This document shows, one piece after another, positions 1 to 64,000 of a stretch of DNA of 64,000 nucleotides (position 1 is the stretch's first letter; each line of letters starts with the position of its first letter). The notes below the pieces were generated by a model. That model worked only from the letters and a program-made list of their open reading frames with translations, made no database searches and was not told the origin of the DNA. The position numbers were made by a program, and so were the translations under genes. The DNA lies in IMG/VR virus record IMGVR_UViG_3300025930_000007, positions 202,491 through 266,490 of that record, one strand, 5' to 3'.

Positions 1-148
1 TCTTGCAGCGGACGCAAGTTTCAAAGCTGCCCTGAACCTCCGAGGCCCGACGCTCCGGATTCTGGCGGCGATCGACATTCATCACGCTCCCCATCAGGAA
101 GTGATGCTTCTTCCTACGCAACGTCTTCTTTTTTCTCGCCTTCTTCAT
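1..148 (-). CDS. hypothetical protein (partial, runs off window)
   Basis: ATG at 148 overlapping upstream stop; MKKARKKKTLRRKKHH... Confidence 0.45.
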   Translation of the reverse strand, partial: MKKARKKKTLRRKKHHFLMGSVMNVDRRQNPERRASEVQGSFETCVRCK

Positions 149-327
149 AAGGCCTTAGCCGATTGTTTGAGGACAAGGTCGGCATCACAGAAGATGCATT
201 TATCCCTGGCTCTCTTCCTAAGACCGCAGGTATCCGAGATGCAGGTATTCAGCATAGGATAGGCCGCCAGACGCCGCACGACACGGCGGAGCTCCTTCAA
301 GGCCTTGGTCTTGCTCACGTAGCCCAT
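145..327 (-). CDS. hypothetical protein
   Basis: MGYVSKTKAL...; fits overlapping gene chain. Confidence 0.5.
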   Translation of the reverse strand: MGYVSKTKALKELRRVVRRLAAYPMLNTCISDTCGLRKRARDKCIFCDADLVLKQSAKAL

Positions 328-725
328 CGGTTCGACTTCTCCAGATCGCTCAGCATCTCGTTGACCTTCGCCGCCAGCTTGCACTCGCAAGTATCGTCCT
401 GAGGGCAATTGATGTGTTCGTGGGGGTCCCCGATCTCGACGAGCTGCTTAATCACTTCATGAGCATCCTTCACCATCGTGGTGTAGATGCTCCGCTGGCC
501 ATGGAGGTAGCCTGCGGTGAAAGCCTCGTGATGCTCCTTGGGGAATTCCATCATCTTCTTGGGTTGATCGTTGTCCTGGATCGCCGGCACGCCGCCGAGC
601 GATTCCCCGCGACACTGCGTACAGGTCGCGATAGGATCTTTCCTGCAATGGTGACAGTTGCAGATCGTCCACTCGGTATTCTTCCCGCATTTGACGCAGT
701 AGCCCGTCGCCGATTCGGTCTTCAT
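315..725 (-). CDS. hypothetical Cys-rich (Zn-finger) protein
   Basis: CxxC pairs; ATGA overlap with neighbour. Confidence 0.65.
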   Translation of the reverse strand: MKTESATGYCVKCGKNTEWTICNCHHCRKDPIATCTQCRGESLGGVPAIQDNDQPKKMMEFPKEHHEAFTAGYLHGQRSIYTTMVKDAHEVIKQLVEIGDPHEHINCPQDDTCECKLAAKVNEMLSDLEKSNRWAT

Positions 726-922
726 TCCTCGATTTCCTTCCCCGGAAGATCCATTTTCTTCGTATAAGGCATCCCCAGCTTGTCATGGAGCGCCTTGATC
801 TCGGCGTCTAGAGCTTGACCGATCACGAGGCATTTGTTCGCATCGTAGCCAGCAGAACCATCGACCTGCCGGAAGCGGTAGGCGAGATCCGCGATCAGGA
901 TGAGCCGATCTTTGAGCGTCAC
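722..922 (-). CDS. hypothetical protein
   Basis: ORF in overlapping chain. Confidence 0.6.
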   Translation of the reverse strand: MTLKDRLILIADLAYRFRQVDGSAGYDANKCLVIGQALDAEIKALHDKLGMPYTKKMDLPGKEIEE

Positions 923-1137
923 AGTCCAGCCCGATTCCTTTCCATGAGTGCGCTCCGAAGGTGTGGGAAAGCGATCGAGGCCTTGACCTGGGCGTGCTCC
1001 AGTTCCTTCCTCACCCAGTCCGGAAGGATCGCGTCCTTGCAGTCCAGGACCTCGTCGATGGCGTCCCAGAGAGCCCCTACGCCTTCTCTCTGCTTTTCTT
1101 CCGGCGTCATCCGATTCAGAATGTCCAGAAGGCTCAT
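919..1137 (-). CDS. hypothetical protein
   Basis: MSLLDILNRM start, 4-nt overlaps both sides. Confidence 0.6.
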   Translation of the reverse strand: MSLLDILNRMTPEEKQREGVGALWDAIDEVLDCKDAILPDWVRKELEHAQVKASIAFPHLRSALMERNRAGL

Positions 1138-1487
1138 TCGACGATCCCCAGCATCTCCCCCGATCCCAGAAGCTTCACGACCCGAGTCGCGGCGATGAAG
1201 GGGTTCATGATGACGCTTTTGGCATCCTTGCCGAACTGCTTCTCGCGCGTCGGGGTCACGTAGAAGCCCGACTTGGCACGCCACTCGACGACGGCCTTCT
1301 TCTCCTCGAACTCGAAGGTGTAGAAGGTGCCGGCGCCTTCTTCCGGCGGGATCGGTCCCTTGACTGCGGTCTGGACGACGGGCTTTTCTTCCGTGTACTT
1401 CACGCCGAAGAGCAGCCGACGGACTTCCTTCACGAAGACGTCGTTCTGCAGCTCGGGATCCGGTTTCCGTTCGGGTTTCTCGGGCAT
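1134..1487 (-). CDS. hypothetical protein
   Basis: AGGAGG RBS upstream. Confidence 0.7.
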   Translation of the reverse strand: MPEKPERKPDPELQNDVFVKEVRRLLFGVKYTEEKPVVQTAVKGPIPPEEGAGTFYTFEFEEKKAVVEWRAKSGFYVTPTREKQFGKDAKSVIMNPFIAATRVVKLLGSGEMLGIVE

Positions 1488-1496
1488 GGCTTCCTC

Positions 1497-1670
1497 CTAT
1501 AGGCTGGCGTATTTACGCCGATCATATTCGTTGTACAACTTCTCGATCTCTGAGGTGAGGATGCTCGGATAAAGTTGCCCCACCATCTCCCGGATAAGCT
1601 GACGACGTTCCCGAATCTCTTCCAAGATCGCCGTCGGATCGAGCTTTAGAGCCTCCTCAAGCGATTTCAC
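1497..1670 (-). CDS. small hypothetical protein (57 aa, not in ORF track)
   Basis: GTG start after AGGAGG; MKSLEEALKLDPTAILEE... Confidence 0.55.
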   Translation of the reverse strand: MKSLEEALKLDPTAILEEIRERRQLIREMVGQLYPSILTSEIEKLYNEYDRRKYASL

Positions 1671-1823
1671 GCGCCCTCCTGAAAACGGCTTGGTCTTCCG
1701 CCAGCGTCCCGTCTGCCTTGAGCTCAGCGTAGAGCTTTCTATGCCGACGCCGAAGATGGGAGACCCAGGTCTTGAAGCTGGTCAGCACCTTCTTGCAGCG
1801 GCAGATGACCTGGCACGATGACT

Positions 1824-2120
1824 TCACGCCATTTCCTTTTCCATGGACCCTTCGAAGTCGCGCTCATATTCCTCATTGTATTCGGAATCGTCCCACTGAT
1901 CGTTGTCGGACTGCATCTGACCTGAAGCGAGAAGGGCGGCGGCCGCCGCGGAATCACAGGTCGTCCGGGCATAGAGCTTCCTGAGATTCTTCGCGAAGTG
2001 CCGAGCGTCTTTAGCCTTGTTCATGCGGGCCACGGGGATACCACTGGTCATGACCTTCCAGCCGCGCATCTTATGGCCATAGAGATTGCGGCCGCCACGA
2101 GCCACCTCAACGACCAGCAT
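1824..2120 (-). CDS. hypothetical protein
   Basis: ORF in chain, acidic C-terminus. Confidence 0.55.
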   Translation of the reverse strand: MLVVEVARGGRNLYGHKMRGWKVMTSGIPVARMNKAKDARHFAKNLRKLYARTTCDSAAAAALLASGQMQSDNDQWDDSEYNEEYERDFEGSMEKEMA

Positions 2121-2367
2121 TGTCGTCCTCTTTCTTGGGAAGGAAGATGAACCGGATCGTCATGTTGACCAGAATGATCGGCCATAGAAGCGACGCGATC
2201 GCCACCATCACCAGCCACACTCCCCGATTGGCCCGAAAGCAGGCGTCGAAGGCCGCCCGAGATTGCGGCCGATACGGCTCGGACCAGAAATAGAAGATCA
2301 ACCCGCATAGCAGATAGATGCTGAGATAGAACGTCGAATTCTGGTTCATCAAACCTCGGGCTTCCAT
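2107..2367 (-). CDS. small membrane protein
   Basis: two hydrophobic segments. Confidence 0.6.
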   Translation of the reverse strand: MEARGLMNQNSTFYLSIYLLCGLIFYFWSEPYRPQSRAAFDACFRANRGVWLVMVAIASLLWPIILVNMTIRFIFLPKKEDDNAGR

Positions 2368-3074
2368 CCACTTACGCCGCGAATCCAGAGCAGCCAGTCA
2401 TTCAGGAACTTCTCATCGCAGGTTTCGGCGATCGGCCATGGCTTGCGAGCGTCGATCCTCTCGATCGTGGTCTCGGCTTCCTTGACGGCCTGGTCGGTCG
2501 ACCAAGCACCCGTCCTGATCGCCATCAGCTTTTCCTTCTCCTCGCCATCCTTCCAGACCTTGGGCTCGCCGCCCTGGGCAATCCGCTCCGCATCCCAGGC
2601 CACGCGAACCATGTGGTAGCACCACTTCTCGCCGGCGACCCCGCCCTTCGAATGGACGGGTTTTGAATGCTTGAAGCGCTGGAGCTGCGCCACGGAATAT
2701 CCGAGGTACTGTTTCACGACGTTCTGGCAGAGGAACTTCTTCCGTCCCTCATAAAGCGGCTTCCACTTGGGATCAAACCAGACGAACTTGTCCGTGAAGA
2801 GCATCTCGATGATTCCGGGATTGCCCTTGATGAGCAGATCGCAGAACTTCTTGACCTCATGGACCTGATAGTCCGGCTTCTCGCCGGTCAAGGTATCGCT
2901 GGGAGGGTGCAGGCCCAGAAGATCCTTGGGATAGGCGACGTAAACGCCCGTGTAATCGATGTCGCTCGAGGGAAGCTGGGTATCGTGCGAATGGCTTCCC
3001 CAGACCTTCGAGAAAAGAACCATGCCGCGGATCTCGCGGTCATTGCTGCGCCAGCCGAGAGGATTGAGATCCAC
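2349..3074 (-). CDS. Pol-beta superfamily nucleotidyltransferase (RlaP/PF10127-like)
   Basis: GSHSH...SDIDYTGVY motif, KGNP..IEMLF, Y.GY signature. Confidence 0.85.
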   Translation of the reverse strand: MDLNPLGWRSNDREIRGMVLFSKVWGSHSHDTQLPSSDIDYTGVYVAYPKDLLGLHPPSDTLTGEKPDYQVHEVKKFCDLLIKGNPGIIEMLFTDKFVWFDPKWKPLYEGRKKFLCQNVVKQYLGYSVAQLQRFKHSKPVHSKGGVAGEKWCYHMVRVAWDAERIAQGGEPKVWKDGEEKEKLMAIRTGAWSTDQAVKEAETTIERIDARKPWPIAETCDEKFLNDWLLWIRGVSGWKPEV

Positions 3075-3338
3075 TTAATTACTCTCCCTGAGAATCTTCG
3101 CATTGCCGCACTTGGGGCAGCGGAGGACGATGATCACCTTTCTCTCAAGCATGTCCTGAACCTGGGCGGTCCAAAAGTTCCCCAAATTGACGGAATGCTT
3201 TCTGGCTTCTTCGATCCGACTGGGAAGTTCCGTCTTGTCGACGAACTCCCAAGCATGCTTACATTGGAAGGCCTTGACGATTATGGCCATCACGACGATC
3301 ATGATGCCGATCATGCTGAAGCCTGCGAGGAGCGTCAT
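3075..3338 (-). CDS. membrane-anchored Zn-ribbon protein
   Basis: N-terminal TM, CxH...CxxC. Confidence 0.65.
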   Translation of the reverse strand: MTLLAGFSMIGIMIVVMAIIVKAFQCKHAWEFVDKTELPSRIEEARKHSVNLGNFWTAQVQDMLERKVIIVLRCPKCGNAKILRESN

Positions 3339-3342
3339 ACCT

Positions 3343-3675
3343 TCACCCCTGGATGTTCCTTAGGCAGCAGGGCGCCGACCCAAGACATTTCCCGCAAAGA
3401 TCCGGCATCCCGCCGTGCTCGCTAAGTACGACTTCGCCCAGGCCCTTGCATGTCACGCATATATCGGTCGGCCAGCCGTCTCCAGCCTCCGGTCCCACGA
3501 AGCCGTGGTAGAAGTAGACGAACTCCTCGACTCCGAAACCGCCGCCGGCGGCGATGTCCTCAAGCGTCTGACCTGGAAAGGCTTTTGCGTAGGTCTGGTA
3601 GGCCTTCAGGGCGTCCTCCCAGAGGACGCACATCCCCTTCCTGCAGTTCGAGATGATGGGGAAGAATCTCAGCAT
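3343..3675 (-). CDS. hypothetical protein with CxxCxG repeats
   Basis: Q..E..A..GGFG motif, CxxCxGxG. Confidence 0.6.
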   Translation of the reverse strand: MLRFFPIISNCRKGMCVLWEDALKAYQTYAKAFPGQTLEDIAAGGGFGVEEFVYFYHGFVGPEAGDGWPTDICVTCKGLGEVVLSEHGGMPDLCGKCLGSAPCCLRNIQG

Positions 3676-3729
3676 GACGTCGGAACTCCGGTCCTACCCA
3701 CCACCAATCTCCTTCCGGCTCTGTGGTTA

Positions 3730-3758
3730 GGTTTACCGGTTTACCGCCGATTTGTCAA
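3730..3758 (-). promoter_or_regulatory. sigma70-like promoter with GTAWACCGGTAWA operator
   Basis: TTGACA-17-TAAACC; spacer ends GGTAAACCGG. Confidence 0.65.
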
Positions 3759-3976
3759 GCGTTGCCGTAATGGTCGCGGAATTCTTTGATGAACCCGCGG
3801 AGGGTGAGGAGCCAAGGCTTCTCGATTGCATCGATCTGAGGATTCTTGATCCTGTCCGCGGCAGCCGCTTCATCGAGGAAGCGGTTGACCTTTACGACTT
3901 CCGGCTTAGACAGCTCGACAAAGTAGCCGTTCTCGCCGTCGCCGTCTTCCCATTTCACGCTGTAGATCTTTTTCAT
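3755..3976 (-). CDS. hypothetical protein
   Basis: ORF in chain. Confidence 0.6.
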   Translation of the reverse strand: MKKIYSVKWEDGDGENGYFVELSKPEVVKVNRFLDEAAAADRIKNPQIDAIEKPWLLTLRGFIKEFRDHYGNA

Positions 3977-3990
3977 ACCGTCCAGTCCGT

Positions 3991-4386
3991 TCAGAGCGAT
4001 TCTTCGTCAACGAATTTCAGCCAGCGATCTGGTTCGAGGATCATGATATCCGCGCCGTCCGGATAGTTGTTGGGAATGATCCAGCCGTCGAAACCGGATA
4101 CTCGTATCAGATCGACGAGCTCTTCCGTGCCACGGGCTTCCATCCCCGCCTCTTCCGCAAGATCATCGAAATCTCTCTTGGATTCAATCAAGGCCAGATT
4201 GGGTATTTCGTACTGCACCTCAAACCTAAGGATTCGTTTATGCTTCCCTTCGTGCCAGGTCGTGAAGTACGTAGCCACGCTTCTGGTATCGCTGAAGAAT
4301 GCTGGGCCCCTCGGGATCCGGAAGCCTTTTGAGGACGTCCCATGGTAGAGATCGGTCCCAACGGGAAGACTTCTGCCTTCAGCCAT
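3991..4386 (-). CDS. ADP-ribosyltransferase-fold protein (ART-PolyVal-like)
   Basis: LYHGTS...AFFS...A..F and GFDGWI motifs. Confidence 0.6.
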   Translation of the reverse strand: MAEGRSLPVGTDLYHGTSSKGFRIPRGPAFFSDTRSVATYFTTWHEGKHKRILRFEVQYEIPNLALIESKRDFDDLAEEAGMEARGTEELVDLIRVSGFDGWIIPNNYPDGADIMILEPDRWLKFVDEESL

Positions 4387-4387
4387 T

Positions 4388-4636
4388 TCAAGACCTGTCG
4401 AAGGGCAACTGGATCTTCGGGAAACTGCTGGAGCTGCCTTCACTCGAGTCCGTCATGATGACTTCGGCGCCCTTTACAAGCAAGCATCCGTCTTTCAGAC
4501 AACGATTGAAGATATCGAATTCTGCCTGACTGAACATCAAGCTTCCGCACATGCTCATGTGGCTCGTCTCATGGCCCATAAAGAGGCGGACATGGACGTG
4601 CTTGTCCCGGACCTCGTATTTCATCTTGATGATCAT
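4388..4636 (-). CDS. hypothetical protein
   Basis: ORF abutting neighbours. Confidence 0.55.
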   Translation of the reverse strand: MIIKMKYEVRDKHVHVRLFMGHETSHMSMCGSLMFSQAEFDIFNRCLKDGCLLVKGAEVIMTDSSEGSSSSFPKIQLPFDRS

Positions 4637-5023
4637 CTACTGCGATTCGACGATATCTTCGAACCGGAGGGGGCCGAACGCCTTATCCCAGGCTGCGGCC
4701 GCCCAGCGCATGCCGTCGACCTTTTCGCGCGGTGCATCCTTGTGCCTGAAATGCTGCCGCATCGACCAGTAATCCTCGCCCTCGATCTCGATGGAGAAAT
4801 AGCCGGCTCGTTTCAGTTGCAGGGCCTGCTCGTAGGAGGCGTTGAAGGTGACGTAGAAGCCGTCCGGATGGCCTTCGCACGAATAGTGGGTGGGAAGCCC
4901 CAACTGGTCAAGCATGAGGACGAAGTAGTTCACGCCTGGATCGAGAAGTTCGCCGCCGCGATAGATCTTGATCGCTGCAGCTTCGTCCCAGACGTTCTTC
5001 TTTGTATATATGCCTTTTCGCAT
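4637..5023 (-). CDS. hypothetical protein with T..SCEGH motif
   Basis: LDPG...L..LG..T.YSCEGH phage-type motif. Confidence 0.7.
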   Translation of the reverse strand: MRKGIYTKKNVWDEAAAIKIYRGGELLDPGVNYFVLMLDQLGLPTHYSCEGHPDGFYVTFNASYEQALQLKRAGYFSIEIEGEDYWSMRQHFRHKDAPREKVDGMRWAAAAWDKAFGPLRFEDIVESQ

Positions 5024-5029
5024 AGAAGA

Positions 5030-5089
5030 GACCGTCTGGGGGGTGTGACGGCTCAGAGTGATTCTATTCGGCCATCATCCCCAAAGCAA
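5030..5089 (-). promoter_or_regulatory. promoter + C-rich-loop leader hairpin
   Basis: TTGCTT-17-TAGAAT then GCCGTC-ACACCCCCCA-GACGGT. Confidence 0.6.
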
Positions 5090-5091
5090 GC

Positions 5092-5149
5092 TGGCTTTCA
5101 GGATTCGGACAGGATAGACTTTCAGTGGCCTTCCGTCCCCCGGCAGGCC
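5092..5149 (+). promoter_or_regulatory. promoter + C-rich-loop leader hairpin
   Basis: TAGACT (5115-5120) then GGCCTTCCG-TCCCC-CGGCAGGCC. Confidence 0.6.
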
Positions 5150-5184
5150 TTATCCGGCCGTCTTCCGCCCTGATCGGTTGCTCC

Positions 5185-6060
5185 ATGGCGCATAACACGG
5201 CCTCCTTCGATTTTGGAACCTTCCAAGTTCACGTCAAGTATATCGGGCAGCAAGGAGGCTATGCCTACGCCACCAGAATCGAGGTTCCTGGCTATGATCC
5301 GATCGATAGCGGAGTTCTCCTGCCGAGCTTCCCAATTTTCTCCTCCGCAGCGGCAGGGGCCATCGACCAGCTCCGCGAGCTTCTTCAAGTAGGCGTTCCG
5401 GCATACTTGGACGACTGGCGCCAGGCAAGAGGAACTATCAGCTTCAAGGAAGTCCAGGACATGAGGCTCACCTTTCTTTCGTGGAAGGACGCGGCCGCCG
5501 CGCTCGGCGGAGACCAGGCTCTTGCAAATGCGATAAAGCAATTGGAAGCCCAGGAGTTCGCAGAAAAACAGGCGAACTATCCGAAACAAGCGAGACCAAC
5601 TCCAGGCGAGATCCCAGTCGATGTCCAATATGACCTTGGATCTGTCCTCATGGATATGCGCGTAATGGGAATCGTCGAAGGATTCCCCATGTGGCATATC
5701 ACGGCAATCCCTCCCGGAACAGACCTGCAGGCCAGTTCTGTTATTGTCGCGACGTCTCCGTTCTCGCTCCCTATCTCCCAGTTGATGGTGGACAATCTTG
5801 AGGCTGTCCTGAGACAAGGCGTTGAACGTTACCTTCGTGAAGACCCCAGGGCCACCCGCACTCCGGTCACGCCAGAGAAGAGGAGCGCCACGGAAAATCT
5901 CTATGCCGTGGCCAGCTATCTTGGGCCAGAGGGTATCGCTCATGCGGATCAGGCGGTGAAAGATCTGATCCAGGAGAAGCTCGATACCCTTGAAGGGCAG
6001 GCTTTAGAGGCGATGGAAGCTACGATCGCCGAGTACCGGAAACGGAAGCCGAAACTCTAA
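5185..6060 (+). CDS. hypothetical protein (291 aa)
   Basis: long ORF with natural composition, divergent from 4637-5023; start MAHNTASF. Confidence 0.75.
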   Translation: MAHNTASFDFGTFQVHVKYIGQQGGYAYATRIEVPGYDPIDSGVLLPSFPIFSSAAAGAIDQLRELLQVGVPAYLDDWRQARGTISFKEVQDMRLTFLSWKDAAAALGGDQALANAIKQLEAQEFAEKQANYPKQARPTPGEIPVDVQYDLGSVLMDMRVMGIVEGFPMWHITAIPPGTDLQASSVIVATSPFSLPISQLMVDNLEAVLRQGVERYLREDPRATRTPVTPEKRSATENLYAVASYLGPEGIAHADQAVKDLIQEKLDTLEGQALEAMEATIAEYRKRKPKL

Positions 6061-6365
6061 CGCTTCATGATCCGGTCGAGAAGTTCCTTCTTCTCAGGCA
6101 TGTTCATCAGGATCCAGGCGTAGACTGCCTTCCCCATGGCGTTGTCCCATTCCGGGATTTCCGAGAAAGGAAAATCTCCAGTTCCCGTCTCGGAGAATTC
6201 TTTGGCGATCCTGTCCCAAAATGCGCGTTCGGCGACTTCAATCGCGCGACTCATGCGCTCCCGGAAGGCTTCTGCACGCAGACGCAGATCTCGCTCCTGG
6301 GGCGTCTCAGGATGCCCGTTCGTGAGAGGCATTCCTGCTGCGAAAGCGTCATATCCTGAAGCCAT
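6057..6365 (-). CDS. hypothetical protein
   Basis: AFW..IA..F.E..TGDF motif; convergent 4-nt overlap. Confidence 0.7.
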   Translation of the reverse strand: MASGYDAFAAGMPLTNGHPETPQERDLRLRAEAFRERMSRAIEVAERAFWDRIAKEFSETGTGDFPFSEIPEWDNAMGKAVYAWILMNMPEKKELLDRIMKR

Positions 6366-6367
6366 AA

Positions 6368-6517
6368 TTACTTCTTCTTACGGCCCAAGCTGGCCTTGAC
6401 CTTTTCCGCGCAGCGCTTGTACTTCGCTTCGCTCCAGCCCTTCTTCTTCTGCATCGCGCGGCAGACGGCGAAGGCGTTCTTGGCCTGCTTGGCGCCCATG
6501 CTCAGCTTGATCTTCAT
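6368..6517 (-). CDS. small basic protein (49 aa, not in ORF track)
   Basis: GAGG RBS; MKIKLSMGAKQAK...KASLGRKKK. Confidence 0.6.
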   Translation of the reverse strand: MKIKLSMGAKQAKNAFAVCRAMQKKKGWSEAKYKRCAEKVKASLGRKKK

Positions 6518-6535
6518 GTTCTGTTCCTCGTTTTC

Positions 6536-7318
6536 TTAGAGAAGACCCAATAGCCACAGAAGACTGGCGCCGCCGGCGACCGCGCCGCCAGTGTACGCCA
6601 CCGTCTTGATGATCTTGACTCTCCCCATCGCCTCGGCGCACTCCACGGCCTTCCCGGTCACGACGACCTCCCCGTGCGAGATCTCGAACGTAGCCGTGGG
6701 TGGCGCTGTGGCCAAAAACTCCTTCAGTCGCTCCTGGAGTTTGTCGACGATCGGGAACCCGTCCGCCTGAACGATGTCCCGAAGGCATTGCTCGCGCGCC
6801 AATTCCTTGGCAGCCTCTTCGGGAGTCAGAGGACTGAGGACAACCGTGAGAAGATCGGAGAGTTCCTTCGCCTCATTGTAGGTGAGCTGCGTCTTTCCGT
6901 GGAATCCCGTCTTCCCTGGAGGTGTCATCGGAGGTCCTTTGACGGGCTTCGGCGGCAGCGTCATGTTCGGGCACCGAGCCTGGACGGTGCCAGCGACCGC
7001 ATCTTCAGCTTGTCCTGTCTGTTCCGCCTGCTGCCGAACATAGGACCAGAAGATCCGGGAACGAGCGTCATTCTCTTCGTTACTTCCCGCTTGCTCTTCC
7101 GAGAACTTCTTGAGCATGTCGCAGATCCGAGTCTGACGCTGCTCGATCCTTACGGCGTCGTCCGGCCTCTCGGGACGGACAGCGGGCCGTTGGGCAGGTT
7201 TCGGACCTATAGGCATTCCCTTCGCATTCTCGTCCTGGCCCATCCAGGCCCCAGACAGAACAGGATTGATCGGTCGGATGCCCATGGTTCCGAATGCCGA
7301 CTGGTTGAACATGCCCAT
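6536..7318 (-). CDS. orphan protein with MGQ motif and C-terminal TM (putative virion protein)
   Basis: AGGAG RBS; ...GAWMGQDE...; C-terminal GGAVAGGASLLWLLGLL. Confidence 0.75.
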   Translation of the reverse strand: MGMFNQSAFGTMGIRPINPVLSGAWMGQDENAKGMPIGPKPAQRPAVRPERPDDAVRIEQRQTRICDMLKKFSEEQAGSNEENDARSRIFWSYVRQQAEQTGQAEDAVAGTVQARCPNMTLPPKPVKGPPMTPPGKTGFHGKTQLTYNEAKELSDLLTVVLSPLTPEEAAKELAREQCLRDIVQADGFPIVDKLQERLKEFLATAPPTATFEISHGEVVVTGKAVECAEAMGRVKIIKTVAYTGGAVAGGASLLWLLGLL

Positions 7319-7343
7319 CTCCTAAGCCAGAAACTAGCGATGG

Positions 7344-7391
7344 GCCAGAGGAAGGGGGGGGAGAGCCCCTGGCTGAGTCTTCAGGATTTTA
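7344..7391 (-). promoter_or_regulatory. -10 box + C-rich-loop leader hairpin
   Basis: TAAAAT (7386-7391) then GCCAGGGG-(CTCT C8 TT)-CCTCTGGC. Confidence 0.55.
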
Positions 7392-7408
7392 CGACAGAAG
7401 ATTCCGAA

Positions 7409-7840
7409 CTACAAGACTTGCTTCACGTCTTCCATCATAAGCCAGACCGGTGACCCTTCTTCTCCGATGAGGAAGGTGAGCGTCCCATTCCTTGAGATCC
7501 CGCCGACCTGCTCCTTGTTGACGTTTCCATTGCCCATCACGGTCATCTGCAGGCTGGTCTTCTTTCTGGGCACGGAAATGATCTTCTGAATTTCCGATAG
7601 CATCATCTCAGCCGTGAGATTGACTTTGTCCTTGTGATAGACGCGTACTCTGAAGAGATCCTGGTCATGATCAGCCAGAAGGTCTCCTTTGATGACGATG
7701 GGATCTTTCGAGAAGAAGAAGAGCCGGATATCTACAGGCCCGTGCTTTCGGATGCCCTTGTAGATCGGAATGCCGGCCACCGCGGCCGCTGCCATGACGC
7801 CCGCACCTTGGACGAAGTTCCGTCTGGTCAGGTTTCGCAT
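7409..7840 (-). CDS. Tat-signal protein
   Basis: TRRNFVQGAGVMAAAAVAG twin-arginine motif. Confidence 0.7.
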   Translation of the reverse strand: MRNLTRRNFVQGAGVMAAAAVAGIPIYKGIRKHGPVDIRLFFFSKDPIVIKGDLLADHDQDLFRVRVYHKDKVNLTAEMMLSEIQKIISVPRKKTSLQMTVMGNGNVNKEQVGGISRNGTLTFLIGEEGSPVWLMMEDVKQVL

Positions 7841-7847
7841 AGTTCAC

Positions 7848-8132
7848 CTATATAGCTGGAGGAATAGGAGGTGCCGGGGGTGGTGGAATAGGTCCAGGAA
7901 GAGGCCAATCGCGGCCGCAGAGAGGACAATGCTCAGGCTTCGGCATCTCTCCGCCGAACATGATCATCTTCGGGCCTTCACATTTCGAAGGACCTGAGAT
8001 GACACTCTTCTTCCGCTTCCTCTTTCTCCAGAAGGCGATAGCCAGGGTAACCAGGATACTGACCGTAATCGAGCAGAGCGTGAACAGCAAGTCCGCCTTG
8101 AAGACCGTCCAGAACATCGGCTTGTCGTTCAT
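7848..8132 (-). CDS. membrane protein with Pro-rich tail
   Basis: TM followed by basic stretch. Confidence 0.6.
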   Translation of the reverse strand: MNDKPMFWTVFKADLLFTLCSITVSILVTLAIAFWRKRKRKKSVISGPSKCEGPKMIMFGGEMPKPEHCPLCGRDWPLPGPIPPPPAPPIPPAI

Positions 8133-8156
8133 TCTCTACTTCCTATTACGATCCTA

Positions 8157-8345
8157 TCAGGATTTCGGCGCCTTCTGGCCTGGTTTCTGCCATTCCAGAG
8201 GACCCCAGCTCCAAGGGCATCGCCGGCAGCGCCAGCCATCCATCAGCGAGAACACGTCCGGCGCGACCCTTCCGGTGATTGACCGCACTCGCTTCCGATC
8301 ATGGATCCCCAGCCGACATAGCAGGCGCCCAAAAAGTTTTCTCAT
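8157..8345 (-). CDS. small Zn-ribbon protein
   Basis: LCRLGIH...CRRC. Confidence 0.55.
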   Translation of the reverse strand: MRKLFGRLLCRLGIHDRKRVRSITGRVAPDVFSLMDGWRCRRCPWSWGPLEWQKPGQKAPKS

Positions 8346-8348
8346 CCT

Positions 8349-8633
8349 TCAACTCTTTTGCGCGTCTCTGAACTTCAACGCTCCGCTGATGCACAGGTGG
8401 ATTCCGATACCCATGAGCGTCAGGGCTGGCCAACGACTAGTTGAATTCTGGTAATCGCTGGTCATATAACCAGGGCAACGGCGCTTTGGGCACACCCATC
8501 CTTCCATCCAGATCTCGGGATGCCCGGGCTTGATCTCGCGCCCTACGCATGCCATTTGGGCGCCGCACTGGTCACAGACCTGGCTTCCAAACGTCTTGGG
8601 AATGGAATCCCCTACCGAGTAAGCTTTCTCCAT
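8349..8633 (-). CDS. hypothetical Cys-containing protein
   Basis: start MEKAYS after AGGAG. Confidence 0.5.
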   Translation of the reverse strand: MEKAYSVGDSIPKTFGSQVCDQCGAQMACVGREIKPGHPEIWMEGWVCPKRRCPGYMTSDYQNSTSRWPALTLMGIGIHLCISGALKFRDAQKS

Positions 8634-9028
8634 CACGAATATTCCTTCTCCTGAATTCCGTCCAGCATGTTCAATAATAGGCGGCAAATGGCCATGGAAG
8701 GCGTTCTGGCTGCAGCCCAATAATCCTCGGTTGCATTACGGTAATCCCCGCGTCTTGCGGCATCAATGTTGAAGTGGGATAGCTGTGCTTCCCATTCATC
8801 GATCACGATGTCGCCGGCGTATGAGGCCCATTTAAGCTCAAAGTTCCAGCCTCGCTTCCAGGCGACATCATGAGCGATCTTTACCGCCTGATCAAGATCG
8901 CGACTTGGCATCCATTTCTCGAAAGGAGATTTTCCGTTGAAGAGGAGGGATAGAAGCTGGAGATCGGTTTCCTCTTCGGACGGCCAATCCTCTTCGTTTC
9001 GACGGACTCTTTTGGGAGAACCGTCCAT
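8633..9028 (-). CDS. phage ABA-sandwich-like domain protein
   Basis: W.PS.DLDQA...A.TPSMAICRLLL. Confidence 0.55.
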   Translation of the reverse strand: MDGSPKRVRRNEEDWPSEEETDLQLLSLLFNGKSPFEKWMPSRDLDQAVKIAHDVAWKRGWNFELKWASYAGDIVIDEWEAQLSHFNIDAARRGDYRNATEDYWAAARTPSMAICRLLLNMLDGIQEKEYS

Positions 9029-9534
9029 CAGTTCACCTCCGGAACAGCCAATCCATCGCCAGCGCGCCAAGCCGCATCCATCAGGATGGTCTTCGGATGC
9101 GATCTATAAGTACGCGTCTTCTGATAGACTCCGCACTCGTCTTCCACGACGGCCGCCGCGGTCAGGTAGAGATACCAGCTCCTGGCCCGGACGAATTGCT
9201 GTTCATAGAGCTCCGGATTCGCTACGTAACCGGCGCTGCCGTGCCAATACCGGAAGAGCCGGCCTACTTCATTGATGAAATCGTCCGTCAAGGTAGTCGG
9301 CACATGCCGTTGAATGATGGCATTTACATTTTCGATCGAGGTGGCTTCACCCAAGCACTTCGCGAGATCAACAGCTTGCTCGATCGGAAGTCCGAGCCAG
9401 TTCACGCTGTTGGCGAGGCGGATCCTGAGAATCTCCCGAACCCAATCGGTATAGGCATCTCCCAGAGGCATAAGCTCATCGTTCCAGGGACCTGGCGCCG
9501 GCTGACCAGGTAATGGAGGAACCGTCATCGTCAA
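9028..9534 (-). CDS. hypothetical protein
   Basis: ORF in chain. Confidence 0.65.
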   Translation of the reverse strand: MTMTVPPLPGQPAPGPWNDELMPLGDAYTDWVREILRIRLANSVNWLGLPIEQAVDLAKCLGEATSIENVNAIIQRHVPTTLTDDFINEVGRLFRYWHGSAGYVANPELYEQQFVRARSWYLYLTAAAVVEDECGVYQKTRTYRSHPKTILMDAAWRAGDGLAVPEVN

Positions 9535-9541
9535 TCCTGGC

Positions 9542-9814
9542 TTAGCGATAAGACTCGCGATGCCATTTATTCCAGCGGGCCTTGGTCTGAGAAACGGCCT
9601 TTCCGACAGCTTTCTTGAGCTTAGGCACGGAGCATGATGGCTGCTCCTTGACCGCCTTCATGAAGCGAGCTGCGGCCTTCTTCGCTCTGGGACCAGGCAC
9701 ATCCAGCTTCATCTCGAGCTTCGCACATCCGTTATTGCGGGGAGGAGAGATCTTGAGGCCGATTCCATTGCCGCCGACCACGATGTCCGTGTGCCAAACA
9801 ACCTTTTTGCTCAT
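9542..9814 (-). CDS. small basic protein
   Basis: Lys/Arg-rich ORF. Confidence 0.65.
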   Translation of the reverse strand: MSKKVVWHTDIVVGGNGIGLKISPPRNNGCAKLEMKLDVPGPRAKKAAARFMKAVKEQPSCSVPKLKKAVGKAVSQTKARWNKWHRESYR

Positions 9815-9836
9815 TCCTAATTCTCCGATTCGGCGT

Positions 9837-10373
9837 TCAGGTAACGAGCTGCTTCATCTTGAGGTAGAGCCGTTCCATCTTCCCCCTGAGGGCGGCCAGA
9901 TGGTCTCCAATGGGAATCTCAAACCAGCTCTGCATCGGGCTCGATGCATCACCATAGAAGACATTCTCGATGATCTCGACATTCTCTTCTTCGTTCATGA
10001 GGAACACCATCGGCGCATCTTTTCTCGGCTTAGCCCTGAAGGTGCAGCCCGAGATCGTCAGATTCCCCTCGGCGACCAGCGTGATCCCTTCCGGAAAGAA
10101 GATCGCCTCGTTGACGATATGGGTACCGCTTTTGACATAGACAGTGCCTCCCGCTTCGGGAAGGGCGTCAATTGCTTGCTGGATGCTCATTCCTGGCTGA
10201 ACGACGATGAACCCTGGAGACTGTACCGGGATGGTTGGGGCGATGGCCGTGCCGAAGCTGGCTGGGCATGGACTTGTCACCGGATAAGCTTGCTCGGCGA
10301 AGAGAGCATTGGGCGCTACTGCTGCAACGGCCGCGGTACCGCCCAGGAACTTCAGAAAGTCTCTTCTGTTCAT
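9837..10373 (-). CDS. Tat-signal protein with short beta-helix (pectin-lyase-like) N-cap
   Basis: MNRRDFLKFLGG; SIQQAIDALPEAGGTVYVKSGTH. Confidence 0.7.
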   Translation of the reverse strand: MNRRDFLKFLGGTAAVAAVAPNALFAEQAYPVTSPCPASFGTAIAPTIPVQSPGFIVVQPGMSIQQAIDALPEAGGTVYVKSGTHIVNEAIFFPEGITLVAEGNLTISGCTFRAKPRKDAPMVFLMNEEENVEIIENVFYGDASSPMQSWFEIPIGDHLAALRGKMERLYLKMKQLVT

Positions 10374-10436
10374 GTCTCCCTCAGTTCTGAAAGATTGTAT
10401 CCGGGATACCGGTATATTTCACCAGCTTCTCGAGGC

Positions 10437-10613
10437 TCATCTTTGCATCATTGGATGCGGTGGAATAATCCCCAGGGCTACGTTTCCTCTAGGAGTATCG
10501 TAGATGAGATCATAAGGACGAAACCAAGCCTTACACCGTTCGCAGGCTACCAGCTTTTTCCTCCACTGATAACGATGTCCGGCAGCCATCCGGCCTGACC
10601 CTGGACACTTCAT
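10437..10613 (-). CDS. small Zn-binding protein (58 aa), paralog of N-terminus of 13258-14142
   Basis: AGGAG RBS; MKCPGSGRMAAGHRYQWRKKLVACERCKAWF... Confidence 0.7.
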   Translation of the reverse strand: MKCPGSGRMAAGHRYQWRKKLVACERCKAWFRPYDLIYDTPRGNVALGIIPPHPMMQR

Positions 10614-10623
10614 CTTGCTGCTC

Positions 10624-10926
10624 CTACCGTTCGACTCGAATGGCCTTCCCGTAGACGGCCTGGAAATTGACCCATCCGTTTATCCCGCCTCGGTTATTGC
10701 CGATCTGGAGCCGTTGGCCGTCCCTAGCCTTGATCAGGTGAAGGTAATCCCGACCGTGGATATGAACGAGGACCACATCGTTCACGGACAGGTCTCCTTC
10801 CTTCACGGGCCGAAGGGTGACCAGGTCGCCATCGTTCACCCGGCCATTCATGGAGTGTCCCCTTGGCCGGATCTGGACCTGCCTGCCCGCCTGGAGTTCC
10901 TTGATTGCGTGTTGAGCCCAGCTCAT
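10624..10926 (-). CDS. S24/S26 peptidase-like protein
   Basis: RGHSM...GDLV...DVVLV...LHLIK fold signature. Confidence 0.7.
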   Translation of the reverse strand: MSWAQHAIKELQAGRQVQIRPRGHSMNGRVNDGDLVTLRPVKEGDLSVNDVVLVHIHGRDYLHLIKARDGQRLQIGNNRGGINGWVNFQAVYGKAIRVER

Positions 10927-10986
10927 GGTTGCATCGTATAGAACTATTTGGGAGTATCTCTATATCGGACTTCCAAGGAGGGATTT

Positions 10987-11139
10987 ATGGGACGCATCTT
11001 CTTCGGTATCGCGGCGCTGTTCTTCTTCCTGGATGGTGTCGGCTCCAGCATCATTCATCATGCGACGACCTGGGGGCTCGTAGCTCTCGCGCTCGGGCTG
11101 GCCGTCGGTGACTGGCGCCCTTGGAAGCGGTCCGCCTGA
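10987..11139 (+). CDS. small membrane protein
   Basis: AAGGAGG RBS; two hydrophobic helices. Confidence 0.65.
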   Translation: MGRIFFGIAALFFFLDGVGSSIIHHATTWGLVALALGLAVGDWRPWKRSA

Positions 11140-11411
11140 GGCTTCACGCAAGCGCAGTCGCACCCGAGCTCCGGCCGGCAAGCCCCGTGATCGGCGCGGT
11201 TGCAAGCCTCGCAGCGTCGATTGTCCCTGGTCATCGGCTGGGCATTCCCGTAGAGCAGACACCAGCCGCACTGGGTCGCCACATGAGGACCATAGCGGGT
11301 ATCGTTCTTGTGCTCGGGAACGGTGTCCCCAAACTGGAAGCCATCGAAAACGACCTGGCCGTGCCGGCAAGGATCCTCGTCGTCATGATGATGGCCGCAA
11401 GCTTCAATCAT
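11058..11411 (-). CDS. Cys/His-rich hypothetical protein
   Basis: ATGA overlap with TylF stop; 3' end overlaps opposite gene. Confidence 0.45.
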   Translation of the reverse strand: MIEACGHHHDDEDPCRHGQVVFDGFQFGDTVPEHKNDTRYGPHVATQCGWCLLYGNAQPMTRDNRRCEACNRADHGACRPELGCDCACVKPQADRFQGRQSPTASPSARATSPQVVA

Positions 11412-12127
11412 GACTTCCTCCAATAGGTGCTATGCCTGTCGATCGGCAGGATAGGATCCAGGATGCCGTTCTTGGCCCGGTAGTCCTCCACCGCCTTACG
11501 GGCTCCTGGCAGAGTCCAGTCATCCACGATCAAGAAACCTCCGGTGGAGAGTTTCGGATACAGGGACTCCAAGGCCACGATGGTCGAACCGTACATATCG
11601 CCATCTAGTCGGCAGATGCACAGTTTGCTGATCGGCGCCGATGGGAGCGTATCCTCGAACCAGCCTTCGAGAAACTTTACCTGATCGTCGAGCAGTCCAT
11701 AGGCAGCGAAATTGGCTTTCACCTCCTCGAGCCCAACGGACAGGAACTCTTGCGTATGGTGGCTGTCGCCGGAATCCGCCGGATACTTCTGAGGATTCGG
11801 CACGGGAAGGCCCTCGAACGAGTCGGCACACCATATGCGCCGGTTTGTTATTCCGTATGCAGCCAGGAGCGCACGCATGAAGATAACGGCGCCTCCCCGC
11901 CAGACTCCTGTCTCGATAAGATCCCCTTCCACACCATCCTCGATAACCCTTTCGAAGCAGGCCTGAATATTGTCCATCCGTTTCATGCCGATCATCGTGT
12001 GCGCCGTCACCGGCCAATCCCAGCCGTTCGCCCTTTTCAAGGCGTCGAATTTCGGCTCAGTGCGGCCGTAGATCATATTCGTTACGCACCGCTTCATGAG
12101 GTCTAGATAAAGATGTTTTGGATCCAC
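11408..12127 (-). CDS. tylF: TylF/MycF-family (macrocin) O-methyltransferase
   Basis: HTMIG..R, ETGVWRGG, DSFEGLP, GWFEDTLP, RLDGDMYGST. Confidence 0.9.
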   Translation of the reverse strand: MDPKHLYLDLMKRCVTNMIYGRTEPKFDALKRANGWDWPVTAHTMIGMKRMDNIQACFERVIEDGVEGDLIETGVWRGGAVIFMRALLAAYGITNRRIWCADSFEGLPVPNPQKYPADSGDSHHTQEFLSVGLEEVKANFAAYGLLDDQVKFLEGWFEDTLPSAPISKLCICRLDGDMYGSTIVALESLYPKLSTGGFLIVDDWTLPGARKAVEDYRAKNGILDPILPIDRHSTYWRKS

Positions 12128-12321
12128 TCCACCTCTCCTCATTTCTTGCTCATTCGATAAAGCCGCTGATTCTGAAGGCGCGCGGTGCCGGTAGGAGCTC
12201 CTGGCCCGGCATGCACCCGACACGGAATGATGCGGCCCTTTTCGTGCTTAGGGCTGTAGCAACCGCACTTCCAGATCTTCTTGGCCTCAACGATGCTGAT
12301 CAGAGCCATAGCTATCCTCTC

Positions 12322-12564
12322 TTAGGGGTTCGGCGAAGGGTACGGGCTGCAGGTCCTGCACACGAAATTCTCCACCCCAGGCCTACTTCCGGGTCTGATT
12401 TCACCGCCGCACTTGGAGCACCAGATACCAGGATCCTTGCCGCATTTCAGACAATTGCAGTTCACCCGCAGACACATTCCGTCCTTGATCGCGCAGGCGA
12501 ATTCAGCCGTCAATGCCTCGGGACTATCGGGATGCACTTGCCGATCGCATTTCAGGCAACCCAT
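12322..12564 (-). CDS. Cys-rich hypothetical protein
   Basis: multiple CxxC. Confidence 0.5.
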   Translation of the reverse strand: MGCLKCDRQVHPDSPEALTAEFACAIKDGMCLRVNCNCLKCGKDPGIWCSKCGGEIRPGSRPGVENFVCRTCSPYPSPNP

Positions 12565-12566
12565 CG

Positions 12567-12830
12567 CTAAGCCCTCAGCTTCTTTAGAATGTGCCGAAGC
12601 ATCATCATGTCGCTGACGATCAAGGATTTATCCTGGGCATGGCTCTTTGCCCATTCTTCGGCATACTCCGGAGAATCCAATTGCACAAGGAAGGCCTTTG
12701 CAAGAGCCATGGTCTCCGGCGTGTTAGGAAGTTCCAGATCGTTACACCCTGCGCAAGACATCCGCTCCAGGGTGTATTCCATCATGTCATCGAAGCACTT
12801 CCATTCCATGGCAGTCAGTTTGTCGTTCAT
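12567..12830 (-). CDS. hypothetical protein
   Basis: GAGGG RBS; AGCNDL motif. Confidence 0.65.
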   Translation of the reverse strand: MNDKLTAMEWKCFDDMMEYTLERMSCAGCNDLELPNTPETMALAKAFLVQLDSPEYAEEWAKSHAQDKSLIVSDMMMLRHILKKLRA

Positions 12831-12910
12831 CCCTCACCTTCATTCCGCTTGATTTCAGCCGCCGTATTGGCCTAAAATAGTTCTATAGATTTCTTAGAGG
12901 AGGAGGATTT

Positions 12911-13204
12911 ATGAACAGGAAATCGACCCTCGGCCAAGTCACTGGCGGTGGTCCCTCGGGCGGCGGTCCCTCGGGCGGCGGTCCTTCCGGTGGTCCTACG
13001 GGCGGTCCCACCGGCGGCGGCCCTTCTGATCAGGGCGGCTTCACGGCGCTCACCCCGGGCATGTTCCCCGTGGGTGCGCCCCTCGGCGGCGTGTGCCCCG
13101 CAGGCTACCTGCCTGCGCCCTCGGCGATCGTTCCGGGCGGCTACACCTGCGTGAGGGCGCCGGGAGCGTACACCGTTCCCCTCTACATGGGCCGGCGGCG
13201 GTAA
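12911..13204 (+). CDS. Gly/Pro-rich orphan protein with LGQ and MGRRR motifs
   Basis: GAGGAGGAGG RBS; MNRKSTLGQ, GGGPS repeats, ends PLYMGRRR. Confidence 0.75.
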   Translation: MNRKSTLGQVTGGGPSGGGPSGGGPSGGPTGGPTGGGPSDQGGFTALTPGMFPVGAPLGGVCPAGYLPAPSAIVPGGYTCVRAPGAYTVPLYMGRRR

Positions 13205-13257
13205 GGCTTTCATGATGCCTGGCTCCGCGCGGGAGCCAGGCCGCGGCTCAGGCCATC

Positions 13258-14142
13258 TCATTCCTCCACCAGCAACGCTTCAAGCTGCTTGTTCATGATG
13301 GCCACGCCGTCCAGCATCTCGCTGGCAATCCTCGCTGTCTTTGAGACCTGCTCATGGAAGAGCTTGATTTTGGTATCCTTATCCACTGAGAATCGGCATT
13401 CCGAACAGAAGAAGCTGTCGAGCTGCCAGCGCAATTCCTTCTTGTAATCCAAGACGGGCTTACGGCAACTCGAACACCCCGGAAGCATCGTGATGGTCGG
13501 CCTACCGGTTTCCTCGGGAGGAGGACCAGAAACCAGCAGGAACTCCTTGGGTTTCTCCAGCTTCTGAGCGCTCATCCCGGGGAAAAGACTCTGGGCGCCC
13601 TTCATCATGCCGTCCAGGATCATCTTCCATCCTTTCCGGACCCTCTCCGCGGCCGTCAGCCGATTGACGTCCTCGAGGTGCTGAGCGAGGCTCTCGACCT
13701 GCCGGCCTAGGCCTCCTCCAATGATCCCCATGGGATTGGATTCCAGGAGGTCGCAGAGCGTTTCGATGATCCTCTCGGCCTTTTTGTGGCTCATCTTCTG
13801 GATGGAGCCGATCTCCAGGACGTTATCCGTCTTGTCGCAGCCCGGACAGGCCTCCTTCAGGAGATATCGGCCGTCCTCGAGCTTCGTGTGCGTCCAGGAC
13901 ACGGCGCCGCAGCCACAGATTACTTTGTCCCGGTCGTCGCTCCAGTCCGCCATTTTTTTTACCCTCTGAACCACCCGATGATCCGGTATCAACCCGAGTG
14001 GTATATGCCTGTCGTCCGTGAAATAGATCAGTTTTTCGTTATGGAACCATGCCCGGCATTTTCCGCATGCGACAAGCTTCTTTCGCCATTGATACCGATG
14101 CCCTGCAGCCATGCGGCCCGAACCAACACATTTATTTCGCAC
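13258..14142 (-). CDS. multi-Zn-finger hypothetical protein
   Basis: several CxxC; probable GTG start at 14142. Confidence 0.65.
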   Translation of the reverse strand: MRNKCVGSGRMAAGHRYQWRKKLVACGKCRAWFHNEKLIYFTDDRHIPLGLIPDHRVVQRVKKMADWSDDRDKVICGCGAVSWTHTKLEDGRYLLKEACPGCDKTDNVLEIGSIQKMSHKKAERIIETLCDLLESNPMGIIGGGLGRQVESLAQHLEDVNRLTAAERVRKGWKMILDGMMKGAQSLFPGMSAQKLEKPKEFLLVSGPPPEETGRPTITMLPGCSSCRKPVLDYKKELRWQLDSFFCSECRFSVDKDTKIKLFHEQVSKTARIASEMLDGVAIMNKQLEALLVEE

Positions 14143-14293
14143 GGCGAATACGAACCGGCTTCTTCTTTCTCCATTGGGTTTCCGGGCAGAAGCCGCATTT
14201 CCGGACCCAGAAAACATGGCCCAAGTTCGAGGGACCCCACTTCTTCCATTCCCACCAGTGATGGCGCGGACCCAGGGGGCTAGTACATTTCAT
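14132..14293 (-). CDS. small Trp-rich Zn-ribbon protein (53 aa, not in ORF track)
   Basis: ATGA overlap; MKCTSPLGPRHHWWEW...CGFC. Confidence 0.5.
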   Translation of the reverse strand: MKCTSPLGPRHHWWEWKKWGPSNLGHVFWVRKCGFCPETQWRKKKPVRIRRAK

Positions 14294-14544
14294 TGCTCAA
14301 GCCCATTCAGAAGTCCAGGTTCCATCTCCCCTCGAGCCGTCAGGATCCGCTCCACGGCCTGGTAGAAGGCCTTCCTGGCCGGGAGTTTGCTCTTCGCCGG
14401 CAAGGTGGCCGTCAGGACCCCTAGGAGATTGTCGGTCGTCATGTCGTCCGGATGAAAGGCGGAGATCGCTGCATCCAGGTATTGGAATCGGCCAGCTCTC
14501 ATCAGCTCATCCGCCCAGGAATAGATCCCATCAAGCTGATTCAT
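14290..14544 (-). CDS. hypothetical protein
   Basis: AGGAAGG RBS; LLG.LTATLPAKSKLP.R motif. Confidence 0.7.
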   Translation of the reverse strand: MNQLDGIYSWADELMRAGRFQYLDAAISAFHPDDMTTDNLLGVLTATLPAKSKLPARKAFYQAVERILTARGEMEPGLLNGLEQ

Positions 14545-14935
14545 GGGTTCCTTCCTTCAACTGCTTGAGTCGGAGAGCCCATTGCTCCCTGAACTCAGCG
14601 TCCGCGGCATCGAACTCCGGGCCCGAGGTCTTCATCTCACCGTCCGCGCCGCGGGCCATGATCAGAGCATGAGGTTCCACAAGGCCTGGGCCTCCATGCT
14701 CGCACGCCACGCAAACCTCTAGGATCTCGGCACCAGTCTTTCCCGTCTTCTGAATCATCTCCCGGAGGGTATCCGGAGCTCCCATACCGCCGGCGAGCTC
14801 GACTTGGCAGCAGGTCTCGCAGATCTTGCCCTTGATGAGGGGACACTCCCAGTTCTTTTCCTGATGGACCTTGCCATTGCCCAGATCCATCGGTTCGCCT
14901 TTGCAGTTGCATTCCAGGCAGAAGCGATCGCTCAT
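14531..14935 (-). CDS. Cys-rich hypothetical protein
   Basis: ORF in overlapping chain. Confidence 0.65.
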   Translation of the reverse strand: MSDRFCLECNCKGEPMDLGNGKVHQEKNWECPLIKGKICETCCQVELAGGMGAPDTLREMIQKTGKTGAEILEVCVACEHGGPGLVEPHALIMARGADGEMKTSGPEFDAADAEFREQWALRLKQLKEGTHESA

Positions 14936-15159
14936 CTGATCATGCCCTCAAGCTGCAGGTGCCGATATTTCCCGGGAGGCCCGAATGAATGCCCCTTGGG
15001 ATGATCCGTCAAGGCCTGATTCTTCTCCAGGTCCTCGAAGATCCATTTGCAAAGCCAGCAGCCGGGGCCATCCTCAAGAGGAATCCTAGCCTTGAGGAGA
15101 GGCTTGACGTAAGCCATCTGCTCCGCAGTCAACTCTGCCAGCTTCGCTTCTTCGGCCAC
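14932..15159 (-). CDS. hypothetical protein
   Basis: ORF in chain. Confidence 0.55.
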   Translation of the reverse strand: MAEEAKLAELTAEQMAYVKPLLKARIPLEDGPGCWLCKWIFEDLEKNQALTDHPKGHSFGPPGKYRHLQLEGMIR

Positions 15160-15338
15160 AGATTAGGCTTCCTTTTGCCGATAGATGATCTTGGTCACCA
15201 TGCGTTTCTCTGGCTCCAGCACTTCCAACAATAAGTCGGCTGTCGATAGATCCTGCGCTTACTTGCCTTCCAGACTTTCTTCAGGATGGCCACCAGGCCA
15301 AAGACACCCCCGGCATTTTTTGGACAGGCTTTTTGGCA

Positions 15339-15617
15339 TTAAGAATTCCACCCATCTTCGCTGTTAATTTCCTTCAGCTTTGCCCATTGACCTTCTGAGC
15401 GAATCTGCGTTGGAAACGGGGCTGGGATACGATGACCTTCATCAGCGATAGGACGTTTCTTTTTCTCGGCCATTCTTCTTTTTCGAGAGTCCTCATATCT
15501 CTGATGACAAACTTTCGTGCAGAACACCATCCGCACAGATCCAAATGGCCTTCCGAGTATCCGATCTTTGGATAATGGAAGACCACAAAACGTGCAGGTC
15601 CTTTTACTCCAGCCCAT
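15339..15617 (-). CDS. TRASH/YHS-like Zn-binding protein
   Basis: CxxCG...FCxxxC. Confidence 0.5.
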   Translation of the reverse strand: MGWSKRTCTFCGLPLSKDRILGRPFGSVRMVFCTKVCHQRYEDSRKRRMAEKKKRPIADEGHRIPAPFPTQIRSEGQWAKLKEINSEDGWNS

Positions 15618-15621
15618 GGAT

Positions 15622-16047
15622 CTAAAGTTCCTGCTCCATGACTCGGCGCGACTTCAGGATCGCGGCCGTCTCGAAGATGAAGGGAGCGTGAGGGATGACG
15701 GCGATCCACTCGCCTTCAGGGCCCCCGAACGTCGGATGAAAGACTTCCACGAAGACGCCCTGCGCCTTCGGCTGCCCGATGGCGATGACCAGGCGAACCC
15801 GCTGCTTCGCGGCATAGAGGATGGAGGCGAGGAAGACGCTGATGCAGTCCGAATCGCCAGGGCCGCCCTTCTGGAGGCCATCCGGCGTCCCGGCAGAGCC
15901 TGGATTCTTCCGGGCCCAGTCAGCGAGCTTCTCGAGCATCGGCCGATACTCCATCTCCTCCTTCACGGTGGCTTTTGCCTTCTGCGGAACCATGTTTCCG
16001 CACATCTCGGGGGGAACTCCAGGGGGAAGGCGATCCATGATTCCCAT
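15622..16047 (-). CDS. degenerate transglutaminase-like protein
   Basis: GDSDC.S..LAS.L.....RLV....VFVEV....W (GDCDD/H motif altered). Confidence 0.45.
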   Translation of the reverse strand: MGIMDRLPPGVPPEMCGNMVPQKAKATVKEEMEYRPMLEKLADWARKNPGSAGTPDGLQKGGPGDSDCISVFLASILYAAKQRVRLVIAIGQPKAQGVFVEVFHPTFGGPEGEWIAVIPHAPFIFETAAILKSRRVMEQEL

Positions 16048-16056
16048 AGCTCTCTC

Positions 16057-17094
16057 CTATTCTTGTTCCACTTGGAAGGTGGTCTTACCCTTGGGCTTGA
16101 GTCTTTCCCAGATCACTTCGTCATAAGGCATCTTATCGAGCATCAGGAACATAATGGGCGCGAGGTCTCCATGCTTCTTGAACTCCATCGCCCAGTCCTT
16201 CCTGGTCGATTGAGGAGGCGTGGCCGCAAAGGCAGCCTTCGCCTTCTCCTCGATCTCGCTGTAGGACTTCTTGAGGCCGTCCCGCTGCTTCCGAAACCAT
16301 TCCATGAACTCGTCTGGAACGTTCTCGAAGGACGGCTCGTTGTTCGTAGAAAGGGTCTCCCAGATGCCCTTCACAGAGAGGCCCGTCAGGATCTTATGGA
16401 GCAGCATATACTGGTGGTACTTCAGCTTGACCCGGAGACCGTTGGAATAGCGCGCGACGTACCCTTCCCGATCGCGCACCTTGGGATCCTGGAGCGAGAT
16501 CTCCGAGATCGGCCTAGTTTCGAACCCGATCGCCTTGAAGCCGTAATCCTTCGCGTAAGCCGACACCTGGGCGTAACTCGCGTCTTCCCCGGAGTCCGTC
16601 TTGACGATTCCCAGAAGGATCATCTCCTCCTTTTCATATGGGATCACGAGCCTGTTCCACGGCGCGATGAACTCGAACATGTAGGTGTTGTCGCGGTGCA
16701 ATCGCCTGTGACTCTGGGAGAGCCACGCATTGGCGTACTTGGTCTGGGGATTCTCCCAGCAGCCCCGGGTGATCGCCCGCCAGCCGGTCTCCTCATCATG
16801 GAAGACGATGATCATGCTCCCGTCCACCTTATCGCTGAGCTCGGGAGTCTCGGCGGGAAGTGCCTCGAGCTTCGTCTCAGGGCGCTCATTCACGTTGAAG
16901 AACTTCCGCCAGGGCCGCGCGACGATCTTGCCCTGGTCGTCGAGGACCAGGCCGCGGGCCTGCATCGTGTACTCATCCCAGGCGCGTTCGAACATGCAGT
17001 GGTTCGTATAGTCAAAGATCGTGAGCCGGCCGTTCGGCCGTGCTGCGACGAGGCCCAGATCCACGCGTTTGCGGAGTTCTTCTAAGAGCATCAC
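16057..17094 (-). CDS. rnlA: T4 Rnl1-family RNA ligase
   Basis: ARGLV, KFFN, KVDGS motif I, FEF..PWNRLV, EGYV..RVKLK. Confidence 0.9.
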   Translation of the reverse strand: MMLLEELRKRVDLGLVAARPNGRLTIFDYTNHCMFERAWDEYTMQARGLVLDDQGKIVARPWRKFFNVNERPETKLEALPAETPELSDKVDGSMIIVFHDEETGWRAITRGCWENPQTKYANAWLSQSHRRLHRDNTYMFEFIAPWNRLVIPYEKEEMILLGIVKTDSGEDASYAQVSAYAKDYGFKAIGFETRPISEISLQDPKVRDREGYVARYSNGLRVKLKYHQYMLLHKILTGLSVKGIWETLSTNNEPSFENVPDEFMEWFRKQRDGLKKSYSEIEEKAKAAFAATPPQSTRKDWAMEFKKHGDLAPIMFLMLDKMPYDEVIWERLKPKGKTTFQVEQE

Positions 17095-17486
17095 TTTGCC
17101 TTGGCCTCTTTCTGCTCGCTCAGGGCCGCGTTGCAGATCACCTTGGGAACGTCTTCCAGCTTCTTGGCCCAGCCGAGAGGCTTATCCACGGTGTACTTCT
17201 TCTCGTCCCTTTCTCCATCATGGGTAACCCAGACGACGCGACGGAGATGGTAGCCCTCCGTATCGGCGTTCAGAAGCCAGCGGGCTTCGTACTTCTCCCG
17301 AACATAATCCCAGACCTTCATCGCATCGTCGATCTGAGTCGAGTAGTGGGGAAGATCTTCTCCACGCTCGCCAGCCTCCCCGACCGCGACCCCGCGATAG
17401 GTATTCGGATCCTTCACGACCTTCTGACCAAAGATCTCCTCGGAGATCTTCCGATCCAGACGCAGGGCCTGTTCTTCGCTAAGCAC
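17091..17486 (-). CDS. phage ABA-sandwich domain protein
   Basis: LD..I.E.IFG, P.YST.I.DA..V, P..IC.AAL. Confidence 0.7.
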   Translation of the reverse strand: MLSEEQALRLDRKISEEIFGQKVVKDPNTYRGVAVGEAGERGEDLPHYSTQIDDAMKVWDYVREKYEARWLLNADTEGYHLRRVVWVTHDGERDEKKYTVDKPLGWAKKLEDVPKVICNAALSEQKEAKAK

Positions 17487-17820
17487 CGAAGTTCTCTCCG
17501 CCGGCGGCGACGATCGCTTCCTGTAGTTCCTGGAGGGCGGCGCATTCCGGAGCGCCGTTCACGCTCGGGAAGATCGTCATCCGGAGCTTCATGAAGGCCT
17601 CGACCGCCTCGAGCAGGCGGGCACTGCCTGCGATGCACTGCATGTCCGGATGCTCGCGGTCGGCGTCGACCATAAGACCTTCCGGTCCGCGCTGCCCCAG
17701 CTTGTGCTTCGGCCGGGGCATGAGAACGACAGGCCGGTGGCCATGGGCGCCCACCAGCGTGGAATCGTTCATCCAGACCCAGGGAGCCTTGGTCCGAACT
17801 ACCCGCTTCGTTTCGCTCAC
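17479..17820 (-). CDS. hypothetical protein
   Basis: T.APW...IA...LLEA phage-type motif. Confidence 0.65.
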   Translation of the reverse strand: MSETKRVVRTKAPWVWMNDSTLVGAHGHRPVVLMPRPKHKLGQRGPEGLMVDADREHPDMQCIAGSARLLEAVEAFMKLRMTIFPSVNGAPECAALQELQEAIVAAGGENFGA

Positions 17821-18026
17821 AGTTTCCTCCTCCTGATTTCCATCTCTATCCGCTCCATGCGAATGTAGTTATCGTCCATGATCGCTTCCAAAGGCCGAGT
17901 GTCCGCACCGCACTTCAGACACACATGGTAGTCTTGCCAGTAGGCGCGTTCTCCCGGATAGCGCTCATCGAGCGTCCGCTTCTCCCACTGATGGCCCATG
18001 AAAAGACACTTCAGCCAAGCGATCAT
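17817..18026 (-). CDS. small Zn-ribbon protein
   Basis: KCLFMGHQW...CLKCG. Confidence 0.6.
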   Translation of the reverse strand: MIAWLKCLFMGHQWEKRTLDERYPGERAYWQDYHVCLKCGADTRPLEAIMDDNYIRMERIEMEIRRRKL

Positions 18027-18688
18027 TCTTCTTCGATCTTCAGAAACTTTTCACGAAACCATTCCCGATTCTCGCTGAATACCGGGGCCGTCTGAGCCTC
18101 CCCACGAACGACGACCGTGCCGCGAATCAATTTCTCCGGAAAGGATTGCAACGGCTTATCAGCCAATTCCAGCATGGCGATCATCAGATCCGAATTCTTG
18201 CCATGGAGCTGCTTTGGGCTGAAGACGGACTGCGCCGCCGAGGAGATCGCGTTCCGGCGGCAATCCTGCTGTCTCCAGATGAAGTAATTGATGATGTCGC
18301 GCTCCGGAATGGAACAAACCCGGCCGTCGAAATAGCCTGGAGAACCCCACCGCAGGCTGAATTCAGCACCCATGATTGAAGCCGATACGGAAGATATCTT
18401 CTGGACTACTCCGTCGAACCACTGCATGCTTTCGAACTTGTTGTAGTCGATGAAGAGTAGTGAGATTTCATCGGATTGCATGTAAGCCATGCGCGCCGGG
18501 ACCTCGTCCAGAAGAGCGATGACGGCGTCCTTCATGGCCGTGTTCAGCTTGACGTCGAAGGGCTTCTCGCACTTCCTAGTCAGGGTATGGAAGGCCTTCC
18601 CGTCCAGCCGGATCACTGCTGGCGTCCGGATCAGAAGCCTCTGCCGGAAGACTTCCTCGTACGCCTTCATCCGCTCGCCGAGGTCCAT
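18023..18688 (-). CDS. thg1: tRNA(His) guanylyltransferase Thg1-like protein (3'-5' polymerase)
   Basis: RMK.YE, IRLDGKAFH, QSDEISL, FDGR, YFIWRQQDC.RN. Confidence 0.92.
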   Translation of the reverse strand: MDLGERMKAYEEVFRQRLLIRTPAVIRLDGKAFHTLTRKCEKPFDVKLNTAMKDAVIALLDEVPARMAYMQSDEISLLFIDYNKFESMQWFDGVVQKISSVSASIMGAEFSLRWGSPGYFDGRVCSIPERDIINYFIWRQQDCRRNAISSAAQSVFSPKQLHGKNSDLMIAMLELADKPLQSFPEKLIRGTVVVRGEAQTAPVFSENREWFREKFLKIEEE

Positions 18689-18690
18689 GG

Positions 18691-18972
18691 CTATTCCCTA
18701 TCGCAGTTATGGCAAAGAAGCCCTGCATGGCTCACTTTATACAGGGGCGTCGTTACGTCCGAATCCTGGCGGCCGCAGAGTGAGCAGATCCGCGGAACTG
18801 AGGACAGATACTCTCCAGCCTCCTCGATCTTGATGGCTCGCTCCATCTGGGCGAGCTCCTTGCGGCGCTCGGTACGTCCGCAGGAATGACCGTCCTCACA
18901 GTCACATTCCACGCGCTCGATCCACCACCGCATCCATTCCGCGCCCTTCTTGGCCGCTTCGAGAAGCGTCAT
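18691..18972 (-). CDS. hypothetical Zn-finger protein
   Basis: ATGA overlap; CxxC pairs. Confidence 0.55.
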   Translation of the reverse strand: MTLLEAAKKGAEWMRWWIERVECDCEDGHSCGRTERRKELAQMERAIKIEEAGEYLSSVPRICSLCGRQDSDVTTPLYKVSHAGLLCHNCDRE

Positions 18973-19595
18973 ACCGCCTTCGTCTCCTTGCCCAAGAAGA
19001 GGCTGCAGGTCTTCTCGAACATGTCCTTGTTCGTGAAGAAGAACAGCTTGTTGCTGAGGTCCAACCAGCCCTGGACCCTTTTGCTCCATCCCTCCTTGGA
19101 ATCCTTTGGCTCAAGAAGAGCAGTCCGAAACATGGGGGCTTCCTTGAACCGACGATACTGTTCCTGGCTGATCAGCGACCGGATGAATTTCGTGGCCGGC
19201 GCATGGTGATCGGTCTTCGCAAGGAGATAGACGGGTTTCTTGACGCCCTTGACCGGCCTCTTGAAATGTCGCTCTTCCCATTTCTCGAAGGTCACATCCC
19301 CCATATCGATCTCGAAGTTCGAGGTCGAGAGATCGGCGAGTGAAATGACCATCGACTGAAGGGTCCTGGGAATCTCGCCGAACTCGAATTCTGCAGAACC
19401 CATGTAGTCGAACGTGAAGATCTCCTGAAGGAGATCCATGGCCTCCTTCGACAAGCCTCCGTCTCGGAAGCCGCAGCCGAACGCGAAGATGCGGGCACCG
19501 AGATCCCGGGCATCTTCCCAGGGCTTGTTGAGGCGCTGGATCAGCCAGGGCTCACGCCACTCGCCGATGGGACCTGCCTTTTCGCCGTAGCCCAT
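18969..19595 (-). CDS. hypothetical protein with DYMGSAEFEFG motif
   Basis: AGGAG RBS; conserved-looking phage motif. Confidence 0.75.
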   Translation of the reverse strand: MGYGEKAGPIGEWREPWLIQRLNKPWEDARDLGARIFAFGCGFRDGGLSKEAMDLLQEIFTFDYMGSAEFEFGEIPRTLQSMVISLADLSTSNFEIDMGDVTFEKWEERHFKRPVKGVKKPVYLLAKTDHHAPATKFIRSLISQEQYRRFKEAPMFRTALLEPKDSKEGWSKRVQGWLDLSNKLFFFTNKDMFEKTCSLFLGKETKAV

Positions 19596-19624
19596 ACCGA
19601 TGGAATCTCCTTCCTACCGGAACT

Positions 19625-19654
19625 AGGTATACCGGTATACCTCTCGAATTGCAA
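19625..19654 (-). promoter_or_regulatory. sigma70-like promoter overlapped by perfect 18-bp palindrome
   Basis: TTGCAA-17-TATACC; AGGTATACCGGTATACCT at 19625-19642. Confidence 0.7.
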
Positions 19655-19672
19655 TTGAAATCGGAGGGAGAT

Positions 19673-20491
19673 TTAGACGCCGAGTCTCCGCTTGAGGAAC
19701 TGGCGGTACTCTTTCTGAAGTGGGTCCAGATCAACGATATTCTTGAGAAGAATATCCTCGACAAGCTGCGGATGTTTCTTGAGAAGAAAGCTGACGATCG
19801 CCCAGGACGCCGCGTAGTACTGGGGCCATTTCATCCCGTAAAGGTCATCCCTAGTCGTCCTGATGACCTCGCTTATAGGGATATTGACTATTTCTTCTCC
19901 TCGCATTGCCGCATTCCAGTTCTTTCCTGTCGGCTTGAATCCTTTGTTGGTCCATTCGAGCCGGCTGAAATATTCAGCCATGCCCTCGGCGAACCAGACA
20001 GGATCGAGCACCCCATAGACGCGATGCATATAGGCATGGGTGAATTCATGAGCGTAGGTCTGTTCGAAGTCTTCCGCGTTTGCGGCCATCGAAAAATGAA
20101 CGACCAATTCGCCCTTGACTGGATCGTAGAATGAAAAAGCGTTGCCGGCTCCGCAGCGCCGTGCATAGGCGCAAAACTGAGCTCCATCTCTGAAGATCTT
20201 GATGGTGTAGATGTGCCGGCGGGGAGGCCCCCCGATTTCCCTCTGCAGCATCTCCTCGAGCTTCTCGGCCGTCACCGCAAGCGTCTTGAGCGCTTCGTCC
20301 GGAACGTCTCCCATGACCACCATGGTATCGGTGGCGATCTTTCGCCATTCCGGGTTGTCCATGGGGTAAAGGGCGTACCCGGAACTTCCTTCGTCGACGA
20401 TCTGCTGTGGAAGGCCGCTCAGCCTCGAGGGGATGCCCCAGATATGGAAACCGCCAGGAAGGATGATGAAATCCTGCTCTGTTTTGGGCAT
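19673..20491 (-). CDS. DUF1570-like zinc metallopeptidase
   Basis: AHEFTH (HExxH) + PVWFAEGMAEY. Confidence 0.75.
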   Translation of the reverse strand: MPKTEQDFIILPGGFHIWGIPSRLSGLPQQIVDEGSSGYALYPMDNPEWRKIATDTMVVMGDVPDEALKTLAVTAEKLEEMLQREIGGPPRRHIYTIKIFRDGAQFCAYARRCGAGNAFSFYDPVKGELVVHFSMAANAEDFEQTYAHEFTHAYMHRVYGVLDPVWFAEGMAEYFSRLEWTNKGFKPTGKNWNAAMRGEEIVNIPISEVIRTTRDDLYGMKWPQYYAASWAIVSFLLKKHPQLVEDILLKNIVDLDPLQKEYRQFLKRRLGV

Positions 20492-20504
20492 GCCAACCCG
20501 CGTC

Positions 20505-20783
20505 CTATACTCCGAGCGCTCTTAGCTGCGCGAGAGCGGAATTAAGGCAGCCTCTTACCCTCATCTGGCTGAACATTCCAGGGATCGTCAAGTAGTGCTC
20601 GCAGGCCGTAAGCGTGTCCTGGAGCTGCTTGGGTGCTCCCTCTGGAATACTGGACGCCCGAGCCTGATAGTCGGCGAGCTCAGGCATGTAGTCCTCGGGA
20701 TTCATTCCCTGGCCTTGACCGAGGAAGGGTGGCATGACCAGCCGGACCTGTCCGAGAAATGCTCTTCGATCCATCATAGACAA
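20505..20783 (-). CDS. orphan protein with tandem FLGQ motifs
   Basis: GGAGG RBS; AFLGQVR..PFLGQGQ. Confidence 0.7.
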   Translation of the reverse strand: MSMMDRRAFLGQVRLVMPPFLGQGQGMNPEDYMPELADYQARASSIPEGAPKQLQDTLTACEHYLTIPGMFSQMRVRGCLNSALAQLRALGV

Positions 20784-20799
20784 GCCTCCAAAGAGGCAT

Positions 20800-20863
20800 G
20801 TCCCTTTGGGGGAGGGAGGGACCGCCTATCTTGGACTATAACATCCTTGCATCCCCAGATCAA
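20800..20863 (-). promoter_or_regulatory. promoter + C-rich-loop leader hairpin
   Basis: TTGATC-17-TATAGT then GTCCCT-CCCTCCCCCAA-AGGGAC. Confidence 0.65.
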
Positions 20864-20869
20864 AAGACA

Positions 20870-21565
20870 TTACTTCTTGACCGGCTCGATCAGATAGGCC
20901 ACGGCATTGAAATCGCGGGCGAGCGAAGCCGCCACGATCTCCTGTCGGTCAGACGGGATGCCATCCACCTGGATGACCGTATCGAGTTCCATGCGGACAT
21001 TGTTATAGAACAGGGATCCACCATCGGAAATCTTGCCTTCGAACGCCTTGAACAGAGAGACCTTGATCGTGACTTTCTCCATTTTGACCGGCTTGAACTC
21101 CCAAGGGCTGACGATCCGCCCATGATCCGGACCGAGCACTTGCTTCATCCTGGTCCGAAGATCCTGCTCGTTGATCTTGAAGTCGGCCATCACCTGAAAG
21201 GCGATTCCCTCCCGTTCCTTAAACAGGCCCAGGAGTAGATGCTCCGTCCCGATCACGTCCACGCCGGCACGGCAGGTTTCCTCTTCCGTGAGCTGCAAGA
21301 CTTTCTTCGCCCGCGGGGACCAAGGGAGCTGTCCGAGCGTGCGGGTGGGCTCGGTACCCGGGGAGATCTTGGTATCGATCGCCTTCATCATGACCTCCCG
21401 GTCCACGCCGAGCAGCTTGAGCGTCTTTGCAGCAACTCCCCCGTTTTCATCGAGGATGCCTAACAGCATGTGCTCGGTACCGATGAAGTCCTGATTCAGA
21501 CGCTGAGCGTGCTGACGGGCAAGCGACATGACCTTCCGGGCCCGCTCAGTGAACTTTTCGAACAC
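20870..21565 (-). CDS. stand-alone ClpC N-terminal (Clp repeat) domain protein
   Basis: MFEKFTERARKVMSLA...IGTEHMLLGI and second GTEHLLLGL; no AAA+ module. Confidence 0.88.
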   Translation of the reverse strand: MFEKFTERARKVMSLARQHAQRLNQDFIGTEHMLLGILDENGGVAAKTLKLLGVDREVMMKAIDTKISPGTEPTRTLGQLPWSPRAKKVLQLTEEETCRAGVDVIGTEHLLLGLFKEREGIAFQVMADFKINEQDLRTRMKQVLGPDHGRIVSPWEFKPVKMEKVTIKVSLFKAFEGKISDGGSLFYNNVRMELDTVIQVDGIPSDRQEIVAASLARDFNAVAYLIEPVKK

Positions 21566-21788
21566 GCTTGATCTCCTTCCAATATGGATACGAACACCAG
21601 AAAACCGCCCACCAGGCCGCCAAGATCACGAGAACCTCCATAGCGGCGATCGGCACAAAGAGCCCAGGCGACTGATACCTTGAGCTGATTGCCCCGGCAT
21701 TGAGCCAGACCAGCATCTTGATCAACGGAATGCTGTAGAAGAGCCATGCTCCTATCACTGCCAGAGCCGTGACCTTCGCCGCCTTCAT
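21546..21788 (-). CDS. membrane protein
   Basis: two TM segments. Confidence 0.6.
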   Translation of the reverse strand: MKAAKVTALAVIGAWLFYSIPLIKMLVWLNAGAISSRYQSPGLFVPIAAMEVLVILAAWWAVFWCSYPYWKEIKRVRKVH

Positions 21789-21789
21789 G

Positions 21790-22230
21790 CTACTTACGAG
21801 GGAGAGGAGTCGTATTCATCTTCTCCGGACCGGCCTCCTGCATCACCTCGAGGAAAGGGTATTCCTTTCCCGAGAAGGCATATCCCATCAGAATATTGGG
21901 TAGCGACTGGTTGAGCGAATAGCTGAAGCCCTGCAGGCGGATGAACTCTTGGACTCCCTCCTTCTTGAAGCGCACGATCTTGGTGTTGATCACCACGGCG
22001 CCGGAAGGAATGCTGACCTGGTGCGGGATCGTGCTGAGATTCACGACTTCCACGAAGGGATTCGTAAAGTACCATCCCGGGTTGTCCTGAATGTCGACCT
22101 TCCCGTTCATGGAGTTGTAGGCCACGCCGATCTCGTTGATGTGGACGTGGTTCCAGCACAGGATATAGAACAGCAACAGGAAGACCGGCGGGACCGCCAC
22201 CGAGATCGCGATCTTCACCCATTTATGCAT
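21790..22230 (-). CDS. truncated SPFH/band-7-like membrane protein
   Basis: TM then V..NEIGV.YN...G...PGWY...PF. Confidence 0.6.
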   Translation of the reverse strand: MHKWVKIAISVAVPPVFLLLFYILCWNHVHINEIGVAYNSMNGKVDIQDNPGWYFTNPFVEVVNLSTIPHQVSIPSGAVVINTKIVRFKKEGVQEFIRLQGFSYSLNQSLPNILMGYAFSGKEYPFLEVMQEAGPEKMNTTPLPRK

Positions 22231-22765
22231 TTTTCGTTTCCTCAGGGGGTAGGACGAGTTTCATCTCACGATTGGGCGGAACGATGGGAGTCAAATGAAC
22301 TTGCGGTGGTACGGTCCTAGGATCCACTGACGAGTTCATCACCATCATATAAGACCCGGAATATCCAGTCGACCAGTACGAACTGGACATCATCAGTTTC
22401 TGGCCATTCAGGAAGTATTCCGGACGCCCACTGGAATCCGGGATCATCTTATGGTCATGCTTCTGGATCCGGTTGTCCCACCTCATTCCACAGAGAGCGC
22501 ACGTCTCAAAATACGCAAATTCTTCAGCGCAACCCTTACAGGAATGCCAAGTCTTGATGCCGTGCTTGCAGCGAACGGCGGCATCGTTGGCCTTCTGGGA
22601 AGACTTATTGTCCTGAATCTCCTTGATCCAGCCGGCGACCTGGGCGACGAGGATAACGCCTGCCCAGGCAAGCGAGGAGACCGGCTTGATGCCCCGATTC
22701 CAGTCGACCATCATGGCCACCAGCATCACTGGAATCGCTGCATACCAGAACACCAAGTATTTCAT
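22223..22765 (-). CDS. membrane protein with Cys/His motifs
   Basis: two TM, CKHG..C..C. Confidence 0.6.
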   Translation of the reverse strand: MKYLVFWYAAIPVMLVAMMVDWNRGIKPVSSLAWAGVILVAQVAGWIKEIQDNKSSQKANDAAVRCKHGIKTWHSCKGCAEEFAYFETCALCGMRWDNRIQKHDHKMIPDSSGRPEYFLNGQKLMMSSSYWSTGYSGSYMMVMNSSVDPRTVPPQVHLTPIVPPNREMKLVLPPEETKNA

Positions 22766-23772
22766 CCCTTGACCTCGTTCAATACGATTGCCTGACGCAT
22801 CCAGTGCCCATGGGTTTGGACGTGGTTCTTCCTAACGTATTTCGCAACAACATCCTTAAATTCCTTGTACTGGAAGGCCCGTGCGACGCGAACGACGTAA
22901 CCTTCGCAGGGATCTCCGTTGTATAGGTCGATCTCGATGGCCTTCGTCCAACTCTCGTCCCAGAGACCACGATGGAACACGGGCACCGTCTTCAGATCCA
23001 GGAGCGCGCACCAGCTCTCCGTCTCCTCCCAGGAGAGGCATTCGTTCTTCTCGTTCCAGATCGAGAAGACCAGGAAGTGCGCCGGCAGATTCAGGTAATG
23101 GATCGAATGCTTGGCGTAGAGGTTCTCGCCGCAGATCCTCCAACCAGGCGGAATATCATGTCCGATCCGGCGATGCAGGCCCCAGAGCCAGTCCCTGGAG
23201 GGATGCGGCGCCGTGTCGATCGAGCGGGCATGGAAACCATCCGGGTACATGGATGTCTGCTCCCCGTCCATCTTGATCGTGATCACGACCGCCTGGCCCT
23301 CCAGGCCGTGGAGCGATGGGATGATCTTGTCGTCGCTTGAGACGTTCGGGCTCCAGGGAAGGTGATGGGTCCGCTGGTATTTCACCCGATCCGTGAAGAG
23401 GTGCAGGACCGGCTTCAGGATCTTCTGGACGCTCTCGTCATGGAAGAGTTCGCCCTTCAGACGCTGGCCGTTCGGGAGGATCGGATTGCCCCACTTGTCC
23501 ACCGGCTGGTCCGAGTAGAAGTGAGGGGGCAGGAGAACCTCCTGGATCCCGCAGCGCTCCCGGAGCTCGTCGCACGAAAGCTCCGTGGACTCTGCCAGGA
23601 GATGATGGACCTCGCAGACGGAGGCCCCATTCGAGACGTAGTATCCCCCATCGGGCCACAGTCGGCGTTCGATGATGTGGTGAGCATCCTTCGCCGGCTG
23701 CCCGCAGACAACGCATTCCCAGCCGTCTCGCTTGAAGACGGCATTCCTGAACTCGTCTCTACTTAGCAACAT
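22762..23772 (-). CDS. HNH domain + ATP-dependent RNA ligase fusion
   Basis: VFKRDG..CVVC..AHHI..NG..VC..HH; KY.RT.HLPWS, KMDGE, CGEN, EGYVVR, KYVR. Confidence 0.88.
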   Translation of the reverse strand: MLLSRDEFRNAVFKRDGWECVVCGQPAKDAHHIIERRLWPDGGYYVSNGASVCEVHHLLAESTELSCDELRERCGIQEVLLPPHFYSDQPVDKWGNPILPNGQRLKGELFHDESVQKILKPVLHLFTDRVKYQRTHHLPWSPNVSSDDKIIPSLHGLEGQAVVITIKMDGEQTSMYPDGFHARSIDTAPHPSRDWLWGLHRRIGHDIPPGWRICGENLYAKHSIHYLNLPAHFLVFSIWNEKNECLSWEETESWCALLDLKTVPVFHRGLWDESWTKAIEIDLYNGDPCEGYVVRVARAFQYKEFKDVVAKYVRKNHVQTHGHWMRQAIVLNEVKG

Positions 23773-24307
23773 CTCTCACCGGCCAGACCTTGTACTCGGG
23801 ATGAGCCTTCTTGAAGGCCTCCGCACACGGAAGGCAGGGAAAATCCCAGAAGCCGTACTTCAGATCGCCACGACCGAACGTGACCGTCTCGTCATCGATC
23901 GACGTCGACGCGCTGCAATCCGCGCGGCCGCAGGCTTGCTTGGGCTTGGCTTTTTCTTCCATGACGTGCGTCCAGTTCATGTCGATGAATTCTTTCGGGA
24001 AGTAGGACGGGAAACAGACTGTCGACCGTCCATTCACAATCACCTTGACCGAATCATGTCCTTCTCGAAGCTTCAGGATCTCGTAGTCGATGTCGGTCCC
24101 GGCTTTCTTTTCGTCCTCGATCAGCTTCATCAGGTATTCGCGGCCCTCGCGCCAGGTCTTGAGATCCTCGGCCGCCTGGGCTGCCTTCCATCGCATGTAA
24201 TCAGGTGAATTCAGGTATTCGATGGCCAAGCGAGCCCACTCTTTGGTGGAGATCTCGCCTTTCATGCCCTTGGCGAAGCTTTCCGCGAATTCCTTCTTAC
24301 TGATCAT
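23759..24307 (-). CDS. hypothetical protein
   Basis: ST.ID..TFG.G.L..GFW..PC motif. Confidence 0.65.
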   Translation of the reverse strand: MISKKEFAESFAKGMKGEISTKEWARLAIEYLNSPDYMRWKAAQAAEDLKTWREGREYLMKLIEDEKKAGTDIDYEILKLREGHDSVKVIVNGRSTVCFPSYFPKEFIDMNWTHVMEEKAKPKQACGRADCSASTSIDDETVTFGRGDLKYGFWDFPCLPCAEAFKKAHPEYKVWPVRDVAK

Positions 24308-24607
24308 TTTGCCGCCACGCCCTCTTGGGCCGTGTCCTGTCCCTTCCGTGACTTGGCGACTTCGTTCTCCACCAGGGCCTTGATCCGAAGAAGGAGCTTC
24401 GTCTGCCAGTATTTCGGCTGGTAATCGAGGCCACCTTCCTTCATATCGGTCTCGACCATTCGAACGATGTCTTCAGCGGTCATTTCATCCCCTTCCTCTT
24501 TGGAAGCTTGTGCCCTATGGCCTTATCCCAGCACGGCGGACACATCGCATAGGTATATGGCCCGATCCACTTGCAGCGGCATTGGTGCTGGCGTCTCTTG
24601 AGTCCCA

Positions 24608-24928
24608 TCACTTTGCCGTGTCGTAGGTCACGTCCTCGAACCACTCCGAGAGCATGAAGGCGACCGCGGCCTCCTTGTGCTCATGCTTGGGAGCGAACGA
24701 CCGCATCACCGTCACGACCGCCGCAAGCGCCTTCTTGGTCTCGACGCCGGTCTTCGGAGTCCACTTCGCGTTCTTCATGCCCAGGAAGAACCAGTCCGAC
24801 ATCACCTTCTCCCATTTCCTCTTGTTCGGGAAGTCGTCGGGGATGTCCTTCATCTTCGGCATGATCTCAAGCGCCTTGTCTCCGCCGAAGACCTGGTCGA
24901 CCATGGTAACGTCCGGAATCATAAGCAT
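24608..24928 (-). CDS. hypothetical protein
   Basis: SF.PKHEHKEA.VAF motif. Confidence 0.7.
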   Translation of the reverse strand: MLMIPDVTMVDQVFGGDKALEIMPKMKDIPDDFPNKRKWEKVMSDWFFLGMKNAKWTPKTGVETKKALAAVVTVMRSFAPKHEHKEAAVAFMLSEWFEDVTYDTAK

Positions 24929-24929
24929 T

Positions 24930-25589
24930 TCAGTTCCCCTTCCTCTTGAAGATCCCCAGGCTGTCATGAATCCCATCCCAGACCGGGATCTGGACCTGTT
25001 TCACCATCTCCCAGGTCTTTTCGATCTCCGGATCATAGCCGGTGCAGCCGTCATCGATCTCGCCGACGTAGGCCACCGTATCGCCCTTGTAACCGTTGAA
25101 GATCTTCACGTTGTCCACGCTCGGCCAGATAACCAAGAGCGTCCGCTCATGGACGTCCTTCCTTCGGAAGATCTGTTGGTAGCTGACCGGCTCAATCTGG
25201 AAGAACGTTCCGACCGTGAACGGATATAAGCCCGAACCGTCATCACAGGCAATCACGTCGGCGCCGAGAAGCTGAAGGAGCTTGGACCAGTATCCCGTTC
25301 CGGCACCGATTTCGACGATGCCCTTTGGGGATACTTTCAGAATCTCCCGAAGGATCTTTTCCGTAGGCACTGCGAAGCCGTACTTCTCGATGCACTTCGT
25401 TCTCGCATGGAACTCGGAGAGGATCTTCTCGGAATAGTTCGGATCGTAGATATTGCGGCTATTGTGTCCGAGCCACCACTCCGATAGAAAGGGATTATGC
25501 TCCCGATCCCAAGTTGTCGGAGAAAAGGGCGTCGCCCACTTCTCGGCCCACTTCTCCATCCAGGCCTTATCTTTTTCTAGCATCGTCAC
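24930..25589 (-). CDS. class I SAM-dependent methyltransferase-like protein
   Basis: VEIGAGTGYW, LL.IWP, YVGE...GCTG. Confidence 0.75.
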   Translation of the reverse strand: MTMLEKDKAWMEKWAEKWATPFSPTTWDREHNPFLSEWWLGHNSRNIYDPNYSEKILSEFHARTKCIEKYGFAVPTEKILREILKVSPKGIVEIGAGTGYWSKLLQLLGADVIACDDGSGLYPFTVGTFFQIEPVSYQQIFRRKDVHERTLLVIWPSVDNVKIFNGYKGDTVAYVGEIDDGCTGYDPEIEKTWEMVKQVQIPVWDGIHDSLGIFKRKGN

Positions 25590-25596
25590 ACCGCCA

Positions 25597-25625
25597 ATGG
25601 TATTCTTGGTTTACCTCTTAGTCAA
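25597..25625 (-). promoter_or_regulatory. sigma70-like promoter with GGTAAACC half-site
   Basis: TTGACT-17-TACCAT. Confidence 0.55.
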
Positions 25626-25637
25626 GGAGATATCGAA

Positions 25638-25814
25638 ATGCGTTTCCTCCTGATTCTGCTCGCGGCTGCGGCCGTCTACCTGTCGATCCACATGCTCGGC
25701 AAGCACGGGATAGAACCCAGCTCCCAGGACTTCTGGGCTTGTCTGGTGCCGCCCGCCGCGGCCGGCGCTCTCGTCGTCCTGGCTCCCAAGCTCAAGAAGA
25801 AAGCGAAGGACTAA
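25638..25814 (+). CDS. small membrane protein (58 aa, not in ORF track)
   Basis: AAGGAG RBS; MRFLLILLAAAAVYL... Confidence 0.6.
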   Translation: MRFLLILLAAAAVYLSIHMLGKHGIEPSSQDFWACLVPPAAAGALVVLAPKLKKKAKD

Positions 25815-26011
25815 TGCCGAAGAAGTCTTCAAAAAAGCAAGAGGGCAAGGTCTCGGACGTCGAGATCTATGAGGAGGACGGCTGGTACGTCAAGTACACC
25901 GGGACTCACGGGAAGAAGAACATCATGAAGCTCGACGCCGTCACCTACAAGGATGCGAAGTTCGAAGCGTCCAGTCTCCTCGATGTGCCTGAGGACCAAA
26001 TCGAGAACTAA
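25814..26011 (+). CDS. hypothetical protein
   Basis: TAATG coupling; MPKKSSKK. Confidence 0.65.
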   Translation: MPKKSSKKQEGKVSDVEIYEEDGWYVKYTGTHGKKNIMKLDAVTYKDAKFEASSLLDVPEDQIEN

Positions 26012-26014
26012 GCC

Positions 26015-27187
26015 ATGCCTTACGTTTTAGCCGACGGGAGAGGCCAGAAGATCGGGCTCTATACCACCTGCCTGGATATCTCGTATGCCCAGGCCGAACT
26101 CCTTCTCATGGTCGAGAAGGCGAAACTCGATCATCCTGACGCGTTCATCGTAGGCTACGCAGATTCTCAGCTCCAGATCTCCGTCGAACGCTTCCTTGAG
26201 CCTCACAAGCAGTATCCCAAGGAACTGGAGAGAATCGAGGAACTCCGGTCCAAGATCAAGGCCAAGGGAATGCATTCCTTCACCGTCCGTCATTTCGACG
26301 ATGACTGGGAAACGTTCCTGAAGTCGAAGCCTCTCCTCCAGATCGGCCGCTGCATCGACAGCGTGGTCAATCAGATGGTGGATTTCAAGGCCAAGGGCAA
26401 AGACGAAGAAGTCGCCGAAATGGTCGAAGACATTTTCGCCAATCCCTTGCATGCCGGCATCCATCAGGACTTCCCACCTACCGTCTCCGACGAAATCTGG
26501 ATTGCGGATGCCGCCAAATCCATCCGCAGGATCACTCCGGAGAAGTGGCTGAGAAGACTCCTGCATGTTATGCGCTTCTATTTCAAAGGAAAGCCGAAGA
26601 TCGCCCTTCCCCATAAGAATGACCGCTGTCCTTGCGGCAGCAGCAAGAAATACGGCAAGTGCTGTGGTTACGGCGTCGAGCACGAGGACCCGGAAAACTG
26701 CAAACTCGGGATGCATCAGTTCACGATGTGGGAAGAAGTCGATGGCAAGTTCATCCGAACCTGCGAGAAGTGCTTCAGGGTCTACGAAGCTCCATGGTTT
26801 GAGGAAGTCGATTATGATGGAGTAGACATCCTGGTCATTGGCTGCCGGGCCTGCGCTGAAAAACCGACTGACGAAGACTTCGCTCGGGAAATGGAGGAAG
26901 CCCAGAAATGGCATATCTGCGGCTCATGCATGAAGCCATTCGGGCTAAGGCATATCATCCTCGAGCACACCTGGTCCGATGGAAAGCACATCGGCCATTG
27001 GAAAGGGACTGAGATCGATACCAAAGAGGAAGCCGTCGATCTTCAGTCGATCGGACTAGGAAAGGGAGTGTTCCTTCACAAGGAATGCTTCATGAAGGCA
27101 ATTCCAGGCTGGCCCAAATCGGCCAAGCCATCCGGCAGAGGACCGGCCAAGGAAATCATGCGGGATATTACGCCTACTGCGAGTTGA
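26015..27187 (+). CDS. SEC-C motif-containing multi-Zn protein
   Basis: NDRCPCGSSKKYGKCCG plus further CxxC. Confidence 0.75.
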   Translation: MPYVLADGRGQKIGLYTTCLDISYAQAELLLMVEKAKLDHPDAFIVGYADSQLQISVERFLEPHKQYPKELERIEELRSKIKAKGMHSFTVRHFDDDWETFLKSKPLLQIGRCIDSVVNQMVDFKAKGKDEEVAEMVEDIFANPLHAGIHQDFPPTVSDEIWIADAAKSIRRITPEKWLRRLLHVMRFYFKGKPKIALPHKNDRCPCGSSKKYGKCCGYGVEHEDPENCKLGMHQFTMWEEVDGKFIRTCEKCFRVYEAPWFEEVDYDGVDILVIGCRACAEKPTDEDFAREMEEAQKWHICGSCMKPFGLRHIILEHTWSDGKHIGHWKGTEIDTKEEAVDLQSIGLGKGVFLHKECFMKAIPGWPKSAKPSGRGPAKEIMRDITPTAS

Positions 27188-28289
27188 TCACCCGATACCG
27201 CCTGCCCATCATGGCGCCACCACCTCCTCCAGGATTGACGGCAACCATCGAGCTACCGCCATAGCTCGAAACGTTTTCGAAGCCGGAGGAATCCTGCTGG
27301 CAGGAATATCCTTGAGCCCTCAGGATTGCCATGGTCGTCGAATCCACGCCTCTCCGAACGTCATCTCCATAGCTGCAGGTGTAGGTAGCCTGAGTGAGCT
27401 GCGGATTCAACCCATTGGTATTAAGAAGACGCTGCTCGGGGGTCATCCCGCCGCCATAAGCGCTGCCATAGTTATACTGAGCAGCGGTGTTCCAGTTATA
27501 GAAACCGTGGCCGCTCTGATCCCCGCCGCTGTTCCAGGAATACATTTGGCCCAGGCGCCGACCTTCCATACCGGGCTTTCGGAACGAGCAGGGGTCGATG
27601 ATCCTCCAGGCTTCCGCCTGAATCTCGGGTGGGAGTTGGGAGACGATCACCTCAGCATTGTTGCGATAAGTCAGGATGTTTTGAGCGGCCATGTTGATGC
27701 CGTTCCGATTCTCCTGCATCTCCTGAACTGCAGCACTCTTGTCTGCCCCGATCTGATCGAGAGCGGCCTGGGCAGCTTTGTATTCGTCTGGATTCCGGTG
27801 AGTGTCATTCCAGATCTTTTCCTGCTGCGCGAGAACCTTCTCGGCATTGCCTTCCGCGACGACGAGATCCTGACGGCGCTTCGAAGCCTCGATGTACTTC
27901 GAGAAGAAGTAGGCATCGTTCGACCGCTCTGTATTGATCTTGTCGGCGATCGATGTCAGTTGAGAGACAGCCTCTGGATAGCTCGTTTCGAGGGCCGTCG
28001 GCGCGGCCATCCGGTGTCTGTGTCCAGAAAGCAGCAAATAGCCCGCAGCGGCTGCCGCTGCCACGCCACCGATAATGAGCGGAACATTGGCCCCTGGAGT
28101 AGGAGCCGACGCCGGGATTCCAGATCCGGATCCTGGCTTGCAGCCAGGCGGATAGTAGGTCCCATCCGCACAACGCTGCCCTCCTTCAGGCGTCGGCTCG
28201 CAGTTGGGTGACGTCTGGCCCAGCGTCGGGCCACGCAACGGCGTGACGGAGGCCCGTTCCCAAGGCGAGCGGCTGAAGAAGGTCTGCAT
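27174..28289 (-). CDS. orphan TM/coiled-coil protein with LGQ motifs (putative virion polyprotein)
   Basis: PTLGQTS, TM, coiled coil, RRLGQMY, AMMGRRY. Confidence 0.75.
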   Translation of the reverse strand: MQTFFSRSPWERASVTPLRGPTLGQTSPNCEPTPEGGQRCADGTYYPPGCKPGSGSGIPASAPTPGANVPLIIGGVAAAAAAGYLLLSGHRHRMAAPTALETSYPEAVSQLTSIADKINTERSNDAYFFSKYIEASKRRQDLVVAEGNAEKVLAQQEKIWNDTHRNPDEYKAAQAALDQIGADKSAAVQEMQENRNGINMAAQNILTYRNNAEVIVSQLPPEIQAEAWRIIDPCSFRKPGMEGRRLGQMYSWNSGGDQSGHGFYNWNTAAQYNYGSAYGGGMTPEQRLLNTNGLNPQLTQATYTCSYGDDVRRGVDSTTMAILRAQGYSCQQDSSGFENVSSYGGSSMVAVNPGGGGGAMMGRRYRVINSQ

Positions 28290-28297
28290 ATGGTCTC

Positions 28298-28753
28298 CTA
28301 GGCGTTCGAAGACAGGTTGGTGACGCCGTTCACCTCAAGCGCGATCAGCACGGCCGTGCCGGTGATCAGCCAAAATGCCGGATTGCCAAGGAAGGACATC
28401 GAATCCTCTGATCCGGGCCCCGACAGTGCAGGAGCTTGATAGCCCTCACGCATCCTGGGATATGGCTTCCAGGCCTCTCCTCCCGGCCGGGCTCTGAACG
28501 AAACCTTGCCCCTGGGAGAGGCCGCAGCAGCAGCAAAAGGATCTCCACCATCTGATGGAAATGAAGCTTGCTCTATCTTCTTGTGCGCCGGCTTGAAGTA
28601 GTCGTAGAAATCGCGCGTCTTGGCGGAAGGGCCTGGCACCGGTGTCTTTGGTGAAAACACATCGTAGATCGAGCTGCCCTTGGGCTTGGGCTTCAGGAAG
28701 TCGAACAGCTCATCGGATTTCCCAAGGGATCCAGGGCCCCAATGATTCATCAT
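28298..28753 (-). CDS. orphan protein with C-terminal TM
   Basis: repeated (F/Y)D(F/Y/V)(L/F)xP motif; C-terminal hydrophobic helix. Confidence 0.7.
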   Translation of the reverse strand: MMNHWGPGSLGKSDELFDFLKPKPKGSSIYDVFSPKTPVPGPSAKTRDFYDYFKPAHKKIEQASFPSDGGDPFAAAAASPRGKVSFRARPGGEAWKPYPRMREGYQAPALSGPGSEDSMSFLGNPAFWLITGTAVLIALEVNGVTNLSSNA

Positions 28754-28799
28754 GAGAAAAAACCATTTCGGGCGGAATGAGTTCTACCGGACCTTTAGA

Positions 28800-28856
28800 C
28801 CGCCCAGGGGGACTGGACGGACAGCTTAATCATACCGCTTAACCTTGGGACTTCAA
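28800..28856 (-). promoter_or_regulatory. promoter + C-rich-loop leader hairpin
   Basis: TTGAAG-16-TATGAT then CCGTCCAG-TCCCC-CTGGGCGG. Confidence 0.65.
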
Positions 28857-28875
28857 TGGGTTTTTCCCTGTCCGT

Positions 28876-29922
28876 TTATAGCGGTTCAGGCTCCGGTGTA
28901 GGGATGACCCGCATCGTGCCGATCGACATTTCCAACGGGAACGGATGGAAGATCGGACTCCATTTATGTTCGAACTCTTTGTATTCGAGATAGGCTCTCC
29001 AGACCATGTCATCGGAAAGCAGATAATGCATTCGCTCGACCAGTTCCGTAGCGGACTTCACGTATTTGCGATTACGTCCCGCAATGGCCTCGCTGCTCGC
29101 ATGCATGCCGAGATGTTTGACCAATCGCATCAAATAGTCCCCGGCGTCTTGCTTGGCACGCTCCTCGTTCGTATGACGCCCCGCATGGGAGGCCCCGCCG
29201 AAATCGGCATACTGAACAAGCCAGCTCCTCATGGCGCCGAGACCCATACCCTTGTCCTTGGGGAATAGCCGTCTGAGAATCCCTTCTCTGAAGGCCTCGA
29301 GGAATTGCCTTTCGGACTCTTCGTCCTGATAAGGGAACTTCCCTTCCAGCGCTCTTTCAGACGCCACGATTGCCTTCAAGAATTGCTCTTGCGTGATCCG
29401 GATGTTCTTCAGTTGGGCTTTATTGGAGACGACCTCCAGGAGATCTTCTACGATCGCAGCCATCTTGTCTTCACGGCGATTGATGGCAAGCGTAATCTTT
29501 CCTTTTTCAGCATATTTCTCAATGGGACGAATCTTCGTGCGTTCGATGAACGGAATCTTGTTTTTTAGGCCGGTTTCTGGAGAGCCCTCGACAATCACTG
29601 TGCCGATTTTTGCGTAGAGTGGCCGCCCGAACTCATTTTCGAAGCGAAGGTAGAAGTCCTCCCAAAGATCGTAGGCATCCCAAACCTTCCCTGCCTGGAT
29701 AAGCTGCTGTATCTGAGGGATCAGGTATTGCATCCCCTCGAAGAATTCAGGATGCTCAGGAGCCTCGAATTCGCCGCCTTCCGAAAGAAAGTGCTCCAGA
29801 TTTCTCCTGATCCATGTACCGAGCAGGTATCCCACTTCGCCCGACGCGCTCGCCTCGTTGTTGTGGATGGTAGGCGAGCCGACTTCCAGGGGATAGGCCC
29901 ATTGGACCTTATAGCGTTTCAT
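28876..29922 (-). CDS. orphan protein with two copies of an unknown domain
   Basis: repeated VW.AY..W/Y..F...PL...IGT motif. Confidence 0.75.
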   Translation of the reverse strand: MKRYKVQWAYPLEVGSPTIHNNEASASGEVGYLLGTWIRRNLEHFLSEGGEFEAPEHPEFFEGMQYLIPQIQQLIQAGKVWDAYDLWEDFYLRFENEFGRPLYAKIGTVIVEGSPETGLKNKIPFIERTKIRPIEKYAEKGKITLAINRREDKMAAIVEDLLEVVSNKAQLKNIRITQEQFLKAIVASERALEGKFPYQDEESERQFLEAFREGILRRLFPKDKGMGLGAMRSWLVQYADFGGASHAGRHTNEERAKQDAGDYLMRLVKHLGMHASSEAIAGRNRKYVKSATELVERMHYLLSDDMVWRAYLEYKEFEHKWSPIFHPFPLEMSIGTMRVIPTPEPEPL

Positions 29923-30568
29923 GGGTGAACCCAAAATGGTGAAAGGTGTCCCGCCTGGTCAACCGATACCAGTGTTCGATGTTCTTCGGGTCTTTCACTT
30001 CCTCGTCGTAGCTCTTGGAGATCGTCATCACCGTATTCATGATCTCGGCGAAGGGCGGAGGCTGGGCGCCGCTGTCTACGAACCTCTGGTTGACCTCCGT
30101 AGCGATCGTCCTCCAGGTCTCGTGCAGCGTCTTGAGGAAATTCCACTGCCAGTCCATCTGTTTCCCGCGATCCATGCTTCGTGCCAAGCTTTCGGCTGGG
30201 TGGTACTTGGGTGTCACGGTGGGCCCTGGTCCGTCCACGATGACCGTTCCGATCAGGACCCAGAGCGGCGTTGGAAGAACGTCTTCCCAACGATTCATGA
30301 ACCGATGCCATTCGTCGTAGGCGCCCCAGACTTCATCGTCCTCGAGGAGGACGCCCAGGGATTCGAGCATCTGCTGGGCATCCTCGATGAATCCAGGGAA
30401 GTTCCGTTCATAGCCCCAGACGGTCGCATATTGGGGCAACTCTTCATCGAATTTCGATGCAAGAGCGGCAAGATGCCGGGCAGTGTCGACTTTGGCGATC
30501 TCCTCCAAGGCATGGACGCTCGTGCAGTCCTTCTTGAAGTCCAGGATCCTGCAAATCCGCCAAGACAT
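29909..30568 (-). CDS. orphan protein, paralogous domain to 28876-29922
   Basis: GGAG RBS; VWGAYDEW..F..PLWVLIGTVIV. Confidence 0.75.
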   Translation of the reverse strand: MSWRICRILDFKKDCTSVHALEEIAKVDTARHLAALASKFDEELPQYATVWGYERNFPGFIEDAQQMLESLGVLLEDDEVWGAYDEWHRFMNRWEDVLPTPLWVLIGTVIVDGPGPTVTPKYHPAESLARSMDRGKQMDWQWNFLKTLHETWRTIATEVNQRFVDSGAQPPPFAEIMNTVMTISKSYDEEVKDPKNIEHWYRLTRRDTFHHFGFTHETL

Positions 30569-30584
30569 TAGAGGATCTCCATGT

Positions 30585-30628
30585 CCGCGGCGGGGGAGGG
30601 TGAGCTGCGGCAAGAAGAAGATACCATA
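30585..30628 (-). promoter_or_regulatory. -10 box + C-rich-loop leader hairpin
   Basis: TATGGT then CCGCAGC-TCACCCTCCCCC-GCCGCGG. Confidence 0.6.
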
Positions 30629-30635
30629 CCTCGGC

Positions 30636-30697
30636 TGGACTAACAAGCCACTACAAGCTATGATTCTGGGAGCGGCAACACCCTCCCCCTCGCCGCT
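30636..30697 (+). promoter_or_regulatory. promoter + C-rich-loop leader hairpin
   Basis: TGGACT-17-TATGAT then AGCGGC-AACACCCTCCCCCTC-GCCGCT. Confidence 0.65.
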
Positions 30698-30715
30698 GAT
30701 CGACTTGAGGATTCC

Positions 30716-32044
30716 ATGAGTCTGATCACCGGCCCCGTAGCGCTAATGCGTCTGGTCACCGTCGAGACCGTCACCGACCTCGATCGCCTTATGACCAGGA
30801 TGGGCCTGCCGTCTCAGGATGCTTCCGTCGAGACCAAGTTCAACGGATGGCTCACCCAGGCCGCCGGCGGCCGCCTCTACTCGCGGCGTGGGAAGGATCT
30901 CACCGACAAGTTTCCGCATATCGCCAAGCTGGTCGCTCCTTTCAAGAAAGAGCATCTGATCGGTGAGCTCGTCTATTTCGACGAGAACGGCGTCATGCAG
31001 GAGCCAGCCGTCACGACCATCGCGGGGACCAAGGATCATCGCGAAGCCATCCGGAAGATGAAGGAGATGCCAGGACACTTCGATTATGTGGTCTTCGACG
31101 TCCTGGCCGCAGACGGGCACGACATCACCGATCAGCCGACCTCTGTTCGGCGCGCAGTTTTGGACGAATGCTTCTGCAATTCCGGGCTCACGCTCTCCAA
31201 TCCTCAGCCTCTTTCCATGCTCCAGAAAGTCTATGACGAAGGCGTCGCGGCCGGCGCCGATGGCGTCGTGATCAAGAATCTCAGGGCACCCTATCTCTGG
31301 AAACCCTTCGGTCAAAGCGAAGTCCAGCCTGTTGGATACTGGTGGAAGCTCAAGCCAGCCTTCACGGACAACTTTGTGGTCACCGGGGTCCACTACGGAC
31401 CAAAGGGAAGATTGCTGGCCACTCTCTCTCAATATCACCGTGGACAGCTTGTCGACGTCTCCGATGTCGGCAATTTTGCCGCGCCGGTCGCCAAAGAATT
31501 CATTCAGCGCATCACCAAAGGGCCATTCCTGGTTGAGATCGAATATCTCTCCAGATTCCCTGATCCTCCGGGAGCTCTCCAGCATCCACGCTTCATCCGT
31601 TTCCGCGAAGACCAGGACCTCGACTCAGCTCAGCTACCGGCAAAATACGGAATGCACGGGCCATCGATTGGCGTTCCGCTTCGCGGTTATGCAAACTACT
31701 GGATCAAGCCCGATGGCGAAGTAATCGAGTTCACCGAGCCCGAGACTCATGAACTCTATTCTTGGGATGCTGGTTTCGGGACCGTTGGCGAGGCGATCGA
31801 GGCTGGCTGGATCCGCGCCTTCGAATATCGGGACAAATTGGGCTTCGACCTCTTGAATATTGAGGACCCCAACACATTCTCCAGACTGACTGAATTCCTA
31901 GAAAAGTTCTACGCCGAGCATGGCCCCTTCAGCGCCGTAATCGACTTCACGCTTCCGCAACACGGCTTCATCACCATCGATCCCGAAGATCTTTCCTCCG
32001 AATCCATCCCGGATCTCCTTCGGATCGGTCTTCGGAGAGCGTAA
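30716..32044 (+). CDS. ATP-dependent DNA ligase with extra C-terminal domain
   Basis: ETKFNG (I), LYSRRG, IGEL (III), VFDVL (IIIa), DGVVIK (IV), WWKLK (V), HPRFIRFRED (VI). Confidence 0.85.
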   Translation: MSLITGPVALMRLVTVETVTDLDRLMTRMGLPSQDASVETKFNGWLTQAAGGRLYSRRGKDLTDKFPHIAKLVAPFKKEHLIGELVYFDENGVMQEPAVTTIAGTKDHREAIRKMKEMPGHFDYVVFDVLAADGHDITDQPTSVRRAVLDECFCNSGLTLSNPQPLSMLQKVYDEGVAAGADGVVIKNLRAPYLWKPFGQSEVQPVGYWWKLKPAFTDNFVVTGVHYGPKGRLLATLSQYHRGQLVDVSDVGNFAAPVAKEFIQRITKGPFLVEIEYLSRFPDPPGALQHPRFIRFREDQDLDSAQLPAKYGMHGPSIGVPLRGYANYWIKPDGEVIEFTEPETHELYSWDAGFGTVGEAIEAGWIRAFEYRDKLGFDLLNIEDPNTFSRLTEFLEKFYAEHGPFSAVIDFTLPQHGFITIDPEDLSSESIPDLLRIGLRRA

Positions 32045-32045
32045 G

Positions 32046-32654
32046 ATGCCGCTTTTCGACCTCCGGGAACACTTCGGCATCTGGGACAGATGTGGCAACT
32101 CTCGCTTCTTCAAGAAACAGTCCAAGACATCCAGGATCTATCTAAATCCTCTTGATGGAGTTCTTGTATCCGCCCACGAGGAGCATCATGGACCAGGATA
32201 CTCCGGTCCAAAGACATATACCCTTATCGTACGCGAAGCCAAGAGGGCTTCCGATGAAGAGGTCGCAAAGAGCTATGAACGAAATCAGCCATGGGTCGAA
32301 CAGGCTCTGAAGCAGTTCTTTTACTATCAAGCCATGGGCTGGGCCTTGGATGCAATCAGAGAAGTTACTGGGCAGAGACAACTTCCAGGCGATAGGGACA
32401 TGGGTAACTTCCTGAACTTTTATAAATCCGGCGGCGAGAAATACCGGAAAGAGGGCGGCCGTGATTATGAGCAATTCTACTGGGAAGGCAGCACCCTAAA
32501 AGATCGCGGAGATCAGCCGATGCTTGAAGAAGTTCTCGAAGCAATCCTTCGGACGGTCTCCGAAATGAAAAGCACCATTGTCGACTACGGTAGAAGCATT
32601 TCGGAAGCCGATGTTGAGGAAGCTCTGGGTAGCCTCGGCATCCTGGAGTGCTAG
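32046..32654 (+). CDS. hypothetical protein
   Basis: ORF in + operon. Confidence 0.7.
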   Translation: MPLFDLREHFGIWDRCGNSRFFKKQSKTSRIYLNPLDGVLVSAHEEHHGPGYSGPKTYTLIVREAKRASDEEVAKSYERNQPWVEQALKQFFYYQAMGWALDAIREVTGQRQLPGDRDMGNFLNFYKSGGEKYRKEGGRDYEQFYWEGSTLKDRGDQPMLEEVLEAILRTVSEMKSTIVDYGRSISEADVEEALGSLGILEC

Positions 32655-32657
32655 AAG

Positions 32658-33854
32658 ATGATCGTCTATGTCGGAGCTGGATCGGGAGAATTCCGGGATC
32701 TGGTGATCGCGGCCGGACATGGCCAGATGGTCTCCCCGCAACCCGGCGCCTTCCGCATACCGAAGCACGGACGGTGGGTCTTCGATAACGGAGCCTATAC
32801 CGATTGGCTCAACGGTGTCACTTTTGATGATGCAAATTACCTGAAGAGACTCTCTCAGATCTCCTTCCTCTCGGACGATAGAATTCCCGACTGGTGCGTC
32901 GTCCCGGACATCGTCGCGGATCCGACCAGCCTTTCCTATTCGCTCCGCTGGCGCCAGGCGCTCTACGATGCCGATCGCCGGCTCCGCTGGTATCTCGCGA
33001 TCCAGGACTTCATGACTCCCGAAGACGTCCTCCACGCCCTTTGCCTCGAACCGTTCGACGGCCTCTTCATCGGTGGATCGACCGACTGGAAATGGGAAAC
33101 CGCGGCCAAATGGATCCAGTGGGGCCATGAACACGGTCTTCCCGTCCATCTGGCGCGCGTCAATGGACCAGGCCCTCTCCAAGCTGCCTTTGATGTGGGC
33201 GCCGATTCCATCGACGGAACCGGTTGGGTTCGCGCCGGCGCCAAGTGGTATCCGGCCCTGAAGAACGTTCCCGTCCCTTCGACGGGACTCTTCGACAGGG
33301 AACATCCGGAGATCCCCAAGCGCTGGCTCAAGTTCGGCCAGTATCTCCAGAGCATCTGGGGTGAGCGCGACTGGAAGCGTTGGGCGAAGGTCGAAGTGCC
33401 CTCTCTTCAGAATGTCGCGGCCTTCAACGCCATGAGCCCCGACGAATTCCTCTCCTGGATTGAGAACGAATACGTCTCAAAAGCTCCATCTGGTCCTGAG
33501 GATTGGCGCGGGAAAACCGCCCAGCTTTACCTCGATGAGGTCCGGAAGAAGGTGAGTGAAGTGGATGAAAAGGAGCTCGAAATCTGGAAACGATGGGTCC
33601 TGTGGGAGATCGAAAGGATCCTCGTCACCCCTATACCGCCGGCCCCAGAGATGCCCAGGTACGGAATCGTAGAAGGCAAGGCCTTGCCGCTTCCGAAAGC
33701 TCTGGAACTGACCAAGGGACAGCTTGAAAAATGCGAGCAGACCGGAACCGAAATCATCATGGTTCACGGGCCTGGTGGACAGGTGCTTGCCTCTTACCCC
33801 GTCGTCAGAGCAACATCCTCTGAACAGGCTCTACGGATGATGCGGGAGCCATAA
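32658..33854 (+). CDS. TGT/DpdA-like TIM-barrel protein with C-terminal extension
   Basis: DNGAY, PDIV, LAIQD, FIGGS..WK, VHLARVN, DSIDGT. Confidence 0.65.
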   Translation: MIVYVGAGSGEFRDLVIAAGHGQMVSPQPGAFRIPKHGRWVFDNGAYTDWLNGVTFDDANYLKRLSQISFLSDDRIPDWCVVPDIVADPTSLSYSLRWRQALYDADRRLRWYLAIQDFMTPEDVLHALCLEPFDGLFIGGSTDWKWETAAKWIQWGHEHGLPVHLARVNGPGPLQAAFDVGADSIDGTGWVRAGAKWYPALKNVPVPSTGLFDREHPEIPKRWLKFGQYLQSIWGERDWKRWAKVEVPSLQNVAAFNAMSPDEFLSWIENEYVSKAPSGPEDWRGKTAQLYLDEVRKKVSEVDEKELEIWKRWVLWEIERILVTPIPPAPEMPRYGIVEGKALPLPKALELTKGQLEKCEQTGTEIIMVHGPGGQVLASYPVVRATSSEQALRMMREP

Positions 33855-34293
33855 CTCCCGGCGCAAGATATTCGAGAGCCTTCTCCACCTCTTCCGGAAG
33901 CGGCTTTAAGCCCTGCATCCCCGTAAACGGATAAGGTTTCACGAGCCGCAGGTTCCTCGTCTGCCAGGCGAAGCGTTTCGGCATGTAATTCCCAAGGATC
34001 GCTTCCATGGGCTCCGGCTTCGCGAGCTCAGTCTTCACGCAGTCGAAGAGATCCACGACCGCGATGATGGAGCCCAGCGGCCAGTTCCTGGGGATCTCGA
34101 TCTTGACGCCGGCATCCTCAAGAATGTCTTCTGCCAGCTCTTCTGGAGTACCGTCCTTGATGGCGGTCTTGTTCTTGGCGACGTGGATCGCGAGGAGACC
34201 CCGATAGCTGGTCGACCAGCTCCTTGTCTCCCATTTCTTGTATCCGAGAGCCATGAAGGATCCCCAGGGCTCCCAGAGCGACAGGATCTTCAT
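33805..34293 (-). CDS. ASCH domain protein
   Basis: LSLWEPW...G.KKWETRSW...RGLLAIH. Confidence 0.85.
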   Translation of the reverse strand: MKILSLWEPWGSFMALGYKKWETRSWSTSYRGLLAIHVAKNKTAIKDGTPEELAEDILEDAGVKIEIPRNWPLGSIIAVVDLFDCVKTELAKPEPMEAILGNYMPKRFAWQTRNLRLVKPYPFTGMQGLKPLPEEVEKALEYLAPGVMAPASSVEPVQRMLL

Positions 34294-34294
34294 G

Positions 34295-34606
34295 CTAGCG
34301 AAGCCCATCCCGCGGCCGCTGCTGCGTGAGCCGCCATTTTGCCTGCCAGGGCGACGCGATCTCTCGTACCGGAGATTGAAAGACCGGATTTCGAATGGGC
34401 TTCGGCTTCTTTTCCTTGGGTTCCGGAGGAGGAAGAATGACCGTAACCTCTTTTCGAATCGTGATCTGGTAGGTGGCGACGTTGTTGTCCGTGATTTCGG
34501 TATGGCTCATCGGGATGGTGCTATCCGCAGTGAGCGGATGCTGATGGATTTCAACGGTTGGCGAGCAATTGGTGCTCGTGGGTGTGTAATTGAGCTGCAT
34601 GAACAT
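34295..34606 (-). CDS. hypothetical protein
   Basis: ORF abutting ASCH gene. Confidence 0.5.
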   Translation of the reverse strand: MFMQLNYTPTSTNCSPTVEIHQHPLTADSTIPMSHTEITDNNVATYQITIRKEVTVILPPPEPKEKKPKPIRNPVFQSPVREIASPWQAKWRLTQQRPRDGLR

Positions 34607-34652
34607 GTTAAACGAGTTTACTGCTCCTCGTTTTTCATGTCAAGCTATGCGT

Positions 34653-35129
34653 CTACTTAGGCTTACCGACGACGATGCTCGCCAGCACCACAAGAGCGCC
34701 GATCTCCGTCCAGAAGGCGATCTTGTTGAGCATCGAACCGTTCCCGGTGAGGAGCTGAGTGGCGCCGGCGCCCAGGCCTACGAGCGCCGCCGTCACGCCG
34801 ATCGGCGTGCTGTTATTCGAAGGTGCTGCGGCTGGGGTTGCTTGGCCCATTTCACGGATGGAATGGCAGAAGCCGTCATATCCCATCACTTCATCCGGTG
34901 TGCAGAACTGATCGTCGATTGGCCGCCTGTTGTAACTACCCATCTGCATGATCGGCTGGCAGGTCCCATCGGCGCCGACCTCTTCATTGGGGCCACAGAG
35001 CCCATTCTCGAATGGAGCACGATGGGTCATGACGCCGAAGCCGCGCTCAAAGCTATGCCCGGCGCCGCCGAAGCCGCCGCCGCCACGGCCGAGATTGAGG
35101 CGCAGGGTTGTCGGTTTCCAGGTGTACAT
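34653..35129 (-). CDS. orphan protein with LG/MGQ motifs, Cys repeats and C-terminal TMs
   Basis: RLNLGR, C.P.E..G.DG.C x2, REMGQAT, two TMs. Confidence 0.75.
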   Translation of the reverse strand: MYTWKPTTLRLNLGRGGGGFGGAGHSFERGFGVMTHRAPFENGLCGPNEEVGADGTCQPIMQMGSYNRRPIDDQFCTPDEVMGYDGFCHSIREMGQATPAAAPSNNSTPIGVTAALVGLGAGATQLLTGNGSMLNKIAFWTEIGALVVLASIVVGKPK

Positions 35130-35151
35130 GGAATCCCCCCTATTGTAGAAA

Positions 35152-35211
35152 CTGGTCGCCGGGGGAAGCGACCGGACAGCCTGATTATACTTTGAGCCCA
35201 GGCGATCTCAA
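35152..35211 (-). promoter_or_regulatory. promoter + C-rich-loop leader hairpin
   Basis: TTGAGA-16-TATAAT then GGTCGC-TTCCCCCG-GCGACC. Confidence 0.7.
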
Positions 35212-35412
35212 CGGGAATTTAGACCAACAGCCACACCAATAAGTACGATGACCGCAGGAATCGAATAGGACATTGAGGTCCCAAGTAATCTTGAAAGTCC
35301 TATTCCACATCAAGCCATAGAGCACCACGCCGTAGGGCTTGTACAAGATCTCGATTCCCCACCATCCAAAACGAAGCTGCAGCCACGGAGCCCATGGAAT
35401 CGTCAGTAGCAT
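35185..35412 (-). CDS. Trp-rich hypothetical protein
   Basis: ORF filling intergenic space. Confidence 0.45.
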   Translation of the reverse strand: MLLTIPWAPWLQLRFGWWGIEILYKPYGVVLYGLMWNRTFKITWDLNVLFDSCGHRTYWCGCWSKFPLRSPGLKV

Positions 35413-35465
35413 GGCTTCACCCGGTTACTGGTATACCGCCGTTTACGAGTCATCGCATTTTCTTC

Positions 35466-35530
35466 TTGACTGCGGTATCGGGCGGCGGTAGATTCTGGTT
35501 GTCCGCCCGACGCTGCCCTCCCCAGGCAGC
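35466..35530 (+). ncRNA. candidate small RNA / orphan promoter + C-rich-loop hairpin
   Basis: TTGACT-17-TAGATT then GCTGCC-CTCCCCA-GGCAGC with no plausible + gene downstream. Confidence 0.4.
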
Positions 35531-35541
35531 CCCAGAAGTAT

Positions 35542-36684
35542 CTAGATCTTCACTCCAGGATTCGGAATCGTCCCGCGCTCCAAGCTCTCATCCGAGGTGA
35601 TTCCGAACTCCTGCTCGAGGGCCCGAACAAGATTGCTGGCGTTGTCGGGAAGATCCGCCATCTTCAGCATTTGAGGCCAGAACGGACCGAAGGCATAGAA
35701 TCCAGCGATGGGCACTGCGTCGATCATCGACATCGTAGGATTCGGCTTCAAGACCCATGCCGTCCGGACACCTGCGGCGCCGCCGGTGAACTGCCCATTG
35801 GCGACATACCCGGTCCCGATCAACCCAGGGATGCCGTGATGGATTCTCTGGATCATTCTCCAGAAGCCTTCCCGCAATTTCTCATGTTGCGGGTCTCCAC
35901 GTTTCCGCGCTCCCTCAAGAGTCGGGATCATGGTCACGTACGGCATCTCGATCGGCTCGACCACTTCAAAGTAGGGAAGATCCTGGCCGAGGCCGGCGAG
36001 CGCAAGAGCTCTCTTCCAACCTTCATCGGCAACTGCGGGATATTTCAATCCTTCCTTCTGGATCGAATGAGCGATCTTCTGGACGGCCGGGCTATCCATC
36101 ATTCTCATCAGCTTCGGGCCATAGTGCTTTTCGAGAAGCCGGACGACTTCCTGATGAGGAACGAGCAGAAAGCGGAAGTGCATGGTTTCTGGCTTTCGTC
36201 CGAAGTGAGCCTCGAAGTCCGCCGTCTGCCGGAGCGCGTCTTTCTGGCTAAGGGATGGAAGCTCTAAGAAGGAGTACGTGTCTCCAGGCGCGTAACAGCG
36301 TCTCTCGAAGATGACTCCATCGCAGCTATCCACCCTTCCCAAGGATCCCGACAGCACCATCTCCCTGCCCCAATCCCCCTCGTTTTCCAGGGTCCAGGCA
36401 ATCGACTTGGAACCATATTCGGCCGCGAGCGGCCGGGGGCCTTCGGGAGTCTGTGTCATGACGACGATCTTGCCGTCGGGATCCTCTTCCCACCAGAAGT
36501 CAAAGGCCGAGAGGTACTTCCGGAGACTTTCGGATCCGGATTTGGTCTCTCTGCGAGCCAGAGCCGAGACATGCTCGATCCTGAAGGTATGCTGTCCCCG
36601 GACGAGGACTAGATCCGGTTTCAGGTAAGCAAGCTCAGCCAGGACGTTGGCCAGAGGCCGCCTTTGACTCGGCCTATGCGCCAT
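35542..36684 (-). CDS. orphan multidomain protein
   Basis: 380-aa ORF; possible degenerate ParB-like middle segment; LSGSLGR linker. Confidence 0.7.
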   Translation of the reverse strand: MAHRPSQRRPLANVLAELAYLKPDLVLVRGQHTFRIEHVSALARRETKSGSESLRKYLSAFDFWWEEDPDGKIVVMTQTPEGPRPLAAEYGSKSIAWTLENEGDWGREMVLSGSLGRVDSCDGVIFERRCYAPGDTYSFLELPSLSQKDALRQTADFEAHFGRKPETMHFRFLLVPHQEVVRLLEKHYGPKLMRMMDSPAVQKIAHSIQKEGLKYPAVADEGWKRALALAGLGQDLPYFEVVEPIEMPYVTMIPTLEGARKRGDPQHEKLREGFWRMIQRIHHGIPGLIGTGYVANGQFTGGAAGVRTAWVLKPNPTMSMIDAVPIAGFYAFGPFWPQMLKMADLPDNASNLVRALEQEFGITSDESLERGTIPNPGVKI

Positions 36685-36690
36685 ACCGGC

Positions 36691-36837
36691 CTATTTCTTT
36701 CCCAGTGTCTTCCGGGCTACGCAGGACGCGACCTTCTTGCGCTGCTGGGGCGTCCAAGGCTTCCCGGGCTTGATGCCGACGTCGCGGGCGCAGGAGGATG
36801 TGAGGCGCAGCTTGAGGGGGAGGGTTCTCTTCGCCAT
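36691..36837 (-). CDS. small basic protein (48 aa, not in ORF track)
   Basis: AGGA RBS; MAKRTLPLKLRL...RKTLGKK. Confidence 0.6.
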   Translation of the reverse strand: MAKRTLPLKLRLTSSCARDVGIKPGKPWTPQQRKKVASCVARKTLGKK

Positions 36838-36843
36838 GTCTTC

Positions 36844-37452
36844 CTATCTCCTCGATCTTCCCATGGATGCCACAAAATACCTCGGGTACATCGGTTTCTT
36901 CTTATGGACAATGCCGCCGCTGCCGGCCATCATGACGCGGCCTCTTCCGGAGATGGAAGGAGCCGGAACCGGAGGCGGCGGGGGCGGTGGGGCGTCGAGC
37001 GTGCAGAGGTTTTCGACCTTCTTTTCGATCTCCAAGGCCTTCTTCCGAAGATCCTTGGCCTTGTTCACCACCTGGCTCACGTGAAGGGTAATGGGCTTCT
37101 TCGATTTCTCTTTCTCGTTCTTCTTGCCGGTCTTGAGCACCTCACGGATCATGCTGTTGATCCGCGCGGCGGCCTTGGCGTAGATCTGGATGTCCTTCCG
37201 GAGTCCCTGATCGTCTACGAGCACCGCCAGGTCATTCGCTGACTTGCTGCTCTGCCAGAACCCGGCGGAGATATGCTCGATGTCCCGTTTGGTGAAAAAC
37301 GGCGTTTTGGATGCTTCAGCCTGCTGGACGTAGAACTCGCTGAAGGACAATGCGTCGGAAATGCGGGTCGCGGCCTTCGACAGCCGGAAACAGGCCGTTG
37401 GACTCTTGAGCAGATCTGCTGTAGGTACACCGAGCTTCAGATTGAGCTTCAT
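36844..37452 (-). CDS. basic orphan protein with LG/MGR motifs
   Basis: MKLNLKLGVP...poly-Pro...ASMGRSRR. Confidence 0.7.
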   Translation of the reverse strand: MKLNLKLGVPTADLLKSPTACFRLSKAATRISDALSFSEFYVQQAEASKTPFFTKRDIEHISAGFWQSSKSANDLAVLVDDQGLRKDIQIYAKAAARINSMIREVLKTGKKNEKEKSKKPITLHVSQVVNKAKDLRKKALEIEKKVENLCTLDAPPPPPPPVPAPSISGRGRVMMAGSGGIVHKKKPMYPRYFVASMGRSRR

Positions 37453-38310
37453 CTACTGGCTCCGGAATCGAGGCTTCGGGTAGATCCTGGGGTTATGGGA
37501 TTCTCCTGCCGGCGCGACGGGCGCACCTGTCGCTACAGCCTGAGCGGTCGCGGCCGTCGCCGGCTGAGAAGGTCCGAGAGGCTTGACGAAACTTCTGAAT
37601 CCGGGAGATGGAAGATTGCCAGCGGATGGTGCCTGAATCGACGAACGCCAGGGCGCCGCGGCCGTCGCCGGCCGTAGGACTTCTGCCTTGACCTGCAATG
37701 GAGCTCCAGGCGCCGTTGGAATCTTCGAGAAGGACGTCGGAGTGAATGAGGGTCTCGGTGGCATCCCGGGTCGGAATCCAGGCTTCATGGGCGCGACGCC
37801 TGTCGGAGTCAGGATCCGAGGCTTCATGCCCGGCGGAAGCGGAAGAGGTTCCAGCTTGAAGGGAAGCCCCATCTTGCCGTCGGCGTCGGAAAGGAGCATC
37901 GGCAGGACAAAACTTCCGATGGCGATTCCCCAGAGAACGTATTCCATGACCCGCTGCTGTTGTTCCGTCGGGAAATAGGCGTTCACGTAGCCTTCGAGCC
38001 TATCCAGCGAAGTCTTCCAATTCAGGAAGGCTGTACGTTCCTCGGAACTGAAGTCGCGCCAGATGGGGCCCGGCTCGGTCACGAGTCTGGTTTCGATCGC
38101 CGAAACGATGGGATCCGTAGCCTGAAACGTCTTGTAGGCTGCTTCGAAATTCTCCTGATCCCCTTTGAAGGGACGATCTGACCATGCAGGAAGCGAATTG
38201 AGAACTTCCTGGACGCGCGCCTGCTTGGTACGTCCCGCAGAGATCTGCGCGAGAACATCGTCTCGCGTCTCGCGGTTCATGTAGGGTTCTTCGGCGCCTA
38301 GGCGACGCAT
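37453..38310 (-). CDS. orphan TM protein with Pro-rich tail
   Basis: MRRLGAEE; central TM; low-complexity C-terminus. Confidence 0.7.
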   Translation of the reverse strand: MRRLGAEEPYMNRETRDDVLAQISAGRTKQARVQEVLNSLPAWSDRPFKGDQENFEAAYKTFQATDPIVSAIETRLVTEPGPIWRDFSSEERTAFLNWKTSLDRLEGYVNAYFPTEQQQRVMEYVLWGIAIGSFVLPMLLSDADGKMGLPFKLEPLPLPPGMKPRILTPTGVAPMKPGFRPGMPPRPSFTPTSFSKIPTAPGAPLQVKAEVLRPATAAAPWRSSIQAPSAGNLPSPGFRSFVKPLGPSQPATAATAQAVATGAPVAPAGESHNPRIYPKPRFRSQ

Positions 38311-38347
38311 AGTTCAGTCCTAACTCTAACCTTAAAGCCGCGATCCT

Positions 38348-38746
38348 TCAAGTGTGAAAGAAGTACTTCACGCCGGCGATCGCTCCTGGAAGGCTCGGCG
38401 TCGGGAGTTTCGAGGGCAAAAACCACCCGTAACGGTCGTGTTCATCGTTGAGGACCGGCTCCCAGGCATCCCCAGAAGCGTCCATTTGCGCCAGGAAGAG
38501 CGCAAAGGCGAAGAAGGGGTTCGGAGCCCACCATACGGGCTCTGTGTCGATATAGAGCTTCGGCAGGCCTCCAAGCTCCTCGCGTCCCTCCCGAAGGGCC
38601 GCCTCGAGGTGTGTCTCGCCTGGTTCAACACTGCCTCCCGTAAAATCCCAGTATCCCGGGCTGCTTTCTGCCGCGGATCTCCGCGTCATAAGAACCTTAC
38701 CGTCCCTGGGACGGAGGATCAGGAGACCCGCGCCATTTTCGCTCAT
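38348..38746 (-). CDS. NUDIX hydrolase
   Basis: GGSVEPGETHLEAALREGREELG Nudix box. Confidence 0.9.
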   Translation of the reverse strand: MSENGAGLLILRPRDGKVLMTRRSAAESSPGYWDFTGGSVEPGETHLEAALREGREELGGLPKLYIDTEPVWWAPNPFFAFALFLAQMDASGDAWEPVLNDEHDRYGWFLPSKLPTPSLPGAIAGVKYFFHT

Positions 38747-38997
38747 GCGATCGCTTTTTCCATTTCGACCAGGCGCTCACGCAGGACCTGGATGTCGTTG
38801 ACAAGCTGCTCAGCCTTCTCGGCGTCGGCAAGTCCCTGTATTCCAGACATATAGCCGTAGAGGTATAGGTACCCACGGATATCTCCGTCGTTCAGAGATT
38901 GCGCCGCCTGCTGGAAAGCGCTGGTCGCCATTCCCAAAGCCTTCGCTTGTTCTTGCGGCGTGTCCAGTCCAAGGACATTTTTATACTTTCTGCTCAT
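38743..38997 (-). CDS. hypothetical helical protein
   Basis: GAGG RBS; ATGA overlap. Confidence 0.65.
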   Translation of the reverse strand: MSRKYKNVLGLDTPQEQAKALGMATSAFQQAAQSLNDGDIRGYLYLYGYMSGIQGLADAEKAEQLVNDIQVLRERLVEMEKAIA

Positions 38998-39196
38998 GAT
39001 CCTCTTCTCCGTATGGAAGGAGATCCGCTTCTTTATGCCGCAGGCCGTGCATCTCGCTGACGGCCTTTGGGACGGTCCTTAGATGCAGGATGCACAGATC
39101 CACAAAGAACTCCTGGCCGTCTCTTTCGTTCCTGATCTGGAACAAGGCCGGCATCAGGCATCCGTTGTAGGCGCAAGACGGCCATAGTCCGAACAT
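38981..39196 (-). CDS. small hypothetical protein
   Basis: CxxxGC...CxxH. Confidence 0.5.
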   Translation of the reverse strand: MFGLWPSCAYNGCLMPALFQIRNERDGQEFFVDLCILHLRTVPKAVSEMHGLRHKEADLLPYGEEDHEQKV

Positions 39197-39200
39197 CGCA

Positions 39201-40346
39201 TCAGGACGTCTGAGAGATCAGAGCATCCAGGTCCTCATCTCCGTTGATTGTGTTGTACCAGGTCAGCGCGGAATCCTGTTCCTCGAAGAGAACCTCGTGC
39301 TGCCAGGGCTGTCCTCCAAAGGGATCGATTCGTTCGATCTTGAGGACCCAGTTGTTCGTTCGGTCTTCCTCTGGAGAAAGGAGTTCCAGGTTGATATAGC
39401 CGACTTTCCTTTTCGAGCTTCCCAGCTCGATCAGCATTTCGGCTCCCATGGTGGCCTTCTTCTTTTTCGGACGATCCTTGAAGCTCCGTTCCTCCGGAGT
39501 ATGGTAATCGACGCCCAGGAAGTCGTAGAAATCCCGTTCGTCTGCGGATTGGAGAAGAGGCTCGCCAGTTTTAGCGTCCCAGATGCCGTATTGGTCTAGT
39601 TTCCATCCACGGCGCTTGGCGATCGAGCGCATGGCGATATTGTGCTGCCAATCGCCCGTGTACATAAAAAGCATCGCGCCGAGCTCGTCGACCTTGTGGG
39701 CGATATAGAGCTCGACGGGGACGCCGTCCATGATCTTCTTCTGAATTCTTTCCCCGCCCTCATAGCCCAGCTTCTTGAGGTGAAGCAATAGGCCTTCGAC
39801 ATCGCCGTCCTTGGGTAGGATCACCAGCTCGACATCGCCAATCTGAGGCCGCTGCCGGCGGATCGACCCTGCTACCAGAGCTACCTGAACGTACTTCTCG
39901 ATTTCTCTCAAGACCCGGGTGGCGAGCTTCTGAGCTTTCGTAAGAGGAATAGTGCTCTTCACGCGCCGGCCCATTTCGATCAGCATCTCAGCGCCCATGG
40001 CCGCTTTACCACTCTTCTGAGGCGTGATCGAGACGAAGGCGCCGCTGGGAGGATCACCGATCAGGATCGAAACACCGTCATCCGAATACTTCTCCCAAAG
40101 CTCGATATGGGCATTCCACCGAGCCGTGGCATCGCCTTCAGTCTGGCATCCGATGGTATGACTCGCTACCCAATAACCGACGGCGACACCGCTGTCGCCG
40201 CAGGCATTGACGTCCCTTTCGGCTTCCCGAAGAAGCTTCCAAGCCGCCGCCTGGGTCATGATCGGAAGCTCTTCGAAGTTCATTGATTGTAGACGACTCT
40301 TCCCTGAGGCAAGCTGAAGGAGGTTCTCTTCTTCTTCCGCTTGCAC
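39201..40346 (-). CDS. polX: minimal DNA polymerase X domain embedded in multidomain protein
   Basis: AGSIRR...GDVELV, TGD.QHN..MR..A...G.KL.QYG, E...Y..LG..Y..PEER. Confidence 0.85.
   Translation of the reverse strand: MQAEEEENLLQLASGKSRLQSMNFEELPIMTQAAAWKLLREAERDVNACGDSGVAVGYWVASHTIGCQTEGDATARWNAHIELWEKYSDDGVSILIGDPPSGAFVSITPQKSGKAAMGAEMLIEMGRRVKSTIPLTKAQKLATRVLREIEKYVQVALVAGSIRRQRPQIGDVELVILPKDGDVEGLLLHLKKLGYEGGERIQKKIMDGVPVELYIAHKVDELGAMLFMYTGDWQHNIAMRSIAKRRGWKLDQYGIWDAKTGEPLLQSADERDFYDFLGVDYHTPEERSFKDRPKKKKATMGAEMLIELGSSKRKVGYINLELLSPEEDRTNNWVLKIERIDPFGGQPWQHEVLFEEQDSALTWYNTINGDEDLDALISQTS
39421..40000 (-). repeat. 31-nt direct repeat (39421-39451 and 39970-40000) encoding MGAEMLIE(M/L)G, flanking PolX
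   Basis: 26/31 identical; differences mostly synonymous. Confidence 0.85.
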
Positions 40347-41242
40347 TTCTTGCAGCCGATGACGTGATTGGGATTCATTTCGTCATGGAGTTCGATAGGA
40401 CCCAAGGGCACTGCTTCGGATCCAAGGAATCCACCGCCAGGATAAACCATCTTGATCGAGATTGGGCTCGAGACGATGGCCGGTGTGCTGTCATCACGGT
40501 TCCGGTACACGTTGACCGCAACACTGACGGTCTGAGGGAACCAGAAGTTGATGGGATTCGAGAGCAGCGTTTCATTCCGTACATCACCAGCCGGAACCGT
40601 CATAAGCTTCATGCCGACTTCACTGGGTTCCGGCTTCGACTTGAAGACGACCTGCCCTTCGTCATCCCGGATTTCCAGTCCGACGAAGAACGAGAGAGGA
40701 TCCTTCCCCTGATTCCGAATGGAGAAGGCAAACGGCTGGTCGATCAGCATGTTGCGAACTGTGCCGCCCGTCCGATCCTGCCGCGGATCGAGCATGATGC
40801 TGAGCCTGCTGGCCAGCCAGCCCGGAGGCTCATTGGGAACAGGGTTATTCGACGACGGCGGCAGGATGCTGCTTCCGGTCGGAGATGGAGGTTCCGGCGC
40901 AGCCGGCTCCTGGAAGAGGAAGTAAAGACCGGCGGCGATCCCGGCGACGGCGCCCGCATAAGCAGCAGGCTTCCAGTCCTGAGAAAACGTCTCGGACAGA
41001 TAGTAGGACGTGAGGCCGCCTCCGATCAAGGCCGAAGCCAGCCCGAGGTTCTTCTTGTTGATCGGGACGTCCGGAACAGCCTTCGCCACGATCAGCGACG
41101 CCAGATAAGCGCCGCCGGCCCAGGCGATGAACGGCAAGCCGAACCGGATCAGGATAGGAACCGCTGCTTGAACCTGACCAAGGTGCAGTCTTGGCCCATT
41201 CCCGAGCATCGGAACCTTTTTGGCTGGCTTCCACTTGGTCAT
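40280..41242 (-). CDS. multi-TM orphan protein with LGQ motif and beta-rich C-terminal domain
   Basis: AGGAG RBS; RLHLGQVQ; 3 TMs; beta-sandwich-like tail. Confidence 0.7.
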   Translation of the reverse strand: MTKWKPAKKVPMLGNGPRLHLGQVQAAVPILIRFGLPFIAWAGGAYLASLIVAKAVPDVPINKKNLGLASALIGGGLTSYYLSETFSQDWKPAAYAGAVAGIAAGLYFLFQEPAAPEPPSPTGSSILPPSSNNPVPNEPPGWLASRLSIMLDPRQDRTGGTVRNMLIDQPFAFSIRNQGKDPLSFFVGLEIRDDEGQVVFKSKPEPSEVGMKLMTVPAGDVRNETLLSNPINFWFPQTVSVAVNVYRNRDDSTPAIVSSPISIKMVYPGGGFLGSEAVPLGPIELHDEMNPNHVIGCKKCKRKKKRTSFSLPQGRVVYNQ

Positions 41243-41249
41243 ATAGCTC

Positions 41250-41450
41250 CTATTGCCATTTCTCTTGTTCTTTTTCGTAGGCTTCCCAGAACGGAACCGT
41301 GTATTGCCCGCTATCGGGGCTGAGCGGCAGGCCCTGGCAGCGCGGACAGCCCATGACGTGCCGCACGTCGCGCTGATCGTGAACTGTGACCGTCCCGAGG
41401 CGGATCTGTGGACGATCAAGAGGATTCCAGACCACTCGTACTTGTCTCAT
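41250..41450 (-). CDS. small Cys-containing protein
   Basis: ATGA overlap; QIRLGT, CPRC. Confidence 0.55.
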   Translation of the reverse strand: MRQVRVVWNPLDRPQIRLGTVTVHDQRDVRHVMGCPRCQGLPLSPDSGQYTVPFWEAYEKEQEKWQ

Positions 41451-41713
41451 CGGCACGACCTCTTTGCGTTCTTCTTGAGTTTCCCCCAAACTACGGTCAC
41501 ATGATTCCCGCGCTTCTGACTCCGGAAGGTGCGGAAACAGGTCTTCGGCCGCTGCACCACCCGGAAGGATCCCGGCGTTTCGATCGTGATCCTGGCTTCC
41601 TTCCGAGAGTGCCGTTCCGCGATCATGCCGGCTTCTTCCTTCGAATGGACGAAGGGATGGGTCTTCTTCACGACGACCGCCTGTTCGACCCAGACCTTCT
41701 TCGGCTTGGCCAT
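41447..41713 (-). CDS. small basic protein
   Basis: ET..SFR..QRP..CF..FR motif. Confidence 0.65.
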   Translation of the reverse strand: MAKPKKVWVEQAVVVKKTHPFVHSKEEAGMIAERHSRKEARITIETPGSFRVVQRPKTCFRTFRSQKRGNHVTVVWGKLKKNAKRSCR

Positions 41714-41715
41714 CA

Positions 41716-42204
41716 TTATCTCCGAAGGATCAGGCAGAGCCGGCCCCAGAAACGAGCCAGTTGATTCCTGTCTTGGATCACCATGGCGTAGTTCTTCTTG
41801 AAGTCTGCCATGTCCCCCGAAGCGAGCGCCAGGATGTAACCGCCGGTCGCGGTCACATGGGTGAGGAAGAGTTTCTCGAACTCCTGCTTCGGGAAACCCG
41901 GGATCTCGCTCTCGTAAAGCCTGGTCTGATCGTTCGCATTCAGGATCAGGGCTTCGACCGCGGCATCGACCGTACCTTGGTCCTTGGCGAACGCGGCGTC
42001 CGTGAGCTGCTTCACCAGGGCGATGTGCTGGTTCATGAGCCGGGTGGCGTCAGGGATCTTGAGGAGATCTCCCCATTCCTCGGCGCCTTCGACGAGCTTA
42101 TTGACGGCATTCGCCTGCATCCGGGCATCTTTCTGGTTCGTCGCCGCGACGTACATGTACGTCTCGCCGACGTGATCGAACCACCAGGTTGCGCAGTCAG
42201 CCAT
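41716..42204 (-). CDS. His-containing four-helix-bundle protein
   Basis: W.DH, LM.QHI, LF.THV repeated helices. Confidence 0.65.
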   Translation of the reverse strand: MADCATWWFDHVGETYMYVAATNQKDARMQANAVNKLVEGAEEWGDLLKIPDATRLMNQHIALVKQLTDAAFAKDQGTVDAAVEALILNANDQTRLYESEIPGFPKQEFEKLFLTHVTATGGYILALASGDMADFKKNYAMVIQDRNQLARFWGRLCLILRR

Positions 42205-42398
42205 TACCGGCCCTTTCTGGCTTTCTTGACCATCTGAATCATTCGTTCCTGACGAAGGGCGCTCCTCTTACTCCTATGGCGCCCAAGGAGAAGACGAGGC
42301 TTCTTCTTGGAATAGAGGCAGATGGGAAAGCCGGGCTTCTTGTCGCCAGAATAGCAGGGCTTGATGATGCCCAACTGAAGACGGATTCCCCCAGGCAT
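42204..42398 (-). CDS. small basic protein
   Basis: AAGGAG RBS; LYSKK...LG.H.S...A..QER. Confidence 0.65.
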   Translation of the reverse strand: MPGGIRLQLGIIKPCYSGDKKPGFPICLYSKKKPRLLLGRHRSKRSALRQERMIQMVKKARKGR

Positions 42399-42418
42399 GA
42401 AACGGCTCCTTGAAAGCT

Positions 42419-42453
42419 GAAGGCACGGGGGGAGTACCCTCGCCGATATTATG
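42419..42453 (-). promoter_or_regulatory. -10 box + C-rich-loop leader hairpin
   Basis: CATAAT then GAGGGTAC-TCCCCCC-GTGCCTTC (2 G-U pairs). Confidence 0.65.
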
Positions 42454-42473
42454 CCTTGTGGAGGGCGGAAAGT

Positions 42474-42692
42474 CTACTTGAACAGCGCGAAGCTGAGACC
42501 GGCGATCGCCGCTACCGTGGCCGTCGCTAGAAGGGTCCGGGTGAGGTCGTTCTTCCCCTCGTTGACCCACCTGGGCTGTGGGCCTACCGGCACTTCGGCA
42601 ACTGGAGCCGGAGCTGGAGCTGGAGTCGGCGCCGGACTTGATTGTCCAAGGCGCGGCGCGCGGACGTTGGAGACCAGATATCGAACGCGCAT
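42474..42692 (-). CDS. small orphan protein with LGQ motif and C-terminal TM
   Basis: PRLGQSSPAP...AIAGLSFALFK; TTGATC-16-TATGAT just upstream. Confidence 0.7.
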   Translation of the reverse strand: MRVRYLVSNVRAPRLGQSSPAPTPAPAPAPVAEVPVGPQPRWVNEGKNDLTRTLLATATVAAIAGLSFALFK

Positions 42693-42722
42693 GCCTTCAT
42701 CATACTCGAATCATCCGGAAGA

Positions 42723-43727
42723 TCAAGCCTGACCGACGATAGACCTCCAGTCCTGAACCAGATGGGAAAGGATCACGTCGTCTCGAAAACAGGACGCCCG
42801 CTGCATGGCCGTCTCCGAGATCAGGTTCCAGTTGCTGTCATTCCAGCTTGCTGTTTCCTGAATCAACTTGGCGGCCTCTTCGGGATTCTTGTAGAAGGCT
42901 CCAGCTTCGCTGATGTAGGACCTGGCTGCCGGCACATCGAGAGCCAGGACATAGGATCCCGTCGCCATCGCCTCCACGATAGAGATCGGCATTCCAAAGG
43001 CATGGCCTTTGGGGTCATGGGTATCGAGATAGATGCCCGCGCGCCGATTGATATCGGACGCGACCTGAGGATGAAGATCGATCAAGATCTGCACACGATC
43101 CTTGACGTACCCGTTCAGCCTGTTGAGCTGATCTAGGAACTCATCGCCACCACCAGCCCTTGAGATCCCCAGGATGAAGCGGAATTCGGGACAGCGATTG
43201 GCGACCGCGAGCACATCCTCAAGACCTTTCGTAGGAAGGCCTGCAGCGAGACGCACCACCAGCTTACGGTCCTTGCAGACTGCCGGCGGGTGAAGCTGAG
43301 GATCGTATGCCACGGGAAGCGGGAAGGCCTTGGCATGCCCACCCATCGCTGCCACGAAATGAGGGAAAAGATACAGTCTCTTGACCGAAGCCTGTTCCCC
43401 AAGTTCCCGGGCAAGGCTCGGATTCCAGTCGAAGGAATGACCGCGGATCGTAACCGGAATGCCCGGCGGGATCTCATGCAGATGACGTTTGGCGACCACC
43501 AGATAGTGGATATGAACAAGGTCAGGACCGACCGCAGCAATCGTTTCAGCCAGGCTTCCGCGATGGACCATGCATTGTGGAGCAAGATCCGGATGATAGT
43601 TCGTCTGCGACCAGACATGAACCTCGACTCCGCATCGTTGGGCGAAGGCGATCTCCGTCGCGATGTAGGTCTCAGAGATCTGAGGGTAATTCCAGAGTAG
43701 ATACAGAACTCTCATCGGGTTTCCCAT
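42723..43727 (-). CDS. GT-B (GT4-like) glycosyltransferase
   Basis: YPQISETYI..EI, T.RG.., KGL, G.PISIVEAMATG. Confidence 0.85.
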   Translation of the reverse strand: MGNPMRVLYLLWNYPQISETYIATEIAFAQRCGVEVHVWSQTNYHPDLAPQCMVHRGSLAETIAAVGPDLVHIHYLVVAKRHLHEIPPGIPVTIRGHSFDWNPSLARELGEQASVKRLYLFPHFVAAMGGHAKAFPLPVAYDPQLHPPAVCKDRKLVVRLAAGLPTKGLEDVLAVANRCPEFRFILGISRAGGGDEFLDQLNRLNGYVKDRVQILIDLHPQVASDINRRAGIYLDTHDPKGHAFGMPISIVEAMATGSYVLALDVPAARSYISEAGAFYKNPEEAAKLIQETASWNDSNWNLISETAMQRASCFRDDVILSHLVQDWRSIVGQA

Positions 43728-44313
43728 TCGCTTTAAAGAGGATCGAAATTATCTCGTCACGCCAGATGAACGGGTTGTAGTCCGGAAAGTAGAAGTCGGC
43801 AGTGCTTCTGATAAAATCGTAATCCCCCTCGTATCGGTCCGAAAAACGGCCAAGCTTGCTCTTGATATTGGGCACCGCGACCATCTGACTGCTCACGTTC
43901 CCAATGCGAAGCTGATGGTCTTGCCAGAGAATGCCTTTGCCATGAATCATCCGGAACATGAAGGGATATCCCGGTTTCTCTCGGATCGCGGACTTGATGG
44001 ACTTGAATGCTCCCGGAAGGTATTGGTCATCGTCGTCCATGAAGGTGATGTAGGCCTTCTTAGCCAGGTCGATGCCGAAGTTTCGAGCCCTGGCGCCCCA
44101 ATCGTGGTGAGGGCCACCGGGAATTTCGAAGTAGCCATATTGAATTCCGTACTGCTGGACGAGTTTTTTTGTTTCTGGATAGGCTCCGTCACCGACGACG
44201 AACACCTGGTCGAACATTTCAAGCTGAGGGACGATCGAATCGAGAGTATCCTTGACCGATGAGCGACCGATCGTAGGAATGATGATCGTCAGGGCGTCAT
44301 CGATCTCTGTCAT
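43672..44313 (-). CDS. GT2 family glycosyltransferase
   Basis: IIIPTIGR, RN.GI..A...YITFMDDDD. Confidence 0.88.
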   Translation of the reverse strand: MTEIDDALTIIIPTIGRSSVKDTLDSIVPQLEMFDQVFVVGDGAYPETKKLVQQYGIQYGYFEIPGGPHHDWGARARNFGIDLAKKAYITFMDDDDQYLPGAFKSIKSAIREKPGYPFMFRMIHGKGILWQDHQLRIGNVSSQMVAVPNIKSKLGRFSDRYEGDYDFIRSTADFYFPDYNPFIWRDEIISILFKANGKPDESSVSTLELPSDL

Positions 44314-44924
44314 GCCTGGATTCCATGCTTCAACCGGATCGCCTCGAGAGACTCTTCGAAAGGCACCGAGGCGGAGATCCCGATATCGAAATGATGGAGC
44401 TCAAAGAGAGTCTTCGGAATGTAAACCCCCCGATGGCCCATGCTCGCGAGCGTCAACCACAGGTCCCAATCCTGGAACCTCTTGATGGTCGAATCGAAGC
44501 CCACGAAGGCTTCCCTTCTCATGAGGCTCATCGTTTCCACGTAATTCCCACGCTTGAGTGATTCTATATTCCAAGGCATGGCCTTGCGAATGCCGTTTCC
44601 ATTGGGGTAGGGAATGCCCTGATACATGACGTGGCGCGCATCGGAATATGCGAACGTGGAATCCGGATTCGCTTCAAGGGCTCTCAGCATTTCGATCAAC
44701 GCAAATTCATATAGGTAGGAATCATCGTCCACGAACATCAAATAGGGTTGCGTGGCCTTCGTCGCGCCGACATTCCTCTTCTCGCAAGCGCCTCCATCCC
44801 AATCTTCGATGATGATCTCTAGTGGATTGTTGTCGATAACCTGGGGGAGGCAATTCTGAAGGAACCAGCTTTCCCTGTCCTTCCGATGAGGGATCACTAC
44901 GCTGATTGGCAGCGGAGCAAACAC
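44310..44924 (-). CDS. GT2 family glycosyltransferase
   Basis: SVVIP, RN.GA, MFVDDD, QDWDLWL. Confidence 0.88.
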   Translation of the reverse strand: MFAPLPISVVIPHRKDRESWFLQNCLPQVIDNNPLEIIIEDWDGGACEKRNVGATKATQPYLMFVDDDSYLYEFALIEMLRALEANPDSTFAYSDARHVMYQGIPYPNGNGIRKAMPWNIESLKRGNYVETMSLMRREAFVGFDSTIKRFQDWDLWLTLASMGHRGVYIPKTLFELHHFDIGISASVPFEESLEAIRLKHGIQA

Positions 44925-44943
44925 ACCCTCTCTCCCCAGCAGA

Positions 44944-45720
44944 CTACTTATCGAGCACTACCATGACCGTGTTCACGCCCGTGCCGCTCTCTTCAAAGCT
45001 TCCCTCAGGAAGAGGCTCAATATGGCCGTGCTCCGCCACCAGATTCTGAAAGGCTACAGCTTTCTTATTGGTCCTATAGTCAGTCCCACCGGACATGATG
45101 GCGACCAGGCGTCCACCTGGCTTCAAGAACTTCCAGGCATGAAGGACATGGTCGATGTCCTGCTGTTTTGAGAATGGAGGATTCATCAGGATGCGGTCGT
45201 AGAGTGGCTTCTTCTTCCGATACTTCATGAAGTCCTTGCCGACGAGCTTGTAGCCTTTCTCCTTGAGGACTTGGCGATTGGATGGCTCGATCTCGATCAC
45301 GTGGATGGACGAGATCGGCACATGCGCCCGGATCACGTCCGCAATGGCACCGTGCCCTGCGGAGGGCTCAAGGACCAAGGAGTCCATGTTGGAGACGTGA
45401 TCCCCGAAGATCACCGCCCGATCCATCATGAGATTCGCCACCGCATCGGGCGTCTCAAAGAATTCGAAGGTCTTCTTGACGTCGACGGCTTCGCCGGCCT
45501 GCATCGCCTCCGCGATCTTCTCGCTGGGATCTCCAGGGAAGACATGGCCGCGGGCGCTGCGGTTCCATTTACCTCCCAAGACCTCGAGCGCTTTGTTCAG
45601 GCGAACGTAGGTATCCCGATCAAGCTGTTGAGTGATGTAGGCGACATTGCCCTCGATCCTCAGGTTCATGAGCAGGTTCTTGATATCGTCATCGATGTGG
45701 ACGACTTTCTTTTTGATCAT
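44944..45720 (-). CDS. N6-adenine DNA methyltransferase
   Basis: FFETP, LEPSAGHG, MNPPF, F.ESGT.V. Confidence 0.85.
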   Translation of the reverse strand: MIKKKVVHIDDDIKNLLMNLRIEGNVAYITQQLDRDTYVRLNKALEVLGGKWNRSARGHVFPGDPSEKIAEAMQAGEAVDVKKTFEFFETPDAVANLMMDRAVIFGDHVSNMDSLVLEPSAGHGAIADVIRAHVPISSIHVIEIEPSNRQVLKEKGYKLVGKDFMKYRKKKPLYDRILMNPPFSKQQDIDHVLHAWKFLKPGGRLVAIMSGGTDYRTNKKAVAFQNLVAEHGHIEPLPEGSFEESGTGVNTVMVVLDK

Positions 45721-45920
45721 GCAATCCTCAGATGACTCTCTTGAGACCCCCGGTTCGATGACGCACCACCGTCCCATCTCTCGGACGTTGCTGGGTCGGC
45801 CTCCAGGCTTTGAATTTATTCACGTAGGCCGGGACCACCTCAGCATGCCCGTTGTCCCATCGCGACCAGTAGTAATAGCATCTGAGCCAGGGATCCCAGT
45901 GCTTGGTATTCTCGTGCATC

Positions 45921-46619
45921 CTAGGCCTTTACGGCATCCTTCCAAGCCTTTTCCGTAAGAGGAAGCGCCGTGGCCCCATGCGATGCGGCGATCTGATGGA
46001 AGAGGCCGAAGATCTGCTGATGAGCGACTTCCTTCTGCTCCTCGGGAACCTTGATTGTCAGGGCATCTGGGATGATCGTGACGAGAGCCCGGTCCGTCTG
46101 GGAAGTCCGGCAACTCAGGCACATGTTCTCGTTCTTCTTCCCGAACTCAGCCATCTTCCGCATGAACTGGAAGGTATTGCGGAATCCCTCGGAGAGGGCA
46201 TTCACGCATTCCACGCAAGCCCCATCCTTGTCCAGAGGACAGGTGCATTTTGGCGCTTCGACCGTCTCAGGAGCCTTGGTCGGCTGTGCCTGCATTTCCT
46301 GCCGCTGTTTGGCCAGCTTGTTGGGAGCATCCTTGATGTGGACTTCGAAACGGAGAAGAGCATCAGCTCCGAGCTTGCGCGTCGTGGCGCCGGACAACGC
46401 CAGCGTCTTCTTGAGCCACGCTTCCGAGGCTTCCTTGCCCATGGCCTCTCTGAAGTTGGCATATGCGGATGCCAGGAGGGTCGAGATGGCCGTTTCAGCA
46501 AACTGGACGATCTCCGGCATGGTGTAGGGACGTCCGAGCTGCTCGGTCAGGAACTGATCACAGATCGCAACGTATTGCTCCCCGATCTGCGTAACTACCC
46601 GCAGGTCCGCTTCGGCCAT
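45921..46619 (-). CDS. hypothetical protein
   Basis: AAGGAG RBS; CxC..CxxC. Confidence 0.7.
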   Translation of the reverse strand: MAEADLRVVTQIGEQYVAICDQFLTEQLGRPYTMPEIVQFAETAISTLLASAYANFREAMGKEASEAWLKKTLALSGATTRKLGADALLRFEVHIKDAPNKLAKQRQEMQAQPTKAPETVEAPKCTCPLDKDGACVECVNALSEGFRNTFQFMRKMAEFGKKNENMCLSCRTSQTDRALVTIIPDALTIKVPEEQKEVAHQQIFGLFHQIAASHGATALPLTEKAWKDAVKA

Positions 46620-47071
46620 GTTCTATCTCCTTCCATTTCAAACCCCATCTCGCCCAGTGTTATCAATTCCTGAAATCCCTGTTCACCAAAGAACGCCCTC
46701 GCTCTCTCGGTGAGGGATTTCAGAATTTCATACTCTCGCTCGATATCTTCGATGTCCTGCGTCATGTCCATCATCTCGCGAGCGAAATCGTTGAACTCTG
46801 GGGCTCTGAGATAGAGGTTCATGTCGTAGACCAGCATTTCCAGACTACCTTCGATGGTCGGCCATGTCCGGACGCCGGCCCCTTGGGTATACGGCATCTT
46901 GAGAACTACTCCAGGCCGGTTCAACGTCAGGATGAAGAACTTCTGCCCTGGATGATCTCTTTTACGGCAGATCATCTCAGGATAGACCTCGAGGTAATGG
47001 AAGGAGACGTCGTATTTTCGAATGAACCGTCCTAGCGTCCCTGGAATGAAGGTGATCTTTCTATGCTTCAC
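46595..47071 (-). CDS. hypothetical protein
   Basis: Y..G.G...PT....L..L..D motif. Confidence 0.65.
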   Translation of the reverse strand: MKHRKITFIPGTLGRFIRKYDVSFHYLEVYPEMICRKRDHPGQKFFILTLNRPGVVLKMPYTQGAGVRTWPTIEGSLEMLVYDMNLYLRAPEFNDFAREMMDMTQDIEDIEREYEILKSLTERARAFFGEQGFQELITLGEMGFEMEGDRTWPKRTCG

Positions 47072-47594
47072 GGCCTAACTCCTTGAGAGTAGGCCATGAT
47101 AGATCACGAGGGGCTACGTTGACCAGAGGAAGAGGCCAGTCGATGGCGCCGACCGGGCTTATTCCACGCTCCTGGGCAGGCTTGTAATCGTTGTCCACCA
47201 GATAAAGCAGACTGGCGCCGTCGTCGAGCGCCTGGCACCCATGGGCAACGCCTCTTGGGATGAAAAGAGCATTCGCCTGAGGGTAGAGAATGACGCCATA
47301 GGATTCGCCGTAGGTCGGGCTATCGGGCCGAACGTCCACGATCGCGTCGTAGATACGCCAAGCGACCGCCATCACGATCTTGCCCTGGGCCCATGGATCC
47401 GCCTGCCAATGCATTCCTCGCACGGTTCCGGACTTCTCGTTCCGGACCATGTTGACCCGGCGGATATCGAACTCGATGCCCTGAGCGGCGAGCTTCTCCC
47501 GAACGAAAGCCTCCGCAAAGGCACCACGATTGTCTCGGAAGAGATCGAGATGGATAAGAAAAGCGCCGGCGACAGGGGTTTTTTCGACGTTCAT
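47061..47594 (-). CDS. rmlC: dTDP-4-dehydrorhamnose 3,5-epimerase
   Basis: DNRG.F.E, RGMHWQ, DVRPDSPTYG, IPRGVAHG. Confidence 0.92.
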   Translation of the reverse strand: MNVEKTPVAGAFLIHLDLFRDNRGAFAEAFVREKLAAQGIEFDIRRVNMVRNEKSGTVRGMHWQADPWAQGKIVMAVAWRIYDAIVDVRPDSPTYGESYGVILYPQANALFIPRGVAHGCQALDDGASLLYLVDNDYKPAQERGISPVGAIDWPLPLVNVAPRDLSWPTLKELGREA

Positions 47595-47628
47595 GAGAAG
47601 ATCTGAGTGATCTCCATGAACTCTCTCC

Positions 47629-47922
47629 TTATCGGTTCTTATCCGGGCCCGTCATCAGCATCAAAACGGCACCGATCACGAGGATCAATACCGCCGTGAA
47701 GAACCCCATCAGCATGATACCGGGTTTACGGCTGGATTCATAGATCCGTGTTTCCGGCTCCAGATTTTGCGGCTGAGCCCACCCTTCCTCGATCCCGATC
47801 TGGGTGCAGCGCAGGCAAAGGGGTCTGCCCGAGAGGATCCTGCAGCCGGCAGGAAAACCGATCACTTCGTCTTCGCAGTGGCCGCAGAAGTATTCGGTAC
47901 TAGTCGGATATTTGTTCGCCAT
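47629..47922 (-). CDS. Zn-finger membrane protein
   Basis: CxxC pairs + C-terminal TM. Confidence 0.6.
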   Translation of the reverse strand: MANKYPTSTEYFCGHCEDEVIGFPAGCRILSGRPLCLRCTQIGIEEGWAQPQNLEPETRIYESSRKPGIMLMGFFTAVLILVIGAVLMLMTGPDKNR

Positions 47923-48157
47923 CGTCGTTCTTCTTCCCGCGGACTGCTTTCCACGTCTCAGGCCACATGCCGTCGCCGAACTCGAAGCCGGTCTTGAGTG
48001 CGCTCCAGATGAATCCGCCGATGATGCCGATGATCCAGAAGATGCCGAGCACGAAGATGAAGAAATAGCCGAGGCCGAGTTCCTTCCGGCGATCCGTCCG
48101 CTTCGTGGGACATGACGTATCGAGATGGTCGAACTGCTCGCAATATCGGCACTTCAT
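47900..48157 (-). CDS. Zn-knuckle membrane protein
   Basis: CxxCxxxxHxxxxC + TM. Confidence 0.6.
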   Translation of the reverse strand: MKCRYCEQFDHLDTSCPTKRTDRRKELGLGYFFIFVLGIFWIIGIIGGFIWSALKTGFEFGDGMWPETWKAVRGKKNDDGEQISD

Positions 48158-48369
48158 TATTTCTTCCGGGGTCTTTTCAAAACCGCGATTTCTTCCCGCA
48201 GTTTCCGGTTCTCCTTTGACAGCCGGAAAAAGTTGTTTCTCTCCCGGGCCGCCTGATTCTTGTACCATACGAGATCCTCTCTCGCCCGCTCAAGCTTGGC
48301 CTTGCAGTTCAGGCACATGGCCACGGATACAACCGGTTCCAGGCAGTAAAAGCACGGGCCCTGAGCCAC
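48157..48369 (-). CDS. small Zn-finger/coiled-coil protein
   Basis: CxxC..CxxC. Confidence 0.55.
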   Translation of the reverse strand: MAQGPCFYCLEPVVSVAMCLNCKAKLERAREDLVWYKNQAARERNNFFRLSKENRKLREEIAVLKRPRKK

Positions 48370-48386
48370 TTTACACCATCCCGGCG

Positions 48387-48950
48387 TTAAATGTGTTCCT
48401 TACGGCGATCCCGGATGGCCTTCATGTCCTCCGCATGGGTGCATTCGCCGATACAAACCACTCCGCGGCTATCGCAGCGAGTCTTGATGATGCGCTCGCA
48501 TTCCCGGTTTTCCGAGGCAGCTCCGGCGCGCCAGGCTGCATGAAGCAGCACGAGAAGATCATCCAGAATGTCTCCGCGCTGTCCTTCCGTCGACCACTTC
48601 TCAACCACCATCGCGAGAGCCTGGTAATAGGGTTCCTTGATGCCGATCTTTTCGGCAAAGGCCTTCCAGGCTCCAGGGTTTGCTTCATGATCCAGACGCG
48701 CCGCCAGCCACGGATCGGTTGATTTCCCGTTCACATTCTCGATCAGGACGTAGTTCACATAGTCGAGAATCGGATTGACATGGCTGGGAGGCTCGTCATA
48801 ACGGATCGTTTCGCCATCTTCATCGACGATGGGGATCTCGGCCAGATAAGGCTTTCCGTCTTCCTCCATGGCCGTGACGCGCGCCCGCCATTTGTCTCCG
48901 CGGGGCTTGTAGCCCACGATCTGCCCGATCTTGAATTCCCAAGGGCTCAT
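48387..48950 (-). CDS. hypothetical protein
   Basis: GGAGG RBS; ORF in chain. Confidence 0.65.
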   Translation of the reverse strand: MSPWEFKIGQIVGYKPRGDKWRARVTAMEEDGKPYLAEIPIVDEDGETIRYDEPPSHVNPILDYVNYVLIENVNGKSTDPWLAARLDHEANPGAWKAFAEKIGIKEPYYQALAMVVEKWSTEGQRGDILDDLLVLLHAAWRAGAASENRECERIIKTRCDSRGVVCIGECTHAEDMKAIRDRRKEHI

Positions 48951-50972
48951 CTAATCCTCCAGGAGAGCCTTGCAAAGGGCCTTTGCGGTGTTGCAGGCGA
49001 CCGCATTCCCGATTTGCTTCACCTGCTGCTCGCGGGTACCCATGAACTGATAGGTCTTCGGGAAACCCATCGCGGCCGCGAGCTCATGTGGACGCAACAT
49101 CCGGAAGCGGATGTCCAGGCCGACTACTCCGACGCCAGGGATCATGAGGCCGAACCGATCTTTTGCCGTCACGGTATCCAGGGGCTCCTCGACAGAGTTC
49201 GCCTTCCCGGTACCGTTGTACTTGATGATGCAGGGCTTGGCCATCGCCCACGCATCCACCGAGGTGATCGTCGGCATCGGCTTCTTGATCGAATGAACGC
49301 GCCTGTCGTTCTTACCATGGTTGGTCGGAAGAACGAAGGCTCCATCCTTGCCGTTCTTCTTCCCCTTCTTCCCGCCGCCATGCTCCATGCTGAAGACGAA
49401 GGACTCGGGTTCCACGACTGCGAACTCATTCGATCCCGTCTGGCTCTTGAGGGGATCCTCGACGGAATGAGTGCGGCGCTCGACGCCTTCCCCATGACCT
49501 GGAGAGACGAGGAAAGCCTTGGGCTCCACGACTGCGAAGCGATCCTTGCCCATGACCGTCGCCAGAGGATCGTTCACCGAACGGCCATCCCCGAGATCCG
49601 TGCCGCCCGGGGTGATGATCAGCGCCTCGGGCTGCTCGATGGAGTCCCCGTTGCTCTTCCCATTCCCGTTTCCCTTCATCTTCACGATGAAGGCCTTGGG
49701 CTTCACCAGGCCGACTCCGCGGCTGGTGGTCGTCAAAGTCGGCACAGGATCCTTCACGCTGCGCGGCTTGTTCGAACTGTTCTGGGGAAGAATGAATCCG
49801 TCCAGTTCCGGTTCGATCAGGCCGAATTTGCCGCTGCCCGTCGCGGGGATGCTGGGAACCGGCGCATTGACGTCATGGGTCCTAGGCGCTTGGCCCTCCC
49901 TCTCATTGTAGAACGGGATCATGAAGGACTGGGGTTGAACCAAAGCCTGGGCGCCCTTCCCTGCGATCGTGGGAGCGGGCTTTTCGACGGATCGCGGCGC
50001 CCCTCCGCTTTGCTGCTGAAGAATAAAGTCACCGGGCTTCGGCTCGCAGATCGCAACGTGGTTGCCGCTCGCGCATACGGCCGGCAGCGGCCCGTTCACG
50101 GACATGGCGTCCATGTGCTGCCGCAAGATGATCAGGAACGGCTCGGCTGCGGCGCCGCAGAACTTCTTGATGCCTGCGGCGATCCTCTCGAGGGTACTCC
50201 GCTTCAGAGGATGCTTGCGGCTGAAGATCGACTGTCCTTCGATGCTCCAGTCAATGATCTTCTTCGCTGGCACCCAAGGCTTGAGGTGCTTCGCAAAGAG
50301 ATCGCTTGCCTCCGGACTTTTCGTATGACTCGGAGCAGGCCAGTGGATTTTCTTGTGAAAGGGACGCCGACAGAGCATGAAGAGGCGCTGCCTGGTCGTC
50401 GCGTCGCCGAAATCGGCGGAATTCAGGATCTTGTACTCGACCCGATAATCCATGGATTCCAGAGCACCGACGAAGGCCCGGAAGGTCTCCCCTCTCTTTG
50501 ACTTCATCGGACGCCCATCAGCGCCCAACGGCCCCCAATCTTCCAGTTCGGAAACATTCTCGATGAGGATGTTCTCCACGTAGAGTTCCTGACACCACTT
50601 CAAAATGTGCCAGGGTTGAGCCCGTGACTGATCGTTCATCGGCCGAGCACCGCGGGCTTTGGCGTGGTGCGTGCATTCCGGAGAGGCGACTAGAAGCTTG
50701 AGACGCCCCGTGGGTACAACTTTGCGGGGATCGATCTTCTCGATGGCCTCGCAATAATGGGTAGCCCAGGGATGATTCTTCTTGTGGGTTTCGACCGCGA
50801 TCGTCCAGTGGTTGACCGCGATCAGTTCGACCGGGGCCCCGAGCTCCTTGCAGGCTTCGGCTAGACCCGTGCTGGTACCGCCGGCACCGCAAAAGAGATC
50901 GACGCTCGTGACCTTTTCACGCTTGGCCTTCCCACGGAGCTTCTTCAGACGGAGTTTTTGAGCGGCAGTCAC
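48951..50972 (-). CDS. dcm: C5 DNA cytosine methyltransferase with repeat-expanded variable region
   Basis: DLFCGAGG, ASPEC, IENV, T.R.RLF, QIGNAV. Confidence 0.92.
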   Translation of the reverse strand: MTAAQKLRLKKLRGKAKREKVTSVDLFCGAGGTSTGLAEACKELGAPVELIAVNHWTIAVETHKKNHPWATHYCEAIEKIDPRKVVPTGRLKLLVASPECTHHAKARGARPMNDQSRAQPWHILKWCQELYVENILIENVSELEDWGPLGADGRPMKSKRGETFRAFVGALESMDYRVEYKILNSADFGDATTRQRLFMLCRRPFHKKIHWPAPSHTKSPEASDLFAKHLKPWVPAKKIIDWSIEGQSIFSRKHPLKRSTLERIAAGIKKFCGAAAEPFLIILRQHMDAMSVNGPLPAVCASGNHVAICEPKPGDFILQQQSGGAPRSVEKPAPTIAGKGAQALVQPQSFMIPFYNEREGQAPRTHDVNAPVPSIPATGSGKFGLIEPELDGFILPQNSSNKPRSVKDPVPTLTTTSRGVGLVKPKAFIVKMKGNGNGKSNGDSIEQPEALIITPGGTDLGDGRSVNDPLATVMGKDRFAVVEPKAFLVSPGHGEGVERRTHSVEDPLKSQTGSNEFAVVEPESFVFSMEHGGGKKGKKNGKDGAFVLPTNHGKNDRRVHSIKKPMPTITSVDAWAMAKPCIIKYNGTGKANSVEEPLDTVTAKDRFGLMIPGVGVVGLDIRFRMLRPHELAAAMGFPKTYQFMGTREQQVKQIGNAVACNTAKALCKALLED

Positions 50973-51484
50973 TGAGTAGCCCTAACCTTCATCTTCTTGG
51001 CGATCGTCCGAAGATCGTCGACGATCGGACTTGTTCCAAGAACATCTGCCAGGAGCAGCGATTCTTCAGCGTAGAGCTTGCAGAAATCCGATGGGGCGTC
51101 GGTCATCTCGAGCAGGTTGTCGATGCGATCGAGCGTCTTGATCAGCTTGACCTCTTCGGGGACCTCAGACAGATGCTTCCGATCCAAGGCCTTACGCTGA
51201 TCCCGAGGAAGTCCCGTGCCCTTGGACTTGTTCGTCATGCAGTCCACGTAGAAGGCGACCTGGGCGTTCGTCGCCTCCTCGATCTCTGCCTTGGTGATCG
51301 TGGTATCTTCCAGCACATCGTGCAGATAGGCCGCGGCCACCATCTCTTCGGTGACTACGGGCAGAATTCCTACCCGACCGGCCACCCGCGCCGGATGCGT
51401 GATGTAGGGGAATCCCGTGTACTTCCGCTTCTGCCCTTCATGTGCCCGGACTGCGAGCGCCGCCGCCTTGAGAATAATGCTCAT
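50969..51484 (-). CDS. Mesh1/SpoT-like HD-domain hydrolase
   Basis: AH.GQKRK...PYITHP, LHDVLEDT, K.LDRIDNL. Confidence 0.85.
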   Translation of the reverse strand: MSIILKAAALAVRAHEGQKRKYTGFPYITHPARVAGRVGILPVVTEEMVAAAYLHDVLEDTTITKAEIEEATNAQVAFYVDCMTNKSKGTGLPRDQRKALDRKHLSEVPEEVKLIKTLDRIDNLLEMTDAPSDFCKLYAEESLLLADVLGTSPIVDDLRTIAKKMKVRATQ

Positions 51485-51864
51485 GAGGTGATCCGTTTCT
51501 CTTTCAATTCCTTCCGTCTTCCGACTTCCTGCTCAATCTGGACGAGGCCTCCCAAGGTCTGCCGGAGCTTGATGCGGAGATCTTCGGCGGCCTTGAGCAG
51601 ATCGCGCTGCCAGACCTCCAGCGTCTCTTCCCGAACCGACTGGATCATCTCCGGCTTCCAGTGCGCGAAATACTCGATCGTCGAGAGTTCCTCGCCCAGG
51701 ATCTTGACGGCCGCGCGCACTCTGAGCGCCGTCGCCATATCTCCTCCCTTCAGCAGCATCAGCCGCTGGATCAAAATGCCCTTGCCGTCGCAGGGCTTGC
51801 AAGGCCCGCTGTTATCCGCCTTCAGGCCCCGCCCGTCGCAGTCTTTGCAGACTTTGTATCCCAC
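51481..51864 (-). CDS. CxxCxGxG Zn-finger protein
   Basis: GAGGAG RBS, GTG start; two CxxCDGxG. Confidence 0.6.
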   Translation of the reverse strand: MGYKVCKDCDGRGLKADNSGPCKPCDGKGILIQRLMLLKGGDMATALRVRAAVKILGEELSTIEYFAHWKPEMIQSVREETLEVWQRDLLKAAEDLRIKLRQTLGGLVQIEQEVGRRKELKEKRITS

Positions 51865-52094
51865 TGTTCTCCTCGGACGGCCAGATAGTTTTCCAGGTCC
51901 TGCACGAACGCGCCGGTGCGACCTCTGGGAATCTTTGGACCGGCGAGAGCATCGCCTAGGAGGCTTTCGTGAAATTTCACGGGGTCGATCACATGGGATC
52001 CTGGCGCCAGGTCGAAAGGCTCTGCTGCAGGGCCGATCTGCTTCAGTCGCCTGATCATCTCCTTCACCCGGGGATTCCATTCGGCGCCGGCCAC
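51822..52094 (-). CDS. hypothetical protein
   Basis: AGGAGG RBS. Confidence 0.65.
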   Translation of the reverse strand: MAGAEWNPRVKEMIRRLKQIGPAAEPFDLAPGSHVIDPVKFHESLLGDALAGPKIPRGRTGAFVQDLENYLAVRGEQWDTKSAKTATGGA

Positions 52095-52115
52095 TTATCT
52101 CCTCCTGTCGACGCC

Positions 52116-52144
52116 GTTATACCGGTTTACGGGTCGCCGGTCAA
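52116..52144 (-). promoter_or_regulatory. sigma70-like promoter with GTAWACCGGTAWA operator
   Basis: TTGACC-17-TATAAC; spacer ends GTAAACCGG. Confidence 0.65.
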
Positions 52145-52344
52145 TGGCCGTTTTGACACTGAGGCGCCTTGCACTCCCGGTCGTGGCGATCCTTCTGCGG
52201 GCTGTTGCCGCGCATCGACACGCTCTCGTAGTACGGGCTCTTGCAGTATGCGCAGACCTTGGGCTTCTCTTCCTTTTCCGGATGCCACTTGTGGCTGCAC
52301 CGGAGGCACTCGAACGTCGGCAGCTTCACCTTCATGGTCTCCAT
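52141..52344 (-). CDS. small Zn-ribbon protein
   Basis: CLRC.H.W...P..C..CKSPY. Confidence 0.65.
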   Translation of the reverse strand: METMKVKLPTFECLRCSHKWHPEKEEKPKVCAYCKSPYYESVSMRGNSPQKDRHDRECKAPQCQNGH

Positions 52345-52382
52345 TATATCTTCACCCTCACGATAAGTCTATACTCGGGTAG

Positions 52383-52826
52383 TTACTCTTCCGTTCCTTC
52401 CCACTGCTTCGCGAACTTCTTTGCGATGCGGCCGCGCTCGACGATGTTCGCCGTGTCGGGCAGGATCATGCGAAGGACCTTCCGCCCGCCCTCCTTTGCC
52501 CAAGCGAACATCACGTCGTACTTGTCCAGAATCTCGCCATACCGAATGCCCGGTTCGTAGCGCTTCCCTTCCTTGAGGTGTCCCACCACCGTCCAGAAGA
52601 TCCCGTGGGCGACTTCACCGGGAATGGGATAGACGATCTGGATATCCGGGTGCTTCCAGGTCTCCTCGAAACCGTGCGTATGAGCGTTGGCGCCCATCGG
52701 ACTATCGGTGTCGTCGAAGACATAATGGGCGTACCACCCATGCTTCTTCATGTTCTCGTCATGAAGTTGCTTCATGCGGCGCCGCGCGGACCTGTCCCGT
52801 TCATCCGGGCTGTCGAAGTTCATCAT
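52383..52826 (-). CDS. DUF4262-like protein
   Basis: HGW..H.V, NAHTHG...HPDIQI. Confidence 0.65.
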   Translation of the reverse strand: MMNFDSPDERDRSARRRMKQLHDENMKKHGWYAHYVFDDTDSPMGANAHTHGFEETWKHPDIQIVYPIPGEVAHGIFWTVVGHLKEGKRYEPGIRYGEILDKYDVMFAWAKEGGRKVLRMILPDTANIVERGRIAKKFAKQWEGTEE

Positions 52827-55138
52827 GCAGCCTTCTTTTCTTCCAGCATTTCATGCAGGACAGCGTCCAGGATGCCGGCCTCCTGGATGGTCCGGTCGCC
52901 TTCGCCCAGGATCGAGTTGACCACCTCGCGTTTCGCATCGATCATCTTGGCGATCTTCTCCTCGATGCTGCCGAGGAGCAAGAGATAGTAAACCATGACG
53001 GGCATCGTCTGCCCGATCCGGTGGGTCCGGTCCTCGGCCTGGGAATGAATACCGGGCGTCCAGTCCAGTTCGATAAAGACGACCGTGTGGCAAGCCACCA
53101 GATTTGCGCCGATCGACATCGCCCGGATGCCGCAGACCAGGATCTCGAGGTCTCCTTCCTGGAAGGAGTCGATCACGTTCTGACGATCCATCCCCGTCAC
53201 TCGGCCGTCGATGAACGCCGTCTTGATGCCCTTCCCCTGGAAAGCTGCCACGATGCGGTCGATGGTGTCATGGTGGACAGCGAAGACGAGGACCTTCTTC
53301 TCGGTCGCCTGCAGGCCAGCGGTGAATTCGATGCATTCGGTGAACTTGGCGTTCACGGCCGCTTCCTTCAGTTCTTCGATCTCCGCGATCGCAAGATCCT
53401 TGAGACCCGCATTTCGCGCGGCCTTCTCCGCATGCTTAGCGACGTAGGCTTTGCGATCGGCCTCCGGGAGCGCTTCAATCAGGGTCTTCCATTCCTCCCG
53501 TTCCTTGAGGATTTTCCTCAGGCGGTCCAGAGCATCCACTTCCTTCTTGCGATAGACCTTGTCTTCGTCATCCTCGACAAGAAAGGGGATCATGGTTCGA
53601 GTCTTGGGCGGGAGCTCCTTCATGACCTGGTCCTTGGTCCGCCGGATCATGATCGTGGAGCGCAGCGTCTTGTCCAGTTCCGCAATATTCGATACGCCGC
53701 TGAAATCCCAGACCATTTTGCCGCCGGCCGCTGGCTTTTGATAGGCGCCGCAATAACGGATTCCATAGTCAAACCGCTTGGGTGCGACGCTCTTGTTGAC
53801 GATCTGGATCTGTGTCCAGAGTTCCATCGGTCGGCTATCGATCGGTGTTCCCGTCAGGCAGATGGAGTTCTGGACGATCTCGGAGATCTCGATGGAGGCG
53901 ACTGTACGCTGGGCGCTGATTTCCTTGAGGAAATGGGACTCGTCGGAGATCAGCGTCTTGTAGCCGGCCTTCACAAACTCATCGAAGGGAACGCCGTTCA
54001 CGAAGACGAGCTTGTATTCCGGATCGGCTCGGACCCTTCGGGCTCGAGATCCCTGGGCCTTGATCAGGTCCAAAACCCGGTTGATTCGGTTCCGGTTGTC
54101 GATGTCCGTGTACTTCTTCATCGCCTTCTCGAGCAGCTCATAAGCCTGAAGGCCGGCCCAGGCCAGATGCTTCTGGCCATACTCCTGGAGCTCCTTCTTC
54201 GGCGAAAGAAGGTTCCGGAGCCAGGTCTTCGGCGTCTCGACCGCCAGAAGGTCATAATTCGTGATCGTGATGTCGTAGCCCGCGAGGGGCGTCAGGGAGA
54301 CGTCCAGACCCGCCTTCTTGAAGCTCGAAAGGGACGTCTTCCCCGAGATCAGAAGGGGCTTTAAATCGGTGAATTTCGAGACGGCGCGGTACCAGGTGAC
54401 CCGAACCAGGGAGGGGCACAGTACGAGGGCAGGAAGGGCCCTTTCCGGCCTCAGGATGAGGTATCCCAGGCTCTGGGGGGTCTTCCCGAGGCCCATTTCG
54501 TCGGCAATCAGCGCCCGGCCCTCATGATCGTCGATCCACTTCACCCCGGCCCGCTGGAAGGGGTAGAGCTCGATCTTGCTGGGAATCACTATCTCCGCGG
54601 TATGGGACCGGCTTTCCTCGTAAGCTTTCTTGCCGTCGTCGACGGCGACCCTGAGGGCAGGATCCAGATCCAGGGAGCATTTCTCTGCCTTGAACGTGGC
54701 GATCGCCGTCTCAATGTCCACTGGGGTGAACGGGATGAGCCAATTCTTGCCGTCCTTGTCCCACTTTCGGGACTTGAGGCGCTTGACCACGTCGACCAGA
54801 TGTTGATCGTAGGGGAACACGACGGCCACCATGGGGCCGCCGGCGGTCTCCACCTTCTTCAGGCTGACGGTCGCCCCGATCGTCACTTCGCTCTCAATGA
54901 TGTCGAGCGAGAACGGATCCGGCGGCACGAGCGACTCGAATTCCAGTCCCAACTCCGTCAGCTTGCCTTCATAAGGCCGCAGGATCGTCCAAAGGCTCCA
55001 GATCTGCCGGCTCTGCTTCTGACGGGCCTTCAGGATCGTGCCCACGGAGACGAAATCCGTGTCGGACAAGCCAGCATCTCCGTGCTCATAGAGTCTCTGA
55101 GCCGTCTGGAGGATGCTTTCGATGGTCGGCTCTGTCAT
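52823..55138 (-). CDS. SNF2-family helicase with HARP-like N-terminal domain
   Basis: ADEMGLGKT, DESH, LTGTP, GANL, QAEDRTHRIGQ. Confidence 0.92.
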   Translation of the reverse strand: MTEPTIESILQTAQRLYEHGDAGLSDTDFVSVGTILKARQKQSRQIWSLWTILRPYEGKLTELGLEFESLVPPDPFSLDIIESEVTIGATVSLKKVETAGGPMVAVVFPYDQHLVDVVKRLKSRKWDKDGKNWLIPFTPVDIETAIATFKAEKCSLDLDPALRVAVDDGKKAYEESRSHTAEIVIPSKIELYPFQRAGVKWIDDHEGRALIADEMGLGKTPQSLGYLILRPERALPALVLCPSLVRVTWYRAVSKFTDLKPLLISGKTSLSSFKKAGLDVSLTPLAGYDITITNYDLLAVETPKTWLRNLLSPKKELQEYGQKHLAWAGLQAYELLEKAMKKYTDIDNRNRINRVLDLIKAQGSRARRVRADPEYKLVFVNGVPFDEFVKAGYKTLISDESHFLKEISAQRTVASIEISEIVQNSICLTGTPIDSRPMELWTQIQIVNKSVAPKRFDYGIRYCGAYQKPAAGGKMVWDFSGVSNIAELDKTLRSTIMIRRTKDQVMKELPPKTRTMIPFLVEDDEDKVYRKKEVDALDRLRKILKEREEWKTLIEALPEADRKAYVAKHAEKAARNAGLKDLAIAEIEELKEAAVNAKFTECIEFTAGLQATEKKVLVFAVHHDTIDRIVAAFQGKGIKTAFIDGRVTGMDRQNVIDSFQEGDLEILVCGIRAMSIGANLVACHTVVFIELDWTPGIHSQAEDRTHRIGQTMPVMVYYLLLLGSIEEKIAKMIDAKREVVNSILGEGDRTIQEAGILDAVLHEMLEEKKAA

Positions 55139-55497
55139 GACCTAGCCTTGTTAGGAATGTACCCCTGATCGATCAACAGCTTGAGTTTGCAGGAATTGGA
55201 ATGCTTCGGCTTCTGCACTTCGCACCATGGGCAGTGGCTCGGAATCTCTGCCTCTGGATCCGTCCATTCCAAGCACCGGACCATGTCGGCCAAGTCATGA
55301 TTGACGTTGCGGATCTTGTCGATCTGGAGATCCGCATCAGAAACATGCTTCCGAGACTGCTGAAGCTGCCCGGTCAACAAGGCTTTGTCGTCCTTCAGCG
55401 CCTCCGTCTCAGCCTTGAGGCGTCCCACCAGAAGCTCTGCGGCCTGGGCTCGTTCTTTCCAAGATTCTAGTTCAAGCTGCGTTTCGTCTTTGAACAT
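55135..55497 (-). CDS. coiled-coil + Zn-finger protein
   Basis: CPWC...H...C. Confidence 0.6.
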   Translation of the reverse strand: MFKDETQLELESWKERAQAAELLVGRLKAETEALKDDKALLTGQLQQSRKHVSDADLQIDKIRNVNHDLADMVRCLEWTDPEAEIPSHCPWCEVQKPKHSNSCKLKLLIDQGYIPNKARS

Positions 55498-55499
55498 CC

Positions 55500-56801
55500 T
55501 TACACCTTCATCTCCGCATAAAGAAGGGTATTGATCGCCTGTACGCTCGTGTCCTCGCCGTTGATGAGCAGATCGATCACCGGCATACGCCGCGGCTCCA
55601 GGCTGACCCGAATTCCGATGATCGACCCCTTGAAGCGGATTACTCCGAGTTTGCCGAGCTGCTCGAGTAATTCCTTGGCTCGGCCTTTATCCTGTTCCGG
55701 AACGCCCTTGTAGATCTGCTCGAAGGGCCCGTGGCAGGCGCCGATCAGCGTCTTCGCCTTCATCCGGCGTAGCAGACGCGCGACCAGATCCCTGTTGGTC
55801 ATGCTCCGCGTGGGAAGGGTTTCTTCCACCATGTTCTTCGGCCAGAGGAAGGAGAACTCGGATTCGAGCATACTTCGGAGAGGTTCGACCACTTCCGCGA
55901 CTTCCTCCCGGAGATGCTTGAACTTGGCCGTCTCGCGGATCTGATGGCGGAGCTTCCGCGTGGCTTCTTCTCGATCCTTCGCCTCAGGATATTCCCGGAC
56001 GAGATTCATGAGCGTCCAAATGGCCTGCTCTTTCTCGTCCCCCTCGCTTTCGAGCTGTTCCTTCCTGGCCGCGGCCATTTCCCGAAGTTTCAGTTCGCAG
56101 CTCTTGTACTTGACCTCCCAATCGGCCTTCCGATTGCGATCCAGGCCCTCGATGTACCAGAGCGGCGGACCGTCCCCCTTCATGAGGTCGCGGATCTTTC
56201 CGTAAACCTGCCTGAGGAGAGGAGAAAGATCACAGATATTAGCCGGATGCCGGGAAACCAGCCTACGCCATTGGCTGGCCCAGGAATCGTATTGGGTCCA
56301 CCGTTCTTCATGACTCCAGGGATCGAGATCCAAGGTCTCCATGACTTGAAGAAGACCTTCCATCTCCCTGAGTTCTTCCTCGGACAGAGAACCGTTCCAA
56401 TGTTGGACGATCACCGGCGCAGGCGCGGGCGTGGGCTCGGGCGCAGGGTCGGGTTCTGTCACCGGCTCGACGATGACTTTCATAGGCCCCGGAAGAGCCG
56501 GTATTTCCGGGGCCGGAACGATCTTGGACATCGGGTCGACCAGGCTCTTGATGGCCTCGATCGATGCCGGGATGAGCATGGACTGAAGATCGGCGCGTTC
56601 GGTCTTGAGTTCGACGAGCTTCGATGCGACGTCGACGATGGGCGTCACATTGAGCGCCGACAACTCCGTGGCCTTCTCGGTCAGAAGCTTGATCCAGACA
56701 TCAAGCTTCTCGATCTGCTTCGTGATGTCCTGCTTCTTCTTGATGCTCTCCGCCTGGGCGCTCAGCTTGTTCAGGATGCTCTGCAGTTCTTGCTCGTTCA
56801 T
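55500..56801 (-). CDS. coiled-coil protein with C-terminal winged-helix-like domain
   Basis: heptads, Pro linker, IG..H....KG.P...G.....L...G.I...VSL.P. Confidence 0.7.
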   Translation of the reverse strand: MNEQELQSILNKLSAQAESIKKKQDITKQIEKLDVWIKLLTEKATELSALNVTPIVDVASKLVELKTERADLQSMLIPASIEAIKSLVDPMSKIVPAPEIPALPGPMKVIVEPVTEPDPAPEPTPAPAPVIVQHWNGSLSEEELREMEGLLQVMETLDLDPWSHEERWTQYDSWASQWRRLVSRHPANICDLSPLLRQVYGKIRDLMKGDGPPLWYIEGLDRNRKADWEVKYKSCELKLREMAAARKEQLESEGDEKEQAIWTLMNLVREYPEAKDREEATRKLRHQIRETAKFKHLREEVAEVVEPLRSMLESEFSFLWPKNMVEETLPTRSMTNRDLVARLLRRMKAKTLIGACHGPFEQIYKGVPEQDKGRAKELLEQLGKLGVIRFKGSIIGIRVSLEPRRMPVIDLLINGEDTSVQAINTLLYAEMKV

Positions 56802-57115
56802 TCCTTCACCGCCTTTTCGAGAAGCGCATTCGTCTTCTCGATGATCTCGAGGCGCTCTCGGTTCTCATCCTCACGGTAACAGGAGATGTAGGGAGCTTTC
56901 TCCAGAGGCAGCCAGATCTTGCCGCCAAAGCCGAGGAAGCCCTGGAACCGGTATTCGAAGCTGAAGCGATAGTCCCAGTTGAGGGCGCACTGGATAAAGC
57001 TTCGACGCTCGTAATGATGCCCGGAGGCGCCGGCCACCTCTATGAGTAGATCGTAAAATCTCCCAAGCGCCGCCTCGTCGTAGATGCCCGGTTCTTTTTC
57101 CTTCTCGAAGCTCAT
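56798..57115 (-). CDS. hypothetical protein
   Basis: EYRFQG.LGFGGK...CYRED motif. Confidence 0.7.
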   Translation of the reverse strand: MSFEKEKEPGIYDEAALGRFYDLLIEVAGASGHHYERRSFIQCALNWDYRFSFEYRFQGFLGFGGKIWLPLEKAPYISCYREDENRERLEIIEKTNALLEKAVKE

Positions 57116-57576
57116 GATCTTTCCCTAGAGAGCCACAGGTCGAACTTCTCGTGATCCTGGTAGAACCGCTGCTTCTCTATCGACAGAGCCCCTACGCCGA
57201 TATGCGTGTACCACTCCTGCCATTTCCTCTGGATCCAGAAGCGGAATTCCAGCATGGCCTTCTGATCGTCATCCAGCAGCTTTGCCGGATCCTTGTAGCC
57301 GCGGACTCTGGCGTACTGGACAAGCCGATCATTCCATCTCATGTCCGACGTCTTGGACATCTCCACCATCTGGCGGACAAAGGAAAGGCCTCGGCCGGGC
57401 CCGGGGATCGGAGGCCCCGGATAGATCAGCTCGAGGCAGCGTTCCTCGCTGTTGGGCGATTCCTTGCTAAAGGCGATCGCGACGGCCTTCCGCTGCTCTT
57501 CGAGGATAGTGTCGGAGACATCCCGCGCGAGTAGCTGGTCGTATACCTTCAGGGCTGCCGCAGTCCTCTTCAGCAT
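57112..57576 (-). CDS. hypothetical protein
   Basis: ORF in overlapping chain. Confidence 0.65.
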   Translation of the reverse strand: MLKRTAAALKVYDQLLARDVSDTILEEQRKAVAIAFSKESPNSEERCLELIYPGPPIPGPGRGLSFVRQMVEMSKTSDMRWNDRLVQYARVRGYKDPAKLLDDDQKAMLEFRFWIQRKWQEWYTHIGVGALSIEKQRFYQDHEKFDLWLSRERS

Positions 57577-57830
57577 GACTTGCTCACGTCGATCTGTTCG
57601 ATGGTTCTTACGATTTCGCTCAGGACGAACTCCTTGGCCACCGGCAGAGCGAGCGCAACGAGCAGCTTGGCGGGAATCTCCACACGCTGCTCAAGCTTTT
57701 CCTTCTTATCCCAGGACCCGAAGACCGCTTCCTTGAAAACGACCGTGGCGTCTCCGGACCAATCGCCGTTGTGAATCACGACGACATCGCCGTCGTATCC
57801 GGGGATCTGGAAGCTTGATGAGTGCGACAT
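57570..57830 (-). CDS. hypothetical protein
   Basis: HNGDWSG motif. Confidence 0.65.
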   Translation of the reverse strand: MSHSSSFQIPGYDGDVVVIHNGDWSGDATVVFKEAVFGSWDKKEKLEQRVEIPAKLLVALALPVAKEFVLSEIVRTIEQIDVSKSC

Positions 57831-57833
57831 AAG

Positions 57834-58052
57834 CTACTTGACTCCCTTCTTGAGGATCTTGCGCGCCGCACGCTTTGCGTTCGACATGGCCATGGGAATG
57901 CAGCCCACGCCGCTCTTTTCCATGCCCTCGCTGAAGCCGTACGTCAGCTTCTTATTGTCGAGGTCGTAGACCGCCCACCTCGCCACCTTCTCTCCTTCGC
58001 GAGGTAGCGTGACGGTGCAGACGAGCTTCCGCTCCAGAACGAAAACGTCCAT
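57834..58052 (-). CDS. hypothetical protein
   Basis: ORF in chain. Confidence 0.6.
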   Translation of the reverse strand: MDVFVLERKLVCTVTLPREGEKVARWAVYDLDNKKLTYGFSEGMEKSGVGCIPMAMSNAKRAARKILKKGVK

Positions 58053-58055
58053 GGC

Positions 58056-58205
58056 CTATCCCTTCTTCTCCAGCTTCATGACTTCCATGAAACAACTCGG
58101 ATGGAAATCCGCCTTCGGCCTCCGGCAGAAATCGCCCACGATGGTCTTCCTGCAATGGCCGCATGGCCGCACGGGTTTTGCCCGCTTCCCTGTCTTGCCC
58201 GGCAT
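58056..58205 (-). CDS. small Zn-finger protein (49 aa, not in ORF track)
   Basis: CGHC...HPSC. Confidence 0.5.
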   Translation of the reverse strand: MPGKTGKRAKPVRPCGHCRKTIVGDFCRRPKADFHPSCFMEVMKLEKKG

Positions 58206-58208
58206 GGC

Positions 58209-58778
58209 TTAGTCCTTGTACTCGTCGTTCAGGAAGCGGATCTTCTGTCCCTTGAACTTGTTGACGACGTATTCCCGGGTCTTGGGGTCGACGCCCTTGA
58301 TCTGCATGAAGGCATCGGAACCGATCTTGTCGCCAACCTGGAAGAGCGTCTTCGTCTTGCATGCCTTCCGGAACCGGCGGTCGTCGAGGGTCCGGTTGAC
58401 CTCGTCCCAGACCCAGCAGTCGCGGTTGAAGACGTCGCGGTCCAGGATGTCAAGCTCCTCGTCCTTCTTGTCGGCGGGGATCTTGAGCCGCTGCTCCTCG
58501 ATGAAGCCCATGAACATCGCTTCCTCGGGCGACTCGCCGTGCATCATGTCGAGGAAGTCGAAGTTCATCTCGCCGCCGTTGCCCTCGTCGATGATCTCCG
58601 CGACCTTCACATGGTCGCGCAGGAGGATGGCGTTGAGGCCGTGGCCCTCCATCCCCCGGAACGTCTTGATCTTGGCCACCTCGTACTTGTGGCCCTGCTG
58701 CTCGAGCTGCTCGTTCGTGACCGACGGATCGAGCGGGATCTCCGTGACGACGGCGCCGTTGACGATTTTGGTGCTCAT
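58209..58778 (-). CDS. hypothetical protein
   Basis: AAGGAG RBS, strong promoter; G.EG.G.NA...DEGNGG motif. Confidence 0.8.
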   Translation of the reverse strand: MSTKIVNGAVVTEIPLDPSVTNEQLEQQGHKYEVAKIKTFRGMEGHGLNAILLRDHVKVAEIIDEGNGGEMNFDFLDMMHGESPEEAMFMGFIEEQRLKIPADKKDEELDILDRDVFNRDCWVWDEVNRTLDDRRFRKACKTKTLFQVGDKIGSDAFMQIKGVDPKTREYVVNKFKGQKIRFLNDEYKD

Positions 58779-58822
58779 GGCTATCTCCTTCCTCAGTCCT
58801 TGGTAACCCTTCGAACATCTTG

Positions 58823-58851
58823 AGTATAGACCCGAGTATATAGGCTGTCAA
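58823..58851 (-). promoter_or_regulatory. near-consensus sigma70 promoter
   Basis: TTGACA-17-TATACT with AT-rich upstream tract. Confidence 0.8.
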
Positions 58852-58872
58852 GGAATAAAAAGTGAGAAGAAT

Positions 58873-58906
58873 AAAAAAGGCCTGAGCAGATTTCTCTGCC
58901 CAGGCC
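58873..58906 (-). terminator. Rho-independent terminator after vWA gene
   Basis: GGCCTGGGCAGA-GAAA-TCTGCTCAGGCC followed by TTTTTT. Confidence 0.85.
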
Positions 58907-58944
58907 CCCTGAGTATGCGCGAGCGACAGGCCCGCGACTGGGTA

Positions 58945-59739
58945 CTAGGGATTGCCGAAGCCTCCGAGAGCGGTCTTGGAGAAGCTGGCGGCGTTCTGGC
59001 TCGCGCGCACCGCGCTCTGGGAGAAGAGCTGGAAGGCCTTCCGGATCTCGGACGGCGTGGTCTTAGGGGTCAGGATCCACTCGTCGCGGAGGCCCATCTC
59101 CTTGAAGACCTGCTTGAAGTCCGTGCCGGCGCCGTCATCGAACCCCATGGCTGCGATGATGTGGTTCTCCTTCCGGAGCATGTCCTCCACGATCGCCTTC
59201 ACGTTCTTCGCGTGGCCCCTGGAACTCTCGTCCTTGCCGTCGGTCATGAGGAGCGTCACCGTGCGGACCGGGATGCCGTTGTCGGCGAACTCCTTGGTCT
59301 TGGCGAGCACGGTGCCGAGGCAGACGACCGCCTGGTCGTAGAGCGGCGTTCCCAGGTTGGGATCGTAGTTCTTGTCCGTCATCTTGACCGCATCGTCGAT
59401 CTTGACGTACGGATAGAGGACCGTCCCGTTCAGGAATCGATTGTGGATCAGGACGGAATCCTTCTGCTTGCTGGCCAGCAGGGCGTTCACGACTTCGTTG
59501 TGCCCGTCGCGGATCGCCTGGCTGTTTCCGCCGAAGCGGATCGAGCCGGAATCGTCCGGCATGAGCGTGACCAGCACGACCTCGGAGGACTGCACGTCCT
59601 CCGCACCGATCCCCAGGCCTGCCTGGATCTGGGCGCCGATGTCGATGTTGGTCAGGGCCTGCATGGAGGCGGCGGACAGGTCGCCTTCCTTGTGGGCTCC
59701 CTTCAGGAGCTCGTTCGCATTGGGGACTGTCTTGCTCAT
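58945..59739 (-). CDS. vWA domain protein (TerY-like)
   Basis: DDSGS MIDAS, TPLYD, LMTDG. Confidence 0.85.
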   Translation of the reverse strand: MSKTVPNANELLKGAHKEGDLSAASMQALTNIDIGAQIQAGLGIGAEDVQSSEVVLVTLMPDDSGSIRFGGNSQAIRDGHNEVVNALLASKQKDSVLIHNRFLNGTVLYPYVKIDDAVKMTDKNYDPNLGTPLYDQAVVCLGTVLAKTKEFADNGIPVRTVTLLMTDGKDESSRGHAKNVKAIVEDMLRKENHIIAAMGFDDGAGTDFKQVFKEMGLRDEWILTPKTTPSEIRKAFQLFSQSAVRASQNAASFSKTALGGFGNP

Positions 59740-59770
59740 GGGTTTCTCCTTCCTTCCTCAAATATCGATC

Positions 59771-60301
59771 TCAGTTCTTCACGGCATCCGCATCGACGAA
59801 CTCGAAGCGGTGCAACTTCTTCGTCCCTTCCGCGGGGACGACGTAGTAGACCTCCTTGTAGCGGATCTTGACGGAGTCGCCTTGCTTCAGCTTCTTCCAG
59901 AGGTTCCCGGCCCGGGAATCCCTCCCGAGATCTTCGATCAGGAACTTGCCGTGCTGGCACTCGAAGACCACGGCAAACTGATCCTCGACCTTGACGGTAT
60001 TGCTGCCTCGGATTGCCGGCACGGAGATCGTCTTGGTATGCATCCCCAGAGGATCATCCCAGCCGCTCTGCGCGATGGTCTTGACGTGTCCAGGCATTTC
60101 GCTGCTGGTCGTAACCGTAGATCCCAGGCGGAAGGCGATCTCGAGGACCTTCCCGCTTTCCGTTACCTCCGGTCCCGTCTCCTCATGGGGAGGCGGTGGT
60201 AACTCCGCGTTCTGGGGGCCGGACATCCGATATCGAGTCGGACGCGGCTCGTCGCACGAGACGGCCAGAAGCGCCAGGACCAGCACGATCGAGATCTTCA
60301 T
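59771..60301 (-). CDS. lipoprotein
   Basis: signal peptide with lipobox LAVSC. Confidence 0.7.
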   Translation of the reverse strand: MKISIVLVLALLAVSCDEPRPTRYRMSGPQNAELPPPPHEETGPEVTESGKVLEIAFRLGSTVTTSSEMPGHVKTIAQSGWDDPLGMHTKTISVPAIRGSNTVKVEDQFAVVFECQHGKFLIEDLGRDSRAGNLWKKLKQGDSVKIRYKEVYYVVPAEGTKKLHRFEFVDADAVKN

Positions 60302-60303
60302 GG

Positions 60304-61368
60304 TTACGCCGGGAAGCCTTCCCAGTCCTCCATGGGAGTCGTGGACTCGACGACGTGCATGCCGGCGTCGTCGAACAGCTTGAGGGCCTTCTCCGCCTGC
60401 GGGGTGAAGTCGGCCAGGAAGCCGCCCTTGCCGTCCGGAACGGCGACCGCGCTCATGCAGTCCTTGAGGACGTAGACCTTCTTGACGAGCTTCGGATCCT
60501 GGGCGTTGATCGTGTCGAGCAGATCCTTGATGGAGCTGGAGACGCAGTGGGAGGCTGCCTGGCCCGCAATCACGACTGCGTCGGAATCCAGCAACTTCTT
60601 AATGAAGGCCGTGTTCCGCTGCGCGAGGGGCTTCCCGTCATGCCGGGTCAGGACCTCCGGGGAGAGGACGCTGTAGTTCTCGGTCAGGAGATTGCCGCCC
60701 TTCACTTCGACGGCGTTGACGGACTTCCGGGTGAAGGCGTGGAAGATCCGGGCCTCCTCGATCACGCCGGAGAGGACGTGGCCGGTGGAGCCGATCAGGC
60801 AGTGATAGGGCCAGAGGTAGAGCATGTACTTCCCGGCCTTCTCGAGCTCCTCGCAGTAGAACCTCACCTGCTTGATCAGCCAGGGAAGGTTGCCGTCGCA
60901 GACGATCTGCGCGGCCGCCTTGGTGGGGCACACCTCGCCGGACTTGATCATCTCGCTCTTGATGACCGTATGGGCGCCCAGGGGCTTGCCGTCCTTGTCC
61001 TCCCAGAAGCTCGGGAAGAAGATCTGGAACGGGAAGTGGGTGTCCATGGTGCAGGTGATGTCCGAGATCCTGCCCAGGTTCCGGTAGATGAACTCCGCCA
61101 TCTTCCGGTTGTCCTCCATGGCGCCCTTGCCGCTGCGGCCGCCGACGTAGAGCGAGCCCTGGGGGAAGCAGAAGTCCTTCTGGACGTCGATCAGGAGCAG
61201 CTCGATCTTCTTGCCGTCGTGGCCCGAGGGCTTGATGTCGTGCTTCTTGATCCAGGACTCGGCCTGCCCGAAGAGGTCCGCGTGATTGGGCTCATAGGCC
61301 CAATCGTCGGCGTTCTTGGCCTTGAAGAACGTCGGAAGCGGAAGCTGCCGGATTGCCGTGGTGCTCAT
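60304..61368 (-). CDS. nicotinamidase/isochorismatase-family cysteine hydrolase
   Basis: LLIDVQKDF, DTH, WPYHC, KG, AGQAASHCV. Confidence 0.88.
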   Translation of the reverse strand: MSTTAIRQLPLPTFFKAKNADDWAYEPNHADLFGQAESWIKKHDIKPSGHDGKKIELLLIDVQKDFCFPQGSLYVGGRSGKGAMEDNRKMAEFIYRNLGRISDITCTMDTHFPFQIFFPSFWEDKDGKPLGAHTVIKSEMIKSGEVCPTKAAAQIVCDGNLPWLIKQVRFYCEELEKAGKYMLYLWPYHCLIGSTGHVLSGVIEEARIFHAFTRKSVNAVEVKGGNLLTENYSVLSPEVLTRHDGKPLAQRNTAFIKKLLDSDAVVIAGQAASHCVSSSIKDLLDTINAQDPKLVKKVYVLKDCMSAVAVPDGKGGFLADFTPQAEKALKLFDDAGMHVVESTTPMEDWEGFPA

Positions 61369-61409
61369 GCGTTTCTCCTTCCTATCCTTCTAAAATGAAG
61401 ACTGCCTAC

Positions 61410-61430
61410 TTAGTGTACTTATAACACTAA
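61410..61430. promoter_or_regulatory. 21-bp palindrome, NrtR-box-like (GT-N7-AC)
   Basis: TTAGTGT-ACTTATA-ACACTAA about 40 nt upstream of nicotinamidase ATG. Confidence 0.7.
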
Positions 61431-61453
61431 TTAACATCTAGAATATTCCGCGT

Positions 61454-61879
61454 TTACTTTCCTCCAGGTTTCACGTATTCCGCGCTCTGAACCATGTACC
61501 CGGAGTCCGTCTGGCAGCCGGGGCGGATCATCCATTCCTTGTACTTCACGATCACGGGCTTCTGGGTTCGCTGGGCTTCCTGGAGAAGCTTCAGACTGGT
61601 TTCATCTTCGTCCGGAATCGTGAAGTGCCAGACATTCGTTTCAAGATGTCCCTGAGAATTAGAAACCATCCCGCCCAGGTTCATCTCTCCTTCCCAAGTC
61701 TTGTTCTGCCAGCCCTTATGGCTGATCTTGGTGACGACCCCGACACGCTCGCCCTCGCTGTAGCTGTCGTTGCATCCGACCGGGCACCCTCGCGTACCGA
61801 AGCACAGAGCCAGGCAGATGCCCACGATCATGATCGTGTAGATGACCTCGAGCAGCGTGACTCCGCGATTCGTCCTCAT
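61454..61879 (-). CDS. membrane protein with prepilin-like N-terminus and phage lipoprotein-type domain
   Basis: RG|VTLLEV..; YSEGERVG...K.S.KG...KTWEGE. Confidence 0.7.
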   Translation of the reverse strand: MRTNRGVTLLEVIYTIMIVGICLALCFGTRGCPVGCNDSYSEGERVGVVTKISHKGWQNKTWEGEMNLGGMVSNSQGHLETNVWHFTIPDEDETSLKLLQEAQRTQKPVIVKYKEWMIRPGCQTDSGYMVQSAEYVKPGGK

Positions 61880-61883
61880 GGCA

Positions 61884-63767
61884 TCACCCCATCTTCAGGA
61901 CACGGATTTCGGAACGGTCTACGACATGCAAACCGTTCTTAGCGGGGAAGAGGTGGCATCCAGAATGTACGAAGGGTTCGGCGTCCGGATACTCGGCGGT
62001 CTTCTGAATCACCCCTCCAGCGACTTCTAAACGACAGAGGCCTTCGTCCGTGACCATGAACAGGTACTTTCCGAAAGCGCATTTCCCGCGAATTTCTCCG
62101 AGGATCCCGCCGGCATCCTCCTCGAGGTGTCCTTCGACTTGGCCGGCGCTGTCGATGACGGTGCAGCGCGTGACGATCTTCGGGCCCTGCTTCAGGGTCG
62201 CAAAGAACCAAACCCGATCCTTGGTGAAGAAGGTCGTGGAGTCCATGAGATGGCCGTGAAGGGGCGGCAATTTCACGGTGTCGTTCAGTCGGCCCTGGTT
62301 CACGTCGAAGACGAAGGCCATGGACAGGTTGGCTGCCCGGTAGAAGCCGAAACCGAAAGACTCGCCGACCCAGAAGAGCGTCTGGTTCTGCAGGACGTCT
62401 CCGATTCGCTCCGGGCCCGCGGGACGTTTCCGATAGAGGACGCCGTTCTCGCACCAGATGTAGAAGCTTTCGTTCGCATCGAAGACGGGCAGTTGCCCAT
62501 AGCGATCAACATTCAGGGTCGCATAGTCGGGATTGCCGTCCTCGGACACGATCCGGACCTGGTCGTCATTGCCGACCAGCGTGTAGTCGCCCATGATCCG
62601 ATACCGGGCCCGGAAGCCCGGGTCTTCCTTGAAGGCTACCGATCCGTCTTCACGCTTGAAGTCACGGCCTTCGCGGAATAGATAATTCAGGACCCCACTC
62701 TGGGAGACGGCGAAGAGGATCTCGCCCGAGGTCTTGAAAACGGCCGTCGAAGTCACCTTACCGCGCACTTTGACGGTCTCCTTGATGGCCGCCGGCGCCG
62801 CCTTCTGGCAGCTCGGGCACTTGGGGCGGGCATGCTCGGTGCCGCACCCGCTGCAGACGGTCCAGCGGATATTCATCAGAAGATGCTTCGAAATCTCGCG
62901 CTGCGGCCCTTCGAAGACGCTCTGGAACCAGTCGAGAAAGCTATCCGGAAGCCTATCGAACGGCACCGCGGGCTTCGGATAGATCACATCCTTGTGAAAA
63001 ACGCTGATCCGGTATCCAGGCAGCGGTCGCGCGGCATGCGGGATCTGCTTGTTCTTGTTGCTCGGCCTATAGATCCCTCCGAAAGGATCACAGAGCAGGA
63101 GCGACCGGAAAAGCATCACGTTATAGGCGTACCAGTCGGACGATTCCTTGTGGGGAAACTTGAGGATCGGCCGGGTCTCCTTCGGATCACAGTGGAGCGG
63201 ATCAACGAACCGCTCGGTGTACATCCGGCTGAGATATTTCCCGAACTGGAAGCTGTCGGCGTCGATGATGAAGGGATCTCCAGCCCAGTCGACCAGAATG
63301 TTCAGGTCGTTGAAGTCTCCGATCACGACTTTCCAGTTCTGATGCAGCCGATCGACCGTCTGCCAGAGCTTCTGGAAGATCTCGACGACCTTGTTGTTGT
63401 CTAGCGTGGCGCCGCGGAAGGACCGCTCGGACCAGCGCAGGAGAACCTCGGCCTTGGGCACGTACTCCATGGTGTACCCCAGGATGCGCTGCTCCGTGCG
63501 ATCCGTGACCAGGCTGATCGGCGCCTTCACGTTCAGGCCGGCGAGCTTGGGGAATTCCCGGAGTTTGGTCTGGTGCTCCAGGAGGCGCTGCCGCGCGCCT
63601 TCGGCCTCCTGGCTATTGTTCATGTAGTCCGGGTGATCCGGCTGCTTATAGATCTTCGCGACCGTCCGAGCGTCGATCTTGTAGACGTCCGCCTCGCCTC
63701 CCTTGCCCACGGACTGGGAGGGATCGAGCCGTATCCTCTTCCCGCTGATATAGACTTCCATGCTCAC
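61884..63767 (-). CDS. Ser/Thr-kinase-fold protein (TerY-associated type) with Zn ribbon and beta-rich C-terminus
   Basis: GKGGEADVY, AKIY, IGDFNDLNIL, IDADS, CxxC..CxxC. Confidence 0.85.
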   Translation of the reverse strand: MSMEVYISGKRIRLDPSQSVGKGGEADVYKIDARTVAKIYKQPDHPDYMNNSQEAEGARQRLLEHQTKLREFPKLAGLNVKAPISLVTDRTEQRILGYTMEYVPKAEVLLRWSERSFRGATLDNNKVVEIFQKLWQTVDRLHQNWKVVIGDFNDLNILVDWAGDPFIIDADSFQFGKYLSRMYTERFVDPLHCDPKETRPILKFPHKESSDWYAYNVMLFRSLLLCDPFGGIYRPSNKNKQIPHAARPLPGYRISVFHKDVIYPKPAVPFDRLPDSFLDWFQSVFEGPQREISKHLLMNIRWTVCSGCGTEHARPKCPSCQKAAPAAIKETVKVRGKVTSTAVFKTSGEILFAVSQSGVLNYLFREGRDFKREDGSVAFKEDPGFRARYRIMGDYTLVGNDDQVRIVSEDGNPDYATLNVDRYGQLPVFDANESFYIWCENGVLYRKRPAGPERIGDVLQNQTLFWVGESFGFGFYRAANLSMAFVFDVNQGRLNDTVKLPPLHGHLMDSTTFFTKDRVWFFATLKQGPKIVTRCTVIDSAGQVEGHLEEDAGGILGEIRGKCAFGKYLFMVTDEGLCRLEVAGGVIQKTAEYPDAEPFVHSGCHLFPAKNGLHVVDRSEIRVLKMG

Positions 63768-64000
63768 GACTCACCGTCTCCGAAGCTTTAGCCTGATCTT
63801 CCGGTAAAGGCGCAGATTCCCCCGCTTGAACTTGATATCGTTCTTCACACGAAGGCATTCACGACATTGAGAGATATTGACTTCGAAATAATATTCATCC
63901 CCAGCCGTGGCCGAGCGGTGAACGATATGCCATTTGTGCTTACACATTGCTCATTTCTTCCTCAACAGCTCTCGGACCTTCATGAGCTCGTCGTAGGCGG

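What the first reader, a model, noticed from the sequence alone, without database searches (positions are those of the whole stretch)
3730..52144. Second promoter class with a shared GTAWACCGGTAWA operator
Seen: three minus-strand promoters share the layout TTGnnn-N8-GTAWACCGG-TAWAMC (3730-3758, 19626-19654 with a perfect 18-bp palindrome, 52116-52144). Related sites lie at ~10405-10417, 25608-25615 and ~35423-35437. They head blocks of small early-type ORFs and none is followed by a C-loop hairpin. Inference: a repressor- or activator-controlled regulon distinct from the hairpin regulon, giving two expression classes.
Basis: partly seen in the sequence, partly recalled or inferred. Interest (0 to 1): 0.62.

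Follow-up and report, generated by a model that had tools for sequence, protein, structure and literature searches.

The report
GTAAAC box in phage promoter cores
A soil huge phage carries a short conserved DNA box (GTAAAC) inside about twenty of its promoters, and the three sites reported are its double-box members; this is probably a landing site for an unknown regulator, an ordinary kind of phage gene control with a new motif.

Summary
GTAWACCGGTAWA occurs exactly three times in the 236-kb genome, all in this window, against 0.05 expected. All three sites have the layout TTGNNN-N17-TAWAMC and lie about 25 nt before a GGAGAT ribosome site.

The three sites are not a class of their own. They are the double-box subset of a family of at least 20 promoter-like sites: TTGAC, then N4-8, GTAAAC(C), N2-6, and a TA-hexamer. 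The strict family pattern gives 12 hits against 0 in ten simulated genomes.

In related phages (56-96% protein identity) the boxes persist at orthologous places while the flanks diverge. The 18-bp palindrome and the CCGG core are not conserved.

The box shifts by 1-3 nt while the -35/-10 spacing stays at 17-18 nt. It occurs in both orientations and as direct or inverted arrays, and it persists where no -35 remains.

The best reading is a binding site for an unidentified regulator, more likely a repressor, embedded in host-type promoter cores. No sigma factor, RNA polymerase, MotA/AsiA or common HTH family was detected, and no RNA data exist.

C-loop hairpins never follow these promoters, so two promoter classes are supported. 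Their timing is untested.

The parts
3730..3758 (-). Double-box promoter, site 1. TTGACA (3758-3753), N8, GTAAACC (3744-3738), G, GTAAACC (3736-3730); the second box holds the -10-like TAAACC. The stop codon of the upstream gene lies inside the -35.
19625..19654 (-). Double-box promoter, site 2. TTGCAA, N7, GGTATACC x2, with -10-like TATACC at 19631-19626 and an 18-bp palindrome at 19642-19625. Orthologs in four relatives read GTAAACC-N1-3-GTATACC.
52116..52144 (-). Double-box promoter, site 3. TTGACC, N8, GTAAACC, G, GTATAAC. The 14 nt GTAAACCGGTATAA are identical in the relative, while the 5' spacer and the leader differ.
25597..25625 (-). Single-box promoter: TTGACT, N5, GTAAACC, N5, TACCAT. 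AGGTAAACCAAGnnTACC is invariant in two relatives, although TTGAC lies 5, 9 or 22 nt away from it.
34607..34643 (-). TTGACA-17-TAAACT. GTAAAC overlaps the -10 and forms an inverted pair with GTTTAAC, directly before the ATG at 34606, so the transcript is probably leaderless. The arrangement is conserved in the relative.
35423..35446 (-). Triple direct array: GTAAAC (35446-35441), GTATACC (35436-35430), GTAACC (35428-35423). It lies 11 nt before a 75-aa ORF (35185-35412) and has no TTG -35. It forms a 28-nt conserved island in the relative.
10394..10422 (-). GTGAAA-17-TACAAT, with the degenerate palindromic box pair ATATACCGGTATCC (10404-10417) in the spacer. It lies upstream of a Tat-signal protein gene (9837-10373). 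No ortholog could be aligned.
61440..61457 (-). Weak candidate: GTAAAC-N6-TATTCT without a -35. The box overlaps the stop codon of the upstream gene.
18969..19595 (-). First gene behind site 2 (208 aa, P0002), of unknown function. It was used as the anchor to find relatives.
51822..52094 (-). First gene behind site 3 (90 aa, P0001), with no family hit. It is followed by a 127-aa gene, an HD phosphohydrolase and a C5 methyltransferase.
3343..3675 (-). First called gene behind site 1 (110 aa, Cys-rich). The GGAGAT ribosome site at about 3712 is followed only by a GTG that meets a stop two codons on. The next genes are an 87-aa gene and an RlaP-like nucleotidyltransferase.

Best explanation
GTAAAC(C), loosely GGTWWACC, is a short binding module for a sequence-specific DNA-binding protein. 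The protein is most likely phage-encoded and has not been identified. The module is embedded in the core of at least 20 host-type (TTGAC / 16-18 nt / TA-hexamer) promoters that punctuate the long co-directional gene arrays of this 236-kb soil phage.

A protein bound between -35 and -10, or over the -10, would block RNA polymerase wherever exactly the box sits. I therefore favour a repressor that shuts this promoter class off, or tunes it, as a block.

The three reported sites are the members in which a second box coincides with the -10 hexamer. They carry a tandem pair with an 8-bp period and are probably the highest-occupancy sites.

Shown here: the motif, its enrichment, its orientation, its shifting position, its conservation in relatives, and its mutual exclusion with C-loop hairpins.

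Inferred: that a protein binds it, that the effect is repression, and that the host sigma70-type polymerase reads these promoters.
For: Enrichment:
- GTAAAC occurs 43 times in the genome, 23 of them in the 8% that is intergenic (P about 2e-14).
- 20 of those 23 point the same way as the downstream gene, by my reading of the site list.
- The strict pattern TTGNNN..GTAWAC..TA-hexamer gives 12 hits against 0 in ten Markov genomes, all in gene sense.
- 17 of 34 intergenic sigma70-like sites carry the box.

Selection:
- The promoter of the P0002 ortholog in five genomes keeps TTG, GTAAACC and GTATACC while the rest varies.
- The boxes at window 25609, 34616, 35441 and 52125 are kept in a relative of 77-80% identity. 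The 34616 box differs at one base.
- 0 of 4 GTAAAC hexamers inside coding sequence are kept.

Independent module:
- The box-to--10 gap varies by 1-3 nt between orthologs, with compensating change on the -35 side. The -35/-10 spacing stays at 17-18 nt.
- The gap is 3-6 nt across paralogs.

Typical of a transcription factor rather than a polymerase element:
- Inverted boxes occur in spacers at genome 26938 and 202439.
- Inverted pairs occur at genome 155282 and window 34616.
- Direct arrays with 8-10-bp period occur at sites 1-3 and window 35423-35446.
- Extra boxes lie outside the core at genome 195324 and 217027.

No phage sigma factor or RNA polymerase was detected.
Against: - No DNA-binding protein could be assigned. 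HTH_3, HTH_17, GntR, RHH_1, MotA and AsiA gave nothing. The first genes behind the double-box promoters have no family hit.
- There are no expression or transcription-start data.
- The orientation bias (20:3) and the constant closeness to a TA-hexamer would also fit a directional promoter element.
- The box persists where no usable -35 is left (window 35423-35446, L136, L141). This fits an activator or recruitment element better than a pure repressor.
- The -10 hexamers of the three sites end in C, so a generic sigma70 scan does not call them.
Confidence: 0.5

Rival explanations
1. The box is a positive promoter-recognition element. An unknown phage factor (an activator, a sigma-appropriation system or a very divergent sigma-like protein) reads GTAAAC just upstream of a TA-hexamer and directs host polymerase to a middle-type promoter class. 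The TTGAC -35 would be dispensable.
For: - The box plus a TA-hexamer is conserved where the -35 is displaced or absent. TTGAC lies 5, 9 or 22 nt away in three orthologs, and the 28-nt island at 35423-35446 has no TTG.
- The sense-orientation bias is strong.
- The box is always 3-6 nt upstream of a TA-hexamer.
- The -10 hexamers of the double-box sites lack the final T and look weak on their own.
Against: - The box position relative to the -10 shifts by 3-6 nt, and between orthologs by 1-3 nt, which is unusual for an element read by polymerase or a fixed activator.
- Inverted boxes occur in spacers.
- TTGAC at 16-18 nt is present in most members, and its spacing is maintained by compensating indels.
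- No sigma, MotA or AsiA homolog was found.
Confidence: 0.28
2. No trans-acting factor is involved. GTAAAC is an intrinsic spacer feature of this phage's strong promoters for the unknown host's housekeeping polymerase, for example through DNA shape or a spacer contact, or it is a relic of promoter cassettes copied around the genome.
For: - The long form of the family is a fairly rigid cassette of about 45 bp: TTGAC-N5/6-GTAAAC-N5/6-TACCAT or TATACT, then C(C)GTG/A.
- No regulator gene was found.
Against: - Positions between the blocks are not conserved among paralogs, so recent copying is unlikely.
- The box is conserved in orthologs independently of the -35.
- It occurs in both orientations, in arrays and outside the core.
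Confidence: 0.12
3. One reading: a three-promoter regulon defined by the 13-bp quasi-palindromic operator GTAWACCGGTAWA, bound by a dimeric regulator.
For: - There are three exact copies against 0.05 expected.
- Site 2 is a perfect 18-bp palindrome.
- All three share the N8 register and a GGAGAT ribosome site.
Against: - Orthologs of site 2 break both the palindrome and the CCGG junction and change the box spacing (8, 9 or 10-bp period), yet keep both boxes.
- Sites 1 and 3 are direct repeats, not inverted repeats.
- The same box occurs singly in at least 15 other promoters.
Confidence: 0.07

Closest known systems
Mycobacteriophage L5 gp71 operator and stoperator sites
   Same: A short asymmetric site is present in some 20-30 copies across a phage genome. 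It lies almost only in short intergenic spaces and in one orientation relative to transcription. One copy overlaps a promoter core. This phage also carries a tyrosine integrase.
   Different: Here nearly every copy sits inside a promoter-like core rather than between genes as an elongation block. Arrays and inverted pairs occur. No gp71-like or other HTH repressor was detected. Binding is untested.
Phage T4 middle promoters (MotA box plus sigma70 -10, with AsiA)
   Same: A phage-specific box lies upstream of a TAnnnT-type -10 and marks a temporal promoter class read by host polymerase. The box position has some play.
   Different: The MotA box replaces the -35 at about -30. Here the box lies at about -24 to -16 and a TTGAC -35 is usually present. 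No MotA or AsiA homolog was found.
Operators placed between -35 and -10 (repressors acting by occlusion; MerR-type spacer operators)
   Same: The protein site lies in the promoter spacer or over the -10, so occupancy and polymerase binding exclude each other.
   Different: MerR-type promoters have 19-20-bp spacers and a fixed dyad. Here the spacers are 16-18 bp and the box position shifts.
Caulobacter-type housekeeping promoters (TTGACGS / GCTANAWC; from my own knowledge: Malakooti et al. 1995)
   Same: The -35 is TTGAC and the -10 hexamer ends in C, as in TATAAC at site 3.
   Different: TAAACC and TATACC do not fit TANAWC. The host is unknown: genome search gave no near relative or prophage.

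Membership tests
sigma70-type (-35/-10) bacterial promoter | TTGACA-like -35 hexamer | tested here: met
   TTGACA, TTGCAA and TTGACC at the three sites. TTGAC is present in 11 of the 12 strict family members; site 2 has TTGCAA.
sigma70-type (-35/-10) bacterial promoter | 16-18 nt between the hexamers | tested here: met
   The spacing is 17 nt at all three sites. It is kept at 17-18 nt in five orthologs through compensating indels.
sigma70-type (-35/-10) bacterial promoter | -10 hexamer TAnnnT (A at position 2, T at position 6) | tested here: not met
   The hexamers are TAAACC, TATACC and TATAAC, all ending in C, so the generic scan does not list them. Single-box members (TACCAT, TATACT) do meet this feature.
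sigma70-type (-35/-10) bacterial promoter | Transcription starts 5-9 nt downstream of the -10 | not testable with these tools
   No RNA run was listed for this phage.
L5-type dispersed repressor sites (operator/stoperator) | Many copies of an asymmetric site, intergenic, in one orientation relative to transcription | tested here: met
   23 of 43 GTAAAC hexamers lie in the 8% of the genome that is intergenic, and 20 of those 23 are in gene sense.
L5-type dispersed repressor sites (operator/stoperator) | Most sites lie outside promoters and block elongation | tested here: not met
   Nearly all boxes lie within a -35/-10-like core.
L5-type dispersed repressor sites (operator/stoperator) | A phage repressor binds the site | not testable with these tools
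   No HTH_3, HTH_17, GntR or RHH_1 protein was detected. Binding needs an experiment.
T4 MotA-dependent middle promoter | Box centred at about -30 in place of the -35 | tested here: not met
   The box lies 3-6 nt upstream of the -10, and a TTGAC -35 is usually present.
T4 MotA-dependent middle promoter | MotA and AsiA encoded by the phage | tested here: not met
   PF09158 and PF09010 gave no match in the genome.
MerR-type spacer operator | Dyad operator in an over-long (19-20 bp) spacer | tested here: not met
   The spacers are 16-18 bp. Only site 2 is a dyad, and that dyad is not conserved.
CRP/NtcA-type site (GTA-N8-TAC) | Fixed N8 between inverted half-sites | tested here: not met
   The site-2 orthologs have N8, N9 or N10, and sites 1 and 3 lack the TAC half.

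The most novel reading that the evidence does not exclude
An unrecognised phage protein with no detectable HTH, sigma or MotA-like family binds GTAAAC boxes as monomer-like units in flexible arrays. Through at least 20 promoter cores it switches a large part of a huge phage's non-structural genes at once. This would be a genome-wide promoter-embedded switch, and at sites lacking a -35 the box might even substitute for it.
Probability: 0.3. Interest if true: 0.6.

Novelty: new member of a known kind. Interest (0 to 1): 0.4.

Why it matters
Huge phages from soil are known almost only as sequence, and how they time their genes is unknown. This work gives a concrete, conserved cis-element and a list of at least 20 promoters that carry it. 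It also identifies a second, mutually exclusive promoter class (C-loop hairpins) and a third class behind strong terminators.

That makes the transcription programme of an uncultivated phage clade testable by DNA pull-down, cell-free expression or reporter assays. It also supplies a motif for annotating transcription units in related contigs. Promoter-embedded regulatory motifs are a familiar feature of phages, so it does not change how phage regulation is understood.

Tried and rejected
- Near-identity search in the phage collection found no match.
- A pattern scan of viral contigs with the family motif gave 117+ single hits. That is roughly the ~100 I had roughly estimated for chance beforehand, and only the phage's own twin contig was relevant.
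- A literature search for the motif returned only primer sequences and unrelated papers.
- No RNA runs were listed.
- SNF2-helicase relatives in viral contigs are unrelated low-GC phages.
- Five of the contig look-ups returned gene tables but no DNA.
- The genome collection gave only hits of 40% identity or less in MAG bins, so no host could be inferred.
- Pfam searches of the genome were negative or below cut-off for Sigma70_r2 and r4_2, T7-type and multisubunit RNA polymerase, HTH_3, HTH_17, GntR, RHH_1, MotA and AsiA.
- I considered CCGG methylation by the phage C5 methyltransferase as the reason for the motif. I rejected it because orthologs lose CCGG but keep the boxes.
- I considered GTAAAC as an ECF-type -35 paired with a CGT -10. 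I rejected it because the downstream CCGTG is the start codon of leaderless genes in some members (for example genome 13546 and 48144) and is absent from the double-box sites.
- Rfam found nothing in the window.

Full report
**Source.** The window is bases 89,091-153,090 of a single 236,090-bp virus record (57.7% G+C; IMG/VR 'linear'; CheckV about 90% complete). It equals metagenome contig Ga0070686_100000008. A 266-kb twin, Ga0207701_10000001, carries identical loci.

About three quarters of the coding sequence is on the minus strand, in long co-directional arrays. The window encodes:
- an SNF2 helicase, a C5 methyltransferase, an ATP-dependent ligase, a PolX-like protein and a kinase-like protein;
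- RNA-repair enzymes: an RlaP-type nucleotidyltransferase, a Thg1-like enzyme and an RNA ligase.

Elsewhere the genome has a tyrosine integrase, helicases and a primase. No near relative exists in the phage collection.

The three sites read exactly as described.
- GTAWACCGGTAWA has three exact copies in the window, against 0.05 expected. There are no other copies in the genome.
- Each site is TTGNNN, 17 nt, then TAAACC, TATACC or TATAAC. A GGAGAT ribosome site follows about 15-25 nt downstream.
- Site 2 is a perfect 18-bp palindrome.
- The related sites at 10404-10417, 25608-25615 and 35423-35446 are also present.

**The three sites belong to a much larger family.** A listing of all intergenic regions and of all GTAWAC hexamers shows the same box in many promoter-like sites. 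The layout is TTGAC(N), N4-8, GTAAAC(C), N2-6, then TACCAT, TATACT or TAWAMC.

Members lie at these genome positions: 13546, 37383, 44850, 48144, 63013, 72612, 85632, 92829, 108725, 114699, 123706, 124531, 141215, 155282, 160143, 164308, 167130, 185742, 195301, 205812, 217058 and 226739. Inverted boxes lie at 26938 and 202439.

The statistics are as follows:
- GTAAAC occurs 43 times, 23 of them in the 8% of the genome that is intergenic (P about 2e-14).
- 20 of those 23 are in the sense of the downstream gene.
- A strict form of the pattern has 12 hits against none in ten Markov-simulated genomes, all in gene sense.
- Of 34 intergenic sigma70-like sites, 17 carry the box.

The three reported sites are the members in which the box lies 1 nt before a second box, and that second box contains the -10-like hexamer.

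**Conservation in relatives.** The 208-aa protein behind site 2 (P0002) has a graded series of homologs. Contigs with DNA were obtained for proteins of 96, 82, 72 and 56% identity. The promoter upstream reads as follows:

| Genome | Promoter |
|---|---|
| Window | TTGCAA-N8-GTATACC-g-GTATACC |
| L140 | TTGCAT-N8-GTAAACC-gc-GTATACC |
| L137 | TTGAAC-N7-GTAAACC-gtg-GTATACC |
| L136 | TTGAAA-N8-GTAAACC-g-GTATACC |
| L141 | TTGCGT-N6-GTAAACC-atc-GTATACC |

Both boxes and TTG are kept and the rest varies. The palindrome and the CCGG junction are peculiar to the window's lineage. The box shifts by 1-3 nt, while compensating changes hold the -35/-10 distance at 17-18 nt.

I rebuilt 42.9 kb of the 72% relative. 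It is colinear with window 10,000-53,461 at 77-80% nucleotide identity.
- Every sense intergenic box in that stretch is kept at its orthologous place.
- Site 3 keeps 14 identical bases with diverged flanks.
- Window 35423-35446 is a 28-nt island between diverged flanks.
- Window 34616 keeps the inverted pair over the -10, although the box hexamer itself differs at one base.
- Window 25609 is conserved.
- None of the four GTAAAC hexamers inside coding sequence is kept.

At the 25609 promoter, AGGTAAACCAAGnnTACC is invariant in three genomes. TTGAC lies 5, 9 or 22 nt upstream of it. The box is therefore selected independently of a usable -35.

**What this suggests.** The box behaves as an independent module:
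- Its position shifts between -35 and -10.
- It occurs in both orientations inside spacers.
- It forms direct arrays with 8-10-bp period (sites 1-3; 35423-35446) and inverted pairs (genome 155282; window 34616).
- It sometimes lies just outside the core (genome 195324, 217027).

These are properties of a transcription-factor site rather than of an element read at a fixed register by polymerase. A factor bound anywhere between -35 and -10 would exclude polymerase, so repression tolerates a shifting position. That is why I favour a repressor.

Several observations point the other way, toward a positive recognition element. These are the sense-orientation bias, the constant closeness to a TA-hexamer, the survival of the box without a -35, and the weak C-ending -10 hexamers of the three sites, which a generic scan misses. 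I keep that reading as a strong rival.

The genome shows no sigma70 domains, no T7-type or multisubunit polymerase, no MotA or AsiA, and none of four common DNA-binding families. The first genes behind the double-box promoters have no family hit. The trans factor is therefore unknown. No RNA run was listed, so starts and timing are untested.

**Relation to the hairpin class.** About 13 intergenic hairpins with C-rich loops exist. None follows a box-bearing promoter, whereas a C5+ run lies within 60 nt after 6 of the 17 box-free sigma70-like sites. Two promoter classes are thus supported. A third class, TTGACA-N3-TATATACTCGGGTC-TATACT, lies behind a strong terminator.

**Comparison with known systems.** In function the system most resembles dispersed asymmetric repressor sites of the mycobacteriophage L5 type, and operators placed in promoter spacers. 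It is not a member of the MotA-box, MerR or NtcA types, because their defining features were tested and not met (see the membership table).

**Verdict.** This is a real and conserved regulatory motif of a familiar kind, with a new sequence and an unknown binder.

Noticed in passing
window 58823-58910 (also genome 40484, 181401, 185441): A third promoter type, TTGACA-N3-TATATACTCGGGTC-TATACT, contains a direct repeat of TATACTC. It lies directly behind a strong terminator (16-bp stem plus T-run, 58910-58875) and in front of genes with strong ribosome sites and high codon scores. These may be late or highly expressed genes.
   Followed up: partly
window 5038, 7354, 20808, 28807, 30592, 35161, 42427 (minus strand): Hairpins with C5-C8 loops lie in 5' leaders. 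There are about 13 in intergenic DNA across the genome. None lies behind a GTAAAC promoter. Their function was not studied.
   Followed up: partly
L128:1976-2019 (genome 41976-42019): Two tandem 22-bp units each hold the palindrome CTAACATATATGTTAG. They lie within a larger 26-nt inverted repeat in a 215-bp intergenic region about 5 kb from a tyrosine integrase (L128:7028-8125). The arrangement looks like the operator pair of a lysogeny switch. The neighbouring genes have no Pfam hit.
   Followed up: partly
window 34604-34620; genome 13546, 48144, 63013, 164308: Several box-bearing promoters have the start codon only 6-9 nt after the TA-hexamer, so the transcripts would be leaderless or nearly so.
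   Followed up: no
L136:9615-10004: In the 72% relative a 129-aa gene is inserted between the double-box promoter and the P0002 ortholog. The promoter stays at the head of the unit. The same 129/130-aa gene is seen in the gene tables of other relatives.
   Followed up: no
window 19658-19664 and orthologs (alignment A2): CGATTTC, 3 nt upstream of the -35 of site 2, is nearly invariant: CGATTTC in four of the five genomes and CGATTAT in L141. It may be an UP-like or second protein site.
   Followed up: no
window 18969-19595 (P0002): This 208-aa protein of unknown function, with the invariant motif F.FDYMG.AEFEFG, has homologs in many phage contigs of 160-480 kb and in contigs of 0.9 Mb binned as candidate-phyla bacteria (also in bins labelled as small archaea).
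   Followed up: partly
window 15622-24000: This stretch is a dense RNA-repair cluster: a T4 Rnl1-like ligase, a Thg1-like enzyme, a second RNA ligase (PF09414, seen in the relative's gene table), a Clp_N-domain protein and a Phage_ABA_S-like protein. An RlaP-type nucleotidyltransferase lies at 2349-3074. The cluster suggests defence against host tRNA-cleaving systems.
   Followed up: no
window 9837-10373: The gene behind the degenerate box pair at 10404-10417 encodes a protein with a twin-arginine (Tat) signal, which is unusual for a phage early-region gene.
   Followed up: no
L134:17073-19457 (genome 230073-232457): A 794-aa protein has an N-terminal HTH (phrog_3855; weak Sigma70_r4_2, E 0.008). 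It is the only HTH-like signal found in the genome and may be a D5-like primase/helicase or an origin binder.
   Followed up: no

What the first reader, a model, noticed from the sequence alone, without database searches (positions are those of the whole stretch)
5030..42453. Recurrent promoter-proximal RNA hairpin with an invariant C-rich loop (10 copies)
Seen in sequence: ten stem-loops sit 5-17 nt downstream of a TAnnnT-type -10 box (one is CATAAT), most with a TTGnnn -35 at 16-17 nt. Positions: 5030-5052(-), 5127-5149(+), 7344-7373(-), 20800-20822(-), 28800-28820(-), 30585-30610(-), 30671-30697(+), 35152-35175(-), 35512-35530(+), 42419-42441(-). Stem sequences are unrelated yet pair, often with G-U pairs that work only on the sense strand, while the loop always contains CCCC (TCCCC, CCCTCCCCC, TCACCCTCCCCC). 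Two divergent promoter pairs (5.0 kb, 30.6 kb) each carry one copy per direction. Inference: an undescribed 5'-leader RNA element defining a regulon. It could be a binding site for a viral late activator or antiterminator (boxB-like), or a loop that pairs with G-rich/SD sequences; the 30.6 kb loop resembles the 16S anti-SD UCACCUCC.
Basis: partly seen in the sequence, partly recalled or inferred. Interest (0 to 1): 0.92.

Follow-up and report, generated by a model that had tools for sequence, protein, structure and literature searches.

The report
C-loop hairpins behind phage promoters
At least a dozen transcripts of an uncultivated giant phage appear to begin with a small RNA hairpin whose loop is a run of cytosines; relatives keep the hairpin through compensatory mutations, it matches no described RNA family, and it probably tags one class of phage messages for protection or recognition.

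Summary
All ten sites carry a sigma70-type promoter (TTGnnn/TGGnnn-N16-18-TAnnnT), a 6-nt discriminator, a purine, then a 5-10 bp hairpin whose loop holds a C4-C8 run.

Hairpins with C-run loops are not rare by themselves. The promoter+hairpin composite is rare: 6 observed vs 0.07 expected, and 0 for G-run loops.

The window is the end of a 266-kb IMG/VR jumbo-phage contig. Two more copies lie 12-14 kb to its left.

Relatives down to 51% ligase identity keep the element. One orthologous site shows five different stems with the same C-loop, and covariation beats every shuffle. G.U versus A.C pairs (9:1) and the fixed orientation point to the transcribed RNA.

There is no Rfam hit, U-tract, boxA or GNRA loop. 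The loop pairs no better with its own SD than with other leaders. A second promoter class (GTAwACCGGTAwAmC) lacks the hairpin.

Best reading: a 5'-terminal leader hairpin marks the host-sigma70 (probably early) transcript class. The stem buries the 5' end. The C-run, often with a second motif UUCCGCCC, is a handle for an unidentified factor. The mechanism is inferred, not shown. This is a new RNA motif of a known general kind.

The parts
5028..5089 (-). s1 cassette: TTGCTT-17-TAGAAT promoter (5061-5089) plus hairpin GAGCCGUC/ACACCCCCCA/GACGG(U)CUC (5028-5054); one half of a divergent pair
   Evidence: MFE -15.8 kcal/mol, z -4.2, +1 paired
5092..5149 (+). s2 cassette: TGGCTT-17-TAGACT promoter plus hairpin GGCCUUCCG/UCCCC/CGGCAGGCC (5127-5149); the gene probably starts at ATG 5185
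   Evidence: the other half of the divergent pair
5163..5170 (+). second leader motif UUCCGCCC, 14 nt after the s2 hairpin
7344..7414 (-). s3 cassette: TTGTAG-17-TAAAAT promoter plus hairpin GCCAGGGG/CUCUCCCCCCCCUU/CCUCUGGC (7344-7373)
20800..20863 (-). s4 cassette: TTGATC-17-TATAGT promoter plus hairpin GUCCCU/CCCUCCCCCAA/AGGGAC (20800-20822; an outer AGGC/GCCU extension is possible)
   Evidence: in a 50-nt context the fold competes with an SD hairpin
28798..28856 (-). s5 cassette: TTGAAG-16-TATGAT promoter plus hairpin CCGUCCAG/UCCCC/CUGGGCGG (28800-28820)
   Evidence: orthologs have five different stems
28770..28777 (-). second leader motif UUCCGCCC in the s5 leader, just before the start codon region
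   Evidence: conserved in L009, L011, L013
30585..30646 (-). s6 cassette: TTGTTA-17-TATCTT promoter plus hairpin CCGCAGC/UCACCCUCCCCC/GCCGCGG (30585-30610); divergent from s7
30636..30697 (+). s7 cassette: TGGACT-17-TATGAT promoter plus hairpin AGCGGC/AACACCCUCCCCCUC/GCCGCU (30671-30697); leader of the DNA ligase operon
35152..35211 (-). s8 cassette: TTGAGA-16-TATAAT promoter plus hairpin GGUCGCU/UCCCCC/GGCGACC (35152-35175)
   Evidence: the L010 ortholog has a shifted stem register
35466..35530 (+). s9 cassette: TTGACT-17-TAGATT promoter, leader GUCCGCCCGAC (contains the second motif), then hairpin GCUGCC/CUCCCCA/GGCAGC (35512-35530); the transcript is antisense to the 3' end of gene 35542-36684(-)
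   Evidence: conserved in all seven close relatives, with a register shift in L011/L013
42419..42476 (-). s10 cassette: TAGACT-17-CATAAT promoter plus hairpin GAGGGUAC/UCCCCCC/GUGCCUUC (42419-42441); heads the ~7-kb operon that contains Pol X and NUDIX

Best explanation
The element is a cis-acting RNA hairpin at the 5' end of the transcripts made from one promoter class of a jumbo phage. These are the host-sigma70-type promoters, which are probably the early ones.

Transcription most likely starts at the purine 7 nt after the -10 box. In most copies that purine is the first or second base of the stem, so the nascent 5' triphosphate end is buried in a 5-10 bp helix. This is the geometry known to block 5'-end-dependent decay (RppH, the RNase E 5' sensor, RNase J).

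The loop always displays a single-stranded run of 4-8 cytosines at its 3' side, usually preceded by U. Five of the twelve leaders also carry a second C-rich single-stranded patch, UUCCGCCC. I propose that these C-patches are the recognition handle for a trans-acting factor. This factor is most likely a protein, phage- or host-encoded, and it reads the tag to set the stability or time window of this transcript class. The idea is comparable to how T4 RegB singles out early mRNAs, or how poly(C)-binding proteins hold the C-rich loop and C-rich spacer at the 5' end of picornavirus RNA.

Shown: the anatomy, the link to the promoter class, the conservation, the covariation and the strand bias.
Inferred: the start sites, 5'-end protection, the existence of a factor, and early timing.
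For: Anatomy:
- Aligned on the -10 box, there is a 6-nt discriminator, then a purine (G in 8 of 10), and the stem begins 0-3 nt later in 7 of 10 window copies.
- In 50-nt context folds the hairpin is the MFE structure in 11 of 12 leaders, and +1 is paired in 7. Mean z is -1.5; combined z is about -5.2 (my arithmetic).

Specificity:
- The composite is 6 observed vs 0.07 expected; G-loop control is 0.
- About 200 kb of unrelated phage loci have none.

Class restriction:
- Hairpin-less promoters with GTAwACCGGTAwAmC / TTGACa-17-TAwACy form a separate class.

RNA-level selection:
- One orthologous site (s5) has five different stems with the same C-loop. 87.5% of cells are paired, 0 of 500 shuffles reach that, 4 of 8 pairs show double changes, and slid controls give 35-55%.
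- s7 orthologs down to 51% ligase identity are 93.8% paired, with a C-G to A-U swap.
- s9 and s8 keep the loop through stem register shifts.
- Pair types are 9 G.U vs 1 A.C (P=0.011). Loops are 73% C and 2% G.

Second C-rich motif: present in 5 of 12 leaders and in a distant relative.

Literature: 5'-terminal stem-loops stabilise mRNA, and RppH needs at least 2 unpaired 5' nt (PMC3997798).

Gain and loss: promoter and hairpin are gained or lost together in relatives (s8 is absent in L009, s5 is absent in L010).
Against: - No transcription start site is mapped.
- s3, s8 and s9 would leave 4-11 unpaired 5' nt, so end protection cannot be universal.
- 5' stabilisers described so far need no particular loop, and poly-C loops are thermodynamically penalised, so stabilisation alone does not explain the invariant part.
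- No candidate binding protein was found. The Pfam survey of 112 window proteins shows no KH, S1, Sm, CSD or N/Q domain. The conserved small basic proteins have no family or fold match.
- Distant motif-bearing genomes share almost nothing but the ligase with the window over the 11-13 kb fetched from each, so no phage-encoded partner could be nominated there; a host factor would have to be widespread.
- Early timing is inferred only from promoter type and gene content.
Confidence: 0.45

Rival explanations
1. The C-rich loop acts by base pairing with G-rich RNA. It would work either in cis, as an anti-SD mimic that masks the gene's own ribosome-binding site, or in trans like the C-rich seed loops of the actinobacterial 6C sRNA or S. 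aureus RNAIII. In the trans case the 5' hairpins (and the stand-alone s9 RNA) would target host or phage SD regions.
For: - C-rich loops are established seeds against G-rich targets (PMC6486639).
- s8 (UCCCCC vs SD GGGGGGA, kept in L010) and s10 (UCCCCCC vs GGGGGA at codon 3) have strong cis partners (-12 kcal/mol; only 4% of control start regions do as well).
- Loops of s3, s4, s6 and s7 contain CUCC/CCUCC, complementary to GGAG(G).
- s9 is a conserved promoter+hairpin with no ORF, as expected for an sRNA.
Against: - Own-leader pairing is no better than pairing with other leaders (cis mean -7.6 vs trans -7.4 kcal/mol, permutation P=0.31).
- For 6 of 10 sites, at least 47% of control genes pair as well.
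- s1, s2, s5 and s9 have no SD or G-run downstream.
- G-runs are not enriched at translation starts (7-8% vs 5.8% expected).
- There is no 6C or other Rfam match.
- At s6 the linker to the SD is only 4 nt, too short for a pseudoknot across a 7-bp stem.
Confidence: 0.15
2. The hairpin is a boxB-like or put-like loading site on the nascent RNA. It would recruit a phage factor, or act directly on RNA polymerase, to make elongation processive or termination-resistant.
For: - It is promoter-proximal and strand-specific, with a variable stem and an invariant loop. This is the logic of N-boxB recognition (own knowledge).
- Several small, very basic proteins of unknown function are encoded in the same region: a 48-aa protein (pI 11.5) that is 81-98% conserved, and a 64-aa protein (pI 11.5) that is the first gene behind s10.
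- Some tagged operons are long (s10 heads about 7 kb).
Against: - Loops are 5-15 nt and C-rich, not GNRA-like pentaloops.
- No boxA-like sequence occurs in any leader.
- Terminator-like sites are not enriched in the region (14 vs 17.1 expected) and few lie inside the tagged operons.
- Ten to twelve sites, many heading units of 1-3 genes, is unlike the one or two nut/put/qut sites of known systems.
- No N/Q/antitermination family was detected.
- nut sites do not need to start at +1.
Confidence: 0.12
3. The element works at the DNA level. It could be a promoter+palindrome cassette that spreads and recombines like the PeSL elements of T4-type phages. Alternatively it could be an initial-transcribed-region effect (a G-run in the template strand at +9 to +20 modulating promoter escape), or a hairpin/cruciform recognised by a DNA-binding protein.
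For: - PeSLs are strong sigma70-like promoters joined to stem-loops, scattered in ORFan-rich regions of large phage genomes (PMC2839356).
- Here the cassettes also head ORFan genes, are gained and lost as units, and some are paralogous.
- Antisense folds are as stable as sense folds.
Against: - In PeSLs it is the stem (polyG/polyC) that is conserved, and the stem-loop lies mostly inside or upstream of the promoter, acting as a terminator. Here the loop is conserved, the stems turn over by compensatory change, and the hairpin is downstream of +1.
- Shared sequence between cassettes is too short for homologous recombination.
- G.U (9) vs A.C (1) pairs and the strict co-orientation with the promoter (12 of 12) favour RNA. 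Stems with two G.T pairs would be poor DNA hairpins.
- A pure G-run effect does not require a stem.
Confidence: 0.1
4. The hairpins are attenuators or terminators, or 3'-end protectors. They would act on transcription that reads through from upstream units, or at s9 on the convergent 7-kb operon. Their position after a promoter would be incidental.
For: - Canonical U-tract terminators are scarce in this region.
- Five copies (s3, s4, s5, s8, s10) lie between tandem genes, where upstream transcripts would run through them.
- s9 sits 12 nt beyond the stop codon of the convergent operon.
Against: - None is followed by a U-tract, and none is called by the terminator scan.
- Both divergent pairs (s1/s2, s6/s7) have no upstream transcription to stop.
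- Orientation always follows the adjacent promoter rather than the upstream gene (for example s9).
- A terminator placed at +1 to +25 would also act on the promoter's own transcripts.
Confidence: 0.08

Closest known systems
5'-terminal stabilising stem-loops of bacterial and phage mRNAs (ompA, papA and similar; reviewed in PMC3997798)
   Same: A hairpin at or within 0-3 nt of the predicted +1 in most copies. The stem sequence is free to vary. The element sits on the mRNAs of many unrelated genes.
   Different: Known stabilisers have no conserved loop. Here a C4-C8 run is invariant, an accessory C-rich motif occurs, the element is restricted to one promoter class, and three copies would leave 4-11 unpaired 5' nt.
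PeSL (promoter-early stem-loop) cassettes of T4-type phages (PMC2839356, PMC4122927)
   Same: A strong sigma70-like promoter is physically joined to a stem-loop. The cassette is repeated in intergenic regions of ORFan-rich parts of a large phage genome and is gained and lost with the downstream gene.
   Different: The PeSL stem-loop has a conserved polyG/polyC stem, lies mostly between or over the -35 and -10 boxes or upstream, and works as a terminator. Here the stem is variable, the loop is conserved, the hairpin is transcribed from +1, and there is no terminator signature.
lambda-type nut boxB hairpins (N antitermination) and HK022 put RNAs (own knowledge)
   Same: A promoter-proximal nascent-RNA hairpin in which the loop carries the specificity and the stem only has to pair. 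Divergent promoters each carry a copy.
   Different: The loop is not a GNRA-like pentaloop. There is no boxA and no recognisable N protein. There are 12 or more copies instead of 2. The hairpin starts at +1. There is no set of terminators to overcome.
C-rich-loop regulatory RNAs: actinobacterial 6C sRNA (Rfam 6C; PMC6486639) and UCCC loops of S. aureus RNAIII/Rsa RNAs
   Same: Hairpin loops made of a cytosine run, presented single-stranded. s9 is a stand-alone promoter+hairpin without an ORF.
   Different: There is a single hairpin at the 5' end of mRNAs rather than a two-hairpin sRNA. There is no Rfam match at E<=5. No enrichment of G-rich partners was detected.
Poly(C)-binding-protein sites at the 5' end of picornavirus RNA (cloverleaf stem-loop B plus C-rich spacer; own knowledge, cf. 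PMC6380274 found)
   Same: A works-like analogy only. A 5'-terminal structure displays a C-rich loop next to a second C-rich single-stranded patch, and together they are bound by a protein that protects the viral RNA.
   Different: It comes from a eukaryotic RNA virus with KH-domain host proteins. There is no homology, and no bacterial or phage poly(C)-binding protein was identified here.

Membership tests
Any Rfam family (including 6C, RF01066) | Covariance-model match at the gathering score, or at least E<=5 | tested here: not met
   cmscan of the whole window: 0 hits at gathering. The only 2 chance hits at E<=5 lie elsewhere.
6C sRNA | Two adjacent hairpins, each with a loop of at least 6 cytosines, as a free-standing sRNA | tested here: not met
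   There is a single hairpin per site, loops have C4-C8, and 11 of 12 copies are mRNA leaders.
lambda-type nut site (boxA + boxB) | boxB hairpin with a 5-nt GNRA-like purine-rich loop | tested here: not met
   Loops are 5-15 nt, 73% C and 2% G.
lambda-type nut site (boxA + boxB) | boxA (CGCUCUUUA-like) next to the hairpin | tested here: not met
   No GCTCTT/CTCTTTA in any of the 12 leaders.
lambda-type nut site (boxA + boxB) | Cognate N-type arginine-rich protein and downstream terminators that are read through | tested here: inconclusive
   No antitermination family among 112 proteins. Small basic proteins exist but are uncharacterised. Terminator-like sites are not enriched.
PeSL cassette (T4-type phages) | Strong sigma70-like promoter joined to a stem-loop in intergenic, ORFan-rich regions | tested here: met
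PeSL cassette (T4-type phages) | Stem-loop with a conserved polyG...polyC stem, placed within or upstream of the promoter hexamers | tested here: not met
   Stems are unrelated or drift by compensation. The hairpin begins 6-17 nt after the -10 box (definition from PMC2839356).
PeSL cassette (T4-type phages) | Stem-loop functions as a transcription terminator or attenuator | not testable with these tools
   No U-tract is present and no site is called by the terminator scan. Functional assays are needed.
5'-terminal mRNA stabiliser stem-loop | Stem begins within about 0-2 nt of the 5' end of the transcript | tested here: inconclusive
   With +1 predicted 7 nt after the -10 box, +1 is paired in 7 of 12 and at most 2 nt are free in 8 of 12. 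s3, s8 and s9 leave 4-11 nt free. Start sites are not mapped.
5'-terminal mRNA stabiliser stem-loop | Removal shortens mRNA half-life | not testable with these tools
   Requires reporter and half-life assays.
Intrinsic (Rho-independent) terminator | GC-rich hairpin followed by a U-tract | tested here: not met
   None of the sites is among the 14 terminator-like hits in 24-43 kb. The flanks show no T-run.
N4-type hairpin promoters for virion RNA polymerase (own knowledge) | 5-7 bp DNA hairpin with a 3-nt loop upstream of the start site, with no sigma70 hexamers | tested here: not met
   Loops are 5-15 nt. Each hairpin lies downstream of a sigma70-type -35/-10 pair.

The most novel reading that the evidence does not exclude
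The C-run loop and the UUCCGCCC patch together form a new kind of 'self' tag on phage messages. The tag would be read by a dedicated C-specific RNA-binding factor of unknown fold, a bacterial-virus counterpart of the poly(C)-binding-protein/5'-cloverleaf system. Through it, a clade of soil jumbo phages would distinguish their sigma70-class transcripts from host mRNA, for protection during host mRNA destruction or for timed shut-off. The conserved ORF-less s9 RNA, which carries both motifs in its first 35 nt, would act as a titrating decoy. A still bolder variant is that the two patches mimic segments of the 3' minor domain of 16S rRNA. CCGCCCG is identical to the universal 1400-region string and CACCCUCC resembles the anti-SD (both from my own knowledge), so the tag might capture a ribosome-biogenesis or translation factor.
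Probability: 0.2. Interest if true: 0.85.

Novelty: new variant of a known kind. Interest (0 to 1): 0.62.

Why it matters
Cis-acting 5' leader hairpins are a known kind of element. One with an invariant cytosine-run loop has not been described. This one is tied to a single promoter class and has been kept by compensatory evolution across phages whose proteins have diverged to about 50% identity.

It gives a compact, testable handle on gene-expression control in uncultivated jumbo phages, almost all of whose proteins are of unknown function. Specifically:
- it predicts which transcription units belong together;
- it offers a bait for finding a new RNA-binding factor;
- if it stabilises or insulates transcripts, it could serve as a portable 5' part for expression design.

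The contrast with a second, hairpin-less promoter class also sketches the temporal programme of a phage that cannot yet be grown.

Tried and rejected
- Chance or compositional artefact: rejected by the composite statistic, by intergenic enrichment, by negative-control phage loci and by covariation.
- Known RNA family: none found.
MAFFT cannot align hairpins with unrelated stems and loops of 5-15 nt in register (A4). A 5-6 bp plus C-run model carries too little information to be significant in 128 kb, since raw C-loop hairpins are common. I used a descriptor plus promoter score with shuffles instead.
- Loop pairs with own SD or start region: no cis preference.
- G-run trans targets at start codons: none found.
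- Terminator reading: no U-tracts.
- boxA search: negative.
- Partner protein by domain survey: nothing.
- Partner protein by co-occurrence in distant motif-bearing genomes: only the ligase is shared.
- Partner protein by modelling the unusually conserved 48-aa basic protein: a two-helix hairpin (pLDDT 80) with no PDB sequence or fold match.
- Relatives in INPHARED phages, GTDB genomes and other IMG/VR contigs: none.
- Fishing IMG/VR with the 14-mer GTCCGCCCGACGCT: 120 or more chance hits, and only the two known contigs carry the real context.
- Host identification: not achieved. TAnnnT -10 boxes, some leaderless-looking starts and strong GGAGG SDs are only weak hints.

Full report
WHAT THE WINDOW IS. 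The window is the last 64 kb of a 266,490-bp IMG/VR contig (UViG_3300025930_000007). The same sequence occurs in a 236,090-bp contig (UViG_3300005544_000020). So this is an uncultivated jumbo phage with 57% G+C. Almost all genes are on the minus strand. Very few proteins match PHROGs or Pfam. Recognisable ones are an ATP-dependent DNA ligase, Pol X, an SNF2 helicase, a C5 methyltransferase, an RNA ligase, Thg1-like, RlaP, NUDIX and HD proteins, and sugar-modifying enzymes. There is no megablast match in deposited phages and no tRNA.

CHECK OF THE OBSERVATION. Each is preceded by a sigma70-type promoter. The -35 hexamer is TTGnnn in seven sites and TGGCTT, TGGACT or TAGACT in three. The spacer is 16-18 nt and the -10 box is TAnnnT (CATAAT once). 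An independent consensus scanner finds five of these promoters. The loop holds CCCC in 10/10 and UCCCC in 9/10.

Taken alone, such hairpins are not unusual. Simple stems around TCCCC or CCCC are fewer than in dinucleotide shuffles (31 vs 64), because C-runs are depleted in this genome. A permissive energy-based scan finds about 150 of them. What is unusual is the combination. A clean C-loop hairpin within 3-20 nt of a promoter scoring >=15 occurs 6 times vs 0.07 expected (maximum 1 in 60 shuffles). At >=14 it is 7 vs 0.53. The mirror-image control with G-run loops gives 0 (stricter version: 5 vs 0.37). Clean C-loop hairpins are enriched in the 8% of the window that is intergenic (8 of 28, P=0.0014), and every intergenic one is a listed site. 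Seen from the promoter side, 10 of roughly 20 intergenic sigma70-like promoters carry the hairpin.

ANATOMY. Aligned on the -10 box, every copy has a 6-nt discriminator followed by a purine (G in 8 of 10). That is where a sigma70 holoenzyme would be expected to start (established knowledge; not mapped here). In seven window copies the stem begins 0-3 nt from that base. Folding the first 50 nt of each predicted transcript gives the C-loop hairpin as the minimum-energy structure in 11 of 12 cases, with nucleotide +1 itself paired in 7. Individual z-scores are modest (-0.04 to -4.2, mean -1.5).

Over 24 distinct copies from this phage and its relatives, stems are 5-10 bp. They contain 158 Watson-Crick pairs, 9 G.U, 1 A.C and 1 other. 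Loops are 5-15 nt with 73% C, 17% U, 8% A and 2% G. The C-run sits at the 3' side of the loop, 0-3 nt from the stem. None is followed by a U-tract, and none is called as a terminator.

SPREAD IN THE GENOME. Walking along the contig found two further copies 11.6 and 14.3 kb left of the window. They are L152 13742-13770 (GAAGGCCU/UCCCUCCCCCAUU/AGGCCUUC behind TTGAAG-17-TATAGT) and L152 16360-16384 (GGCCUUCCAG/UCCCC/CUGGAGGGUC behind TTGAAA-17-TATCCT). There are none in the next 9.6 kb to the left, none in window 42.5-64 kb, and none in the 9.8 kb beyond the window in the other contig. That makes 12 copies within about 57 kb of the about 102 kb I could read. The arms of s2, s5 and the two new copies are related, so some cassettes are diverged duplicates.

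RELATIVES AND COVARIATION. The ligase behind s7 has many relatives in metagenome assemblies. I fetched syntenic loci at 83, 81, 74, 71, 62 and 56% ligase identity (L021, L009, L023, L010, L011/L012, L013). I also fetched more distant ones at 51-53% with 58-63% G+C (L025/L026, L027, L028).

- The divergent s6/s7 promoter-hairpin pair is present in all close relatives, nearly base for base.
- In the distant relatives a TAnnnT promoter plus C-loop hairpin still precedes the ligase, and in L025 and L027 also the divergent gene. The stems there are altered, for example GCGGC/GCCGC becomes GCGGA/UCCGC.
- Site 5 has five different stems at one orthologous position: CCGUCCAG, CCUUCCAGG, GCCAUCCAG, GGGUUUCUUG and CGGUUUCCU. 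All present UCCCC, CCCCCC or CCCCCA. On the MAFFT alignment, 87.5% of cells pair (0 of 500 shuffles reach this), 4 of 8 pairs show changes on both sides, and sliding the partner by 1-3 columns drops pairing to 35-55%.
- The s7 set gives 93.8% paired, against 21-69% when slid.
- At s9 (L011/L013) and s8 (L010) the stem has shifted register while the loop stays.
- Promoter and hairpin disappear together where they are absent (s8 in L009, s5 in L010).
- Unrelated phage loci fetched as by-products (about 200 kb) and distant helicase or kinase relatives have no such composite.
- No relatives exist in the GTDB representative genomes or elsewhere in IMG/VR.

RNA OR DNA, AND WHICH STRAND. Three facts favour the transcribed RNA. 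The orientation is fixed relative to the adjacent promoter in 12 of 12 copies, including both divergent pairs. G.U pairs outnumber A.C pairs 9 to 1 (P=0.011). The position is at +1. Folding energies do not discriminate between strands; the antisense is as stable or slightly more so. The one conserved A.C mismatch (s6) is an exception.

A SECOND PROMOTER CLASS AND A SECOND LEADER MOTIF. Hairpin-less promoters of the form TTGACa-N17-TAwACy share a GTAwACCGGTAwAmC element. It occurs at 3 loci vs 0 expected and is conserved in L009. Half of these promoters lack the canonical -7 T. They look like a separate, possibly phage-specific class, which makes the hairpin a mark of the host-type class.

Five of the 12 leaders also contain UUCCGCCC or GUCCGCCC. 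It lies downstream of the hairpin in s2, s5 and both new copies, and upstream of it in s9. It is kept in the orthologs and seen twice in the distant L025. The 8-mer is not over-represented in the window as a whole (5 vs 4.6 expected), but 3 of the 5 occurrences lie inside cassettes.

MECHANISM. The anatomy fits a 5'-terminal leader hairpin. A stem that buries the 5' end is the classic way to block 5'-end-dependent decay, and RppH needs at least two unpaired 5' nucleotides (PMC3997798). That explains the +1 position and the free stem sequence, but not the invariant C-run, which is if anything thermodynamically unfavourable. An invariant single-stranded loop on a variable stem is the signature of recognition by a trans-acting partner.

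I tested the RNA-partner version. Loops pair with their own leader no better than with other leaders or with control start regions (permutation P=0.31). Only s8 and s10 have strong G-run partners. Three or four leaders have no SD. G-runs are not concentrated at start codons. The antitermination version lacks boxA, GNRA loops, N/Q-type proteins and terminators to overcome.

I therefore favour the following model. The stem protects the 5' end. The C-patches are a handle for a protein that sets the stability or time window of this (probably early) transcript class. This works like T4 RegB's selective attack on early mRNAs, or like the poly(C)-binding-protein grip on the C-rich loop plus C-rich spacer at the 5' end of picornavirus RNA. 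These are analogies, not membership.

No candidate protein could be named. The unusually conserved 48-aa basic protein (36691-36837) and its paralog model as a two-helix hairpin without any match. Confidence that the element is a real, selected, RNA-level 5' leader feature is about 0.85-0.9. Confidence in the specific two-part mechanism is 0.45.

COMPARISON WITH KNOWN SYSTEMS. The nearest described phage element is the PeSL cassette of T4-type phages. It is a sigma70-like promoter joined to a stem-loop and repeated in ORFan-rich regions. However, there the polyG/polyC stem is the conserved part, the stem-loop sits inside or upstream of the promoter, and it terminates upstream transcription (PMC2839356, PMC4122927). 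Three defining features are not met here. The element also fails the tests for boxB/nut, 6C RNA, intrinsic terminators and N4-type hairpin promoters (see the membership table). It is best filed as a new variant of the general kind 'cis-acting 5' leader hairpin', with no family assignment.

LIMITS. No start site, half-life or binding has been measured. The host is unknown. Only about 40% of the genome was read. My gene calls are home-made. The orthologous alignments are small (5-8 sequences), so the shuffle controls overstate significance somewhat, as the tool itself warns. The slid-partner controls and the complete turnover of the s5 stem are the more robust evidence.

Noticed in passing
window 3730-3744(-), 19626-19641(both), 52116-52130(-); related promoters at 25597-25625(-), 34615-34643(-), 58823-58851(-): A second promoter class without hairpin, TTGACa-N17-TAwACy. 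Its spacer and -10 region form a direct repeat GTAwACCGGTAwAmC (3 loci vs 0 expected; conserved in L009 at 721). Half of them lack the -7 T of sigma70 promoters, so this may be a phage-specific (middle or late?) promoter or an operator.
   Followed up: partly
window 5163-5170(+), 28770-28777(-), 35502-35510(+), 42463-42470(-); L152 leaders after 13770 and 16384; L025 58(+) and 5789(-): A second C-rich leader motif, (U/G)UCCGCCC(G/U), accompanies the C-loop hairpin in 5 of 12 leaders and in a distant relative. In SD-less leaders (s2, s5) it lies 12-20 nt before the AUG. The string CCGCCCG equals the universal 16S 1400-region sequence (own knowledge). Meaning unknown.
   Followed up: partly
window 36691-36837(-) and 6368-6517(-): A 48-aa protein (pI 11.5) is conserved at 81-98% where its neighbours are at 40-80%, and it has a 49-aa paralog. 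AlphaFold gives a two-helix hairpin (pLDDT 80). No Pfam, PHROG, PDB-sequence or fold match. It could be a nucleic-acid-binding protein.
   Followed up: yes
window 35466-35560(+): Site 9 is a fully conserved promoter+leader+hairpin with no ORF. It fires into the 3' end of the convergent 7-kb operon, so it is a candidate antisense RNA or sRNA. Its complement would also put a G-loop hairpin 12 nt after that operon's stop codon.
   Followed up: partly
window 22762-23772(-), 38348-38746(-), plus unlocated Thg1, RlaP and HD_4 hits: An RNA-repair or RNA-end-modifying gene set (RNA ligase, Thg1-like 3'-5' polymerase, RlaP nucleotidyltransferase, NUDIX, HD) lies in the same region as the tagged promoters. 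A NUDIX RppH-like activity would make 5'-paired phage transcripts selectively resistant. This is speculation.
   Followed up: no
window 34607-34652(-) and 52334-52382(-): The start codons lie only about 7-8 nt after the -10 box, so these mRNAs look leaderless. Together with TAnnnT -10 boxes this hints at a host in which leaderless translation is common. The host was not identified.
   Followed up: no
window about 58865-58908(-): One of the few canonical intrinsic terminators (GGCCUGGGCAG...CUGCUCAGGCC followed by UUUUUUAUU). It lies between two genes with very strong codon bias (58945-59739 and 58209-58778). Elsewhere, convergent genes overlap without any terminator (6057-6060, 27174-27187).
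   Followed up: no
window 12831-13257: A 427-bp 'gap' in the minus-strand gene array holds a plus-strand ORF (12911-13204) behind a TTGATT-18-TAAAAT promoter and a GGAGGAGG SD. The DNA contains short tandem GGACCGCCGCCCGAG-type repeats, so the protein would be repetitive and low-complexity.
   Followed up: no
L025/L026, L027, L028 (metagenome contigs of 12-100 kb, 58-63% G+C): Phages that share little more than the ligase with the window still use the C-loop hairpin at several promoters (three copies within 13 kb of L025). The motif is therefore older and wider than the window's own clade.
   Followed up: partly

What the first reader, a model, noticed from the sequence alone, without database searches (positions are those of the whole stretch)
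61410..61430. NrtR-type operator upstream of the nicotinamidase: possible ADP-ribose-sensing counter-defence
Seen: perfect 7-7-7 palindrome TTAGTGT-N7-ACACTAA in the AT-rich gap about 40 nt before the nicotinamidase start. Established: NrtR repressors bind 21-bp palindromes with a GT-N7-AC core, control NAD salvage genes such as pncA, and are released by ADP-ribose. Inference: the nicotinamidase-lipoprotein-vWA unit would be induced when host NADase defences (SIR2/TIR) generate ADP-ribose. No NrtR (Nudix+wHTH) gene is in the window; the 132-aa Nudix lacks a wHTH.
Basis: partly seen in the sequence, partly recalled or inferred. Interest (0 to 1): 0.7.

Follow-up and report, generated by a model that had tools for sequence, protein, structure and literature searches.

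The report
NrtR-type operator on a jumbo phage
A 21-bp palindrome in front of a jumbo phage's nicotinamidase gene is a near-perfect copy of the operator that soil bacteria place in front of the same gene for their NAD-sensing repressor NrtR, so the phage, which has no NrtR of its own, probably lets the host's repressor control its NAD-salvage gene.

Summary
The palindrome TTAGTGT-N7-ACACTAA is at window 61410-61430. It lies in an 85-nt AT-rich gap, 41 nt before the start of a minus-strand, 354-aa nicotinamidase-like gene.

A perfect 7-N7-7 palindrome alone is not rare: the 236-kb phage genome has 34. This one is special for four reasons.
- Both half-sites are invariant in five diverged phage relatives, while the centre and the flanks drift.
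- In 75 bacterial loci carrying the orthologous gene, 165 GTGT-N7-ACAC sites occur, about 6 expected, and all lie upstream of the gene. Their unconstrained flanks give WTVGTGT-N7-ACACBAW, which fits the phage site.
- 35 loci carry nrtR within 5 kb (34 of them among those 75). An nrtR on another contig carries the motif in front of itself.
- A matrix built from the bacterial sites scores the phage site 25.7 bits. The next best position in the phage genome scores 5.7 bits.

The core also equals the experimentally proven operator of the NrtR-family protein BtAraR.

The phage encodes no NrtR, so binding would need the host's, and the host is unknown. The operator identity is well supported. ADP-ribose sensing and a counter-defence role remain inference.

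In passing: the same motif forms tandem arrays in many unrelated small phages that lack NrtR. This is unexplained.

The parts
61410..61430 (.). 21-bp NrtR-type operator TTAGTGT-N7-ACACTAA. It is a single copy and the only such site in the 236-kb genome.
   Evidence: Matrix score 25.7 bits against 5.7 for the next best position. Matches the bacterial consensus WTVGTGT-N7-ACACBAW.
61407..61429 (-). Block invariant in five diverged relatives. Read on the gene strand it is TAGTGT-N6-T-ACACTAAGTA. The centre of the spacer varies.
   Evidence: Alignment A3.
61369..61453 (-). 85-nt AT-rich intergenic gap holding the operator. An AGGAG ribosome-binding site lies 7 nt before the ATG. A conserved 8-bp palindrome GAATATTC lies at 61441-61448. 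No conserved sigma-70 promoter was found.
60304..61368 (-). 354-aa long-form nicotinamidase-like cysteine hydrolase. D61, K223 and C275 are invariant, as are the metal motifs D109-x-H111 and WPYHC(186-190)...H197.
   Evidence: Pfam Isochorismatase E 5e-5, below the cut-off. Motif match to Leishmania nicotinamidase 3r2j. 4112 homologues, named nicotinamidase by NCBI and JGI. Invariant columns.
59771..60301 (-). 176-aa lipoprotein (signal peptide plus lipobox LLAVSC). It is an accessory gene and sits elsewhere in relative L003.
58945..59739 (-). 264-aa vWA-like protein (DxSxS and TDG motifs). It follows the nicotinamidase in phages and in bacteria.
   Evidence: No Pfam or PDB sequence hit, so the vWA assignment rests on motifs only.
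58875..58910 (-). Strong terminator-like hairpin (16 pairs plus a T run) that closes the nicotinamidase-lipoprotein-vWA unit. A TTGACA-17-TATACT promoter-like site follows at 58851-58823.
61454..61879 (-). 141-aa protein with a prepilin-type N-terminal methylation motif. It is an indel among relatives: absent in L182, which still has the gap and the operator.
61884..63767 (-). 627-aa protein with an N-terminal protein-kinase-like domain. It belongs to the conserved module. The PP2C gene lies just beyond the window end, at the equivalent of 64855-65685.
38348..38746 (-). 132-aa MutT-like Nudix hydrolase, the only Nudix in the genome. It has no wHTH and is not an NrtR.

Best explanation
The palindrome is a genuine NrtR-family operator, the same cis-element that bacteria use to control this gene.

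In Myxococcota, Planctomycetota, Gemmatimonadota and Holophagales, a four-gene module sits behind one or two 21-bp sites of consensus WTVGTGT-N7-ACACBAW. The module consists of a PP2C phosphatase, a kinase-like protein, a long-form nicotinamidase and a vWA protein. It is often next to an autoregulated nrtR gene (Nudix plus winged helix).

The jumbo phage carries the whole module, and elsewhere a PncB-like nicotinate phosphoribosyltransferase. One lineage of the phage has a single top-quality copy of the operator 41 nt before the nicotinamidase start. The phage has no nrtR. The proposed mechanism is therefore as follows:
1. A dimer of the host's NrtR sits on the site.
2. It holds down expression of the nicotinamidase, lipoprotein and vWA genes, up to the terminator at 58875-58910.
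3. It leaves when its Nudix domain binds its effector.
4. By analogy with the two NrtRs tested in vitro, the effector would be ADP-ribose, the product of NAD cleavage. Nicotinamide salvage would then switch on when NAD is being broken down.

Shown:
- the sequence, its uniqueness and its conservation;
- its identity with the bacterial regulon motif;
- the linkage of that motif to nrtR;
- the absence of nrtR from the phage.

Inferred:
- that the host has such an NrtR;
- that it binds and represses here;
- the effector;
- any link to NADase defences.
For: - The site is present, and it is unique in 236 kb.
- Half-sites are invariant in window/L174, L181, L006, L182 and L003, whose proteins are 81-99% identical, while the centre and flanks vary. 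Each relative has exactly one strong site, 23.8-26.0 bits, with the next best below 4 bits.
- In 75 bacterial loci (764 kb, GC 0.63-0.76) there are 165 GTGT-N7-ACAC sites against about 6 expected. All are upstream of the orthologue: 56 within 250 nt, the rest at operon starts or at nrtR, and none downstream. The flank positions that the search left free give T/A-T-V, which fits the phage site.
- Matrix score: phage site 25.7 bits, the 91st percentile of the bacterial sites.
- nrtR lies within 5 kb in 35 loci, 34 of them among the 75 bacterial ones. NrtR_WHD is present in 5 of 5 genomes tested. One of these proteins hits NCBIfam 'ADPR responsive transcriptional repressor' at E 7.6e-55.
- The Planctomycetota nrtR, found on a different contig from the module, carries the motif (19.3 bits) at its own start.
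- In Planctomycetota L095 and L089, the first of two tandem sites fills the spacer between a TTGACA or TTGCGT -35 and a TATGCT or TATATT -10. That is the classic position of a repressor.
- Literature: 21-bp palindrome with a GT-N7-AC core, pncA in many NrtR regulons including a planctomycete, and ADP-ribose releasing NrtR in vitro (PMC2330246). BtAraR operators are AGTGT-N7-ACAC, in tandem 3 bp apart (PMC4666351).
- The phage also has a PncB-like enzyme. In relatives L007 and L173 that gene abuts the module.
Against: - There is no NrtR in the phage (236 kb, 90% complete) or in its 266-kb sister contig.
- The host is unknown, so the trans-factor is assumed.
- There is only one site, where bacteria usually have two in tandem.
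- No conserved promoter could be placed around it. Whether binding blocks initiation or read-through from the kinase operon is therefore open.
- The more basal phage relatives (L008, L180, L007/L173, L126) have no site and only a 17-29 nt gap. The control is evidently dispensable.
- The effector of this NrtR clade is untested. Family members respond to ADP-ribose, NAD or arabinose.
- The same motif occurs in arrays in small phages that lack NrtR and Nudix genes. An unknown non-NrtR binder with the same specificity cannot be excluded.
- The protein-DNA complex prediction was not run by the tool and says nothing either way.
Confidence: 0.72

Rival explanations
1. Silent relic. The operator came into the phage with bacterial DNA, or by recombination with another mobile copy of the module. 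It has no role during infection.
For: The whole module is clearly of bacterial type, and the phage has no nrtR. Close relatives do without the site.
Against: Both half-sites, 17 of 23 positions, are invariant across five lineages, while the 6 central bases and the flanks have changed. The neighbouring 141-aa gene has come and gone over the same period. On the protein tree, the site-bearing clade is nested among site-less phage copies. One gain is therefore more parsimonious than three or more losses. A gained and then frozen site argues for selection.
Confidence: 0.1
2. It is the operator of an unknown, non-NrtR DNA-binding protein, phage-encoded or host-encoded, that recognises the same palindrome. 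The resemblance to NrtR sites is shared specificity, not a shared regulator.
For: The motif, at 20-27 bits on the bacterial matrix, forms tandem arrays of 2-7 copies with a 22-25 bp period in many unrelated small phages. None of these encodes NrtR_WHD (0 of 50) or a Nudix domain (0 of 33).
Against: No protein family is shared between the jumbo phage and those loci. No family is common to the array loci either. In bacteria the motif tracks nrtR, including its own upstream region on a separate contig. The arrays themselves could be host NrtR-family sites: BtAraR binds tandem sites 24 bp apart.
Confidence: 0.1
3. It acts as RNA: a hairpin in the transcript between the kinase operon and the nicotinamidase, serving as a processing site, attenuator or stabiliser.
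For: A 7-bp stem with a variable 7-nt loop is also what a conserved hairpin looks like. The fold contains it.
Against: The folding energy of the gap is ordinary: z = -0.84, and 40 of 200 shuffles fold as well. There is no U run and no Rfam family. Many homologous bacterial sites are imperfect palindromes, such as ATGGTGT...GACACTAT. These sit in tandem in promoter regions and upstream of nrtR, as DNA operators do.
Confidence: 0.04
4. It is a chance palindrome in an AT-rich spacer.
For: There are 34 perfect 7-N7-7 palindromes in the genome. 20 of 100 shuffles give a match with up to 3 mismatches.
Against: Conservation in relatives, a unique 25.7-bit score, and identity with a regulon motif found upstream of the orthologous gene in four phyla.
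Confidence: 0.02

Closest known systems
Bacterial NrtR regulon operators (Rodionov et al. 2008, PMC2330246), for example pncA/pncB under NrtR in Pseudomonas, Clostridium, Roseiflexus and the planctomycete Blastopirellula marina
   Same: A 21-bp palindrome with a GT-N7-AC core. It lies between promoter and start codon of a nicotinamide-salvage gene. The same motif sits in front of nrtR itself. The repressor is released by an NAD-derived ligand.
   Different: The site is on a virus that has no nrtR, and it is a single site rather than a tandem pair. The controlled gene is a 350-aa long-form nicotinamidase embedded in a PP2C / kinase / vWA module, not the classical pncA-pncB pair. The bacterial clades concerned (Myxococcota, Gemmatimonadota, Holophagales) were not in the 2008 survey.
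BtAraR operators of Bacteroides thetaiotaomicron (Chang et al. 2015, PMC4666351), an NrtR-family protein with EMSA data and a crystal structure on DNA
   Same: The core AGTGT-N7-ACAC is identical. The sites are 21 bp long, with tandem copies 3 bp apart (24-bp period).
   Different: The effector is L-arabinose and the regulon is sugar catabolism. Outer positions differ: AAGTGT...ACACTT/CC against TTAGTGT...ACACTAA.
Host-regulator boxes on phage auxiliary metabolic genes, such as PhoB boxes before cyanophage pstS/phoA and NtcA sites in cyanophages (recalled from general knowledge, not checked here)
   Same: A phage metabolic gene keeps, or gains, the operator of a host regulator. It is then expressed according to the host's metabolic state.
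   Different: The regulator and the signal differ: here an NAD-breakdown product. I found no earlier report of an NrtR site on a phage in the held library. That search is not exhaustive.
Phage NAD+ reconstitution pathways NARP1, NARP2 and NARP3 (PMC13464706)
   Same: The phage carries NAD-salvage enzymes, plausibly useful when NAD is depleted.
   Different: The enzymes differ. Here they are a PncA-like amidase plus a PncB-like phosphoribosyltransferase (Preiss-Handler entry). There is no NMNAT and no Prs-like gene. No regulation by a host sensor has been described for the NARPs in the paper read.

Membership tests
NrtR-family operator | 21-bp palindromic symmetry with a conserved GT-N7-AC core (PMC2330246) | tested here: met
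   TTAGTGT-N7-ACACTAA, a perfect 7-7-7 palindrome with GT and AC flanking the 7-nt spacer.
NrtR-family operator | Resemblance to a site shown experimentally to bind an NrtR-family protein | tested here: met
   BtAraR sites are GAGTGT-N7-ACACCA, AAGTGT-N7-ACACCC and AAGTGT-N7-ACACTT (EMSA and crystal). They share AGTGT-N7-ACAC with the phage site. No site of an ADP-ribose-responsive NrtR could be read: the sequences are in figures or in papers not held.
NrtR-family operator | The same motif precedes orthologous genes in other genomes (regulon conservation) | tested here: met
   165 sites in 75 bacterial loci, all upstream of the orthologue. 28 loci have a site within 200 nt, and 64 have one within 5 kb. 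The phage site scores at the 91st percentile of these.
NrtR-family operator | The motif is linked to nrtR, by adjacency and by an autoregulatory site | tested here: met
   This holds for the bacterial counterparts. nrtR lies within 5 kb in 35 loci, with sites at its start. An nrtR on another contig (Planctomycetota) has a 19.3-bit site at its start. A second such nrtR (L165) has none within the 1 kb read.
NrtR-family operator | A cognate NrtR (Nudix plus NrtR_WHD) is encoded in the same genome | tested here: not met
   No PF21906 match in the phage or its 266-kb sister. tblastn with six bacterial NrtRs gives only a chance antisense hit at E 0.075. The regulator would have to be the host's, and the host is unknown.
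NrtR-family operator | Position overlapping a promoter, or between promoter and start codon | tested here: inconclusive
   The site is 41 nt before the ATG, but no conserved -35/-10 could be placed. In Planctomycetota homologues the site fills the -35/-10 spacer.
NrtR-family operator | NrtR binds the site, and ADP-ribose releases it | not testable with these tools
   This needs EMSA or a similar assay.
Nicotinamidase (PncA, isochorismatase-like cysteine hydrolase) | Catalytic Asp-Lys-Cys triad and metal-binding Asp/His motifs | tested here: met
   D61, K223, C275, D109, H111, H189 and H197 are invariant in 16 sequences. The motifs LLIDVQKDF and WPxHC align with Leishmania nicotinamidase 3r2j.
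Nicotinamidase (PncA, isochorismatase-like cysteine hydrolase) | Score above the curated family thresholds | tested here: not met
   Pfam Isochorismatase scores 23.9 bits against a cut-off of 27. NCBIfam nicotinamidase scores 19.7 against 174. This is a divergent long form with insertions of about 120 aa. The substrate is unproven.
Phage NAD+ reconstitution pathways (NARP1-3) | Defining gene pairs: Adps plus Namat, Nampt plus Nmnat, or PnuC plus NadR-like | tested here: not met
   There is no CTP_transf_like/NMNAT domain, which Nmnat and NadR-like enzymes carry, and no Prs-like N domain. PnuC itself was not searched for. The one NAPRTase-family gene looks like PncB (TIGR01513, E 2.4e-29).

The most novel reading that the evidence does not exclude
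Phages listen in on the host's NrtR as a ready-made sensor of NAD breakdown. In this jumbo phage, a gained operator makes the nicotinamidase arm of a captured PP2C / kinase / nicotinamidase / vWA module inducible by ADP-ribose, that is, when NADase defences fire. The tandem arrays of the same 21-bp motif in many unrelated small phages that lack any NrtR or Nudix gene would also be host NrtR-family binding sites. They sit next to packaging or early regions. That would make NAD/ADP-ribose status a widespread input to phage gene control.
Probability: 0.2. Interest if true: 0.85.

Novelty: new variant of a known kind. Interest (0 to 1): 0.66.

Why it matters
NAD depletion by SIR2, TIR and related enzymes is a major bacterial defence, and phages are known to rebuild NAD (NARP1-3). 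How such phage genes are timed is not known. A host NrtR operator on a phage NAD-salvage gene would be a concrete, testable case of a virus wiring a counter-measure to the host's own sensor of NAD cleavage.

The work also defines something not previously described: an NrtR regulon in Myxococcota, Planctomycetota, Gemmatimonadota and Holophagales. It controls a four-gene module of phosphatase, kinase-like protein, long nicotinamidase and vWA protein, whose function is unknown. Finally, it gives a matrix with which NrtR-type sites can be sought in other viruses.

Tried and rejected
- T7-type promoter. The invariant 23-bp block recalled T3/SP6/K11 promoters, but the genome has no single-subunit RNA polymerase (PF00940; the controls did not ring either, so this test is weak). 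Tandem arrays elsewhere also do not fit a promoter.
- Repeated phage promoter or operator. The motif is unique in the genome. The phage's own recurrent AT-rich motifs are different.
- Structured RNA. The fold is ordinary and there is no Rfam family.
- A regulator encoded next to the motif. All-against-all clustering of proteins around 75 viral hits, and jumbo-phage proteins against those loci, gave no shared DNA-binding family.
- Literature search for the sequence strings returned only primers.
- BLAST of an array against cultured phages found nothing useful. The nearest cultured relative, Croceibacter phage P2559Y, has a different palindrome at the same place.
- Phage-encoded wHTH. A tblastn hit at E 0.075 lies antisense inside a 352-aa gene and was dismissed.
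- Metatranscriptome-labelled runs hold only contigs of a variant. They gave no transcript ends.
- PDB profile search for the vWA-like protein found no hit.

Full report
**Setting.** The window is bases 89091-153090 of a single 236,090-bp virus record. The record has GC 0.58, a CheckV completeness of 90%, and is classed linear. A 266-kb sister contig carries an identical copy of the locus. The phage recurs in many rhizosphere and soil metagenomes. Almost all genes near the finding are on the minus strand.

**The observation.** TTAGTGT ACTTATA ACACTAA stands at 61410-61430. It lies in the 85-nt gap 61369-61453, one of only 31 AT-rich islands in the genome. Upstream, in gene orientation, are a 627-aa kinase-like gene (61884-63767) and a 141-aa gene with a prepilin-type N-terminal motif (61454-61879). 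Downstream are four features:
- a 354-aa gene (60304-61368), whose ATG is 41 nt from the site and has an AGGAG ribosome-binding site 7 nt before it;
- a 176-aa lipoprotein gene;
- a 264-aa gene;
- a strong terminator-like hairpin at 58875-58910.

Being a perfect 7-N7-7 palindrome is not remarkable in itself. The genome has 34 and the window 13. The motif itself is unique in the genome.

**The gene behind it.** The 354-aa protein scores below Pfam's cut-off for the isochorismatase domain. Even so, it carries the nicotinamidase signatures. LLIDVQKDF and WPYHC...H align with Leishmania nicotinamidase. The Asp-Lys-Cys triad (D61, K223, C275) and the Asp/His metal ligands are invariant in 16 family members. 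The family is large, with 4112 hits. Members are about 350 aa long and are named nicotinamidase by NCBI and JGI. The closest bacterial members, at 60-66% identity, come from Myxococcota, Planctomycetota, Gemmatimonadota and Holophagales.

**Conservation in phage relatives.** Contigs encoding proteins 81-99% identical keep the gap and the site (L174, L181, L006, L182, L003-L005). In alignment A3 both half-sites and four bases beyond are invariant (TAGTGT ... T ACACTAAGTA). The six central bases, the upstream flank and much of the leader differ. L182 lacks the 141-aa gene but keeps the gap and the site, so the two are independent. Each of these contigs has exactly one strong site. Relatives at 72-76% identity (L007, L173, L008, L180) have no site, and the kinase gene runs to within 17-29 nt of the nicotinamidase start in those whose kinase gene end is held. 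On a maximum-likelihood tree the site-bearing clade (support 100/99) is nested among these site-less phage copies. One gain is therefore more parsimonious than several losses.

**The decisive comparison.** I fetched 80 loci from species-representative genomes that encode the orthologue. In the 75 treated as bacterial there are 165 GTGT-N7-ACAC sites in 764 kb, about 6 expected at that GC content. Every one lies upstream of the gene. 56 are within 250 nt. The rest cluster 2.5-4.8 kb upstream, at operon starts. None lies in the 5 kb downstream. The six flank positions that the search left free give T/A, T, not-T on the left and the mirror image on the right. The consensus WTVGTGT-N7-ACACBAW fits the phage site at every informative position. 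A symmetric matrix built from the 152 distinct bacterial sites scores the phage site at 25.7 bits. That is the 91st percentile of the bacterial sites themselves. The next best of the roughly 236,000 positions in the phage genome scores 5.7 bits.

**Link to NrtR.**
- The Pfam domain NrtR_WHD is present in all five bacterial genomes tested.
- One of those proteins hits the NCBIfam model 'ADPR responsive transcriptional repressor' at E 7.6e-55 and has an intact Nudix box.
- 35 loci carry an nrtR gene within 5 kb of the nicotinamidase, 34 of them among the 75 bacterial ones. Sites lie at the start of nrtR, and tandem sites 22-23 bp apart lie after it.
- In one Planctomycetota genome nrtR is on a different contig from the module and still has a 19.3-bit site at its own start.
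- In two Planctomycetota loci the first of two sites fills the spacer between a -35 and a -10 hexamer.

This is the standard signature of an autoregulated repressor regulon. It agrees with the published definition of NrtR sites, a 21-bp palindrome with a GT-N7-AC core, and with pncA being a frequent regulon member (PMC2330246). The proven operators of the NrtR-family protein BtAraR read AGTGT-N7-ACAC, with two sites 3 bp apart (PMC4666351).

**The module.** The phage did not pick up a lone gene. Homologues of four phage genes co-occur in the bacterial loci:
- PP2C (just beyond the window end);
- the kinase-like gene;
- the nicotinamidase;
- the 264-aa gene.

The order is PP2C-kinase-nicotinamidase-264aa in Myxococcota. 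It is nicotinamidase-264aa-PP2C-kinase in Planctomycetota, Gemmatimonadota and Holophagales. The 264-aa protein has DxSxS and TDG motifs typical of vWA domains, but no profile hit. A vWA protein with a PP2C phosphatase and a kinase recalls the 'TerY-phosphorylation triad' described by Anantharaman, Iyer and Aravind. That is from memory and was not tested. The phage also encodes a 484-aa PncB-like nicotinate phosphoribosyltransferase at G000:160628-162082. In relatives L007 and L173 that gene abuts the module. No NMNAT or Prs-like gene was found.

**No regulator in the phage.** NrtR_WHD is absent from the 236-kb record and from the 266-kb sister. The only Nudix gene is a 132-aa MutT-like protein. 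tblastn with six bacterial NrtRs gives one weak hit, which lies antisense inside a larger gene. Binding therefore has to be by a host protein. The host is unknown. On the tree the phage clade sits, with weak support (81/66), beside the Planctomycetota/Gemmatimonadota/Holophagales group. Because the operator consensus is shared across four phyla, the inference does not hinge on which of them is the host. It does require that the host has an NrtR of this clade.

**Mechanism.** The best reading is that a host NrtR dimer occupies the single site and lowers expression of the nicotinamidase, lipoprotein and vWA genes. It would leave when its Nudix domain binds its ligand. ADP-ribose is the ligand for the two NAD-regulon NrtRs tested in vitro. 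Other members respond to NAD or arabinose, so the ligand is an inference. I could not place a conserved promoter. An extended -10 (TGTTATAAG) inside the spacer exists only in the window and L181. Promoter occlusion and a block to read-through from the kinase operon therefore both remain possible. A link to NADase defences is plausible, given what is known of phage NAD reconstitution (PMC13464706), but nothing here tests it.

**Rivals.**
- A silent relic is unlikely, given the frozen half-sites next to drifting sequence and the apparent gain within the phage lineage.
- An RNA role has no support.
- Chance is excluded.
- A different, unknown binder cannot be excluded because of the following side finding.

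**Side finding.** I scanned IMG/VR for the invariant 23-bp pattern and obtained 75 loci. Some are probably chance single hits inside genes. In at least 25 loci, however, the motif forms tandem arrays of 2-7 copies with a 22-25 bp period in long non-coding regions. These often lie upstream of terminase genes or next to GP88-family genes, beside other iterons and AT-rich stretches. The sites score 20-27 bits on the bacterial matrix. None of 50 such records has NrtR_WHD and none of 33 has any Nudix domain. Terminase similarity places one group near phages of Flavobacteriia. Whether host NrtR-family proteins bind these arrays, or a phage protein of the same specificity does, is open.

**Verdict.** The call 'NrtR-type operator' is well supported by regulon-level comparative evidence. 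'ADP-ribose-sensing counter-defence' is a reasonable but untested extension. The element is a known kind of element in a new place: a host-repressor operator on a phage NAD-salvage gene, in a phage that lacks the repressor.

Noticed in passing
IMG/VR loci L083:738-900, L033:12335-12432, L048:948-1102, L037:9082-9275, L062:2000-2090, L076:145-330, L021:5568-5708 and others: Tandem arrays of 2-7 copies (period 22-25 bp) of the same 21-bp palindrome TTAGTGTM-N5-KACACTAAG. They lie in long non-coding regions of many unrelated small phages, often upstream of terS/terL/portal or next to GP88 genes, beside other iterons and AT-rich stretches. The sites score 20-27 bits on the bacterial NrtR-site matrix, yet none of these records encodes NrtR_WHD or a Nudix domain.
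   Followed up: partly
window 58945-63767 plus G000:153945-154775; bacterial loci L085-L164: A four-gene module (PP2C phosphatase, 590-690-aa kinase-like protein, 350-aa nicotinamidase-like protein, 264-aa vWA-like protein) is conserved, in two gene orders, in Myxococcota, Planctomycetota, Gemmatimonadota and Holophagales. It sits behind NrtR-type sites, and its function is unknown. It may relate to the unnamed NrtR-regulated genes nrtX-nrtY of Rodionov et al. 2008 (not checked). It may also relate to the TerY-phosphorylation triad (recalled from memory).
   Followed up: partly
G000:160628-162082, minus strand (equivalent to window 71538-72992, outside the window): A 484-aa PncB-like nicotinate phosphoribosyltransferase (TIGR01513, E 2.4e-29). 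No NrtR-type site lies near it. In relatives L007 and L173 its homologue lies directly upstream of the PP2C gene of the module.
   Followed up: partly
L176:1-600 (360,807-bp metagenome contig); L163:2530-2575 and 7006-7671; L145:3432-4085: More distant carriers of the module have their own NrtR-like gene. L176 and L163 also have tandem sites in front of the PP2C gene. Whether the 360-kb contig is a very large phage, which would make it a phage-encoded NrtR, or a bacterial fragment was not determined.
   Followed up: no
L126, L127 (about 106-kb contigs binned as Woesearchaeota); L164 (binned as Parcubacteria); L145, L163 (binned as Elusimicrobia): These contigs carry the phage-style arrangement, with the kinase gene running straight into the nicotinamidase. 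L126 groups with the phage clade on the tree. They look like mis-binned phage or foreign contigs.
   Followed up: no
window 61441-61448: An 8-bp perfect palindrome GAATATTC lies just after the stop of the upstream gene, 10 nt from the operator. It is conserved in four of five relatives and absent in L003. Its role is unknown.
   Followed up: no
window 58823-58851; G000:40466-40535, 177912-177994, 185457-185503: There are recurrent promoter-like elements: TTGACA followed by TATATACTC / GAGTATATACT motifs in AT-rich islands. A TTGACA-17-TATACT site lies right after the terminator that closes the nicotinamidase unit.
   Followed up: no
G000:41964-42037 and 222223-222293: A different operator-like set: two palindromes TAACAT-N4-ATGTTA side by side, and three direct repeats of TGTTAG elsewhere. 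The 9-mer TAACATCTA also occurs right next to the NrtR-type site, at window 61431-61439.
   Followed up: no
window 61454-61879: The 141-aa gene with a prepilin-type N-terminal methylation motif is an indel among close relatives. It is present in the window, L003, L006 and L181. It is absent in L182 and in the contigs of P0009 and P0012.
   Followed up: partly
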